A stretch of 64,000 nucleotides of DNA from Glaucostegus cemiculus (Eukaryota): NCBI GenBank assembly GCA_976551045.1, contig CDPCPM010000016.1, forward strand, positions 15,810,001 to 15,874,000, in the 5' to 3' direction. Below the pieces are notes generated by a model. It was not told the DNA's origin, ran no database searches, and worked only from the letters and a program-made list of their open reading frames with translations. Position 1 is the first letter of the stretch. Each line of letters starts with the position of its first letter. Both the position numbers and the translations under genes were made by a program. Positions 1 through 64,000 of the stretch are shown here, one piece after another.

Positions 1-1649
1 TTCTGGTGTAATTTCAAGATGAGGCCTGAATACATGGAGGTGGGGAACTGGTTGTGAGCCCATGCTGCATAGTGCCAAGCCTGCTGGAGGCTGGATCTGG
101 GCCACAGGGAGCCTAAAAAGTCAGGTTTACTGTTTATTTTTGGTGTTTCTTGTGAGCCAGGAGGGGTGGAATTCTCCACCTAGCCTCATGAAGAGACCTT
201 GGGCCCCTTGCTGCTTCATGTCTCCCTCACATGTTCCAAATTGCTCCTCACCCCAAATGTGGCTACCCTCCCTCTCCAGTGGAGCACTGCTGGCCACCTC
301 GGTTCCATCCCCTTAGTCACAGCCAGACACCCACTTCCACCACCCCCAATCCTGTCGTCACCAGGCAGTCTCCTAACCGCACAGTCAAGGCCAGCACCCC
401 ATTCCGGGCCTTTTCCCTCCAAAATAAGATCATAGCCCAGCACCTCTTCCTAAAATTCTGTCCAGTCACTCTACACCCCACCTGATTTTTTTGTCCCCAA
501 TCATGGCTAAAATTCTTCCCCATCCAATCACACTGATACCCCCACCCACACTCTACCCAGTATATGCTGGAACGGTGAGTCCCCTTGGTCTCCAGCTGTC
601 TGCTCTTGCCTCTGTTGCCAGTACCTGTTCTGGCTTTCATTGTGCCCTCAGACAAGAGTTTAAAGTTTATTAAAATTCTGCCATTCTGAGCAGTAGAGTC
701 TCCATACCCCCAGCTGTTTCCACTTTCCTATCACATTCTCCACTAATATCAGGGTTTTTGTTTTTGAAGTCAAAAGGTATAATTCCCATTTTATTGCTGA
801 ACTTTGTTCATGCCTTGATAACCTGCCAAAGAACTTTGCTCAAAGACTGAGTGGTTCGCTGGCTTTCAGAAGTTACTGAACTTAAAATAATGAAGCAATA
901 AAATTTGAGATCTGCCATAATATTAATGCAGACATTCCAGCTGGGCCTGCTCCGGTGCTTCTGTAGTTAGATGGTGCTGAAGATACATCCCCGCTGGCCG
1001 TCTCCCCACTGTTATTGTCCCACCCTGGTCTTAAATTCCATGGTCATCTTCTTAATTGTGGGCAGATTCATAGCAGATAAAGTTGAGGAGCTTGAGAATT
1101 ACCAAATGGGAAATCTGGCAATTCAGTAGAATGTCAAAAACCTACAGCAATGATCATAGTGGTTTCCAAGACAAAACTACTCTGCTGAAAGAAGATGAAA
1201 TACAAAGCCTTGGCCTGTTTGACTGGATGTTTGCATTGGAATTGTGGTGGGTGGAAGGGGATTCACTTTTTACTTGTCATTTGAATTATGCTTTTATTTT
1301 TGTTATTTTACCATTTCTGCAATGTAACACTTAGATTTATTAATATTCTTAGATAGATTGAAGACTATTAAAATTAGAGATCACCAGTCTAGGAAAGGGT
1401 GTGAGTCTGAGAGTGCATATGTCTGCTCTGCCACCAGAAATAAAATAACTTTACATCCAGATGCTGCTGGAGTGGATCCCTATCGGGGAAGCTCATCTTA
1501 TTTGAATGGAGGTGGCAGACCCATACTTTGTGTCCACTAGAGAAGAGATTTGGATGTTGTCTATTGCTGGTGTCCAAACCAATATTGATTTCCACTGAAT
1601 GTAATTTTACTTGAAATCTTATTGTGTGACTTTTTGTGTTGGTTTGACC

Positions 1650-2505
1650 AATTGATAATTGGTTTATTATTGTTATATGCACTGAGGTACAGTGGAAAGC
1701 CTTGTTTTGCATGCCATCCATACAGAGCGTTTCAAAACACAAATACATTGAGGTAGCACAAATGGAAAAGCAGTAACAGAATGCAGAATATATTGTGTTA
1801 CAGAGAAAGTGCAGTGCAGGTAGGCAAATAAGGTGCAAATCCCACGATGAGGTAGGTTGAGAAATCAAGTTTATCTTTATTGTACAGTAGGTCTGTTCAA
1901 GACTCTTATAACAGAGTGAAGCTATCCTTGAGCCTGGTGGTGCGTGTTTTCGAGCTTTTGTATCTTCTGCCTGATGGAAAGGGGGAGAAGAGAGAATGAT
2001 CTGGGCTGGGAGGGGTCTTTGATTATGCAGGTTGTTTTCCCAAGGCAGTGACAAGTATCATCAAAGTCAAAGGAGGGGAGGCTGGTTTTCATGATGTATT
2101 GAGCTGTGTCCATAACTCTCTGAAATTTCTTGTGATTTGGGCAAAGCAGTTGCTATACCAAGCTGTGATGCATCTGGGAAGGATGTTTTCTATGGTGCAT
2201 CTATTAAAGTTGGTGAGGGTCAATAGAACATGCCGAATTTCTTTAGCCTTCTGAGGAAACAGAGGTGCAGTAAGTGAAGTGCAGTGGGTTGTGGTTGGAG
2301 ATGATATGTACCATGACCAGCTTCTTGAAACACTTCATGATGGTGGATGCCAGAGCCACCGGGTGGTAGTCATTAAGGCACGTTACCTTATTTGTCTTTG
2401 GCACCAGGATGATAGTTGTCTTCTTAACGCAGGTGAGAGCCTCAAATTGGATTAGGGAGAGGTTAAAAATGTCTGCAAATATTCCCAGCAGCTGATCCAC
2501 GGAGC
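1650..2505 (-). mobile_element. Rex1/Babar-clade LINE, degraded and internally deleted (family A)
   Basis: Minus ORF 2243-2605 reads DQLLGIFADIFNLSL..KKTTIILVPKTNKVTCLNDYHPVALASTIMKCFKKLV, the Rex1 RT N-terminal signature. C-terminal remnants lie at 1900-2260. The 3' UTR is shared with copies at 20582 and 54650. Confidence 0.85.
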
Positions 2506-2709
2506 TCTCTGGTGGGGACCACACAGCCTGGGACTCCATCCTTGACTGAAAAAGGTAGTGTACAGGAAAATTCCAGGCAGTGGCTATTTTTGGGCATTGT
2601 TTCAATTCCAGCCCAGTGAAACAAATTATTGAGAAATAAAAATTACTGCAAATGCTGCCTCCTTAGATTTGAAGTGGATGAATTTCCTTCTGTTGAAATA
2701 TACCACAAT

Positions 2710-3420
2710 TTTGCCTATTTGCTCAATCTTGTAATGCTTTTGTAATGCTTCTTGCTTCACTGTTGAAAATGCCAACTATCTTTGTGTCATCAGTAAAGTG
2801 GGATTTGAGACTTTCTATCCCAACGTACGCCACAAAAATATTATGAATATTTATCCTTAAGGACTCCATTAGTCACATCTTGCCAATTTGAGTTATAGAT
2901 AGAACATAGAATAGTACAGCACAAAACAGGCCCTTTGGCCCACAATGTTGTGCTGACATAGCTATTCCCTCCTGCATACAGAATGCCCATATACCTCCAT
3001 TTTTTTCTTTCATTCATGTGCCCATCCAAGCCCTTCTTGAAAGCCTGTAATGAGGTTGCTTCCACCACCTTATTAGGCAATGCATTCCAGGCATCCACCT
3101 CTCTCTCATTAAAAAAAATGTACCCCTCACATCTGTTCTGAACCTACCCCCTCTCACCTTAAATGCATGCCCTCTGGTATTAGATTGCTCAATAATGGGT
3201 AAAAGATATTGCTTGTCCACCCTATCTATGCCCCTCATAATTCTGTACACCAACAGATCATCCCTCAGTAGTTGCTTACTATTATCCTTACTATCTATTC
3301 GCTGCCACTCTCAATTTACAAGCTAGGCCAATACATTGCTTTGAGTACCATGAGCTTCAACTCCAGCTAAGTCTCGAGATGGACTCTTATCAAGTGCCTT
3401 GATGAAGTCCATATAAGAAA
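2710..3420 (-). mobile_element. CR1 LINE fragments: younger 3' end (~2896-3268) nested in an older RT fragment
   Basis: ORFs VYRIMRGIDRVDKQYL..TRGHAFKVRGGRF and AWNALPNKVVEA, with the CR1 3' tail (reverse complement AGAACATAGAATAGTACAGCAC). Flanks give WQDVTNGVLKD (GVPQG-like) remnants. Confidence 0.85.
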
Positions 3421-3579
3421 TATACATAACCATGTTCATTTCCTATCAGGAATGAGACACTAGAGTGATATCTCCTTGCCTCAGGTATTTTGAGTTTAAT
3501 TCATCTAGCAGGGAGTCAAAACCATTCAGTCATATGCCCTGACCATATGACTTGTTTGTATGTAGTATTGGGTTTCAAC

Positions 3580-3960
3580 AAAGCTCAGTGATAGTACTTG
3601 CACTGCTGAATCAGAAGGTTGTTGGTTTAAGCCTCACTCCAGGATTTGAACATAATACAATGAATTTTCAGACCAGATTATAGGCAGCATTAAATTGCCA
3701 GTGTTGATGTAATTTGAATGAGTTTAAAATTGAGGCATCTGTGGAGGTTTGGACGAATGGGAGAGAACTTATAGCATGACTGAGGAAAAAGTCTTCTCAA
3801 TGCTAAATAACAATATGATAGCTCCAAAGTCACTAAGTGTTGGCAGCATTTATTTCCAGATTTTTTTAAAAAAAGAACTGAATTCAAATTGTCAAACTGC
3901 TGTTTCATCTTGTATCCTCTGGATTATTTGTTCAAGCCTTTGAATTAGGCATCCAGCCAC
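3580..3960 (+). mobile_element. Degenerate tRNA-headed SINE (DeuSINE/SacSINE-like)
   Basis: AGCTCAGTGATAG (box A-like) ... CTGAATCAGAAGGTTGTTGGTTTAAGCCTCACTCCAGG (box B-like) head; body highly diverged. Confidence 0.4.
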
Positions 3961-4339
3961 ATAACCACTGCACTGTTTGTTATCAGTGAAGTCCTTCTGG
4001 CTGTTATTAAAAGACATGAGAAAATGATAAATAAGTGGAGGTGTTTTTTTTAATCACACTGAGTTCTAAGTTTACTCATTGAACAAATATAGAGGTAAAT
4101 GTTTTATTTTAATTGAAGTGTTATCATGCATGAAAGTCCAAAATGGTTGTAGATGTGGAAACTTAGATTTCAAAGTTTCATGTAAAGTGGATTTTACTAA
4201 TGCTTAAAAATTGACTTAAGTCGTCCATGATTTTTTTGGACTGAAAATGCACATAACCTTGACCGATAGATGCTGAAATAACTAAACTAACTGCAGCTAT
4301 GTGAACTCTAATTATGTTTTATTATTGTGTTTCTTTCAG

Positions 4340-4483
4340 ACTGCCAGTCAACCTTAGCTTTACAGATTATGACAAAACGATGCCACAGGAAGAGAAGTTG
4401 CAGTGTATATGCCAGTTCCTATGAGTTTGGTGATCCCTGTTATCCAGGCATCCGCAAATTCCTCAATGTTATCTATACTTGCG
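4340..4483 (+). CDS. EVA1C: Internal coding exon of an EVA1C-family (protein eva-1 homolog C-like) gene, C-terminal half of a SUEL/Gal_lectin domain; may be a paralog rather than the ortholog
   Basis: Acceptor tgtgtttctttcAG at 4338-4339 and donor GTAAGA at 4484; 144 nt, phase 1-1, open. Translation xCQSTLALQIMTKRCHRKRSCSVYASSYEFGDPCYPGIRKFLNVIYTC matches the SUEL motif C..C...C.....FGDPC.G..K.L.V.Y.C and the spacing of the second EVA1C lectin repeat as recalled. Confidence 0.85.
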
Positions 4484-6015
4484 GTAAGACAGTATAATTC
4501 ACACAGAACATTATATCAAACCCCAACAGCTCTTTATGGAACTTTTATAAATCTAACTTAAAGCCTTGGTTGTTTGAGAAGATAAAGCTTCTCCAAGTAT
4601 TTGATCCCCCTTGGAGCTCCAGATTATATTTTAAAACAATTCATCTTTGTATATGACATAGCTGCACATTTTAATGTGGTGGCGGGGACAAACTGTATGG
4701 TCATGATCCTCTGGGATCAAGAAACAGAGCAAATTTCTCGGACAATTTGTATACTGCTCTTTACATTTGTTATCTGTATTAATATTAACCTATTTTAGTC
4801 ATTTTGACAGTAATTTTTGGAATGAATTTGGGCACTCAACATTTTTCCATAGCTCAAATTTAGTGGAACAGATATTGTTAACTCATTCAGAAAGACTACT
4901 TTCATGATTAAAAAATCCCATGGTCTCACATGCAAAGAAATCTTACTTTTAAAAGGAGGATACCCTGTAAGAGATCATTACTTCAGGAAGAAGAGCAGAT
5001 GAGATAGAATTATGAAGAAAATATGGGCTTTGAGTGTGGGTGGAGTGGTTATTTTCAGTTACTTAATTTAGAACCTTAGCTCTCCCAAACTGCAAAATAT
5101 GATTCTTGATGTATATTGCAACATAAAAATAGATTTATGTCACCTCAAACAAAGTTAGTTTACAACAGGGTTTTTCAATGAGATAGAAGTACTCCTTCAA
5201 CCAAAGCCACATATTGCTTTCGGTTGAACATTATAACCTTATGTAATTTGCAAAACAATTGTGCACTTGTCTTAAGTGTAAAGTACTGTCCACTTGCTTG
5301 AGTGTGTACTAGGCACTGTAATGATAGTAAAGTGGAAACAAATTCAACTTCGGCTGAACTGCAAGGGTAATTTTAAGAAAATGTACAGGTTTAGTATAAT
5401 TAAAAGGTATGGTGTCACAAATTTTGTAAAATAACAACTTCATTTTAGTTTTGGAGGTTGGGGGGGAGGGTGGTTTACTTGCACAGTATGTATAAGGAAG
5501 AAATGTTGGTCTGATTTAAAGGGTGAAGAAGAATCTGATTCTCTTTTCCATGGAGTCTCACTCTTTTTTACCATTATCAAATGGAGATGTGATTCTTGAC
5601 TCGAATGGCACTCATAATATAGTTATGACATTGTGATTCTACCCATTTCATACCAGTGATACAGTATGTGTGCCTGAGATTCCCTTGGGCATCCTAAAAA
5701 ATGTCTACTATTATAAATTCAGCAGATCATTGTCAGAAATTCTGCTGAGCAAATATAAACAGCTAAAACTGGCAGCTGCACCGTCAGTTTCTGAGTGAGA
5801 ACCTAAAAGAAGTTCCTTCTCAACAAGTGGACCAACCTTTGAGCAATGATGTATTGATACTGAATTGAGGACTGAAAGGAAAAAGAAATTTAACACAGTC
5901 AAAACAACTTAATTTGTGTAAACATATTCCACGTGAATGCAGAACACAAGTACTGTTGAGCATCTTGTAATGAGAATACATAGCATCATAGAAAAACTAT
6001 GACACAGGATGCCAT

Positions 6016-6332
6016 TCAGAATCAGAATCAGTTTTATTGTCACAACCATATACATACATAGTATGCATAGGAGCGAGATACCGTCCTCCTCAGGTGCTCA
6101 TCCCACTAAATAACAAACAGCGGAGACACACAGACACACTGAACAAAAAAAAACATTAAAAACTATGGAAGTTTAAATTAAATTAAATACGCAGGTTAAA
6201 TTAAATACGGCCGGTAATTAAATAAATAGTTATTAAAGTGAACAGGCTGGTGGCGGGCATTTAAAGTGCTGGTGCATTTCTGTGCACCTAGCATCTCTTA
6301 GTGTTAACAAGAAAGATGGAGGAATGAGAGAG
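6016..6332 (-). mobile_element. Rex1/Babar LINE family B, 5'-truncated 3' end
   Basis: Reverse complement of the copies at 35222 and 42731; ends in AATAAAA(CTGATT)n tail. Confidence 0.9.
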
Positions 6333-6675
6333 CTAATAAAACCACAGAATACTCAGAATCATTTTTTTTTGTGGTAGATTGTGTAATTAAAAAGTTAAAG
6401 TTCATGTTTACAATGACTTGTCGATAGTTGGTGTCACTTAGATAATTTAAGTTGTTTTAAAGGATTTGCACTTTTTAAAGTACTGAGTTTTCATTTTGTT
6501 GTTTTGAAATCAGAAATTTGGACACTTCATTGTCATACAAATACCAGCAAGCTTAAAAGCATTTCTAAAATGCACACTCATTCACATTCCCCAGTTGTGT
6601 TTTAATTGTGCAATATGAAGCCACAATATAAAGAAAGGGGTTAATATATTTATTGCATATGTGCATATCATGAGT

Positions 6676-7000
6676 AGAATCATAGTCATGCAGCACAGAA
6701 ATAGGCCATGGACCTGTGCTGACCACTGGACACCCACTTGCACTAATCCTATGTTAATCATGTTTTACTCTCCCCATGTCCTCATCAACATCCCCTAGAT
6801 TCTACCACTTGCACATTAGTGGGCAATTTAAAGTGGTCAATTTACCTACCAACCCATATGTCTTTGGAATGTGGGAGCAAAAGAGAACACCCCGGGGAAA
6901 CCAGCATTGTCACAAGGAGAATGCGCAAATTAAAAACATACAGCACTGGAGGTCAAGATTGAACTTATGAGGCGGCAGCATTAGCAGCTACCATGCCACA
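6676..7000 (-). mobile_element. HE1-like V-SINE with CR1-derived tail
   Basis: V-domain (GTCTTTGGAATGTGGGAG..CACCCGGGGAAACC), tRNA-like head at the right end and CR1-type tail at the left end; homologous to 33578-33935. Confidence 0.8.
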
Positions 7001-7039
7001 CTTCTGATGGAATGATTTAACAATCTCTGACAAGCATAT

Positions 7040-7380
7040 CTTAGAAAAAACATTTTCATTCACAGGGTGCAAAATGTACCTGGCAAATGCATCATTTATT
7101 CTCCATTTGTAGTCATCTCTAAACTGAGTAAATGCTTCATTGGGTTTGGAGTTACCTTTGGGCCAAATTGGGTAAAAATGGCAGATTTACTTTCTTAAAG
7201 GGTATTACTGTGCCAAATGGGTCTTATTGACAATCTAGTAATTTCACGGTTACCAGTAATGAGACTGGACTTCACTGAGAAAAAAATTCTGATTTATTTA
7301 ATTACTTTAATGTAAATTCTCAAGTTACCATGATAGGATTTGATTGGTAGCCCAGTAACTTTATTATGCCACCATACCCT
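7040..7380 (-). mobile_element. Old LINE-related 3' fragment
   Basis: GGCAAATGCATCATTTATTCTCCAT resembles the reverse complement of the terminus of the LINE ending at ~52050; similar to 25570 and 63285. Confidence 0.4.
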
Positions 7381-8799
7381 AATCATTACTTAGTGCTTCT
7401 GCCCTGTACTAAAGTGTGGAAAGTCACTGCGTACTTGACATAAATTTCATGTCATTTACAGTGCCACATTATGCACTACTCATCTTTTAATTAAGTGCAA
7501 TGTTAATTAAACTCTTTTAAAAAGTCTATGATATTTTTCTCAATATTTGAACTAAATGCTATGTTCTACTTAGTAGACAGGTAGGAATGTGGGGTTCTGA
7601 TTTTCTATATTGTAAAGCAAAATGATTGAGGGAAAAAGTACACACCAATTTATTGTTTTGCTTTGATGCTGATTTTGGAAAAATAAAAGCCTTCAAAAAT
7701 GTTCTGCTATCATAGACAGAACCAGAGACAGGATTAAAAAAAATGGGTTAAAGAAATCAAACTCCTTCCAATTTCAAGGAGCATAAATGTAAATTTATAT
7801 TTGCACTTGTAAGTCAGACTATTTCAAAAATTATAAAGTTAATCATTGCAGCATGCTGTACTTTTGACCTTGAGTCTTTCCCACCTCTGCTTTGATCCTT
7901 TCCTGAACAGCATTCAAAAGGCTTGTCCTTTTTTTCAGTCCATTATCATTGCTAGATAGTTTACCGTCTGTCAATGTCAGACTAGGCAGTGCAGTGAATA
8001 CTTTATGGTCTCCTCTCTAATTTACTTACTTTTAAGTAATACTTCCAGGTTGTTCTTGGTCTATTATTATCTATTATTTTTCAACTAGCCTGATGAGTCA
8101 TATTTTTGTTCAACTTTTAAATTAGAAGATAAATGAAATGTTATTACTCTTAAATGTTAATAAGAGGGAAAAATTACACTTAAGTACCATCTTGTCTCTT
8201 AGCAACATTCCCATAAATTGAATTGCATTTTGAGGCACAGTCAGTGTCTGTCTGATCACCACTGCTTAAATGTGATCCACTAGAATTAAAACTTGTAAAC
8301 AAATTTATTATCGAGGTTAGGGTTCCTCAGAATGGGCTTAATCCTAACAAAAATGGAACATCAGTTGATTCTTAGCATTGAATTGCTATCAATGATTTTG
8401 TGGCAAGTGGATAATTCAGGCTGGTAAGACTAAGTTGTAGGTGGAGGGTACCCACCCAGCCAGGACTGTTGCACTGTATTATATAGGCAGAATCACTATC
8501 TTCCCTTGGTTACAACAATGTAATCACTTTTCTTTCCATTTTCTCCATTCCTGTTCCAATGAACAATATGGCATTCATATACAGACACTTCTCTGGACCG
8601 TTTAACTCACAAAGCTCTTATTTATCACAATTCAATGGAAATGGCTCCCTTCTCATTTCCAAATACCATTTCAGCATTCACGATAACTGTATCACTACTA
8701 TATATTTAATACATTGTAGCTAATTCAAGTGTGTAAACCAATGCATGTGCTTCTTGCCACAATGGTGAAAGTGTCTGTTCTTTTAGCCCCAGCCTCTAA

Positions 8800-9052
8800 T
8801 GATGAAAGGCATATATTCAAACTGATGGGCAAAAGATACTGAAAGTTTCAGGAGGAACAGGGGGAAAAGCATCTTTATGCAGAGTGGTCATGGTCTGTAA
8901 CATACAATGTCAGAGTTTTCAAAGAGGGAAAAGTAGGCACACAAGGGAAAGTAGTTTGTACCACTGAAAGAAGAGTAGTGCAATGGGACTACAGAGAGCA
9001 GGCATCTACTCACTGGGCTGAATGGACTGCTTCTGTGCCATAATTATTCTAT
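8800..9052 (+). mobile_element. Highly degraded CR1 3' end
   Basis: Ends CTGGGCTGAATGGACTGCTTCTGTGCCATAATTATTCTAT, a CR1 3' hairpin/tail-like sequence. Confidence 0.5.
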
Positions 9053-9577
9053 AATTTGTTATCTGATTATGTGAAGCAGCTGTTGGTTGTGAACTTGCAG
9101 GAGCATGTTGGGCCTGAGGTGTGTTTCTCTCATTGCACCCAAGCCCTGAGATGAACCTGCATTAGGCTGAACATGTTGAATGGCTGCAGAGACGGACAGA
9201 CCTGCCTTCCCTCTGTTACAGCCACACCTATGTGAGGCCTTTTTTTTTCCTTCAGCAGCCTTCCAATTCTGAGCAAGTCCTTCAAATGGGAACTCCCAAT
9301 CTGTAGTGTCTGTAATATCAGAAAATTTCTAAGAATGTTAACATAAGATTAACCCTGGAAAGTCTTGACAGAACCTTCCCATTTCTGGCCGTATGGATGC
9401 AAAATATAATCTGCTCAATGTCCATTTGAATGTTTCTTTGCATGAAACAAATAGCTTGTAAATCTGTCACCATGTTTTGCTTCCAAGTGAGGTAACTAAA
9501 ATTAATATTTTAAGATTAAAAACCTGAATTTTCTCATGATGTATTGCAATTCAGTTGTATCTGTAACTTATATTATT

Positions 9578-9594
9578 CACCAGCAGATGGAGTT
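9578..9594 (+). promoter_or_regulatory. Candidate CTCF-binding motif
   Basis: CACCAGCAGATGGAGTT closely matches the CCASYAGRKGGCR core in non-repeat DNA; motif match only. Confidence 0.35.
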
Positions 9595-9819
9595 ACACAC
9601 AAGTTGCCTGGTTAAGTTGATTTGGGCACAGTGAATGTTTTGGTGCAATTGTATGCTAAAGACGCCAGTAAACTTCAGTGCAGAATTCTCTGTAAAAAAA
9701 AATTACATCCTTTGTCCACACTTCAAAATAACTACATCCTGTGGGGACTGATCAGGTCAGTTATCAAAGCTGCCTAAAAGATTGATGAAATGCATGGAAA
9801 TATATATTTTAAAAAAGTA

Positions 9820-9945
9820 CAGGTACTTGAAATCTGAACAAAATAAAACCAAAATGCTGGAAACACTCAACTGATCAAGCAGCAACAGTGGAAAGAGAAA
9901 AAAAGTTAATGATTCAAGTGGAAAACTCTTCATCAGAACTATGGA
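9820..9945 (-). mobile_element. Penelope-like element terminal (pseudo-LTR) fragment with degenerate hammerhead motif
   Basis: Reverse complement agtt-CTGATGA-agagttttccactt-GAAT-catt-aact; the remainder matches other Penelope ends in the window. Confidence 0.7.
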
Positions 9946-10204
9946 ACAAATAGTTAAGATTGTATGACCTGAATGGGCAGATTCTTGGAAGTTTCATCAC
10001 ATGATCTGTTGCCACAATGGTTTTACCTGATGCACCTTACCTTCTAGACAAGTTAGAAGGTAAATAGACCCTGCATAACCTGATAGTATGTTTGCTGTCA
10101 GTTGACAGTGTTTCCTCCTATGTCCAATATTTATATAATTAAAGAAACTTGATCAGAAAGCATTTAAAGACAAGAGTGAAGCAAACAATTGTACATGCAA
10201 GAAA

Positions 10205-10830
10205 TATTACACAAAAGTAGAAAATACCAGAAATAAGCAGGTCAGGCAGCATATGTGAAAAGAGAACCAGTCAGTGTATGTGGTCAATCGCTCTTCCTCA
10301 GAACTGGAAAAGTGAGAAAATAAGAGCTTTTTAAGTTGCAGAGAATGTTGGATCTGGTTATTTTGGAATCCACAGGTTCTTTCAGGAGTCCAGGGATGAG
10401 TTGAAAACAACTTGATGTTTCAAAGTTTTATTGGAAAGGTTTAAAACAAAGAAACAGCCACACAGCACATGGCACTAGCTCTGATGAGCCGAGACAAAGG
10501 GAACAAAAGATGAGCTCAGGCCAGGGGACAGGAAGAAAAAGAAAGAGGCTGATTAACATAAAGCAACACCTTTTATACCTGAGATAAGGGATGCTCTTTA
10601 GCTAACAATAGTCCGATCAGGAAACCTGTTAGATACTTGTGGCCAAACCAACCAACGAAAAAAACCACAAATTCACCTGATGGACAAACCAATAAGCTAG
10701 TAGGCGGCCATTCCTTGTGCTGCCACTGGAGATGTATTAAATACTACACATGTTAAAAACTAATTAAAACAGTGGAATCCAACAAGAGGATGGAGAGAAC
10801 AAAGGTTTTATCATAGGTTGGGGACAAAGA
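10205..10830 (-). mobile_element. Penelope-like terminal fragment interrupted by a solo LTR
   Basis: AGCAGGTCAGGCAGCATATGTGAAAAGAG..CAGAACTGG matches 58260-58440, and the host sequence resumes after 10784. Confidence 0.65.
10346..10784 (-). mobile_element. Solo LTR (ERV or LTR retrotransposon), 439 bp
   Basis: TG...CA ends with a perfect 8-bp inverted repeat TGTTGGAT/ATCCAACA; flanks AGAGAA/AGAGGA (imperfect TSD). On the minus strand: TATAAAAG (10577-10570) then AATAAA (10432-10427); CCAAT at 10689-10693. Confidence 0.75.
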
Positions 10831-10839
10831 TTGTTGCCC

Positions 10840-12530
10840 TGTTAAGTTGCTGGAAATGTGAAACAAGACAGTATGCTGTAAGTATATACCCAGCAAAGCA
10901 GGCAGTGCCTGTGGAGAGAGAAAGATTATGTTTATAAGTGGATGACCTTGCATCAGAGTTGGCCTTCTCTGACACAGACAAAAGGTGAGAATCTGTTCCT
11001 TGTGCCTAGATTGGACAAATTTGGAATGGTGTCAGAGGCAAAAAGGTCAGAGTGGGAATGGGATGGAGATTAAAACTGTTGGAAATTAAGGGTCACCAAT
11101 GTGGACTGAATAGAGGTGTTCTGCAAAGCAGTCACCCAGTCTGAATTTGGTTTCTAAGGTGCAGAGTTCATCAGATCATGAGCACTGAATGTAATACACT
11201 ACTTTGGAAGAAATGCAAATGAATTGCTTTTTCACCTGGTATGACTGTTTGGATCCCTAGATGATAGAAATTGACAAAGAGAAAGTGTAGATGTTGCATG
11301 GGGAAGTAATATGAAAAGGGTTTGGGGGAGATGAAAGGTCTAACCTCTTTCTGAATGCTGGGAGGGGAGGGGAAGATGTGTCTGGTAATGGAATCCTAGT
11401 AAAGGTGATAGAAATCAAACTTAAGGGCAAAGGAAGACACTCAGGCGCTGGTGTGGACACTTCCCTTCCCTTTCTTAACATCACAGTGTCCTTGGGGAAT
11501 AGTTTAGTAATCAGTATCCATTAGAAGCCCACTGACCTCTACACCTATCTCAACTATACTTCCTCTCTTCTTATTGGCTTCCTATAAGAACTAAATTCCA
11601 GGTTCTTTGTTACATTTGTTCTGATGACCAGGCTTTCTATACCAGTGCCTCGGAGATGCCTACCCTTTTCCTTATCCCATTACCAAAGCTGACAGGGCTT
11701 TCAACCATATTTCTTCTATTTCTGGCATATTTGCTTCATGGCCCACTCCTTCGAGGTAGATCAAGCACAGGTTCCCCTTGTTCTTACATTCCAGCCTTCC
11801 ATATTGAATAAATCGTCCTCTTTAATTTTCACCACCTTCAAAAAGATTTCCATCTCTCATCTTCCCATCCCACCCCCTTTCAGTATTACAAAGTGGCCAT
11901 TACCTCTGTGATTTGCTCTTTGTTCTCCACTGACCACTACTCTTGTTATGTACTTTCCCATGCAACTGCAGGGGATGTGACACCTGCCTTTTTACCATGT
12001 TGCTTATCACTATCCAGGGACCCAAACAGTCCTTCCAAATGAAGCAGCGATTCACTCGCACCTTGTCCAATGTAATGTATTACTTTCAGTGTTCATGATG
12101 TAGTCTTCTTTACACTGGAGAAACCAAATGAAGATTGGCTAACTGCTTTGCAGAACACCTGTATTCAATCTGCACAGGTGACCCCAAATTTTAGCTGCCT
12201 ATCACTTTACTTCTCATTCCCATTCTCACTCTGAGCTCTCTATCTTTGACCAGCTGCACTGTCTCAATGATGGCCAAGGTAAGCTCAAGAAACAGCACCT
12301 CATCTTCTGTCTGGGCATGTTGCAGCCCTGAGAACTTGATGCTGAATTCAGCAATTCCAGCTAATCAGCTTTTTCTGTTTGTGTCAGAGCTGGCTGGCCC
12401 TGATATAAGGTCATCCACCGGCATCATTATTTTAGATTTTCTTTCTCCATAGATGTTGCCTGGTCTGCAAGGCATTTCCTACATTCTCCTTTGTTTCAGT
12501 TTCCCAACAATTTCTGTACTCTGCATCCAA
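10840..12530. mobile_element. Penelope-like retroelement with inverted structure (minus arm ~10840-11430, plus arm ~11450-12530)
   Basis: Plus arm remnants: DTSLPFLNITVS, KPTDLYTYLNYTSS (RT thumb) and FPCNCRGCDTC..QGPKQSFQMKQRFT..SNVMYYFQCS*CSLLYTGETK*RLANCFAEHL (GIY-YIG endonuclease with Cys linker). The same GIY-YIG segment occurs on the minus strand at ~11090-11305, and terminal sequences face outward at both ends. Confidence 0.85.
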
Positions 12531-12689
12531 CAGTTCCAACATTTTCATTTCTTTCTTTTCTCTTGAAATGCAGAGACTGAAAGTAATTGCTACCCGAACA
12601 ACCTTGGTCCACACTCTATCACAGGCATTCCCTCAGTTCTTGTCACCCATGCTTCCCTCTGAAACCTAAAACACACTTGTTTTTGCACT

Positions 12690-12780
12690 GTTCCAGGGTT
12701 ATTAACCTGAAACATTGACTTTCTCTCTCTCCACAGATACTGCCTGGCTTGCTGAGTATTTCTGGCATTTTCTGTAATTG
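12690..12780 (+). mobile_element. Penelope-like terminal fragment
   Basis: ACCTGAAACATTGACT..CTCTCCACAGATACTGCCTGGCTTGCTGAGTATTTCTGGCATTTTCTG. Confidence 0.7.
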
Positions 12781-13939
12781 TTGTATATATTTAAAAAAAG
12801 TATTTTACTTGTGCTTTTTCTCCTGCATAGTTCAGAACGTTGGATGGGAATTAATTAGCTTACAGTTCTGCATACAATTGTGAAGTTTGTCGACTCAGCA
12901 TCTAGTGCATAAGTAGCATAAACTGCTAACTGTGAATTTTCACAATCTTTGGAAGTGTAATAATGGTGGAAATACTGAAGATTTCATTGATTCAACTGAA
13001 TTTTTGTACAGCTGTGAAAGAAATAAAGGAATTCAATGGAATATGTAATAATAGAAAACCTTAGCCTGAGGAGATAAGGCATCTCATTTTTCAGAGATGT
13101 TTTGTTGCTAGTTCTTGAGAGATGATACTGTAGAACCTGAAAATAGAGTCAGTGACATGCCTAGCAGGGACAAAGAGGCATATGGTTTAAAAAAAAATTA
13201 CATTGTTAGTTGTTATCACCGCATCTCACAAGATTTGTAAGCAATGTGAGTAGTGCCAGCGAATGTCAAAGATATCAAAATTAGCTTGTAGCGTATCTTC
13301 AACAATGGACCGAGGAAAGGCTTAGTGTCATGTAATAAACTCCCTGCCTTATAACCAATCCAAGGATCTTCTGTTTAGTTCCTTGAGGCAGCGAACAGTT
13401 TGACCGCTCTAAGAATCAACTTTGGTTTGTGCAGGGGAGAACAAGCAGTTCATGACTGTGTTTTATACATAGATCTTTGCATGGTACGGTAGGAAGTATC
13501 TAATTAATTACTACCATTTTTACTTGGTCCTGTTGAGTCCATTTCAGTGCACTGTTTTTCTTCATCTTTGAACAATTTAGTATTTTTGTATTGTGCTGGA
13601 AATGTTGTTCATGTCACCTTACTTTTCAATATCATATTTTCAACATATCATATTTAAATGGAATAATATATTCAAAACAAGGCCATGTATTATTAATACT
13701 TTAACTTCCCTGTTGATGCAATGATTGTTACGTGTGTAGCAGTAGTATTTTAGGAAAGGTTCACCAGTTTACAGGATGGAATATGAATCTGTCTGCTGAA
13801 AACAAAGCCCAAAGTGATGGTGAAAGTGAGCAGATATCTTCCTTTGTACAAGGAAAGATCCACACGGGTTTTTCCTCTTGATTCCCAGTGACTTCAATTT
13901 TACTGGGGCTCTTTCATGCCAAACCTAATCAAATGTTAC

Positions 13940-14123
13940 CTGCAGAGGTTGTGGGGGCAGGTACATTAGGGACATTTAAGAGACGCTTAGATAGACATAT
14001 GAATGATAGAGAAATGGAGAGCTATGTGGGAGGGAAGGGTCAGATAGAGCTTAGAACAGGATAAATGTCGAGACCACATTGTAGGCCGAGGGGCCTGTAC
14101 TGTACTGTAGTGTTCTATGTTCT
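13940..14123 (+). mobile_element. CR1 LINE 3' end
   Basis: Near-identical to 38812-38990; tail TGTTCTATGTTCT. Confidence 0.9.
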
Positions 14124-15165
14124 GTGATTGAAGGTGCCACTGTGTGAAGATGGCATTTTGTCTCCACAGAGACTGTATTGTACTCAGTCCTATCACTACT
14201 ATCATGGACAGATAGCTGCTGTACATTGATAGGTCAGAATAAGGTCAAATATGGTTTGCTCTCATGCTGGTTCTTTCACTACCTGCCTTGGGCTCAGTCT
14301 GGCACCTTTTGCCTTTTGGATCTCAGATTTCAGGCAGCTTGTTCAGCAGATGTTCTATTGGATCACTTCTGGTGATGGACATCTTGTGCAGAGTCCATTC
14401 TTTGCCCTTCCTATCCTCAGACTGGTCTTTCAGTTTTGGCACAGGCTTTTGGTTTTGATGAGGAAGGCTTTGAAGATTGACTACATTTGGTTGTGTTTGT
14501 GATGCCTAGGTCCATAATAGCTGTGGCAGAAAAGAGATCAAAATCTACTCCTTTGCATAAACAAGATTTCCCTTATTGTGGCTGCTTACATTAAAAAAAT
14601 AAAGATTTGATGGCTTTGAAGCATGTAACATATGGAAGGAACTGATGCATGTAATAAAAGTAGGTGTATTAAATCTGTTGAATTTTAAATCTTGAAAATT
14701 TAGATGTGAGGAAAATAGTCATTGACTTAAAAATGTTTAACTGTACATATGTTGCTCAAAAGTATAAACATGAATATTTCACTTTAATATTTTTAAGTGA
14801 TAATTGCCCACTTGAAATTATTTCTCCAAATGTAGTTATTGCCCTGAGTTTGTTCTGGGTTTAATGCATATATTGACTTGAATGTACTTTAAAATTAGAA
14901 GAGTAGACTGATCCTCAGTAGAAATGTCTGTTTCTGGCAGGCAATCTGGACCAGTTAGCTTTCTGACACTCTACTGGGTATAAAATAAGGGAAGGGACAA
15001 GGGAGTAATGGTGCTGACATTCTGAGAGGGGTGACATGTCACTTTCCTGACCCTCCCATAGAGCCAGGAGTTAATATCATTGAAAAACTTATCAACTTGC
15101 TCCATCAATTTCAAGAGAGTAGACATCTGGCATTCTAACATTCCAGCTGATAATTAGGAACTCTA

Positions 15166-16812
15166 GTTAGAATCATAGAGCACTACAGTACAGAAACAGG
15201 CCCTTTGGCCCATCTAGTCCATGCCAACCTGATCTTCTGCCTAGTCCCATCGACCTGCATCAGGACCATATCCCTCCAAACCCCTCCCATCCATGTACCT
15301 ATCCACACCTCTCTTAAATGTTACAATTGAACCAGCATCTATCACTTCTGCTCACAGCTCATTTCACACTCGCACCACCCTCTGAGTGAAGGAGTTTCCC
15401 CTCAGATTCTCCTTAAATATTTCACCTTTCACCCTAAACCTATGACCTCTAGTTCTAGTCTCACCCAACCTTAGGGGAAAAAAGCCTGTATGCATTCACC
15501 CTATCTATACTCCTAATTATTTTGTATACCTCTATGAGAAATCCCCTCATTCTCCTGCACTCTAGGGAATAAGGTCCTAATCTATTCAGCCTTTCCACAT
15601 AACTCGGGTCCTTGAGTCCTGGCAATATCCGTGTAGATTTTCTCTGCACTGTTTCAAGCTTATTGCTATCTTTCCTGTAGGTAGACGACCAGAACTGCAC
15701 ACAATACTCCAAATTTGCCCTCACCAACGTCTTGAACAACTTCAACATAACATCCCAACTCCTGTACTCAATGCCCTGATTTACGAAGGTCAATGTGCCG
15801 AAAGCTCTCTGTAAGACCCTATCTACCTGCGATGCTACTTTCAAGGAATTATGGATCTGTATTCTCAGGTCCCTTTGTTCTACTGCACACCTCAGAGCCC
15901 TACCATTCACTGTGTAATTCTTACCCTGGTGTGTTCTTCCAAAGTTCAACACCTCACACTTGCTTGTATTAAATGCCATCTGCCATTTTTCAGCCCATTT
16001 TCTTAGCTGGTTAAGGTCACGCTGCAAGCTTTGATAAACTTGCTCGCTGTCCAAAGTCCCCAATCAATGTCATCTGCAAATTTGCCGATCCAGCTTACCA
16101 TATTATCATTGAAATCATTAATATAGATAATAAAGAACAATGGACCCAGCACTGATCCCTGTGGCACACCACTAGTCACAGGCCTCCAGTCGGAGAGAGG
16201 ACCATCTACTACCACTCTCTGGCTTCTTGCGCTAAGCCAATGTTGAATCCAGTTGGTTCCTTCAGCCAGAATGCCAAACCACTTAACCTTCTGGAGCAGC
16301 CTCACATGTGGGACTTTGTGAAAAGCCTTGCCTTTGTCCATGAAGAAAATGTCCACTGCCTTTCCTTCATCAACCTTCTTAGTAACCTCCTCAAAAAACC
16401 CTATAAGATTGGTTAGACATGACCTACCCACGCACAAAGCCAAGTTGACTATCCCTAATCAGGCCCTGTCTATCCAACTACTTATACATTGTGTCCCTTA
16501 GAATACCTTCCATTAATTTACCCACAACTGATGTCAGACTCACCAGCTTATTCTTAGCGCCTTCCTTGAACAATGGAACAACATTAGCTATCCTCCAGTC
16601 CTCCAGCACCTCACTTGTGGTTAAGGACGTTTTAAATATCTCTTCCAGGGCCCCTTCAATTTCTGCACTAGCCTCTTATGAAGTCCAAAGGGACACCTTG
16701 TCAAGCCCTGGGGATTTATCCACCTTAATTCAGCTCAAGATAGCCAGCACCTCCTCTTCTGTATTCTGGATACAGTCCATGACCTCATTACTCTTTTGCC
16801 TCAGTTCTATAG
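15166..16812 (-). mobile_element. CR1 LINE, 5'-truncated, frameshifted RT
   Basis: ORFs 16003-16443 ([33 protein letters not shown]) and 15461-16063 (WAEKWQMAFN..LEYCVQFWS); CR1 tail at the left end. Confidence 0.95.
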
Positions 16813-17401
16813 TAATGATCCAGCTGCAAAGTTCCTGGAAGTGGCCACATCCTCAAAGGAAGACTGCCTACAACATGCAAAATGTCAACAGTCTGGGTGG
16901 AAGTGAACACCTCCACATTTTTAATCATGGTAGTGAGATATGTTGACAACACTTCCAATATCTCACTGCTCGTGCAAATTATTTCCATAGCTGTGCCCCT
17001 GGGGGGGGAGGGGTAAGAAGATGATCAAATGTATTAAATCTCCCAGCTGATTGCTTTGTGTTTACTATATTTTTGTATCATCACCATTCCTGGGAGAACC
17101 ACAGTTGAGGCTAGGACTGTCATAGGGTCCCTCCAGTCTTTAACCTGTATTGTCCTCAATTTCTGCCTATAATGTTGAATGTCTATCCTCTTTAAATGTC
17201 CTGTGCTTTAATTGATCTTCTGCCTCCCTGCAGTAGTTACCAGAGTTCCTTCTTGGTAGCAGGACATGCATGGGGAAATAATCATCCACCTTTAATCACT
17301 CCCCAGTGAGGTAGCAGTCATACTGGAGGAGTGAATGAAATATAAAACTTGCCCTGTCTAAACACTGCCACTCAAACGAGACTGTGATAGTTATTCATAT
17401 T

Positions 17402-17687
17402 TAAGATATCCTTATTAGACACATGTACACTGAAGCACCTCTTTTATGTAGAGCATTCTGGGGGCAGCCCACAAGTGTCGTCACGCTTCCGGTGCCAACA
17501 TAGCAATGCCCATAACTTCCTAACCCATACGTCTTTGGAATGTGGGGGGAAACCGGAGCAGCTGCAGGAAACCCACGCAGACACGTACAAGAACATACAA
17601 ACTCCTTACAGACTATGGCCAGAATTGAACCCGGGTCACTGGCACTGTAATAGCGTTACGCTAACCATTACACTACCGTGCCTGCCC
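17402..17687 (-). mobile_element. V-SINE with a non-CR1 (Rex1-like) tail
   Basis: Reverse complement head GGGCAGGCACGGTAGTGTAATGGTTAGCG..GACCCGGGTTCAATTCTGG (boxes A and B), V-domain, tail GTACATGTGTCTAATAAGGATATCTT. Confidence 0.85.
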
Positions 17688-18908
17688 TATTCAGGTGATA
17701 CTAATAATAGAAATATGACAGACATTATATGATTTTCATGTGCAGTAATTTTTCTACCATATATTATCTCGTTGATTAGTTTTTATTTTGATGGTGTACT
17801 TCCATGGAGGACGTACATGTTTCACACTCTTCACTCCGTTTTTTTGCTCCCATGTTTTAAACCAGCTGCACAATCTGCAGATTCAGAGCTGCCTCCCAGA
17901 AAATACTTGGTTCTCAAGTTAAAATTCAATTGTAATTAAGGACAGGAGCCGTGGAACAAACTGGGGTAACCTATTCACTTGTGAAATGAAAGCTAGAATG
18001 CACTGCTGATCAAACATTGACTGCTGTGCATTAGAAGTTAATATGTACTATATTATTAGAATAGAGATACAGTGGGCAAAGATAAACACTCTTACGTTCA
18101 TTTACTTTGGAAGGAGTTCAGTGGTTATTACTTGATAATTGCACAGAGCTATTCTTTCTTCATTGTAACCAGCATAGGTTCTAGCATAACAATTAATCAC
18201 ATAATAAGAATCGAAACTGATGCCATAAAGGTTAATATACCCAGATAATGGTAATGAACATGACTTGGTTTAGGTAGACTTTGAAAGCAACCAGTCTTGA
18301 TTCACACTGAAAGAGGAACCGAAATCAACTGTGAATTCTCACAAATACTCTTCTGTGCTCTTGTCAACAAGGTGCACATTCTGATGACCAAGTAGCTGTA
18401 CAAAGTGGTTGCAAGGATGTGCAATTCTTTACGCTTTTCATGGGGGATAAGTGTCAATAATACAGCACTCCTGAATCATTCACAGAGACTTTTGGGGGTG
18501 TTTCCTAAATTCTAATTTGTCTAGTCCATTCTGGAAGGTTTGGATGTTCCAAGTGACTGACTTTAAATGTTAAACTGAAATAGAATACAGACTATATCAT
18601 GTGGAACTGATACTCTGATATACATCCATACGATGCAATGAAGAGAAAAAACTAAAACATGCTCAAAATGAGCCTTATAAAACCATTTTAGAGAATTAAA
18701 TAAAATCAGAGTTGCCTCTGTCACCAGCATCATTGGGTAGTGAATTGCATGCTATATTGCTTTGGGATGTCAGATATGGACTTCAATTATAGATAGCAGA
18801 AGAGATACAAGATGAAAATATAATTACACTGATGATATTGTTTGCATGAAATCTCTTTCTTAGGGAGACTCTCAAGATTGGGGATGACTGAATGACTGAC
18901 TTTCCCTG

Positions 18909-18945
18909 AGTTCTGATGAAGGGTCTTTGATCTGAAATGTTACAC
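18909..18945 (+). ncRNA. Minimal type I hammerhead-ribozyme-like motif in a Penelope terminal fragment (~18905-19000)
   Basis: agtt-CTGATGA-a-GGGTC-ttt-GATCT-GAAA-tg-tt. Catalytic core boxes are intact and stem II is fully pairable with G:U; the 3' strand of stem I is damaged. Confidence 0.6.
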
Positions 18946-19004
18946 GTCTTTCTGCAGATGTTGCCTGATTCACTGAATGCTTCTGGCAATTTTTGTCTTT
19001 CTTA

Positions 19005-20000
19005 TATCCTCTCCAGTTTTGTAGGTTCTGATACGGCTAATGAGGCCTATGTGGGAACTACAAGGTCTTCCACAGATAAAGCAGGTGGTAAGTGAATAAT
19101 ATGGGCATGTCGTGTTCTGCTCCTTATGCCACGTATGTAGACCCTCTGGATGCTCCCAGTGCACAGCCTCCAGTTTCTCAGTACCCAATGAATGTTGCTC
19201 TATCACTTCGATAGTTATAGGCCAGAGTTACCCAGGAGCAGGTTGTATTTCTTCCAGATAGCTTTGGGCACATTCCTGAATCCATTCCACTGGTAATATC
19301 TTCCCATGAAAGAGCTTGGACTGAAGTATGTGTTTCTGGAACTGGTGTCAGGCCTGTGAACACAGGGCCTGCCCAACATTGCTGACTCAGTGTGACTAGG
19401 GCCTGGGAGAGGAAGCTGCCACTGCCTTTTTCACCTTTCTAGTGAATTTGCAGACACAACATTAGTGGTATATTTCCAGTGCTACGAGATGTCTGCTGCC
19501 GGTAGTCCAGGTCTGAAGCATGTGAGAGGGCCATGATCACTGCTGCCCTCCTACATGAATTTCGTGCCAAATCTGAGATCTTGATCTTCAAGTACCCTCT
19601 TCCTCAATCAATCAAAGACTTTTCTGGCTCATTGTATGTGATGGGGAATTTCTTCATTGTTGTCCACCTTCACCAGAAAATGACTCCTGAGATATGGGAG
19701 TTCAGACCCTGTTTTCCAGGGTCTCATTTTGTGAACCTTTATTGTCAATGGGCAGCTTGATGCAGCAAGGGTGGGCTTGTAGCAATCCTTTGTGTGGGGA
19801 ATGTTGAGTGTAAGGCCCATCCTATTCTATGCTTCAGTGAAGGCATCAGTGGTGTCTTGGAGCACAGCCTCCAAACATACACAAAAGTAATTGTTGTCTC
19901 CACCCTTCAGCATGACTGCAGGAAATGCTATGTGCTTTACATAATTTTTCCAAGTTTATCCTCTAACTCACTGAGAAACTGCGAATGGCTTGTGCAACTT
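19005..20000 (-). mobile_element. RTE-clade (BovB-like) LINE, degraded
   Basis: C-terminal zinc knuckle TTCFICGRPCSSHIGLISRIRTYK (ORF 18970-19206) and MGLTLNIPHTK after the RT catalytic region. Confidence 0.8.
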
Positions 20001-20581
20001 TGGTGATGTCAGAATATCAGTGCAATGCTGCCTCTGCAATCATGGATCATCAAATTGTTGGTAAGGTCAGCACCACTCAGACATGGTTAAGTATAAAGGT
20101 GTGAAATATCTCATTTAGCATCATGAGATGAATCAGGGACAGATTGTTGATTTGATCCTGATGACCTACCACTGGTATTCACCTAAGGCTTTTGGATGCC
20201 TTCTACAATGGACTGCCTTGATCCAGATTTGGATAGTATTTTCTGTTGGTTTATTTTTGCACTAGCTGTGATGGTGAGTGTTTGAACTGGATGCTGACCC
20301 TCTTACTTCATTTGAAGACTCCAGTACTTCGGCTTGTTTGCAAAGTAATAGTACTTGATGATAAACAGATCAATCAGGTACATTTTTGTGACATTTCAGA
20401 ATCATAGGTAAACATAACATGGAAGGGGGCTGGCCTATTGAGTTTGAGTTGCTCAGTAGGATTCACTTCAATCCTTCCACTTCAATTTCTCTCTATTAGG
20501 TCTGCGAAATTAGTTGGTTAAAGAGATGTATTTTTGGTACTGCCAAACGCTAAGGACGTAGAATCCTTGCTGCCTTCAGTA

Positions 20582-21290
20582 TTGGCTTATCATCATTATT
20601 ACATGTATCAAGATACAGTGAAAACCTTTGTTTTGCATGCCATCCATACAGGTTGTTTCAAAACATAAGTACATTGAAGTAATACAAAGTGAAAAGCAAT
20701 AACAATGCAGAATATTGTAATAAATTTACAGTTACAGAGGAAGTGCATTGCAGGTAGACAATAAGGTGAAAGGGCTATAAGGAGGTAGATTGAGAGATCA
20801 AGAGTTCTCTTTATCATAGAAGAGGTCCATTCAAGAGTCTTATAACAGTGGGATAGAAACTGTCCTTGAGCCTGGACGTGAGTGTTTTCAAGCTTTTGTA
20901 CCTTCTGCCTGATGGAAGTGGGGAGAAGAGAGAATGACTGATGTGGGAGGGGTCTTAGATTATGTTGGCTGCTTTCCCAAGGCAGTGGGAAGTGTAGACA
21001 GAGTCGATGGAGAGGAGGCTGGTTTTCATGATAGGCTGAACTATGTTCACAGCTCTCTGCAATTTCTTACATTCTTGGGCAAAGCAGTTGTCATACCAAG
21101 CTGTGATGCATCTGGATAAGATGTTTTCTATTATATATCAATAAAAATTGGTCAGGGTCAATGGGGATGTGCTGAATTTTCTTAGCCTTCTGAGGAAGTA
21201 GAGGTGCTGGTGTGCTTTCTTGGTCATAGCATCTACCTGGTTGGACCAGGACAAGCTATTGATGATATTTACCCCTAAGAACTTGCACTG
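20582..21290 (-). mobile_element. Rex1/Babar LINE family A 3' portion
   Basis: Collinear with 1650-2270 along its length. Confidence 0.9.
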
Positions 21291-22230
21291 TCAGTAGTTT
21301 GTAGTGCAAGGAATTTGAACTAGAGAGCACAAGAGGAAATAAAAAGTCATCATGATGATGGGAGGTGGAGTAAAAAAAAAACTTTGGTCCTCTCATCTTG
21401 TTCCAAGACATTGTTAGGACAGGACTGAGGGTCCAAATTGCTCCGCTACATAATGGAAACTCAGGAGTTTCCCATTGCATGGAGTGCACTGGTCATTCTA
21501 ATGTTGATCTTCAGTTAACTTATTCTATTGCCTGCATCTTCTTTTCAAATTATGGAAGTGACAATCACCTTGAATATTAAATTGAGCATTTTATTTAAAA
21601 ATTGAGCAGTCAGAAATAATAACCAGCAAGATGCCACTATGACCAGTTGATACATAGTATATGAGATCCAAGAGTGTCTCCTTCCTTGTGTTCATGTTCC
21701 TTATTTTTCAGTAAGATCTTTATCTATGTCCCTTATCACTTGAAGGGCATTGTGAAATTGAAAGCTTGTAATGTGGGGAATTGGACATGTGGACTTCCAT
21801 CACAGTAACTCTGTTATGAAGTGTCTAGGGAAGTACTATGTTGGATCATTGCATTGCTTACTGGATTAGGACACTTAAACATGGCTATGGTTTAAATGTG
21901 AACAAAGAAGCCAAGAAACATTTTTGAGTTCCCCTGTGTGTTATTTGTTGATTAAACAAGCCTGAAAATCCAGATCCAACTTTAAATGTTGATGGTTCTT
22001 CAGACCTAAAACAGTGTTTCTCAGGATCAAGTTGAGGTAAATGTTAATGTTTTAAAATGACTGAATGGAAACTTGAAACAAAGCCCATATTTCATGGTGA
22101 TCCAGGGAATATGAGTTGGCCATGATTTGATGGGAAACTGTTTATCCCTGCAACACAGTGGTCCAGAACTTGTTAAAGATTTGTACCATTTATTAGCTAC
22201 ATCCCTGACATAGCTTGTTTCATTTTGCAG

Positions 22231-22254
22231 AGGCCCCAGGAAATAATGGTATAA
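22231..22254 (+). CDS. Candidate 24-nt frame-preserving microexon of the EVA1C-like gene
   Basis: Branch point CCCTGAC (22203-22209), pyrimidine tract cttgtttcattttgcAG and donor GTGAGT at 22255. Phase 1-1 like the upstream exon; encodes (E)APGNNGI. Confidence 0.35.
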   Translation, partial: RPQEIMV

Positions 22255-23244
22255 GTGAGTTTTATTTTGTGCTAATACTTCTGCTGAAACTGCATAAGTT
22301 ATTTGCCATAACTTCTGTTAAGTGCTCTGGGATGCTTTGTTACCTTGTGGTGCTACATAAGTGGAAATTGTTTTTGTTGCTGGCACAAATTGGTGGCGGT
22401 CACAAATTTCTGGAATAATATTAGATTACTCACAACAGTCAATTGGACTGAGGGGAAAAAATGGAGAAGGTAAATGAGTTTAATCATCATAAAATCTCCT
22501 GTCCCTCAATGTTAAATGATTAGATAAAACCAATCAGAGCATTGTTCCTTTGCCATTGGGTGTTGGATTGAGTGAATATTGAGCGCAAGATTTAAGGGAC
22601 AGAATTGCCTGCAAGTGCTATTGATGAATGTGAGAAGGAGAAATTCATTTATGGTTCAGTGCTTCCATAGGGTATTCAGCTCTTGATCTAATATTAACAA
22701 TTATATTAAGTTGTCAGTGTCTATCAGTAGCTTGTTTTTTGCCTGGCTGTATTGTTGTCTGTGAATCATATAGTTATTGACCAAGATGATTCCACAGCAT
22801 ATTTAGCAAAATCAAAGGTACAAGAATACAGAAATCTATGCTTCAAGCCTTGAAAATGTTGATTGCATAATTAGTTCATCATTTTAAGTAGGGAGATGCA
22901 CTAGCAATGTTAGTTCTCACACCAGAGTTTGTTATACATTGTGTAATATGTTCAATTATTTTCCTGGGAAGTTTGGAGGTTTTTTTTCACAAAGGAAGTA
23001 TAAAATGTTATTTATGACATAAATTGCATTTTGTGTTTTTTGGAGGAATTTTTGAAACTTGATTTTTTTTTGTGTTGTTTAATTTGTTCCATGACAACAG
23101 AAGCTGCAGCATGATTTATGATTGAATATGCATCTTCCTAATATTTGGAGCAGTAGTGCATATTCAAAGTAAAATGAACTATTACTGCAACACATATACA
23201 GTTTATAGCCTGTATTCTTCAGCTGTTGTTGCATTCTCCCCTTT

Positions 23245-24090
23245 CAAAGCGTTCTGCACCTCCTCAGTGATGTCCTTAACCGTGGCACCAGGGACACAAC
23301 ACATTATCCTGGAGTTGTGCTCATGGCCACAGAAACTGTTGGCTGACCTCTGACTATAGAGTTCCCTATCGCAGCCCTGGTGCCACTGATCTGATTCTGC
23401 TGCTTTCCCCTGAGAGGCTATTTCCCTCCCCACCCCACCCACCCAACAGTATCTGAAATGATATACTTATTTCAGAATCACGTTTTTTATTACTGACATA
23501 TGTCATGAAACTTTTCTTGCGGCAGTTGTGCAGTGCAAGGTGTAAAAATTACTATGTTACAAAAATAAATACATAGTGCAAAAGAGGAATAATGAGGTTG
23601 TGTTCAGGGACCATTCAGAAATCTGATGGCAGAGGGGAAGAAGCTGTTCCTGAAATCTTAAAGATGGATGTCACCTTCTTGAGGCACCACCTCTTGAAGA
23701 GTCTTTGGTGACGTACCAAATCTCCTCAAACTCCTAATGAAGTAGAGCCACTGGCATGCCGCCTTCATGATTGTGTCAATGTGTTGGGCCCAAGATGGAT
23801 CCTCTGATGCCCCGGAAATTGGAAGTGCTCACCCTTTCCACTGCTGACCCCTCAATGAGAACTGGTGTGTTCTCCTGACCTCCCCTTCCTGAAGTCCACA
23901 ATCAATTACTTGGTCTTGCCGACATTGAGTGCAAGAGTTTGAGAGGGGAATAGCCACGGAGGCCTCCAACACTGCCTGTCTGCCCCTCCTGGCGGTCACC
24001 CATCTATCTGAATGAACCTGCGGTGTGACCACCTTCATGAAATTCCTATCTATGATACTTTCTGCCTCCTGAACGCTCCTCAGCGAGCAG
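23245..24090 (-). mobile_element. CR1 ORF1 (SGNH esterase-like) fragment split by a Rex1 insertion
   Basis: Minus strand IGNSIVRG (GDS-like motif), FCGHEHNSRIMCCVPGATVKDITEEVQN and TPQVHSDRWVTARRGRQAV..VAIPLSN. Confidence 0.8.
23471..23937 (-). mobile_element. Rex1/Babar LINE 3' fragment (third family), internally deleted
   Basis: TCAGAATC..TTTATT tail; CAGAAATCTGATGGCAGAGGGGAAGAAGCTGTTCC is the reverse complement of an NSFFP.AIR motif; a KT...IVDFRK remnant lies at 23885-23925. Confidence 0.75.
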
Positions 24091-25569
24091 TGAGTTTTCC
24101 ATGCTTCCGTGACTTTTTGAGGTTACACATTTGTTCAGTTTTTTAGCTGTTCAGCCTGATGTACTTTTATCATACATTGCATCACCTGCAATGGGAGGGC
24201 AGGTGGGTGTCTTCTGTTGTAGCCAAAAGCTGGCTAACTAGTGATGTGATGAACTAAAGGTGGGTGTCTGTTCATAATTTCTGAACAGAATTCTGCCTTT
24301 CATCCTACTGCTACTATGCAGTCCTTCTGCTGTCAAAAGGAGAGCTTTGAATGTGTTTATCCTTGTACATCAGTGAGAAAGGCGGTCCAAACAATTATTA
24401 TGGTTTAGCTCTATTGTATCCAGGTATGTACCATTAAGCATTAACTTCATGGTTCCATTGGAGGACCATGCTCAGAGGTTTAACAGTGGATCACAATGTT
24501 GTACTGCTAAATCCAGCCGTGTTCCCTATTAGGAGTATAGGGATAGGTTGTTTCACCCTTGAGTATGGGCTTAGAGGTGCTGATGCAAAAGACATGGCGT
24601 TGCCATCTTTGATGATGGTTGTTATAAGGTAATAAACAAATGCTTGTATGTAATGTTTAGGGGTAAGTTAATGTGTGATATTGGAGAAAGCCCTGATAGC
24701 ATTGGCAACCTCAGTTCTTATCTACTTCATTTTGACAAATTTTGTTGACACTTAATATCTGAACTTGCTGTTAATTGGCCCACTGCTATAGGATGGTACT
24801 TACTACCTTGTAGGTGAGACAGTGTTAACCCAGGAGGTACTGATCTGAAATTAAATCATCTAATACTTTTTCCAAGGCAATTGTTAACTGCTTTGCTCCA
24901 TCTTGTTTTTGTATGGTGATATATGTCAGTTATAAAATACTAAAACAAAATCCCTTCAGAAGAGCTGATATAGATTAACTTATTCATTAACCTATTGTGA
25001 AGTTTGCTCCTTTACCACTTGGATAGTTTTATTGCTTTTTACACAATATAGCCTTCAGCTTTGGACTGGTAGGAACTACAGAAACGAAGTGTTGCTTTTG
25101 TAAGCAAAGATTGGTCTTTGTCCTGAGAACACCTTGTTTTGTTTTGATTCTCTTGGGGCTCTGTTTCTCAGCATGTAAATGAGGCGAACTGGGGCAGCAA
25201 AAGCCAACTGTTCGGAATAACTTGACGGCTGAGAGAAGATGGAATGTCAACCTCTCCGCACTTGGACTGAGAACCTGGTTTCTGTGGGATACTCCACTTG
25301 TTGATGCAGCTGACACAACAGTTGTTTTAATGATGTGTTTGAGCAGCTTGTATCCTTCACTCTTAAGCTGTGAAATGAACAGATATGAGATATTTGTGTA
25401 ACCATAATGAGGAAGAAGGTGGGAGTGTAGGATCTGTAACATAGCAGAAACAATTTATCTGAAATGTAAAATAATAAAACAGTACTAAACTCATTTTCTT
25501 TTCCCCATATTTCACCATTTCCCTGAATACAGGTGCTTTTCCTGTCCTGTACTGTTCTATGTCATTTTC

Positions 25570-25890
25570 AAAAAATCCATTTTGTGGCTGTAGGCATCAC
25601 TGATGAGGTTGCCACTCGTTGTCCATCCTTGGCTGTACTACTTACTAGTGGTGGTTTGGCACAGCATTATGACTTATGAGGCTACTTCTGATGGCAGATA
25701 GCAAACAGCCACATTGCTGTGTGACTGAAGTAATTTATAGGCTGGTCATGCTGAGGATAGAAAGTTAACTTCTAAAGGACGTCAGTGAACTAGTAGGGGT
25801 TTCCTGCTCTTCTGGGTTGCTTTACGGATGTCAGTCTATTTCCAGATTTAAACTCAACGGTTTGTGGACTCTCAAGCTGTAATAGTCAAA
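25570..25890 (-). mobile_element. Old LINE-related 3' fragment
   Basis: Similar to 7040-7380 and 63285 termini; highly diverged. Confidence 0.4.
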
Positions 25891-26951
25891 TTTCAATTCC
25901 TGTTTGATTAGTAGCGCAGGAAGAGAATCACAAGTTAGCTTTAAGGTGCGATTAATATGTAGTGAATCACTGGACTTGAAGGTGAACTGTAGGCCATGGA
26001 AGAAGTTCATTGGAGGGTGTGATTGCACACAAGTTCTGCTCCTGAGGAATGGGATAAAAGTAACAATGAGACAGCCCATAGAAGAAAACTGATGACCAGG
26101 CTTGCAAGATTACAAGGTCATTGTCTAGTCCTTTTAAAAGCCAAGTGTAATGACAAGGAGCATGGCAGAGTTCAACTCCAACCTTGTTTGGAGCTTGGAG
26201 CCAATCCTTTCCATCATGGAAGTGGCATCCAGTTCCATGTCAACACAGGTAGTCCCAACCATCGTATGGTATCTCATGGCTAATATCTATGTCATTGTTG
26301 CAGCACAAGCCAAGCTCACCACATTCTTCAAGTAGTGCTATGGAGGCTCAGACAGGATCCATAACAGCCGTCATCATCATCAGTGCTGAAGAGGACTCTG
26401 AGCATGTTGCATTAACCCAATAATCTATACTCAGCCTATTACTAGAATTACTAAAGTTGCTGAAACTGCCTTGAGGTGTCAATGGATTACAGACTATGCC
26501 GTCCTCTCTCAGGATGTCATCAGATGCCTTCCAATGAATGCACTTGCTATTGCCAGTCTGCTAGTTAGCAAAAACTTCTGCCACTTATGGCAAGAGGGTT
26601 CAGTTGGACTTCAAACATTCTAAAGGCTTCCAGTGACTTGTTCTTGGGGCATCCTTCATACTAACCACCGATGCCTCTATTTACACTCAGAAACCTTCCA
26701 TCGCCATGTAGGACCACTAAAATGCAATGCATAGGAATATGAGAGACACGGGAGATTGCAGATGCTGGAATATGGAGCAAAATAAAACCAGTGAGCTGGA
26801 GGAACTCAAGAGGTCAGGCAGCATTTGTGGCGGCAAAGGAGTAGTTAATATTTCTACCTGCTCATCAACCCTTCCTCACCAGGATCCATCTATCACCTGC
26901 CAGCCCCTACCCGCCCCTCCATCTCTTTATACTGACTACCTCCCCTTTAAA

Positions 26952-28952
26952 ACCAGGGATGTTTTACAGGATGTTGGGGACAGATATGTTCCGGCAAGAC
27001 GGAGGAAGAATGGAATAGTGAAGGAACCGTGGGTGACAAGAGAGGTAGAAAGACTGGTTAGGAGGAAGAAGGAGGCTTACGTAAGGTGTAAGCGGCAAGG
27101 CTCTGATGTGGCCCGTGAGGAGTATAGTATAGTGAGAAGGGAACTTAAGAAAGAGCTGAGGAGAGCTAGAAGGGGACATGAAAAGATGTTGGCTCGTAGG
27201 GTTAAGGAAAATCCCAAGGCTTTTTTCTCTTATGTGAAGGGCAGAAGGATGACTAGGGTAAAGGTAGGGCCTATTAAGGACAAAGGTGGGAGGATGTGCC
27301 TGGAGGCGGCAGAGGTAGGGGAGGTACTTAATGAATACTTCTCCTCTGTATTCACCAAGGAGAGGGGCCTTGATGATGTGACGGTGAGTGCTGACAAGGG
27401 TAATATTCTTGAGTATGTAGCTATAGAGAGGGAGGAGGTGATGAAATTGTTAAGTAGTATCAAGACTGATAAGTCTCCGGGGCCCGATGGAATATTCCCC
27501 AGGCTGCTTCGGGAGGCGAGGGAGGAGATTGTTGATCCGCTGGTGAGGATCTTTGAGTCCTCGTTGTCCACGGGGATGGTGCCGGAGGATTGGCGAGTAG
27601 CGGATATTGTTCCCTTGTTTAAGAAGGGCAGTAGAGATAGTCCGGGAAATTACAGACCGGTGAGCCTCACGTCTGTGGTAGGTAAGCTGTTGGAAAGGAT
27701 TTTGAGGGACAGGATCTATGAGCACTTGGAGAGTCATGGACTGATTAGGGACAGTCAGCATGGCTTTGTGAAGGGAAGATCTTGCCTCACGAGCCTGATA
27801 GAGTTCTTTGAGGAGGTGACGAGGAAGCTTGATGAGGGCAGGGCGGTGGATGTAGTGTATATGGATTTTAGTAAGGCGTTCGATAAGGTTCCTCATGGCA
27901 GGCTTCTTCAGAAGGTCAGAGGTCGAGGTATCCAGTGGAGGTTGGCTGTGTGGATAAGAAATTGGCTTTCCTGTAGAAGGCAGAGGGTTATGGTGGAGGG
28001 AGTGCCCTCGGATTGGAAGGCTGTGACTAGTGGAGTCCCGCAGGGATCGGTTCTGGGGCCTCTACTCTTTGTTATATTCATAGATGATTTGGATGAAGGA
28101 GTGGAGGGATGGGTTGGTAAGTTTGCAGATGACACCAAGATCGGTGGTGTGGTAGATAGTGTGGAGGACTGTAGGAGCTTACAGGGGGATATTGATAGGA
28201 TGCAGAAATGGGCTGATAGGTGGCAGATGGAGTTTAATCCGGAGAAGTGTGAGGTGGTGCACTTTGGGAGGACAAACTCCAGGACAGAGTATAAGGTAAA
28301 TGGTAAGGTTCTTGGCAGTGTAGAGGAGCAGAGGGATCTGGGGGTTCATATCCACAGTTCGCTCAAAGTTGCCTCACAGGTGGATAGGGCTGTTAAGAAG
28401 GCTTATGGGATGTTGGCTTTTATAAATAAAGGGATTGAGTTCAAGAGCAGAGAGGTGATGATGCTGCTTTACAAAACTCTAGTTAGGCCGCACTTGGAAT
28501 ATTGTGTTCAGTTTTGGTCGCCGCATTATAGGAAGGATGTGGAGGCGTTGGAGAGGGTGCAGAGGCGTTTTACCAGGATGATGCCTGGATTGGAGGGTAT
28601 GGAATATAAAGAGAGGCTTAAGGTGTTAGGGCTCTACTCATTAGAGAGGAGGAGGATGAGAGGGGACTTGATAGAGGTGTTTAAGATATTGAGAGGAATA
28701 GATAGAGTTAATAGTCAGCGCCTCTTTCCCAGAGCGCAGATGCTCAAGACGAGAGGGCATGCCTTTAAGATAATTGGTGAAAAGTATAGGGGAGACGTCA
28801 GAGGGAAGTTTTTCACCCAGAGAGTGGTTGGTGCATGGAATGCACTGCCTGGGGTGGTAGTGGAGGTAGATACGTTGGACAGGTTTAAGAGATTGTTAGA
28901 TAAGCACATGGAAGAATGTGGAATAGTAGGATATGAGGGTGGAAAGAGTTAG
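26952..28952 (+). CDS. CR1 ORF2 partial (reverse transcriptase, no APE endonuclease), 666 aa open
   Basis: [72 protein letters not shown]; no stops or frameshifts. Confidence 0.95.
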   Translation, partial: TRDVLQDVGDRYVPARRRKNGIVKEPWVTREVERLVRRKKEAYVRCKRQGSDVAREEYSIVRRELKKELRRARRGHEKMLARRVKENPKAFFSYVKGRRMTRVKVGPIKDKGGRMCLEAAEVGEVLNEYFSSVFTKERGLDDVTVSADKGNILEYVAIEREEVMKLLSSIKTDKSPGPDGIFPRLLREAREEIVDPLVRIFESSLSTGMVPEDWRVADIVPLFKKGSRDSPGNYRPVSLTSVVGKLLERILRDRIYEHLESHGLIRDSQHGFVKGRSCLTSLIEFFEEVTRKLDEGRAVDVVYMDFSKAFDKVPHGRLLQKVRGRGIQWRLAVWIRNWLSCRRQRVMVEGVPSDWKAVTSGVPQGSVLGPLLFVIFIDDLDEGVEGWVGKFADDTKIGGVVDSVEDCRSLQGDIDRMQKWADRWQMEFNPEKCEVVHFGRTNSRTEYKVNGKVLGSVEEQRDLGVHIHSSLKVASQVDRAVKKAYGMLAFINKGIEFKSREVMMLLYKTLVRPHLEYCVQFWSPHYRKDVEALERVQRRFTRMMPGLEGMEYKERLKVLGLYSLERRRMRGDLIEVFKILRGIDRVNSQRLFPRAQMLKTRGHAFKIIGEKYRGDVRGKFFTQRVVGAWNALPGVVVEVDTLDRFKRLLDKHMEECGIVGYEGGKS

Positions 28953-29043
28953 TTTGGGAGATGTTTGTAGGATGGCACAGCTTGATGGGCCGAAGGGCCT
29001 GTTCTGTGCTGTATTGTTCTATTGTTCTATTGTTCTATTGTTC
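26952..29043 (+). mobile_element. Young 5'-truncated CR1 LINE
   Basis: Unbroken ORF2, retained CpGs, perfect (TATTGTTC)x4 tail and 7-bp TSD CTTTAAA at 26945-26951 and 29043-29049. Confidence 0.97.
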
Positions 29044-29440
29044 TTTAAACTCTCAGTCCAGATGCAGGGTCTTGACCTGAAATGTTGACTATTCCTTTGC
29101 CTCCATAGATGCTGTTTGATCAACTGAGCTCCTCCAGCAGCTTGTTTTTTTATTATTGGAACATTGGTCATGTTTCGGCATAATGGGATTCAGTGCCTGA
29201 GGGAATGTACAAGAAGTTGATGTATCTACTTTGTTTTTTCTCTTTGATTAATGGAACTATAAAAATGTTGTTGTGTGCAAAAAGGTTTTGGATGAAGGGA
29301 CAATGATGACGAAACACAGAGAGGGAGGAAAATGGGAAATGCATTTCATATGGTAGTTTAATGAATATTCTATCTTTGAAACAGAGCCATGCTAATCAGA
29401 GCCACGGCCTGGAATAATGCTGAGGCAAAGAAATTCAAAA

Positions 29441-30535
29441 CACAGATGAGGATCCCAGAAGACTGGAGAATAGCCAATATTCTTCCTTTGTTTAAGAAGG
29501 GCAATTGGGATATTGCAAGAAATTATAGGTTGGTGAGCCTTGTGTCAGTGGTAGAGAAATTATTGGAGAAGATTCTTGGGGATAGGATTTACTCACATTT
29601 GGAAAGGCACAGAGTATTAGGGAGAGTCAGCATGGCTTTGTGTGGAGGAGATAATGTCTTACAAACTCAACTGAGCTTTTTGAGGAGGTGACAAAGCTGA
29701 TTGATGAGAGTAGGGCAGTGGGTGTTGTCAACATGGACATAAAAGGTCTCTTGTGGTAGATTCAGTCACATGCGATCCATGATGAGTTGGTAGGTTGGAT
29801 TCAAAGTTGTCTTGGCCATAGAAGACAGATGGGTAGTGGTGGAGAGGTGTAATCTGGCTGAAGGTCTGTAACTAGTGGTGTTCTACTGGGACCTCTGTTA
29901 TTTGTAATGCATATAAATGATTGGGGCAAGAACCTCAGTGGTTTGATTAGCAAGTATGAAGATGACACAAAAAATGGTGGAATTGCAGATAGTAAGGAAG
30001 AATGTCAAAGGATACAGTAGGATTTAGAACATTTGGAAATTTGGGCAGAAAAAATGGCAGATGGAATTTAATTGGGACAAGTGTGTGGCAGTACAATTTG
30101 GGAGGTGGAATGCAAGAGGAAAGTATACAGTAAATGGCAGGGCCCTCAGAAGCAGTGATGTACAGAGGGATCTTGGGGCACAAGTCCACAGCTCCCTGAA
30201 AATGGCAACACAAATGGATAAGGGTGGTAAAGAAGGTGTATGGCATGTTTGCCTTTGGTCAGGGTACTGAATATAAAAGTTGGGAAGTCATGTTGCAGCT
30301 GTATAAACCTTATGGTTAAAATATGGTTAGGCCATATTTAGAATATTGTGTGGAAAGACTTGGGGGCTTTGAAGAGGGTGCAGAAGAGGTTCCCCAGGCA
30401 GGCACATGAACAGACAGGGAGATGGACCTTTGCAGTCAGGTGGGATTAGTTTAGATCTGTATCATGGTTGATGCAGACATTGTGGGCCAAAGGGCCTGTT
30501 CCTGTGCTGTACTGTTCCGTGTTTCTATGTTCTAT
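29441..30535 (+). mobile_element. CR1 LINE, degraded, internal deletion near 30397
   Basis: PEDWRIANILPLFKKG..NYRLVSL and MEFNWDKC..DLGAQVHSSLK; tail TTTCTATGTTCTATG. Confidence 0.93.
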
Positions 30536-33500
30536 GTGAAACCAGTATCGCGTTTGCTTCAGTGGGCAGGGTGGTCCCGACCCAGCTGTGTGGCTGTGGC
30601 TGTGCCTGGAGCACAGGGCAGATTCTTCAAGTATGTCCTCACAGTGCATGCAGCAGTGTATTATCCAAAATGGCCATTGCTGCTGGAAGCACTGGGAATG
30701 TTCATTACCAATTAAAACTGAGGTACTTTGCTGAACAGAACATTAAGGCAAGGGAAAAAGGGGAGAAAGAAACCCAAGTTCTCTCCCAAAATGTTTTCCT
30801 ATATGTAGTAAATTTGAAAATAAAACCGAAGTCACAAATCTCCTAATTTAACTTGTCAAATGCAGCAACTGTTTCTTTAAATTCTTTTCTATGAGACTAG
30901 ATAGTATCTTCCATGGTCCATAGACTAGAAATTAAAAGCAATGAATGACGTTATGTTAATTGCTGGTTGCTACAATGTACATAAAGTTATTTATTGTGAC
31001 TTGAAGCCTTGTTTACTCTCTTTACACCAACTGAATCATGTATTTGAAATGAAGTTATTGACTTCAGGTTAACATCAATGTGTTATAGATGAGACACCCA
31101 CATTTTGTAACTTGCAGAGATATTATCTGGTCAAAAATAACATTCTAACCTCTTGGTCACAGTGATATATGATCTGAATTCTCTGTAGCTCAGTTCATGC
31201 ATACAAGATAGAAGAAAACTGAACAGAATTCCTGGATTTTGCTGACATGTTTGTTTTAACTGGAGTGCCAAGCAGGGGTGCTGCAATTTAGACTGAAAGT
31301 AAGGGAGAAATGTCAAGGTTTCCATTTCTGATCATATCTAGCAATTTAAGCTGTAGATTGGATGTGTGTAGACACCAGATAAACATGAGATCAGGCTTGA
31401 CTCTCAAATCAATATTGATTTTCTATAAATGTGGAGTATGACAACACTAAACAGGAGTAACTGTGATGTTGATTGATGGTACGGAACAAGTGATATTGAT
31501 TCAACTGCCTGCCGTACATCCTTCTGAATTTCATTTAATTTTGATATGCACTTCTGGAACTGTGCATTGGTAAGGGTCAGTGTTTAAAAGACCAAATTGG
31601 AGAAAAGAAAACAAGAGTTTGTCTTGTTCCACCTGAATGGAGAATTTTTAGGTCAATTCTGCTCTTGGAGCAGACGAGAAGAGTCAGATTGGAAAGGTCT
31701 GTTCATGTGGGCTGCCACAACGCATCAGTGTGACGTTTGGCACCATTAATGTCTTTGTTTTAAATAGAAGGAAGTCAATGGATAGCCAGTTGCCAGAATC
31801 AGAAGCTCTGGTGGGAACTTATTCACTCTCTGACTAAGGAAGCTGAGACATTGTTGCAGGTACCCTTGACACATTATGCACCTTATTTCTCTTTTTCTAG
31901 TATAATTTCACTGACCTCATAACTGTTTCAATGCAGCAAAGAATTTAGAGAGACTATTTATTTTGAACAAAGTTTGGTAAGTGAAGTAGTCACCAAAAAT
32001 AATTCAATGTGGAAAATAATTAAATATCATCCATTGATACTAAATTTGAAAGAAAGAAGGAATGCAATTACAGAGTGTGACACAGAACTACTAGCTGTTG
32101 CTACTCAATCTATAAACCTCAAAGCAGAAATTCCAGATTATCACGGGGTCTCTCATTGTTACTAACACCCATAATTCACCTTCGCTTGTTCTTGCACTTC
32201 AGGTAGAAGATTGGAAGAGTTTCTGTTCTCTTGCTACACAAGGAGCGTCATTATATTTTAAAGGAGGAGGGGAATTGGTAATATTCAACTGGCAGCAAAC
32301 ACTTTGAGGAGTTTATTTTCACAAGTGGCTTGACTTTCCGGAAACGTGGGATGAAATGTTATATGGAAGTTGACCAATAGTAAATTGTGCATTTGTAAAT
32401 GTGTGTGTGTGTAGGTGGGGAAATTCTTTGGTTGCCAATCTAATTAATTCCCACTAGACAAATGCTTCTTGAAGTCACTATGTTGCATAAAACTCTGAAC
32501 ATTGTTAACTCAACCCCGAAATCATAGATTTCTTAACCTTCACAGATCAAAGACTTTTAGCTTTGCGTTACTGAGTCACTTAATGTTCTTTCACAATGGT
32601 TGAAGTAAAGTTTCTCCTGTGAGTCATGATGTTTTACTGAAACTCCTTCCTTCTCATGTTTCCAGGAAAGAATGGGGGCGTGTGTCCTTTAGATCCAGTA
32701 CTTTATTGAAGTAGGATCAGTTACATGTGAATTGTAGTTGGATGTAGAATGTAAGAAATTCTTTCTATTGACAATACAAGATACAGTTACCAAAATGTTT
32801 CTAAGCAATTACTTCAGTTTCATTTATATATTTGCAGCCACGTTTGATATTTGATTCAGCATTATTCCTGCTGGTTCATGGTGGAGTGGGATGGGGTGGG
32901 GCAGGTGGTTAAAATCATGGTTTGGGGGTATGTGCAACACTTCAGACATGCATGCACTATGCAAATAATGGGGAGGGTGTCCTGGGCTGCAGGCAGGGAC
33001 CTCTTTGGTATTTAAATTTCAGAATTTGATTACATTAATTGGAGTCTGGTGTAATTTTCTTTTGCTGCCAGTTGTGACAGTAATGCCTGATGCTGGAACC
33101 ATCGGCAGGACTGCAGTTTGAAAAGCCCAAGTTGGTAAAATTTGCTATTTCCCTTCATTTTTTTTGTTGAGGTACAGGTATGCTCCCTGTGCTCCACAAA
33201 GAAACCTTGCATCTCCCTTTATTCATTTCCCTCTTCCTTCAACTTTGATCATCTCCTGATACATCATGCACCACCCTCTCTGTCCTCCTTGCCCAACCCC
33301 CCAAACTCCTGATCATTTTCTTTGGTGTTGGGGAATAGTTCTGACCTTCTATAACCTGATACTTATGCTAAATAACAAACTGTACCATTGTAACACCATT
33401 AAGAGAGCTGTAGTCTGGGCAAAGTGCAGTGTAGAAGAATTCTTGGCCTTATTATTGTTGCAGTAAAGTGGAAAGAATAGCGAGTAATAGTTGTGCGAAG

Positions 33501-33577
33501 CTTATTCTGATGGAATTAGATTGCATGTTCACAAGATTATACTGTGATTTTTAAATATTTTTTCTTCAATATTTGTG

Positions 33578-33935
33578 GAAGGGTACAGTGCTGCAGCTAG
33601 TAGCACTGCTGCCTCACAGTGCCAGAGATCCAAGTTCCATCCTGACCTTGGGTGCTATTTGTGTGGAGTTTGCACCTTCTCCCTGTGACCACATGGGTTT
33701 CTCTCTAGGTGCTCTGGTTTCCTCCCACATCCCACAGACGTGTGGGCTGGTAAGTTAATTGGCCACTGTAAATAGCCTCTAGAGTGTAGGTGAGTGGTAG
33801 AATCTGTGGGGAATTGAAGAGAATATGGGGAAAATAAAACATGAGATTAATCTAGGATTAGTGTAATATGGGTGGTTGATAATCAGTGTAGACTTGATGG
33901 GCCAAAAGGGCCTGTTTCCATGTTATATCTGTGAT
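33578..33935 (+). mobile_element. HE1-like V-SINE, full length
   Basis: tRNA head (GCAGCTAGTAG..CAAGTTCCATCCTG), V-domain GGTTTCCTCCCACATCCC and CR1-derived tail GATGGGCCAAAAGGGCCTGTTTCCATG. Confidence 0.88.
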
Positions 33936-34715
33936 AAAATATAAATGAACTGATGTTTACTTCTGAGGCCATTGTTATTGATTATGCATCTGCTGGTGGA
34001 GCCATGGCTTGTGGCCAGGAAAACGAATCCCCTGGAAGCCCTTCTATGCTTCTCATCTTAAAGCCAATGTATCCTGATATAAGTGTACAGCACCCATTGG
34101 TTCTCTTTACACTGGTATCCCACAAGGCGCTAATTTGAACTGAGTATATACACATATGTAGTCCCTATACTTTTAAACACAATCACTCTAGTTGTGTGAC
34201 TGTGCTGGGATGCTGACATGGACCCTCATCACTTGCTGACTTTCCTACAGCAAAGCAACACCCATGGCTGGTGTGGAGAGGCTGCCGGTGAGGGCTCGTG
34301 TTTGTTGGGACAGGGCAAGTGGTGCAGTCGCTCAGCGCTGAGATGAGCATGTTGCTATAGGGAAATCTCTGGGCTGTGGAGAGCTGTGCAGGCAAGTGAA
34401 GAGAGATGGAGATGGCAACTTCCCTCACATTCAAGAAGAGGGTGATAGGAGTGACCTGGGCAGTCTGTCAACACGAGGAGTAGCCACTGCCTGTACTCAC
34501 CATGCTGCCAGGCTGCAACCCTGAGCTCCGTATCTCAGCAACGTTTACCTCCACGTGCCCAACTCCAGACCCCACAGGTATCCTCTCCACACTGAACTGT
34601 GAGCAAATCATTGCTCGATTTGCACCAGGGTCCCATTTCCCAGGTTCCTGGCAAAGCAGTGTGCAGCATCAAGAAGGGAAAGGGTTTTGCACAAGGTTCC
34701 CAGCACTGTCAATGA

Positions 34716-35705
34716 CATAGAACATTACAGCATAGTACAGGTCCATCAGCCCACAATGTTGTGCCAACATTTTATCCTGTAAGATCTAAGTAACCCTTTC
34801 CTCGCACATAGCCCTCCATTTTTCTTATTGTTCATGTGTCTATCTAAGAGCGTCTTAAATGCTCCTAATATATCTGCCCCTACAACCTCTGCTGGCAGTG
34901 TGTTCCACGCACCCACCACTCTCTGTGTAAAAGAACTTACCTCTGTCATCCCCCTTATATCTTCCTGCAATCGCCTTAAAATTTTGCCCCTTCTTATTAG
35001 CTATTGTCACTCTGGGGAAAATGTCTCTGACTGTCCACTCAATCTATGCCTCTAATCATCCTGTACACCTCTATTAAGTCACCTCTCATCCTCCTTCTCT
35101 CCAAAGAGAAAAGCCCTAGCTTGCTCAACCTATCCTCATAAGACATGCTCTCCAATCCAGGCAGCATCCTGGTAAAATCTCTTCTGCACCCTCTCTAAAG
35201 CTTCCACATCCTTCCTATAATCACTTCCCATCACCTCTTTACAATTTTGCCATCAGGGAGGAGGCTTAAATGTATCAGGGCAAGAACGACCAGGCTGAAC
35301 AATAGCTTCTTTCCGCAAGCCATCAGAACTGCAAACTCTCTCATCCATCCATCTTCCTTGTTAGCACTAAGAGATGCTAGGTGCACAGAAATGCACCAGC
35401 ACTTTAAATGCCCGCCACCAGCCCGTTCACTTTAATAACTATTTATTTATTTACCGGCTATTTTTAATTTAATCTGTGTATTAATTTAATTTTAACTTCC
35501 GTAGTGTTTAATGTTTTTTAATGTTTATTCTGTTAAGTGTGTCTGTGTGTCTCTGTTGGTTGTTATTTAATGGGACGAGCACCTGAGAAGGACGGTATCT
35601 CGCTCCTATGCATACTATGTATGTATATGGTTGTGACAATAAAACTGATTCTGATTCTGATTCTATAATGAGGCGAACAGAACCTAACATAATACACAAT
35701 ACTGA
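34716..35705 (-). mobile_element. CR1 LINE 3' end split by Rex1 family B
   Basis: FTQRVVGAWNTLPAEVV on the minus strand; the sequence resumes ..CTATAAT|GAGGCGAACAGAAC after the insert. Confidence 0.92.
35222..35662 (+). mobile_element. Rex1/Babar LINE family B 3' end
   Basis: LPSGRRLKCIRARTTRLNNSFFPQAIRTAN; (CTGATT)n tail; TSD CTATAAT at 35215-35221 and 35663-35669. Confidence 0.93.
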
Positions 35706-36859
35706 ACACATTAACATTTCCTTTCCTCCCTCTCGCACCCATCCTGTGCCACTCCCCCCGTGCCTCCCCCCTCTCACACCTCCCTCCCCCTACCTTTTAT
35801 CCATCTAACTTTTATAAAGTACCAGTGGAATGTGAGGCAACCCAAATCTGTTTCCTTTGGTTGTTTTGACTTCTGACAATACACCCTTGACTCTGGATCA
35901 CATTGTGTCAAAGATGCCTATTGAGATGATCTATACTACAGGAGTTTACTGAGGGCAGAGTCATGTGAACTGCAGTCTGAAATTTCCAGCTGCAGGTATA
36001 ATTTCTTCAACATTGATGGTTTGGTAGGAGCAGGCAGTGACCGTATGTCTACTAAGCCATGAGGTCCCACCTTAAGGCAGGGATCTGAGTTTTTAAATCC
36101 CATATGGGTTTGAAACAGTTTAGTTGAACCTCAGTTTTATAGCAGTAAAGTGGAGGGATTATTGAATATTTTTAGTACCATTTTACACTTTTTAGTGTGC
36201 TAACATAGATTATCTTTATACCATACAAAAAGATAAGAGTTAGTGTTTCAGTTTAATTTCTGAGGATATCAGAGCTTGCAGTCATGGTTTCAGTTAGAAA
36301 GCTGATTAGCTGAACACTGTACTTCAAGCATTCTTAATTCTCAAGAATTAGTTTGTTATTTAGTCATTTATCCTCTGGTAATTTAATCATAATCAGGTCA
36401 GACTTGTGCAGTTATGACTTGTGGTTGTTGTCAATGCTATACCTGGGATTAATATTCATAGTTGAAAAATGGGGCAATTGTATTTGTTGATGTGCTGATA
36501 AAGTATAATGTATATACAAAAAAAGCATAACATTTCTTTTTAAATTTACTTGTAGAAATATATACTTTAATCTTAAAATGAGGCAATTTAGAAAATACTG
36601 TATTCATTGTTTTAATAACTAATTAAATTTTCCTTATAAAATTATATTCAAAGAATGAATTTTGTTATACAGACAGCCCCAGGGTTACATAAGGGTTCTG
36701 TTCCTGTAAACTGTAAGCTGATTTCTCTGCAACTTGGAAACAGCTGTTTTCTTCTGCTACTCAAATTGTATCATTCTACATACACTTGTTATAATTCTTT
36801 CTCTTCATTGAATAATCACCCTAACACTAATCATAATTAAACTAATGGGATACAGATGA

Positions 36860-38992
36860 TATGGGAAAGTATTTAGTTGGGGGAGAGGGAATTATGATGC
36901 TATTAGGCAGGAACTTGGGAGCATAAATTGGGAACAGATGTGCTTGTGGAAGTGCACAACGGAAATGTGGAGGTTGTTTAGGGAGCACTTGCATGGGGTT
37001 TTGGATAGGTTTGTCCCATTGAGGCAGGGTAGGGATAGTAAAGTGAAGGAACCATGGTTGACAAGAGATGTAGAATCTTGTCGAGAGGAAGAAAGAAGCT
37101 CACCTAAGGTTTAGAAAACAAGGATCAGACAGGCCTCTTGTGGGTTACAATGTAGCCAGGAAGGAGCTTAAGAATGGACTTGGGAGAGCTAGAAGGACTT
37201 GGTGAATAGGATTAAGGAAAACCCCAAGGCGTTCTACACGTATATGAATAGGAGGATGACTAGAATGAGGGTAGGACCGATCAGGAATAAAAGAGGAAAC
37301 ATGTGCCTGGAGTCGTAAGAGGTAGGGGAGGTTCTTAGTGAATACTTTGCTTCAGTATTCACCAGAGAGAGAGAGACCTTGACATTTGTGGGGATGGTGT
37401 ACAACAGGCTGATCCGCTAGGGCATGTTGACGTGAGGAAAGAGGATGTGCTGGAACTTTTGAAAAACATTAGGATAGATTAATCACCAGGGCTGGATGGG
37501 ATATATCCATGGTTATTATGGAAAGCGAGGGAAGAGATTGCTGCACCTTTGGCGGTGATCTTTGCATCCTCACCAGCCACAGGAGTGGTGCCAGATGATT
37601 GGAGGATGGAAAATGTTGCTCCTTTGTTCAAGAAAGGGAGTAGGGATAACACTGGGAATTACAGACCAATGAGTCTTACTTTAGTGGTGGGCAAATTACT
37701 AGAGAAGGGCAGTTGGAGAGGCATAGGCTGATTATGGGCAGTCAACATGGCTTTGTGAGGGGCAGGTCATGCCTGTCAAGCCTGATGGAATTCTTTGAGG
37801 ATGTGTCAAAGCACATTGATGAAGATAGAGCAGTGGATGTGGTGTACATAGATTTTAATAAGGCATTTGATAAGGTTCCTCATGGAAGACTCATTGAGAA
37901 AGTCAGGAGGCATGGGATCCAGGGAAATTTGGCTGTGTGGATTCAGAATTAGCTTGCAAATAGAAGACAGAGGGTGTGGTAGATGGAGCGTATTCTGCCT
38001 GGAAGTTGGTGACCAGTGGTGTTCCTCAGGGATTTGTTCTGGGATTTTTATAAATTATTTGGATGAGGATGTGGATGGGTGGGTTAGTAAGTTTACAGAT
38101 GACACGGAGGTTGGTGGTGTTGTGGATTGTGTAGAAGGTTACTGTAGGTTACAAGAGGACATTGAATAGGATGCAGAAATGGGCTGAGAAGTGGCAGATG
38201 GAGTTCAACCCGGAAAAGTGTGAAGTAATACACTTTAGATGATTGAATATGGAGGCAGAATACAAGGGTAATAGCAGGACTTTTTGCAATGTGGAGGAAC
38301 AGGGGGACCTTGGGGTCCATGCCCATAGATCCCTCAAGGTTGCCGCGCAGGTCGATAGGGTTGTTAAGAAGCTGTATGGTGTGTTGGCCTTCATTAGTTG
38401 GGGTATTGAGTTCAAGAGCCGCAAGGTATGTTGCAGTTCTATAAAAACTCTGGTTAAACCACACTTGGTGTATTGTGTTCAGTTCTGGTCATCTCATTTT
38501 AGGAATGATGTGGAAACTTTAGAGAGGGTGCAGAGGAGCTTTACCAGGATGCTGCCTGGATTGGAGAGCGTGTCTTATGAGGATAGTTTGAGCGAGCTAG
38601 AGCTTTTCTCTTTGGAGCGAAGGAGGATGAGAGGTGACTTGATAAAGGTGTACAAGATGATAAGAGGAATAGATCGAGTGGACAGCCAAAGACTTTTTCC
38701 CAGGCTAATGTGAGGGGGGATAATTTTAAGATGAATGGAGGCAGGTATAGCGGGGATGTGAGAGGTAATTTTTTTTTACACAGAGCGGTGGGTGCATGGA
38801 ATGCACTGCTGGCAGAGGTTGTGGAGGCAGATGTATTAGGGACATTTAAGAGACTCTCAGATAGCCACATGAATGATAGAAAAATGGAGGACTATGTGGG
38901 AGGGAAGGGTTAGATATATCTTAGAGCAGGACAAAACGTCAGCACAACATTGTGGACCAAAAGGTCTGTACTGTGCTGTAATGTTCTATACT
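36860..38992 (+). mobile_element. CR1 LINE, ~2.1 kb, multiple stops and frameshifts
   Basis: ORF fragments 37549-38913 are collinear with the 26952 ORF; CR1 tail present. Confidence 0.95.
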
Positions 38993-39694
38993 GTATCCAG
39001 TCATTAATGAATACCATGAAACATTTTATTGTTAGTGGCTTGAAAAAAATCTTTAAAAGTGTATGGGATAATTTGTGTAGATCTGCATTTCTGTAGGTCA
39101 GGTCATTCATAACCTGGGAAATGTATTCCTTTTTAGACTCAAAGAACATTGTGAACATTTGTATCCAATTGCTACTGTTTTTTTTAGAAACTGTTTCAGC
39201 AGCCCCTGATTAAGGACAAAACAGATCAACACACCTTCCTATTTCTGATTCCTATCGGTGGTTTCTGCTTGAAGTGGATGTATTTGTAATTATGTTTAGG
39301 TCAGGATTGAGCTCCACAGTGCTACCCACATGCTTGAAATAGCATGCAAGCTCTCTCCGATCTGGGTGAAAGGTGGAGGTAGACTATATGGGTGATTTAT
39401 CATAGGATTAATGTCAACACTCAGGCAAGTCTTGATATATAGAGCGCTTAGGCACAAAGGGAGAGTTTGAAGAGAGAATGGAGCAAAGAAATAAGTTCCA
39501 ATCTCCTAGGTCTGTCAGAGTAGCTGCAATGCAACTTGAGCAACTGCCATCTGATTCTGATTAAGGATCTTGGTGGGGTCATTATAATTATAACACTATA
39601 ATAACAAATAGTAATGTTTACAGAACCCAATAACAGCATTGGCACAATTTGGGCATCCCACAAGTAATAAATTAATACCACAGATCATTAATAC

Positions 39695-41095
39695 TCATGA
39701 GTGACGTATTGGAAGACCGGAGGGTGGCTAATGTTGCACCTTTATTTAAGAAGGGTTGCAAGGGCAAGCCAGGGAACTTACAGGCCAGTGATCCCAACGT
39801 CAGTGGTGGGAAAGTTACTGGAGGGGATTTTTTTGAGATTGGATCTATCTGCATTTGAAAAGGCAAGGACTGATTAGGGATAACCTGCGTGGCTTTGTGC
39901 ATGGGAGATCATGTCTCATGAATTTAATTGTTTTGTTTTTGAAGAGGTAGCCAAGAGGATTGACAAGTGCAGAGCGGTAGATGTTATCTACATGAACTTC
40001 AGCAAGGCTTTTGAAAAGATCTCGCACGTGGACTGCTCGGGACCGTGAGATCACATGGATCCAGGGTGAGCTAGCCAGTTGGATACAAAATTGGCTTAGG
40101 GGAAGGAGTAAGAGGGTGGTATTGGAGGATTGTTTTTCAGATTGGAGGCCAGTGACCAGTGGTGTGCTGCAGGGATCAGTGCTGGGTTCCCTGCTGTTTG
40201 ACATATTTTGACTTAGATGAGAATGTAGGTGGCATGATTAGTAAGTTTGTGGATGACACCAAATTGGTGGTGTGGTGGACAGTGAAGAAGGTTGCAACAG
40301 GATATGGATCAACTGCGAAAGTGGACAAAGGAATGGCAGGTGGAATTTAACTTGCACAAGTTCAAAGTAATGCATTTTGGGAAGTTAAACCAGGGCGGAA
40401 CCCACGTAATAAGTGAATGGGTCCTGGGGTGTGCTGTAGAACAGAGAGACCTAGGGGTCTAAGGAAATAGGTAAATAATTCCCTGAAAATGGTAACACAA
40501 GCAGACAAAGTGGTGAAGAAGGCATTTGGCATGCTTGATCTCATCAGACAGGGCACTGAGTATGAGTTAGGATGTCATGTTACAGCTGTACAGGAAGCTG
40601 GTGAGGCCATTTTCTGCAGTTCTGATCACCGTACTACACTGAGGGTTCAGACAAAATTCACAAGGATGTTGGAGGACTGAAGCATGAATTCTAAGGAGAG
40701 ACTGAAAGGTCAGGACTCTTTTCCCTGGAGTGAAAGAGGTTGAGAGGTGACCTTACAGATGTTTATAAAAATCATGTAGGGCACAGATAAGATGGATGGT
40801 CACAGTCATTTTCCAAGCTTAGGGGAGTCTAAAACTAGATTAAAGGGGACCTGAGAGGCAACATTTTCCACACAGAGGGTGGTTATATGGAATGAGCTGC
40901 CAGAGAAAGTGGTAGAAGTGGGTACAATTAGAACATTTAAAAGACATTTAGACAGATTCATGGATAGGAAAGGTCTTGAGCAACATGGGACAAATGCAGA
41001 TAAATGGGAGTAGCTCAGGAAAGCACTTTGGTCAGCATGGATGTGTTGCATTTGGGTTGAGGAGCCTTTTATTGTGCAGTATATGACTCTATGAT
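39695..41095 (+). mobile_element. CR1 LINE, degraded
   Basis: [35 protein letters not shown] and SKFVDDTK; tail TATGACTCTATG. Confidence 0.93.
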
Positions 41096-42405
41096 ATGTG
41101 GTATTAATTGATTATTTGTAGGATACTTTTCGAGCAGTTTTGGCAGAATGGTAACAAAGTTTCTTGGGTTTTTCAAGTCAATATCCGGGCTCATTGATCC
41201 ATGTCTAGCTGATGTGTACAGCTGGTTCATTGATGCATCCAGGATGTTGAATGATAGGGCTGCCTAGGCCAAGGATAACTGCAGCAAGCTCAGTTTTTCC
41301 TGTTGAGCCCACTCTATCCAATATCCTGGCTGTATTTGGGATGAACAGAACTTCACTTTTTTATACTTGTTCTTGCCTGAATCTACCAATGTGTCTAGCC
41401 AATGTATAGACGGAATGTTCCTGTGCTTCCAAAGAAAATTTAAAAAATCATTTGCTGATAGATTGGAGTTCACCTTAAATGAGCACTGCATGTAGCACTA
41501 GGTCCTCTGCAAAGAATTTGGGGAAAGCTCAGTTTGAAAAAAATATTAGGGTGGCTTTCACCCTAAGTTACGCAGCAAAATTTTACCTGCCTGATTCCTG
41601 ATGGCAACAGGCTGCAGAGATTGCAGCTGTTGTCTTTTTATTGTATTGAACCCTGGAAAGCAACACAGATCTTATAAAAGGGTAAGGAAAAATATGGGGG
41701 TAGGAGAATGGAGGAATGCAGCATTCTCCCGAGTAACTAGGCAACCCCATCCACTAGATCATGTGCCCATTAAGTGTTAAGAAAATCATCACTCATTCTT
41801 TTATACTCTTGAGTACAGACCCAACTTGTTCAACTTGTCTTATACTGAGGTGAATAACAGAAATGTTAGGGTTATTTTCAGCGATGTTTGTGGAAAAAAA
41901 ATGCAGTACAGAAGATGAATCAGGCAGAGGCTGTGTGCAGATCATCAATGTCACAGTGAGGACTTTTAATCTGTGTCCCTCTGCTGACTTGCTGCAGGAT
42001 TTGTCCTTATTTTACAGTGATTTTTAAGTGCAGGTCGTATGTTGCACCTATAACAACTGTTTCCCATCACTAACAGCAGAAATGGCTGCAATGCACCAAA
42101 TGACATCACTAGATGCATATCAGAAGTCGGGAAAACATCAGAAGAGCAAAGGTAAATTGCCCCATTAGTGTCTGGCCTAATCAATCTGGAATTGCTAATA
42201 CTTGCAATGTCCTTGTCCTGATGGATGTCATCCTAGTGTCACAAAATAAATAGCTGTTGAGATAGTTGATCCCTTGCTTTTAATTTTCTAATACTCCCTG
42301 TATTTGGGGAAGGTTCCATTAGATTAGAAAATAGCAAATGTAATTTGTTTATTCAGAAATGGAGGGAGACAAAGTAGGAAACTATAGGCCAGTTAGTTTA
42401 ATATT

Positions 42406-43412
42406 TAAGAACATAAAAAGCAGAAGGCCATTTGTCCTTTTGAGCTTGCACAACTAATTAATATGATCATTGGCTGTTATGATCTTGACCTGAGTACCAC
42501 TTTTTCTCTCTGTCTCTGTCTCAATATTACTTGACTCCTTGTGTTTTAAATGTCTGTCACTCTCTACTTGGATACATTCAATGATTCTGCTTTCACAGCT
42601 CTCTGGGGTAAACAATTCCTAATATTCACTAGCCCTTGAGAGAAGAAATTCCTCCTCATCTTTGTCTTATTCTCATTCTGAAACTAGGTCTCCAAGTTCT
42701 AGATATTTCCCCTTAGGGGTAACATCTTCTCATCGAGGATAGTTAGGGCTGCGGAGAGGATCATAGGTGTCTCTCTTCCATCCCTTGCAGACATATACAA
42801 GGACCGTTGTGTGAGGAAGACCAAAAACATTATGGCCGACCCTTCTTACCCCTCCCATCACCTCTTTACATTTTTGCCATCTGGGAGGAGGCTCAAATGT
42901 ATCAGGGCAAGAACAACCAGGCTGAGCAATAGCTTCTTTCCGCAAGCCATCAGAACTGCGAACTCTCTCATCCCTCCATCTTCCTTGTTAACACTAAGAG
43001 ATGCTAGGTGCACAGAAATGTACCAGCACTTTAAATGCCCGCCACCAGCCCATTCACTTTAATAACTATCTATTTATTTACTGGCTGTTTCTAATTTAAC
43101 CTGCGTATTTAATTTAATTTAATTTAAACTTCCGTAGTTTTTAATGTTTTTTTGTTCAGTGTGTCTGTGTGTCTCTGTTGTTTTATTTAATGGGACGAGC
43201 ACCTGAGGAGGACGGTATCTCGCTCCTATGCATACTATGTATGTATATGGTTGTGACAATAAAACTGATTCTGATTCTGAATCCCCCCCTATGAATCTTA
43301 AGTGCTTCAAGAAAATTACCTCTCATTCTTCTGTACTCTAATGTTGTTTAACTTGTCTTCATACCTCCTTCATTCCAGGAATCAACCTGCTGAACCTTTT
43401 CTGTATTGGCTC
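42406..43412 (-). mobile_element. CR1 LINE 3' end (middle element)
   Basis: Starts TAAGAACATAAAAAGCAGAAGGCCAT (reverse complement of the tail); the ORF2 C-terminus continues after 43280. Confidence 0.8.
42731..43280 (+). mobile_element. Rex1/Babar LINE family B 3' end (inner element)
   Basis: RIVRAAERIIGVSLPSLADIYKDRCVRKTKNIMADPSYPSHHLFTFLPSGRRLKCIRARTTRLSNSFFPQAIR is open; AATAAAA(CTGATT)n tail. Confidence 0.95.
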
Positions 43413-45839
43413 TGTCCAAGGGAAAATATTAGAAGGTATTATTAAAGTTAAAGAAGGACAGTTGGAAAATTCAAGGTGATTTGGCCAAGGCAGCATGGTT
43501 TTGGACAATTTATAGGACATGAAGTAACATTTGCCTCAGATAAAGGGGAAATGGTGGATGTACTGTATTTAAATTTACAGAAGCCTGTTTATAAGGTGCC
43601 ATGTCAAAGATATTTGCAGAAAATAAAATCCCTCTGTAGGAGACAACATATTGATGTGGATAAAAGATTGGCTGGCTAACAGAAAACAGAGAGTAGGTGT
43701 AAGTGGGTCTTTTTCTGGTTGGCAAGCTGTAATGAGCGGTGTGCCATAGGGATCAGTGCTGGAATCTGAATTTTTTACAATGTATATAAATGACTTGGAT
43801 GAATGCACTGAAGGCATGGTTTCTAAAAGGCTGGTGTGCAGGAACAGCAAGTTATTATAAAAGTGAACAGAACGTTATGTTTTATTGTTTGGGGAATTGA
43901 TAATAAAAGTAGGGAGGTTATACTTCAGTTACCTAGGGCAATGATGGAACCACATCTGGAGGACTGTGTACAGTATTGATTTCCTTAATTAAGAAAGAAT
44001 GTGGATGTGTTGAAAGCAGTTCAGAAACGGTTTCCTAGACTAGTACCTGGAATGGGTGAGTTGTCGTACAAGGAAAGGTTGGATAGGCTAGACTTTATCT
44101 TGTGGAGTTTAGAAGAGTAATAGGTGACTTGATTAAAGCAAATACTATTCTGTGGGGACTTGACAAGATGGACATGGAGAGGATGTTTCCTCAAGTAGAA
44201 CCTAAAACCAGCAATAACTGTATAAAATAAGGGGTTGCCTATTTAAGACAGATGAAACTTTTTTTTTCTGTCAGAGGGTTATGAATCTTTGCATCTCTCT
44301 TCCTCAAAAATAGTCATAGATTTTGCTTCCACCACTCTAGGTAAGCAAGGGGGTGAAAAGTTACCACAGAGATGTGAGGTTAAGAGTCGAGGTTGTAATC
44401 AGGACAGCCGTGATCTTAGTGGAACAGACTTGAGGGGCTGAGTGGTCAATTCCTGTTCCTAATTCATGTTTTCATATGTGCAAAGCACATGTTTAAAAAA
44501 AGTGCACAAATATGTCCAAATTTCTAGGCAAATCTGTTGAAAGAGAAATTCTGATATAATTTGATTTGTAATTTTTTGCAAGGTTCATTTGTGAAGGTGG
44601 GAGAAGAATCCATTTGCCAAACCTGTCATTTCCTGATCCCTTATTTTTTCAGCCCATTTATCTCTTCATTGATCTAATATTTCACATTCCAATCAAACTG
44701 AAATATTTCTTTAGACTTTTTTCTTGTCATCTATGGTGCATCCACTACTCATTAACTCCTCAAAGATTTTAGTTGTTCTCAACTGATTCTAGTCCTTAGA
44801 ACCATGATTCTTTCCGGATTGCATTGGGTAAAAGAGGTCTGTGATATATTAATAAAAATGCCCATAGTTATATCCAGACTTTGAACTAACAAACAAATGA
44901 TGATGATATTGAAAAACACCATTATTGAAGATTCAAAGTATGTGTATTTCTGCCATCTTTGATAATCCATCATAACCACCAGTTCTACAGACAAGAATTT
45001 CTAGTTATAAATTTGTAGTGACAGGGACATTTATCTTCAATAAAATTGACAGAGAAACTAACTTTGCTAGAGTGCTTGAAATGATGAGGGTAGGTAATTG
45101 TGGAGGTATAGGGATGATTCAATTAATTCTTTCTAGTGGGAATGGAATCTTATTTACCACAAATCCATAAAAAATAATCTATCCTTTCATGAATTAAAAC
45201 CACGTCAGGACTACAGTACTGTTTGGTTGGAGGGGGTGGGGGGTGTCTGTGTATATCATTGAGATCAGTGTGGATTTGGCTGTGAAGTGTTCCTGGTTGG
45301 ATGAAATCGCTTTCTGAAACTCAATGACAAAATTCAAAGACTGACTCCTCAATTGAGTGAAGAGCAGTGCCAAACCTTTCAAAAAGTTTCAAAGCACAAT
45401 TCAGCAGCTTCATGATAAAAAGAGAGAAAATCAATGGTGAAGTTGAAATCTGTGTCTACTGTGTCATATCAGGACCTTCTGAGGTTAATTGCTCAGTCAA
45501 AATTATTTCACTGTCGAAGTATAATCAATACCGGAGGTTTGACAAGGTGGACCAGCAAAAGACCAAAAGACACATTTTAGGCACTTTTACCGTATAGGAG
45601 TGCAGCTGGCTGCACACATGCGTGTCTCCACTGTAAATCATTCAAAGGAGAGTGAACTAATCACCAATAAACTCATGAAAATGTGTCCTGAAAATATATT
45701 GTGCAATGGAGCCTAAGAAACAGTTCCTTGGGATTGAAGATGGTTTGATTTCTTTCCAGAGAATTTTGAGGTTACAGATGAGAACAATATGGGAAATGCA
45801 GATTCTTCCACAGACAAGCAGCAGATGCCCGAACAAGGT

Positions 45840-46800
45840 GAATTGATGAGTAGTTTGTGAGGTGATGCACTCCTTCCACCAGTTAAATTGGGCCTCTGGG
45901 TGGAATCAAGGTTTTCAATGCCACCACTTCTCCACGTGGAATGGTTATGGGTCAGGGATTTGCGGGAGGGAGTGCAAATGTTGATCTTTTTCAAGAAGTC
46001 TTTGAGTACATTCTTGAATCTACTCCTTTATCCACCCAGCAGCCTCTTCCCAAGGCAGAGCTCAGAATATTGTGTTCCAGGAGTCAAGTGTTGGGTAGGT
46101 AAATGCAAGTGGAGCTGACTGAGTGTAATTAGGGCCTAAATGCTGGGGGCATTGGTCTGAGAGAGCACACTGACATTGGTTCACTTTTTCTCCCAGCACT
46201 GGTAGTGTTTTTCCATTGCTGTGAGATGCCTGCTGTAGCTAATCCACATCTCGGGAGCATTTAGGAAGCCGGGGATCACTATTGCCTGGTAGGCCATGAG
46301 TCTTGAGCTGGGTCTTTTTCTCACTTGGCAAAAGGCTATGCTGGCAGACTGGTGAAGTTCATCATTGACGTCTGCTTTTGTTAAGAAAAGGTGTGGGAAC
46401 TGGTTCAGGTTTTCTGGGGTCTTGCGATGAACATTTGTTTTCAGAGATTGGTGTTGTACCATGGGCGTGGGTTGGTAGAAGTTTTGCAGACCTTTCCTCT
46501 CTACTCGTATGCTTTAGTGAATGAGTCGATGATGAATTGGAGCCTGGCCTTGAATGTGCCCAAAAGCAAGCATTATCTGTGGACTGCAGGTTTCCTACTG
46601 TGGTTGGTTTGATCTTGATTCTGGTGCAGGAATTGACTGTATTGAAAGTTAGAAGATGATGACTTGGAGCCTGGCCTTGAATGTGCCCAAAAGCAAGCAT
46701 TATCTGTGGACTGTAGGTTCCCTATTGTGGTTGGTTTGATCTTGATTCTGGTGCAGGAATTGACTGTATTGATAATTAGAATCTCATCTTCAACCCATCC
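45840..46800 (-). mobile_element. RTE-clade LINE, degraded
   Basis: KADVNDELHQSASIAF..LMAYQAIVIPGFLNAPEMWISYSRHLTAMEKHYQ resembles the RTE post-RT region; related to 19005-20000. Confidence 0.75.
46528..46781. repeat. 127-bp tandem duplication (2 copies)
   Basis: 46528-46654 and 46655-46781 differ at only about six positions. Confidence 0.95.
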
Positions 46801-47479
46801 ATGTCTGAGTTTAATATAACTAGGCTGGAAGGAGGACAGCTATGCTGGAAGGAGGTGGATTTTTTAATGAGGCTGACTGCCTCATCTTTACTTTAATTTA
46901 TTCCATTACTGGCTGGGTGTCTAGACCCTGGGAGATTTGATGGTTGAAGGGAAATGTGGACTGCTGGACCTAGTCACTACCTTTTTGCTTAGTTACTGGA
47001 TTGAGTGCACTTGCTTCACCAACCCCTCTTGGATGGACGTGCTTCGACACCATGCCTTTGATCTTCAATTATCATGCCTGATCTTTTTGACCTCACCTGA
47101 CTAACCATAATCTAACCCATTTTATCTCCTCCATTATTCCTACAATCTTCCCTCCGCTCTGAACTACAAACTGCTTTCAGACCTTCAATTTATGGTTTTC
47201 GCACCATAACAATAACTGGCATTTATAATTTACCTTTAACATAGCAAACAATCCAAGCAGCTTTCCAAAATTTGACACTGAAATGCACAAGGAGACATAA
47301 GGATAAATTGTCACTGGCATGCATAATGAAGTAGACTTAAAATTGACTTGGAAAGGAGGGAAAAAGTGAAGAGGTTTACGACACAGATTTAAAGCAACTG
47401 GTAGGCAGATTGGACGGGATTGGAAGAAAGCTTCAGATATGTGATAGGAGTTTTGGGATAAGTAGTGTCGGGATCTTGA

Positions 47480-47680
47480 ACTTTTTGTCAGAAAGGGAGA
47501 TAAGTGCTGCAACTCTCATCACGTTTAAACAGAATTTGGATGAGTATTTGAAGAGTTGTGACCTGTAGGGTTTTAGACCAGGACAGGGGAAGCGGGATTA
47601 GACTGAGCAACTCTTTTTTTTTATAATCAGCATGAACATGTTGAGCTGAATGGCCTTCTGAACTGTAAATGTATAATTCT
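47480..47680 (+). mobile_element. CR1 LINE 3' end
   Basis: TTTAAACAGAATTTGGATGAGTATTTG..TGAGCTGAATGGCCTTCTGAACTGTAA. Confidence 0.7.
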
Positions 47681-47859
47681 AAAGTCTGCACCATTGTACT
47701 TTTGACAAGTTGTACAGTACAGCACAGCTTAGGAGAAGATTGGAATCATTTTATAAGATTTGAAATACTACTGATGTCATTGTTTGTCTTTCCTTGTAAT
47801 TGTTGTGGTCAGCTGTTTCCTTTAACTGCTGCAGTCTCTTCGATGAAGCTACTTCCCAG

Positions 47860-49270
47860 GATATTTATCGAACAACAGTGAAGGAGTATTTCCAAGTCAA
47901 GGTCACATGTGTTTTGGAGGTAGTGTCACTCCCATGCTCCTGCTTTTGAAAATAATAAATATTGTAGGTTTGAGAGGTGCTGTTGAATAAATCTTGGCAA
48001 GTCACTGCAGTACATTTAGTAGAAAGTACACACTGCAGCCATCACTGCAGCAGTGACAGAGGGAATAACTATTTATGGCATTGGTTGGGATACCAATCAG
48101 GTAGGTACTTTGCTTTGGATCTTGTTGAGTATGAGTGTTGTTGAAACTGCTTTCATTCTGGCAAACATACTCCATCATCCTCCTGACTTGTGTCTTGCAG
48201 ATGGTGGAAAAGCTTTGGAGGGTCTGGAGGTAAGTTGCTCACCACACAATACTAGCCTCTGACCCGCTCTTGTATTGTTGATTCGGCTGATTTGATTAAG
48301 TATTTGGTCAATGGTGATGACTCCCTTTCCCAGCTTATTGCTGATTGGAGATTCAAGGGCAAGGGTAGGTGGATGAGGACTGTCACCTGTTAGAAATAGT
48401 AATTCTGTGGTAGTTGTGCTGTAAGTCATATCCTGTCACAAATCAGTCCATGCCCGAAAGCTCACACAGGCTTTTTGCAGGCATGCTTCACTATCTGAGA
48501 AGGTGTGAATGGAACCGAATATTCTGCAAATTATAAGCAACATAGGTGCTTCGGACATTCTGGTGAAAACAATATGATTGATGAAGTGGCAGTTGATGGT
48601 GACACCTATGACACCTGCCCTAAGAAACGCCAATAACTCCTGTGGTTGAGATGGCTGATCTGTAACATACGCCATCATCTTTCTTTACGTGAGGCCTGAC
48701 TCTAGCCAGCGGGAGACTTCTCCCCTGTTTCCCATTACTTTTAGTTTTACCACGGCCTTATTGATGCCTTGTGATGTCACTCTTGCATCATCTTTGGAAT
48801 TCAGCTGTGTTTATTCTTGGACCAAGGCTGTAATGAAATCTGGAGCCAAGTGGTCTTGGTGGAGTGCTATAACAGCATGTCATTGTGGATGTGATTGGTG
48901 AGGAAGCTTTACCTGATAACGTTGTAAAATATGGCTTCAGTCATGTTACTGATGATTGACAGAAGGCTAGTGGGGTAGTAATTGGCCAGTTTTCAATTGT
49001 GTTGCTTTATATGGACAGGAATAACCTTGGCTGTGTTATACCTATTGAGTAGATTCCTATCAAGTGTTTTGAATTATCTGGCTAGTTCTGGAAAGCAAAT
49101 CTTCAGGGCTCTGAGACCCACACTCTTTCCTATATGGTATGTTCAGGCTTTCCTTAATATGTGACATGAAATGAATTGGCTGAAGAATGGCTTCTGTGAT
49201 ATTGGGGAGGCAGAAGTAGATAATTGACCTGACGCTCCTAGGCAAAGATGGTTGCACATGATCCTTATCT
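47860..49270 (-). mobile_element. Old CR1-clade LINE (distinct family), degraded
   Basis: Appears to be an inverse homolog of 50600-52055; GV..G.V.G remnant at ~48605-48635. Confidence 0.65.
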
Positions 49271-50599
49271 AATGCACTCGTTGATGATCGGCATGTCAAC
49301 AGTGTGCCAATTAAGACATTGACATCTCAGTTTTAACTATGGAGGCACAAGAGACTTTTAATTTTTACGTACGTAATACGAATGATATCTTGAATTCGCT
49401 TATTTTAAAATATTCATGTTGTAACTCTGGAATGCTGTGTAATGGGATAAAGAGTGTATTCTACCACCAACTGTAACCCATGCAGAGTATTGTTACTCTT
49501 GAATATGGTGAAAAGTCTGTCATGCCTATTCAAGCACATTTAGCAGACACTGAGAGTGACACTAAAAACAATCAAACCAGTCACAATTTAAAAGGAATCT
49601 GTCTCCTGTCACTCCCTGGACTTCAATCATTGAAAGCTATTTTTTGATTGCATTTTAATTGATTCAAGAGTGTGGGAGGACAGACTGGAATGTGACAGAT
49701 GCTGGTCCCCAAGGGAGACTGAAGTATTCTTTGAGGCAGCAGGCTCTGCACATCTGATGTTAAGTGTTCTTTCCTGTCATGTTACAAGAGCTTTCTAGTT
49801 AATATGATGGTGTAAAGTATTGCCTGAGTGATGAAAAACATCTGTCAATCTTTAGTATTGCAGACCCAGCATTTTAAAGTTTGTTGCTAGCTGGCATGGA
49901 AACTTTATATTTAATATAGTTTCCAGGAAAGACTGAAGTGATTAAGTTTCACTTTTATACAAATTAATTAGTCTGTTTGTCATGCCCTTGTTTATCCTTC
50001 ATTTAATTTGTTATATTCTAATTTGGTGTATCTGGATCACAGAACACAAGAGCTACACTCCCAATGGAGTTCTGGGCAAGAGATTAGATAGAACCTCTAC
50101 TCTGAAGCAGGAATCGCTTCAGTACTGTTCTGTGTGGTGGTGGATTATTGAAATTCCCCTAGTGAATGATCTGAAGGCTTTAACATAAAGGAAACAAAAA
50201 GCTTCTAACATCCATGCAGCTAATAAATTATAAAACCCACTTCCTCCACCTTTGGGGTAACTGATATAAATGTATGCTCACTAATCTTGCCTTTAAATTA
50301 ACAAGCTTTTTGGTGACGTCTTCCAAAGGTCTCCAGACTTTTTGGTTATATGCACACATTCAACAAATATCAGCAAAGTACTTTTCAATGCAATGTTTTC
50401 TTATGTAAGAATGTATAGAAAGTGTTAAACTTTTAATCTATAATGCTTAGTATCAATGGATGGTTACTTGTTGGTGTTGAGTAAAAGTGATTTTGGCCAT
50501 AACATTTACTGGACCTTTATTAAGAGATGACTGATCCTACCTGCTCTGTGTGCATTTAATTCTTTGATTGCATGATCACTTTAGTTTCTACTGAAGTCT

Positions 50600-52055
50600 C
50601 CTCACCATCACAGAAGCCTCTCTGCAGCCAATTTGATTTGCATCATACAATATCAAGAAATGCAGGGGGTTACAGCAAAGCTGTGGGATTAGATTGTATC
50701 CAAATTGTAGTACTGAAGATGCTCCAGATCTAGCTGTGCCTCTAGCTAAGATGTTCCAACATACTGAAATTTACTTCACACTGTGCAAAAATTTCCCAGG
50801 TATATCCCGTTCACCAAAAGCATGAATAATTACCACCCAATCAGTTTACTCTCAATCAGCAGCAACTGATACCTACATAAGGCATTGGTATTCAAGTTAT
50901 GTTTGAGTTTCACCAAGACCATTTGGCTCCAGACCTCATCACAGCCTTGGGTTCAAACATCAGTCAAAGAGCTGAATTCCAAAGGGCAGGTTGAGAGTGT
51001 CTGTTGCTGACATCAAGGCAGCATTTGACTTAACATGGTATCTAGGAGCCTGAGTAAAGGGAAGCCAGTGAACATTAAGAGGGAATCTCTCCTATGGTTA
51101 TAATTATATCTTACACAAAAGAAGAATGTTATGATTGTTGGAAGTTAATTACCCAATGACTTAATGTTAGGTGTTCCTCAGGGCAGTGTCCTAGGCCCAA
51201 CTATCTTCTTGTGCTTTGTCAATATTGTTCTTTCCATGTTATGCTAAAAGAGGGGATGCTTGTTGATGATTGTATTAGGTTAAGTTCCATGCACAATGTT
51301 GAATTCCATTCACAATTCCTCAGAAAATGAAGGAATTGATACACATTGGGACCCAAGCAAATTCAGGCATGGGTTTAGAAGTATCAAGTAATATTCATAT
51401 CACAGTGCAAAGTAATAAGTAATAACCATATCCAACAAGAGGGAATCTAACACTTACCCTTGACATTCAGTGGCATTGTCATTGCTTAATCCCCTACCAT
51501 TGACCAGAAATTCAATCATTGTTGCTACAAAAGCAGGTTGGAGGCTTGATAAACTATAGTGAGTGATTTACCTTTTTACACCCTCAAGGCCTTCCCATTA
51601 TTTGCAAGGCATGAGTCTGGAGTGTGATATACATCAAATGCAGTGCATTCTAAGTGAGCTCCAACAACTGTCAACCAGCTCAATAACAACCAGGACAAAA
51701 TAGCCCACTTGCTTGGCACCCAACCACTACCAGAAACATTAATTCCCTACACCCTGGTGCAGATTGGCAACCATGTATACCATCAATAAATGTTTGGTAT
51801 TAAGTTGCCAAGGTTACTTCATCAACACCTCCCAAACCTCAACCTCTGCCACCAAGAGGAACAAAGGCAGTGGTGTGAGTTGCCATCCAAATCGCACATC
51901 ATTCTGGGTCCTTCATCACTGGGTCCAAATTCTGACTTCTCTATCCACCAGCACTATTAGAGTACCTTCACCAGGATTGCTCACTACCACCTTTTTGAGG
52001 GCAATAAATGCTGGCCTTGCCAGCAGCTTCCGCGTCCCAAAAATTGAATGAAAAT
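50600..52055 (+). mobile_element. Old CR1-clade LINE (distinct family), degraded
   Basis: NYHPISLLSI, DIKAAFD and [13 protein letters not shown] remnants; 3' end GGGCAATAAATGCTGGCCTTGCCAGC..AATGAAA. Confidence 0.85.
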
Positions 52056-52109
52056 AATTAGTAGGAGTAATCTATAATAGAATGTCTAATGTTATTTTAT
52101 GGCTTATAA

Positions 52110-52605
52110 CTTTGAACTCCTCAGTATTGACTGTTCCCCAACTTGTCGTCATCCATAAATTTAGAAATTGCATTATTGATTCCAGATTCTAAATTATAAA
52201 AGCAGTAGTCTCAGTGCTGATCCCTGTAGAATAACATGAACCACCTTGTTCCGCTGTTAATAGCTACTCTTTAAGCCCACTCTCTGCTTCTATCTTGAAG
52301 TCAGGTAGCAATCTGTTCTGCTATATGTTCCCTGACTTTGCATTTTTGACTTCATTCATTAACCTGTTTTAGGGTAGCTTATTGAAGGCTTTTTGAAAAT
52401 TCAGATAATGCAGCAGATGTAATTTATCAGTATCTGCACTCTGAGGTGCCTTTTAAAAAGGAACAGTGTTGCCTGACCAACCTTATAATCATTTTGAAAT
52501 CCATGCTGACTATTCATTATTATCTTACCCTTAATAAAAATCCTTTGCTTTGTAATGGGAATTTAATTATTTTTCCTGTCACTGTTATTAAGCTGACTGG
52601 TCACA
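52110..52605 (-). mobile_element. Old CR1 RT fragment
   Basis: Minus strand PVSLI, QHGF, NFQKAFNK and QGSALR remnants. Confidence 0.7.
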
Positions 52606-54649
52606 TGAAGAATATACAGCAATGAAAGAGCAACAGATATGGGGCTATATTGGGTTTAGAAAGCATTTAAGATCATCCTTAAAATCCACCTTTTTTGATA
52701 GTTTTTAGTCAGTCAACGTTTTCTTCTTTGGCTAGGTATCCTATAACTTCTTGTCTGAAGAGGATAAATTACTGGATTAAAGAAACTATATAAATGATGG
52801 TATAGGGACTGCTGTGTAGAATTGGCAGCTTTCTCCATATTTAATATTTTATCATGTAGTTGCATTGAGAGTTTTCTGCTGGCAGCTTTTTGCAATGGAC
52901 TTTTCAACTGGGAGTTACCTTCTGTTGCTAGGAGGACAGTTCATGCTTCACTGATTTCTCCAGCTAGAAATGCATCAACAATTTGGCTGTCCCTGGGGAG
53001 AATCCTCCATTGTGCTGGAATGAGACAGCTCAAACTACTTTCATTTCTCCTGCAAATGTTGAAAATGCACTCAATTAAGTAGATGCTAGAGCCCTTTAAA
53101 TTTTGATCAGCCTTGTTCCTCTTCTATCTTCTTCCTCAGCTCACACATATGAATATTTTGATCACATTGTGAATATGAATAAACAAATGTAAAGGATACA
53201 CATGACACAGCTCCTGTTGAATTTTAACGATTTCTGTACTTCTGCTAAAAAGTAACTAATTGTAGGCACATTTTACTTTGTTTGAAAGTGTTATTTCTAT
53301 GTAAGTGTGATAGGAACAAGAATAAACATTCCTGTATGAATGCAGTAATAGAAGAGAGAATGAGGGTTCCCTGTTGAGGAAGTAAATGAAGGAAATGACA
53401 TATGAGAAAATGGAGGGGATGAGGGTGATGTGTGGTAAGTTCTCTATTGAAAAATGGATAATAAAGAAGAGAGTTAAGAAATTTGAGTATCTAATATTCT
53501 CCTTTTAAAAAAAATAAGTTGATATTGTGATCAAGTGACAGGATTATATTTTTGCTCTCTAGCAATCCAAGGATGGGATAATAATATTCTATACCTAACT
53601 CAGCTTAAACATTTCAAAAACATTACAAGTTTGGATTCTGATTTCCACTGTCAAATTATTGAAGGCATTAAATCTAAATATAAAATTCAGTTTAAGGGCT
53701 TCATCCTGTTGTTTCAGCCTGACTTACGTCCTTTCCCAGCATTTGCAGAACCCACATTTGTTTGACTGGTGCACATAAAACTTCAACACAAACATTAGCT
53801 GAATAAACACTGGCACTTAATGACAATCAGTAAACAACGTGAATGACAACTCTCACTGCTGATCTCTGGTAGCACGATGCACATGAGGGCAAATATGCCT
53901 GGCTGATTTTTTTTAATGCAAACTGTGTAGAGACCTAGGAATTGGGTTAGAAATCTAAAGTTTCTGGAATTCTGCTGCCCCAAATGCAGCTGGGCAGAAT
54001 TCACATGTGCCCATGCAAAATCATAGACTTTCCCCTGATTGGCAGGAATATGGTCTTTTTTTAATGGTCTCAGATGACTTCTACGTTTTCAAGGGAACTT
54101 CAGTATCATGCATCTCAATTGGCCCCTCAGCAGATGTCCACACAAGGTTCTCTGTGCAAACTGATCCTTGGATCTACTTGAATTTCTGTAAAATACTTTT
54201 CTGACAACAATCACCTTTCCTGTCAAAGGATCATAATCTTTCAAAAAAAGGCCTCAGCAGAACTCACGGACAGTTGGTTGATAGAAGTTCCATTTACAGG
54301 AGTGGAATCGGTGAAATTCTTATAGTAACCATGGACTCCTACAAGCATATAACTTTGATGTTGGAAGGAAATATAAAAGTGATGTCCATCCCCAACTCCT
54401 AATAACTGGAAAATGAAATTCCTAAAATGCCATTTGATATTCCAGTAGAGTTGTTCCACTGCATTCTTTAATCCCTTTTCTAGAAAACTATGGATTTCTC
54501 ACTTAGATAACGGCCCATGTTTTCGGTCTAAATATCTTAGAATAAATTTAGAATAAGTGCTTGTAGTATTTGCTTCCATCACCTGAATCTGATTTTATGG
54601 ATGCAGAGAAAAACTAATTGTATCTAGAAATCATCAATCCTATTTTGTT

Positions 54650-54972
54650 GTTATGCTCCCCTCTCCCATCGGGCAGAAGATACAAAAGCCTGAAAGCATG
54701 TATTACCAGGCTCAAGGGCATCTTCTATCCCACTGTTATAACACTATTGAACGGTCCCCTAGTAGTTAAGATGGACTCTTGACCTCATAATCTACCTTGT
54801 TATGACCTTGCACCTTATTTGTCTACCTGCACTGCATTTTCTCCACATGGTTTTATCTTGTACTACTTCAACACACTGTTGTAATGAATTGATCTGTATG
54901 AATGGTATGCAAGACAAGTTTATCCTCTGTACCTCGATATATGTGACAAATAATAAACCAACTTACCAATTT
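54650..54972 (+). mobile_element. Rex1/Babar LINE family A 3' end
   Basis: LPSGRRYKSLKA..TRLKGIFYPTVI; 3' end GTGACAAATAATAAACCAACTTACCAAT; inverse of 1650-1990. Confidence 0.9.
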
Positions 54973-55907
54973 AGCCAGTAAAATGAAAGTGGTAGAACAA
55001 CTCTAAACAACACTCGATAAAGTGATAATTGATATTGAGCTGCATTTTAATAAATGATCCCAAATGAAAAATATAAAAGAAACATTAGTTGCATTTCATT
55101 CTTGTATGATTGTTTTCAGTTAGTATGCGACATCAGGGAAGCATCCAAAAAATGAAAATGTTTGAAAGCTTTAACTGTTTTAAATATTTAAAATTCAGTA
55201 GCTTTTGCTCAATGTATCTATTTTCTACACTGTTATATGATGTAAGTGTTGTGGTATGTGATGTGACACATTTCTTAGAATGTAAGTCTTTATGCGACCT
55301 CCTTTGTTCTATTAACCAATGTGTTTGCAAAGTAAGCAGTAATTCTACTGAACTCACTGGTCCATGGAGGCCCTTGTTCCAAAGTGTACAGTACAGATCA
55401 TCAGTCTATCTATAAATCGCCTTTTTATGATAGCCTGAATAATGGAATAGATTTGTTTGCTTTGCAGAACTAATCACCTTCCAGCCTTTTAAAATCAAGT
55501 TGCAAGAATGGTGGATTTCAAGCAAGCTACAATACTCATAAAAATACAGAAGGGAATAGAATGGTCAAATAGATGAAAAATGAATTATAATGCTGAAATA
55601 ATATTGCTGTTAGGAAATGATAATAAGTAGCTGAATGTAGTTAGGGTATTGTGTGTATTTCTCTAGCCACTACATTTGCAATCTCAGTCATCTCATTGGG
55701 CAATTTACCACAGAAAGGGGGAGAAATTTTTGAGGGAGATTCCTGATGAGCTTCTTGGCAGCATTGCTAAATTACTGATGTCATTCTAGCTGGAGGAATC
55801 AGGCAAGCAAGGATTGCCCTCTTTGGAACAAAAAGCTACTCCCAGCAGAAAAGACTGGTACAATAAGCTGCCAGCAGAACAGTAACAATTCAACATGGTT
55901 GATTACA

Positions 55908-56173
55908 TGAAAGGTAAAAAGTCTGATGCTGGAGGAACTCAGCAGGCTAGGCAGCATCCGTGGAGAAAAGCAGGTGGTCAACATTTTGGGTCAGGACCCT
56001 TCAGGACTGAAGATGGGAAAAGGGGAAGCCCAATATTTTCGGTCCTGAAGAACAGCCCTGACCCGAAATGTTGAGTGCCTGCTTTTCTCCATGGATCCTG
56101 CCTGGCCCGCTGAGTTCCTCCAGCATCATCGTGTTTTTCATCTAGATTCCAGCATCTGCAGTCCTTTGTTTCT
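55908..56173. mobile_element. 266-bp non-coding fold-back Penelope-derived element with 14-bp TSD
   Basis: CATGGTTGATTACA at 55894-55907 and 56174-56187; ~80-bp inverted arms at 55924-56002 and ~56047-56128; a hammerhead-like motif in each arm. Confidence 0.9.
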
Positions 56174-57639
56174 CATGGTTGATTACACACAGAACAGTGA
56201 GAGCCATGGTCTTAATTGGCCTATTTTGGACTAGACTATGATTTGTTGCATGTGGTTGCTGGAGCTAGGGAGTAAAAAGGATATTCATTAATATGGTTTT
56301 GCAATCTTTGGGAATTAAATATTGTTCATTTACACTTTTTGAAGTTTGCTTAATAAACACCGGGCAAAATGGTGTGACAAATTTCTACTGGTTCTATGAA
56401 CGTTAGGAGCATTTTCTGAGTTCAGGATTGAAAGGAATCTTGGTAGTGTCCCTCCACTCCCTAACTTGTCAATCGCATTTACTTAATTATCTTGTCATCT
56501 GTGAATGATACTTATTAGTTTAACTGCAGCTATTTTGAGCTCAATGAGAACCACCTGGGTATTCTTTCCTTTTCAGACTATGTCAGGAAACAGAAGCCCA
56601 ATTAAAACTGAATACTCTAGTTCATAAATATGGAAGATATTTAAGAGGATATAGCTGACCTTGAATATTTCTGTATCTTTCTTTGCCTCACTAGCTGCTT
56701 TTCTTGCTTTAGAAAAAGACATTTGTCATTGCTAAAAGATTGTGAGAATTGTTTACTTGAGGAAAAAAATTGGGAAAGCTACTGTGCAACAATTGAGTTA
56801 ATTTTTGATGGACTGGCTGTTAGCCCAACTATACAACCATTTGGTGCATAATTTTATCAGTTAATTGGTGTGTATTTATAACTTTCTTTAACTCTTGGGA
56901 GGGTTGGCAGACACAGGAAAAGTTCAGACTTCCTGAGTTGGTCATTGAAAGAAAAGAGACAATTTTAGCAAAATGCTTATAAAGCAAAACTGAATATTAC
57001 AGTAACAAAGTTTCTTAATTATCAGCAACTGAATTACTATAATAATAAAATAATTTACATAGGATTAAAAGAAATAAAATTAAGAATCCCTACTAAAATG
57101 CCCTTTTTAACCTCACTTTGTTCCCCCCACCTCTTGTAGTTTAATAAACCTTTACATTTTATTTCAATGCCACACAATCTTCTATTTTTAATTTTTTTCA
57201 TTGAAGTTCAATGATTTTAACTGGGCTGCAATCACTTAGTTGACAGATTATGCAACATTCCTGGTGTAAACCCAAGTGGAATATTGGTGCCTTTAGGCAC
57301 TGTTTCCACTGAAGTAATAATTAAAGGATTTATAGTCACAATGTTGTTGACAATGTCAGGCATCGACTTGTGAGGGAGTGGAATATTTCTGAAATCCAAG
57401 CTGTTAATCTTAAGGATAGAAGTCCACTTATTTGTCATTGATATCTATATTTTGCCAGGAGCAAATATTAATATTCATTATTGTTTAATGAGATGTTCAA
57501 TCTCCATAACAAACATCGAGATTCAAGGCATGATCTTTCTGATGGTTGGCTGATTTTCAGCCTGTCAAAACGTGGCAATGCTAGACTTCTTTATTAACAA
57601 GGCAAAAGGGAGTGTTAGAGTTAAGTTTAACAACAAAGC

Positions 57640-57770
57640 ACATAAAAGAACGCAGGAAAATAGAAGCAGGAATAGGCCTCTTTGTCCCTCGAGCTTGCCC
57701 CACCATTCAATATGATCGTGGCTGATCTATGCTGGCTTCAACTGCTCTTTGATACCTGTTCTCAATTCCC
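57640..57770 (-). mobile_element. CR1 3' terminal fragment
   Basis: ATAGAAGCAGGAATAGGCC..CCCTCGAGCTTGCCCCACCATTCAATATGATCGTGGCTGATCT; similar to 42406. Confidence 0.75.
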
Positions 57771-57989
57771 CAAAAGAGCAAAGAGTGATGGCAAAAGACT
57801 TTACTGAACCAGCTATTCACAACTGCTTCATGGCAAGTTCATGCCATTACCAATAACGGTGCTATTTAAAGGTAATAGTACATGGAACCAGATCTGTTAC
57901 TTTGCCCATGCTCATTCAGTTAATCATCAGTTAAAGCTTTCTGTGATTAATTCAGTAATTTTAGATAATGAGGAGTATCATCTCTCATC

Positions 57990-60545
57990 TATTAAAACAG
58001 AGAATACTGGAAGTATCAGCAGGTAAAGCAGCTTTTATAGATAGAGAAACAGTAAACTTTTCAGATCAATGACCCTATATAAGAATGATTAAGTTTCTGA
58101 GAACCTGATGATTTTTGCATTAGAACTGGTCAGTTCTGATACAAACGGGAAAGGTTGATTACCTGAAATATTTAATTTACTAGCCTGAAGGCTGTAACAT
58201 GCCGAGGCAGAAGATGAAATGTTAGATCTAAAGAACTGCAGACACTGGCAATCTGGAATAAAAACAGAAAATGCTGGAAAAACTCAGCAGGTCAGGCAGA
58301 TTCTGTGGAAAGAGAAACAGTTAATGTTTCCAGTCAAAGACTCTTCATTGGAACTAAGAAAGAGAGAAAACAAGTTTGTTTAAATAGCAGAGGAGGTAGG
58401 GAAGGGCAATGAGTGGAACAAAGGGAATGTCTGTAATAGAGTGAAATGACATAGTCATTAAATGGACAGTTAAAGTCTTTTGTCTGACTAATGTGTTGTT
58501 AATGTTGTAAAGTCGGGGTGATTTGTATGGTCTGGCTGACTGGGACATGCCCAGCAGACCAGAATAAACAAATGGAAGATAAAAAAGGAACAGAGGAAGT
58601 GCAAGTAAAAGTGGCCAGTCCTAATACAGACAGAAGGATAGTTATATGAAGTTGGAGAATTCAATACCGAGTCTCGCAGATTGCAATGTCCCCAGATAAA
58701 AAATGACGTTTTGTTCCTCATGAGAAGAGTAGCCAATGTTGTTCCTTTGTTTAAGAAGGGCAATATGGATAATCCAGGAAATTATAGGCTGGTGAGCCTT
58801 ATATCAGTGGTAGGGAAGCTATTGGAGAGAATTATTAAGGACAGGATTTACTCTCATTTGGATGAGTATGACCTGGTTAGGGACAGTCAGCATGGCTTTG
58901 TGCAGGGTAGGTCACATATAACAAACTTGATTGAGCTTTTTGAGGAGATAATAAAGATGATTGAGGGTAGGGCAGTGGATGTTGTCAACATGGACTCTAA
59001 TAAGGCACTTGACAAGGTGTCTCATGGTAGGCTGATCCAGAAGAAAAAGTTGCATGGGATCCATGGTGACTTGGTAGTTTGGATTCAAAATTGACTTGAC
59101 CACAGAAAATAGAGGGTAGTGGTGGAAAGGTGTTATTTCTGACTGGAGGTCTGTGAGCAGTGGTGTTCCACAGGGATCAGTACTGGGACCTCTGTTGTTT
59201 GTGATATGGGCAGATTAGTATGTCTTCAAACAACACAAACATTGGTGGAATTGTGGATAATGAAGGTGGTCGTCAAATGATACAGTAGTACATAGATAGT
59301 TACAGATATGGGCAGAGAAATGGCAGATGGAGTTTAATCCAGGCAACTGTGAGGTGCTGCTCTTTGAGAGGGGAAAGCACACAGTAAATGTCCCAAGGAC
59401 ACTTGGGACCACTGATGTAGAGGGATCTGGGGGTGCAAGTCCATAGCTCATGAAAGTGTCAACACATATAGGTATATTGCATGCTTGCCTTCATCGGTCA
59501 GGGCATTGAGAACAAGAATCAGGAAGTCGTGTTGTAGCCATATAAAACTTTGGTTAGGCTACATTTGGAGTATTTTGTGCAGTTCTGGTGGCCCCATTTG
59601 CAGGAAGGGTGTGGAGGCTTTGGAGAGGGTGTAGAAAAGGTTCACCAGGATGCTGCCTGGATTATAGAGTATTAGCTATAAGGAGAGGTTGAACAAACTA
59701 GGATTGTCTTTTCTGGAACAACAGAAGCTGAGGGTCACCTCTGATGTAGGTTTATAAAATTATGAGAGGCATAGACAGGGCAGATAGTCTTTTTCCCAGG
59801 GTGGAAATGTCAAATACTAGATGGCATAGCTTTAAGACGAGAAGGGAAAAGTTTAATGGAGATGTGTGGGCTAAGATTTTTTTCCCACACGTGGAATGTG
59901 CGGCCAGAGGTGATGGTGGAACATGCAGAGAATGGAGGGATGTGGACCATTTGCAGGCAGAAAGTTTTAGTTTTATTTGACATCATGGTCGACACAGACT
60001 TTGTGGGCTGAAGGATCTGGTGCTCTGTTGTACTGTTCTATGTTCCTTCAGCTTATGTTGGGCCTCATTGTATCAGTACAGGAGGCCACAGACAGAAAGG
60101 TAAGAGTGTGATAGTGAATTAAAATGGAAGGCAACTGGAAGCTGAGGGTCAAGATTGAGCTCCTGTGAAATGAGTCCGAAGTGATCACACATTCTGCGTT
60201 TAGTGTCTCCGGTGCAGATGCGATCACATTGCGAACACAGAATGTAGTACACTGGGTTGGAGAAAGTACAAGTGAATCACTCTCTTACCTGGAACGAATG
60301 CCCGAGTCTAAGAATAGTGAGAAGGGAAGAAGTGAAAGGATGGATATTGCACCTCCTGTGGTAGCATTGGAAAGTGCCATATGACAGGGAATAGTAGGTG
60401 GAGACAGAAGAGCAGACCAAGGAGATGTGAAAAAGCAATCCCTTAGAAATGCTGAAAGATGTGATGCTGTTCCTCAAGCTTACAGTACGTTGGGCTTCAT
60501 TAGAACACTATAAAAGGCCAATGATAGCAAGGTCAGAGTGGAGAA
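57990..60545 (-). mobile_element. Penelope-like element cluster (termini and GIY-YIG remnants) split by a CR1
   Basis: Termini at 57990-58090 and 58222-58360. GIY-YIG remnant on the minus strand at 60170-60300 (FQVRE*FTCTFSNPVYYILCSQCDRICTGDTKRRMCDHFG). Confidence 0.8.
58719..60047 (+). mobile_element. CR1 LINE, degraded
   Basis: ORF 58681-59094 RVANVVPLFKKG..NYRLVSL..QHGFVQGRS; TGTTCCT duplicated at 58712-58718 and 60041-60047. Confidence 0.95.
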
Positions 60546-63284
60546 CTAATTTCTGTGTTTGCCTTTGATCCTCTATAAAGTTGTTGCATTGAAGAATGGC
60601 TTCAGCTGTACTAGTGAACACGGAAACAACACAAATAAGACACAACCCAAATATTATTACAAATGTTAATGCCATTCTTCTCAGGGCATCAAAGACTGCA
60701 TGAGTTACCCAGAGAAAAGCTATACAATAATTAACTTTGCATGAGAATGTTGGTACAGATTATCAAGCTTTCTTTAAGCAGAAGTTATAAATGTGAGTTG
60801 TCTTCTTATTGATAAAAGAACTGGGGTGTCTTTTGTTGGTTAATGCAGCAAGGATCTTAGGAACTACAAACAATGTAGACCACACTGAATTCTTTTCCAT
60901 AAACCAGTCTTGTTTTAAAACTTCAGGCTGTTTCAATTAAGATTGATCCACAAATATGTGACAGAAGAAAAGTGTGTAAGAATTTTTTTTTTAACAGATT
61001 ACTGCATATTGAGTATGGAGCCTTCCTAGAAATTTGAGTATTGCAATAACAAATCATAGATCAGTTTTGTTTTATTCTGGAAGTCAGTTTGTCACAACTG
61101 CCTATGTCTGCCAAGGAAAAAAGTGTAGTGTGTCTTTGAATGAAGCAAATGAAGCATATAGGTATGCCATTTCACGTAGAATTGAGTATTTGTTTGAGGT
61201 ATGAATGAACTGAGTGTTTTCAATGTATGACCTGAAACATTTTTGCCATAAACCGGCTGGGGTTGAGGGTAACATTTGCCTCGGGGATGCTATTGATATC
61301 AATGCATTGGCTTCAGTCTGGAAGAGGGACCATGGCTTTATCAAAACCTATAAATAAAAGATAAAATCATAATTTTTTAAAATATTGTGCCAAGTTGAGA
61401 AAAGAATTTGGTAATTCTATGTACCTCCTGGGCTCAGAAACAAGCCATAACATTTCATTGTTCACGGTCATGTGTTATGAATCTTTTCTTTTCCCTCCCC
61501 ACACCCTAAACTAATATATTCTGTGAGTAGTTCTGTCTTGATTTCAGTCAGCACTTTTTGACTATGCAGTTATTTAAAAAAAGAATCATGTCAGTGATCC
61601 AAATTTGGATTCCAGTATTGATAATTTCCTGTTTCTGGCCTTGAACTGTCTTGTTTCTCTCACACACTTCTATTTGATTTCAGATGAGGGTGAACAGCCA
61701 GCACTTATTGCTCACTGGGTATCACATTCCAACTTTTAGCTGCCCTGTAGGATGCAGAATTACTAGAGAAGGGGAGGGAAAAGTAAAATAAACACTAATT
61801 GTAACATCTGACTAGCACAAACTCTGTCAGCGATAGATCTACCTTTGTCAAATAAGAGATTGCTAGTTCGTGTTCTAATCCTGCCAGTACCCACAGATGT
61901 CTAAAGGTGAAGGAAATGGAACCACCTTCCTCCTCTGACTCAACCGCTTTCTATTAAACACTAACTGGAGACTCGTCTGCATACTGCTGAAGTCATTCTG
62001 AAGGTGGGCTGCTCCTCGTGGTTGCATAGACTGCCTGTTTTTTTTAAAACACAGATGCTCTTGTGCTTAAGTAGGAAAGCAGATGTTGTTAGTTTCCTGT
62101 ATACTTGCAACAAGCCATTGCTTTGTGTGTTATTCTGACACTGCTGTCAATAAGCAGTAATGTGAGAAAACAGGATTTACCACTGAATTTTTGGTTTGGA
62201 ATCCAGACTGCTTGATTGAGAAAACAATCTGTGTAACTCTGACAGCTTGTCTGAGAAACTCAGAAGAAAGTAGTTCAGTCTACTTCACTTCATCCCGCCT
62301 GTGAGGAGGTATGTTGTTTTAATTCCTCAGATTTTTTGGCAACTGATGATAATGATCAGAGGAGGTTTGAAGAATTATATTCATACTGTTACTATCAGTT
62401 TTTTAAAAATTGTGTTTATCTTGAGCTCCAATTGCCTGACTTTACCTCAATTTGACTTTTCAGAGGGAGTTACAGATTTGGGGTGCCTGGAATATGGCTT
62501 GTTGCTTTCCTAAAATTTTTGCCTTTGCTAAGCACCACTGTTAATTTTATTTTATTCATTCTTCTGTAAAAAGGAATACTTTTTGAAGTATATCAATATA
62601 ACTAAATGCAGTATGTTGCTTAGGTCATTTAGCATTCTGGAATATTTTCCAATATTTTCTTTCTAATTTTGAGTAGTCGTAGGAACTGGAAAAGTGCAAT
62701 GATAAATCAATTGTTCCATGTGGATTCCTTTTTACAGGGAAGTTGATTGCTCACAGAAATGTTTTCCTTTAATCTGCTGCCAAGTAGGATCTCTGCCTAA
62801 TTTCAATGCTTCATTCAAACCGTTAGACAACGGATAAAGAGGCTTTGAAACAAAAAAGGAAAATGCATAGTAAAAATGTTAGTAATGGTTCATATCTACA
62901 ACAAATTCAAAATTACAGAAATGAATCCAGAAGGAAAAACCAGTTAAGATCCACAAGAAAAAGTCACGTCATTCATCCAGTCACAACTATGGCCTGGGGT
63001 TGCTGGAGTTCTATAAAATTGTACTGCGAAATTAAGCTAAGGGTGAGGCTACAAAATCTCTACTATTAAGGAACTTAATAGTTTGAATGCAAAAATTGCT
63101 CACAAAAAGATGTTAGGAGTGGAATTAAGTCAACAAAATGTGTTGAAGTAACACCAGGTCAGAGTTATGGAACTGTTCAGAGAGGATACCTCCCTAAGTG
63201 GTGGTGGGGCTGGGTGGGGGAGAAATCTGAGAAAGCAGCCTTGCCACTTCTGTAAATGTCTACTGGCTGCTCTAAAAGCAGTTT

Positions 63285-63720
63285 CATTCACACCTTGTGA
63301 GTGGTGCCATCAAGACCATCATTTATTGCCCACCTAAAGCTGCCCTTGAGAAGGTGGTGGTGAGCTGCTGCCTTCAACAGTCCATCTAGTGAGGATAGAA
63401 CAATGCAAACTATCCAGGATTGTGACCCAACACCAATGAAGGACTGGCAGATTGGTGTGTGACTGGAATGGGAACGTGCAGGTGGTGTTTCTAAAGGGTC
63501 TGCTGCTTTATTCCTTTGAGGTGTGGAAGTCATGGGTCTGGAAGGTACTATTGAAGATACCTTAGTAATTGCAGTGAACTTTGTAAATGACACACACACT
63601 GAAATTACAATTCACCAGCAATAGAAGTGAATATTTAAGCTGGAGGATGGGATGCCAATCATGTATTCTGCTGTGTCGCGGATGGCATTCATTGTTAATT
63701 ATTACTGGAGCCACAATGGG
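63285..63720 (-). mobile_element. Old CR1-clade LINE 3' end
   Basis: CATTTATTGCCCACCTAAAGCTGCCCTTGAGAAGGTGGTGGTGAGC is the inverse of the terminus at 51980-52020. Confidence 0.75.
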
Positions 63721-63734
63721 CAGGATGAAAAGAA

Positions 63735-64000
63735 AACAGTTGCATTTATGTAGTGCCTTTGATAAAATGCTTTACTGCTATTGAAGTGTCTTTTCTCTAG
63801 TGTCATTATTATTGTAATGGAGGAAACACTTAAAGCTATTTTTCACACGCAGTCATGACAAATAGCATTGCAAAACTGATGAGAAAATTAGTTTGTTTAA
63901 AAAACAATAAATGGGCAATAAATATTGATCAGGAGATCAAAGATAACTCCCCTACACTTTTAAATACATCATGCACCATTTAAAAGGCAGTTCCAGCGAC
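63735..64000 (-). mobile_element. DeuSINE/SacSINE-like SINE 3' half (runs off the window)
   Basis: TTGCATTTATGTAGTGCCTTT tail and ATAAATATTGATCAGGAG..ATAACTCCCCTAC Deu-domain-like segment. Confidence 0.55.

Follow-up and report, generated by a model that had tools for sequence, protein, structure and literature searches.

The hammerhead motifs dispersed across the window (the whole stretch of DNA that was analysed, 64 kb long) are very probably the mutated ends of a highly abundant Penelope-like element (PLE), a retrotransposon carrying a known, minimal type I hammerhead, whose ancestors would have self-cleaved as dimers and whose copies in this region are predicted to be dead. We infer this ancestral self-cleavage both from the structure of the motif and from assays carried out on other species.

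A Penelope origin, proposed by the sequence-only reading of the window, is borne out by remnants of a GIY-YIG nuclease (EN) and of a reverse transcriptase (RT) lying upstream of the hammerheads, three of the former and one of the latter in the window, and by the presence of the motif in both pseudo-LTRs (pLTRs) of L201. This 3.1-kb genomic copy is a partial tandem where we find, in that order, an EN remnant, a hammerhead, the N-terminus, RT, EN and again a hammerhead; it is the single locus with this double occurrence among the 20 that were extended, and both its hammerheads are damaged. When loci are chosen by their nuclease protein, the hammerhead is found in the sense orientation, in 22 of 30 at a distance of 380-510 nt downstream. 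Pfam matches to GIY-YIG (E 3e-4 and 0.0075) and RVT_1 (E 0.018) all remain below the curated cut-offs; the ORF has 238 homologues, the best of which come from sharks and rays (57-70%), and there are homologues with PF00078 and PF01541. RT and C-terminal GIY-YIG share a single ORF in a 476-aa frame of L062, a CX4CxxC linker and a C-C-H-H nuclease pattern are seen in L062, L063 and L201, and no intact full-length element ORF was seen among the genomic loci inspected. As in EN+ Penelope-like elements, we find a partial tandem arrangement, inverted copies truncated at their 5' side, and a tail, the PLE 'tail' being defined here by two alternative 3' ends. Tail copies occur at about 150 per Mb, roughly 0.4 million genome-wide, many being just 100-150 nt long.

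In the window, a profile restricted to the 3' tail recovers 12 copies (reversed control, 0): all 11 described previously, decayed ones included, and one that had been missed, at 26741-26878(-), where the tail is clear and the hammerhead truncated and disrupted. The six main copies are found where they had been placed, the first base of stem I being 18909(+), 29055(+), 56041(+), 56008(-), 9940(-) and 58355(-). A covariance model derived from 50 copies located elsewhere in the genome gives them 25-40 bits (E 3e-9 to 5.5e-5), followed by 10280-10307 (E 0.0015) and 12695-12716 (E 0.01) among the 27 matches listed at E<=5, these E-values being rough; an Rfam scan of the window returned no hammerhead match at E<=5.

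Tail profile and covariance model both identify the first copy, 9816-9946(-), an old-subfamily hammerhead (9904-9940) with its tail: stems I and II have 4 bp each, CUGAUGA and GAA are intact, A15.1 has become U, the palindrome is gone, and GAAT followed by CA replaces GAAA. A decayed copy at 10185-10350(-), recognized by the tail profile, has its stem I start at 10305 and has lost the GAA box. Two 5'-truncated elements are inverted partners of each other: 10846-11250(-), with a GIY-YIG remnant (11092-11250), a decayed hammerhead (~10925-10960) and a tail, and 11456-12509(+), with remnants of RT (11456-11806) and GIY-YIG (11955-12182), the ORF end (12283-12366), a decayed hammerhead (~12396-12430) and a tail. 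The pseudo-LTR piece at 12612-12776(+) keeps the tail and, of the hammerhead, its 3' half (12695-12716). Stems are good in the copy at 29050-29153(+), which starts at stem I and has 4/5 and 5/5 pairs, with U4 and A9 of the core mutated. Two young family A copies are the arms of a head-to-head pair: 55905-56038(-), whose hammerhead (55976-56008) suffers from a 3-nt core deletion and from the loss of G12 through CpG decay, and 56034-56176(+), which begins at stem I and has a full tail and an intact core, stem II being broken. Next to a decayed copy at 57993-58217(-), made of the ORF end (~58131-58217), the 3' half of a hammerhead (58055-58076) and a tail, is a whole 3' pseudo-LTR, 58226-58719(-), with the ORF end (58641-58719), a spacer, a hammerhead at 58319-58355 (U4 and G5 mutated, 10.1/11.1 mismatched) and a tail; a CR1 LINE fragment (~58710-59980, +) separates this element from its GIY-YIG remnant at 60049-60378(-).

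Every window copy does carry a lesion, as had been stated, an intact core being present only in 18909 and 56041. Stem I variants correspond to their earlier description, as does the dinucleotide 3' of GAAA, which is TG in 18909, 29055, 56041 and 55976 and CA in 12700 and 58319; CG is retained in genomic copies, in keeping with the proposed CpG decay of an ancestral palindromic ACGT. The window copies are predicted to be dead ribozymes, fossils without sign of a host role.

Genomic copies confirm the minimal type I architecture and the palindromic ACGU stem III. An intact-core pattern has 2,274 matches in the whole genome and 0 in controls. Among 143 motif-blind copies, the core (CUGANGA, GAA, A15.1-U16.1, H17 not G) is kept in 35, H17 is other than G in 142, an extra A stands between 9 and 10.1 in 94%, and positions 15.2-16.2 read CG in 34, TG in 36 and CA in 49. 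The G10.1-C11.1 pair belongs to the young families, the old subfamily having G-U or A-U instead, with TG at 11.1-12 in 25/30. Both stems are predicted to fold in the intact genomic copies L023, L028 and L265; with the full tail, the predicted probability of stem I is P<=0.23 in 11 of the 12 rows that start 4 nt before the core (L091 and L253 being one locus). No selection on the core is seen after insertion: its bases decay like neutral flanks (identity 0.82-0.90, vs 0.81-0.95 for the tail; G12, 0.66).

The covariation claimed for stem I is indeed present genome-wide. Pair 2.1/1.1 is C-G in 7,306 copies, U-A in 2,331, U-G in 756 and C-A in 329 (odds ratio 68), and copies chosen without the hammerhead comprise 50 C-G, 27 U-A, 7 C-A and 6 U-G (p 4e-11). 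At pair 10.1/11.1 (47 copies: G-C 24, G-U 12, A-U 9, other 2) the covariation score is reached by 0/500 shuffles, a control that ignores relatedness. Alignment A1 was chosen by hammerhead patterns. Helix I (4-5 bp) and helix II show compensatory changes, two pairs changing on both sides. Subfamilies are distinguished by the U-A/C-G switch, and the length of the loop varies along with pair 2.1, so that copies cannot be counted as independent; as the covariation at both pairs follows subfamily splits, it rests on few events.

The short copies tell us about the RNA of the element. In family A, to which the sample was restricted (70 copies examined of 394 matches, 52 of them non-deletion), 61/70 copies match just 0-4 nt upstream of C2.1, a pile-up of 5' ends 1-4 nt before the core, with p 4e-5 at 12% copy divergence and weak (p 0.047) at 20%. 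There is no excess of ends at the predicted cut site, the distribution being flat (p 0.88, n=52 non-deletion copies), and a TATA-like box stands 31 nt upstream of the A in 15/17 family A copies. Since the 5' ends of short copies coincide with the first bases of the motif, and not with the cut site, the sequences suggest that the element RNA likely starts at these bases of stem I and is copied uncut, the start site resting on motif spacing. The anole element inserts mainly from RNA that has not been cut (PMC11167929); the promoter of Drosophila Penelope is TATA-less and located further upstream (PMC2377424).

We may then picture a process in which reverse transcription would start at the tail, some 100-130 nt downstream, and run off at the uncut 5' end, which would produce many short hammerhead-plus-tail copies together with head-to-head pairs. 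Two hammerheads would pair via ACGU, creating stem III, and cut after H17. Pairing would be selected in master elements, as the two compensatory changes between subfamilies suggest, and inserted copies would decay neutrally, fastest at CpGs, namely C11.1-G12 in young families and ACGT. A more specific scenario, possible and in our view still doubtful, is that the element RNA is capped, driven by TATA/Initiator signals, and opens with the ~38 nt of the hammerhead, that the cut sheds a 32-nt capped leader, that an upstream hairpin of the young family silences read-through copies, the ribozyme staying active only at the 5' end of the RNA, and that the short copies, hundreds of thousands of them, are run-off cDNAs recording the start site, akin to retroviral strong-stop DNA. 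Predicted stem I probability is 0.89 at the RNA 5' end vs 0.00 in read-through with this hairpin (L007, L022, L030), where UCUUCAG is predicted to pair with CUGAAGA. An upstream hairpin of window copies 10945, 12400 and 58150 is not supported as a subfamily trait, having 1 loose match across all loci.

The flat distribution at the cut site would also be expected if the fold were maintained because it binds a protein or serves in priming, or because promoter and splice signals overlap it, with cleavage rare or absent in this lineage. Young families have succeeded with mismatches in stem I (A-C at 2.4/1.4 in 42/143, G-A in L016), which is compatible with this view; anole ribozyme mutants insert normally, with no reads ending at the cut site (PMC11167929), and Naiad PLEs thrive without hammerheads (PMC8557442). 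We deem it unlikely: while stems and loops vary, every subfamily pattern keeps CUGANGA, GAA, A15.1-U16.1, a non-G H17 and ACGU, and in vitro cleavage has been reported for related motifs (PMC4209133, PMC11167929). The 5' ends before the core could reflect splicing, with the polypyrimidine-CAG of stem I serving as a 3' splice site as in D. virilis Penelope, or a stall of the reverse transcriptase at stem I, instead of a transcription start. The intron of D. virilis Penelope ends at helix I (PMC4209133), an AG at 2.4/2.3 follows a pyrimidine tract in 93/143 copies, and the GTAA found at the ORF stop looks like a splice donor. This we find comparably improbable, as 0 genomic copies have the ORF end fused to the hammerhead (one junction pattern searched), as the DNA upstream of short copies is host in 33/70 and inverted element in 33/70, with no common exon noticed, and as the TATA spacing is so regular.

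An RNA start at stem I being preferred, the density and small size of the tail copies might still evoke a non-autonomous family, of SINE or retrozyme type, produced by a master gene of its own, and a 2026 preprint (bioRxiv 10.64898/2026.07.22.740005) finds tandem retrozymes in one chondrichthyan. This is quite improbable: short copies match the pseudo-LTRs of RT/EN-bearing copies, with the same subfamily variants, no tandem array of units is found among the window copies, and many short copies are arms of inverted pairs.

We return to the Penelope-like element with the intronic old-subfamily copy at 18904-19005(+), identified by its fold and the covariance model, which had been singled out for its core and for lying sense to the host pre-mRNA. 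Its orientation is as announced: the exon for the second half of a SUEL lectin domain at 4340-4483 (Pfam PF02140, E 1.6e-10, splice sites, flanking exon motifs) is on the + strand, which is therefore the sense strand of the gene, other exons lying at window -66019 and +100053. From its domain order, we take this gene to be EVA1C-like. The quality of the core holds in part, with 13/13 bases kept and, after a short deletion, only 1/5 pairs in stem I; stem II has 5 pairs (two G-U) and loop AUGU, the palindrome is lost, and the predicted fold is not a hammerhead. That this or another intronic copy would be an active or co-opted ribozyme cutting the host pre-mRNA is extremely improbable, despite its core, strand and location, since stem I is broken, the core is kept no better than the tail, a whole core exists in 9/59 copies of a position-picked sample (fully intact, 0/59), and copies across the gene have no orientation bias (11 sense vs 12 antisense, n=23). 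A candidate exon next to it (19025-19087), where Pfam found nothing, was dropped, its opposite strand resembling the C-terminal zinc finger of an RTE LINE. Pfam revealed no host exon in 32 long unmasked frames, and no homologue was obtained for an upstream frame.

Hammerheads of this class are already known at the ends of Penelope-like elements; the present copies extend the class to a cartilaginous-fish-like genome, in which they are extremely numerous. What these hammerheads do for PLEs is still an open question (PMC11167929, PMC8557442). With its thousands of intact copies in several subfamilies, the genome offers a natural range of variants to assay, and the ends of the copies lead to a testable prediction, on the position of the RNA start and on whether cut RNA is ever copied. 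Minimal hammerheads have been described in the pLTRs of metazoan PLEs, including Xena, Poseidon and Neptune of fish (Cervera and De la Pena 2014, PMC4209133). Those of the present element share with them the type I form, the 4-5 bp helix I, the extra unpaired base between 9 and 10.1, the palindromic 15.2-16.2 without a real helix III, the presence in both pLTRs, the thousands of solo copies, the opposite-strand pairs and the families with compensatory changes. They differ in host lineage, the main text of that study having no shark, skate or chondrichthyan term, in a stem II of 4-5 bp, in the G-U or A-U of the old subfamily at the usually conserved G10.1-C11.1, and in a far higher copy number. 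Poseidon_Ac from the green anole (Frangieh et al. 2024, PMC11167929) likewise has a pLTR hammerhead, inserts from uncut RNA and has a tail defined by two 3' ends, which lie ~60 and 95 nt beyond the point of cleavage; it belongs to the Penelope/Poseidon clade and its ORF starts inside the ribozyme, whereas the present element has a CX4CxxC linker and an ORF that appears to start ~110 nt after the ribozyme (L201). With the C-terminal-EN PLEs Neptune and Nematis (Craig et al. 2021, PMC8557442), the present element shares RT, a CX2-5CxxC linker and GIY-YIG with CCHH, as well as partial tandem and inverted 5'-truncated structures and a tail; linker and CCHH nuclease are a Neptune feature common to Nematis, and the likeness is one of motifs. 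Finally, the hammerheads of non-LTR retrozymes (PMC7229834 and the 2026 preprint) are similarly of type I and dimer type, and have their origin in PLE pLTRs; these retrozymes form tandem arrays of monomers, while the window copies are dispersed or inverted ends.

All six main hammerhead copies of the window, here called 9904, 18909, 29055, 55976, 56041 and 58319, were located where the sequence-only reading had placed them, and they score with E-values of 3e-9 to 5.5e-5 under a covariance model trained on 50 copies from outside the window; an Rfam scan of the window gave no matching hammerhead. A profile of the 3′ tail, the segment after the hammerhead, built from 60 genomic copies with the hammerhead left out, scored 12 copies within the window and 63 within another 440 kb of this genome, against none in reversed sequence. 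Across the 2.85 Gb of the genome, the pattern of intact core, stem II and ACGT has 2,274 matches versus 0 for the control, while tail density (106 in 704 kb, picked by position from five contigs, not at random) extrapolates to roughly 0.4 million.

That these copies are Penelope-derived ends, as had been proposed, is borne out by the remnants that lead into them: nuclease at 11092-11250 (-) into copy 10945, reverse transcriptase (RT) at 11456-11806 (+) with nuclease at 11955-12182 (+) into copy 12400, and nuclease at 60049-60378 (-) into copy 58319, from which a CR1 fragment splits it. Elsewhere in the genome, a GIY-YIG frame (Pfam E 0.0075, under the cut-off) stands upstream of the intact-core match L023; as a query it gave 35,733 first-look candidates, and 22 of the 30 loci listed from these carry the hammerhead in the orientation of the nuclease, 266-510 nt beyond it. 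At locus L062, a frame of 476 aa combines RT motifs with a CX4CxxC linker and GIY-YIG. Of 20 loci that were extended, one (L201) proved to be a partial tandem with a 3.1-kb unit; it carries the hammerhead twice, in the order nuclease remnant, hammerhead and tail, N-terminus, RT, nuclease, hammerhead and tail. The best named homologues of the element ORF come from sharks and rays; in three hits of that homologue search (P0002, P0005, P0073), ray or skate host gene models carry pieces of a Penelope ORF as 'isoforms', either annotation artefacts or exonization.

Head-to-head pairs of copies are common (e.g. 55905-56176). In a putative subfamily seen at 10938-10983 (-), 12373-12418 (+) and 58131-58217 (-), only about 45 nt separate the ORF stop from the hammerhead, and an upstream arm is complementary to stem I and the start of the core. 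L027 (about 1490-1570) carries a direct tandem of two hammerheads spaced by about 40 nt; the first keeps an intact core and palindrome, and the pair is a candidate natural dimer. The pyrimidine-rich spacer of the pseudo-LTR of the young family A (e.g. L201:4490-4520, 7530-7620) contains CTTACCTG-type words, which are strong antisense splice-donor matches, twice within about 100 nt. The three loci L271-L273 (contig C10, about 21.54-21.80 Mb) share identical sequence ahead of the motif for 70 nt or more, which indicates segmental or tandem duplication.

Intact copies run through stem I, CUGANGA, an extra A, stem II with a loop of 2 or 3 nt, GAA, ACGU, H17 and stem I again, and both stems belong to the minimum-energy fold in L023, L028 and L265, not in L016. 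The proposed covariation of stem I stands in that pair 2.1/1.1 changes on both sides, but only through a few events in master lineages, since loop length tracks pair 2.1. Genome-wide this pair is C-G in 7,306 matches, U-A in 2,331, U-G in 756 and C-A in 329 (controls 0); among copies with H17=U in a set picked by tail or protein (143 copies, 76 of 219 tail hits having no parsable scaffold), the counts are 50, 27, 6 and 7 (p 4e-11). Pair 10.1/11.1, whose changes likewise amount to a few events, is G-C in 24, G-U in 12 and A-U in 9 (n=47), and the other stem pairs vary mostly on one side. Among 30 copies of the old subfamily, 25 have TG at 11.1-12. Their ACGT site, by contrast, is CA in 15, TG in 9, CG in 3 and TA in 3, so U11.1 is ancestral in that subfamily and not a product of CpG decay.

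Core positions are conserved at 82-90%, tail positions at 81-95% and G12 at 66%; among 59 copies picked by position, 9 keep the whole core and none is fully intact. Damage was indeed present in every window copy, as claimed: A15.1 in 9904; stem I (1/5 pairs) and palindrome in 18909; U4 and A9 in 29055; a core deletion and G12 in 55976; stem II in 56041; U4, G5 and 10.1/11.1 in 58319; the remaining copies are truncated or further decayed. Judged by these lesions, the hammerheads of the window are predicted to be dead.

If cut RNA were the copying template, 5′ ends should cluster at the base after H17. No such excess was found in family A: of 70 tails examined among 394 without the GAAA register, 18 are internal deletions, and the 5′ ends of the remaining 52 are scattered evenly across 11 positions (p 0.88), the 5 that begin exactly at the cut site all lying in inverted pairs. 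In the region before the core of family A, 70 of 694 matches were examined: in 61 the similarity to the element reaches no further than 0-4 nt upstream of C2.1, and from -5 to -12 the bases agree at background level (0.20-0.33). For this region a uniform distribution of 5′ ends is rejected (p 7e-8, 4e-5 and 0.047 at 8%, 12% and 20% divergence), and by hand arithmetic it holds about five times as many ends per base as the surroundings of the cut site. Of the 17 copies with a pattern match, 15 have a TATA-like box 31 nt ahead of the A of TCAGTC; by consensus, these may be TATA and Initiator. In predicted folds, stem I is present in family A RNA that begins at AGUC (0.89), and adding 12 bases upstream removes it in 3 of 5 copies; in L023 it falls only to 0.74, and L004 lacks it regardless. 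No such switch was seen in folds of family B or the old subfamily, and with the complete tail attached stem I becomes unfavourable in most copies. We may picture element RNA whose transcription would start at stem I, ancestral hammerheads that would have cleaved as dimers, and copies that would arise by run-off copying of uncut RNA.

The host gene, presumably EVA1C-like, has two SUEL exons (at window-relative -66019 and at 4340-4483) plus an exon for a membrane segment at window-relative +100053, all on the plus strand; 11 element copies within it are sense and 12 antisense. The segment 45758-45837 (+) may be a further small in-phase exon, with good splice sites and no Pfam hit. Beside copy 18909, an exon-like score was rejected as a false exon, the opposite strand (18970-19230, -) bearing a frame that ends in a Cys/His pattern, which we take to resemble an RTE LINE C-terminus. 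At 26721-28952 (+) lies a CR1-type LINE with a 743-aa open frame spanning RT, near-identical to a copy in L208, hence of a young family.

The main text of PMC4209133 mentions no shark, skate, chondrichthyan, cartilaginous fish or Callorhinchus, while its supplements may list such species. A literature search covering sources other than most subscription journals and Repbase/Dfam found no paper on a shark PLE hammerhead, nor one on a start site at a PLE ribozyme. Hammerhead retrozymes are described in one chondrichthyan in a preprint (bioRxiv 10.64898/2026.07.22.740005). The present set of hammerheads is real, and a new member within a known kind of PLE motif. Its copies terminate about 60 or about 95 nt beyond the cut site, and in these two copy ends the tail is like that of PLEs.
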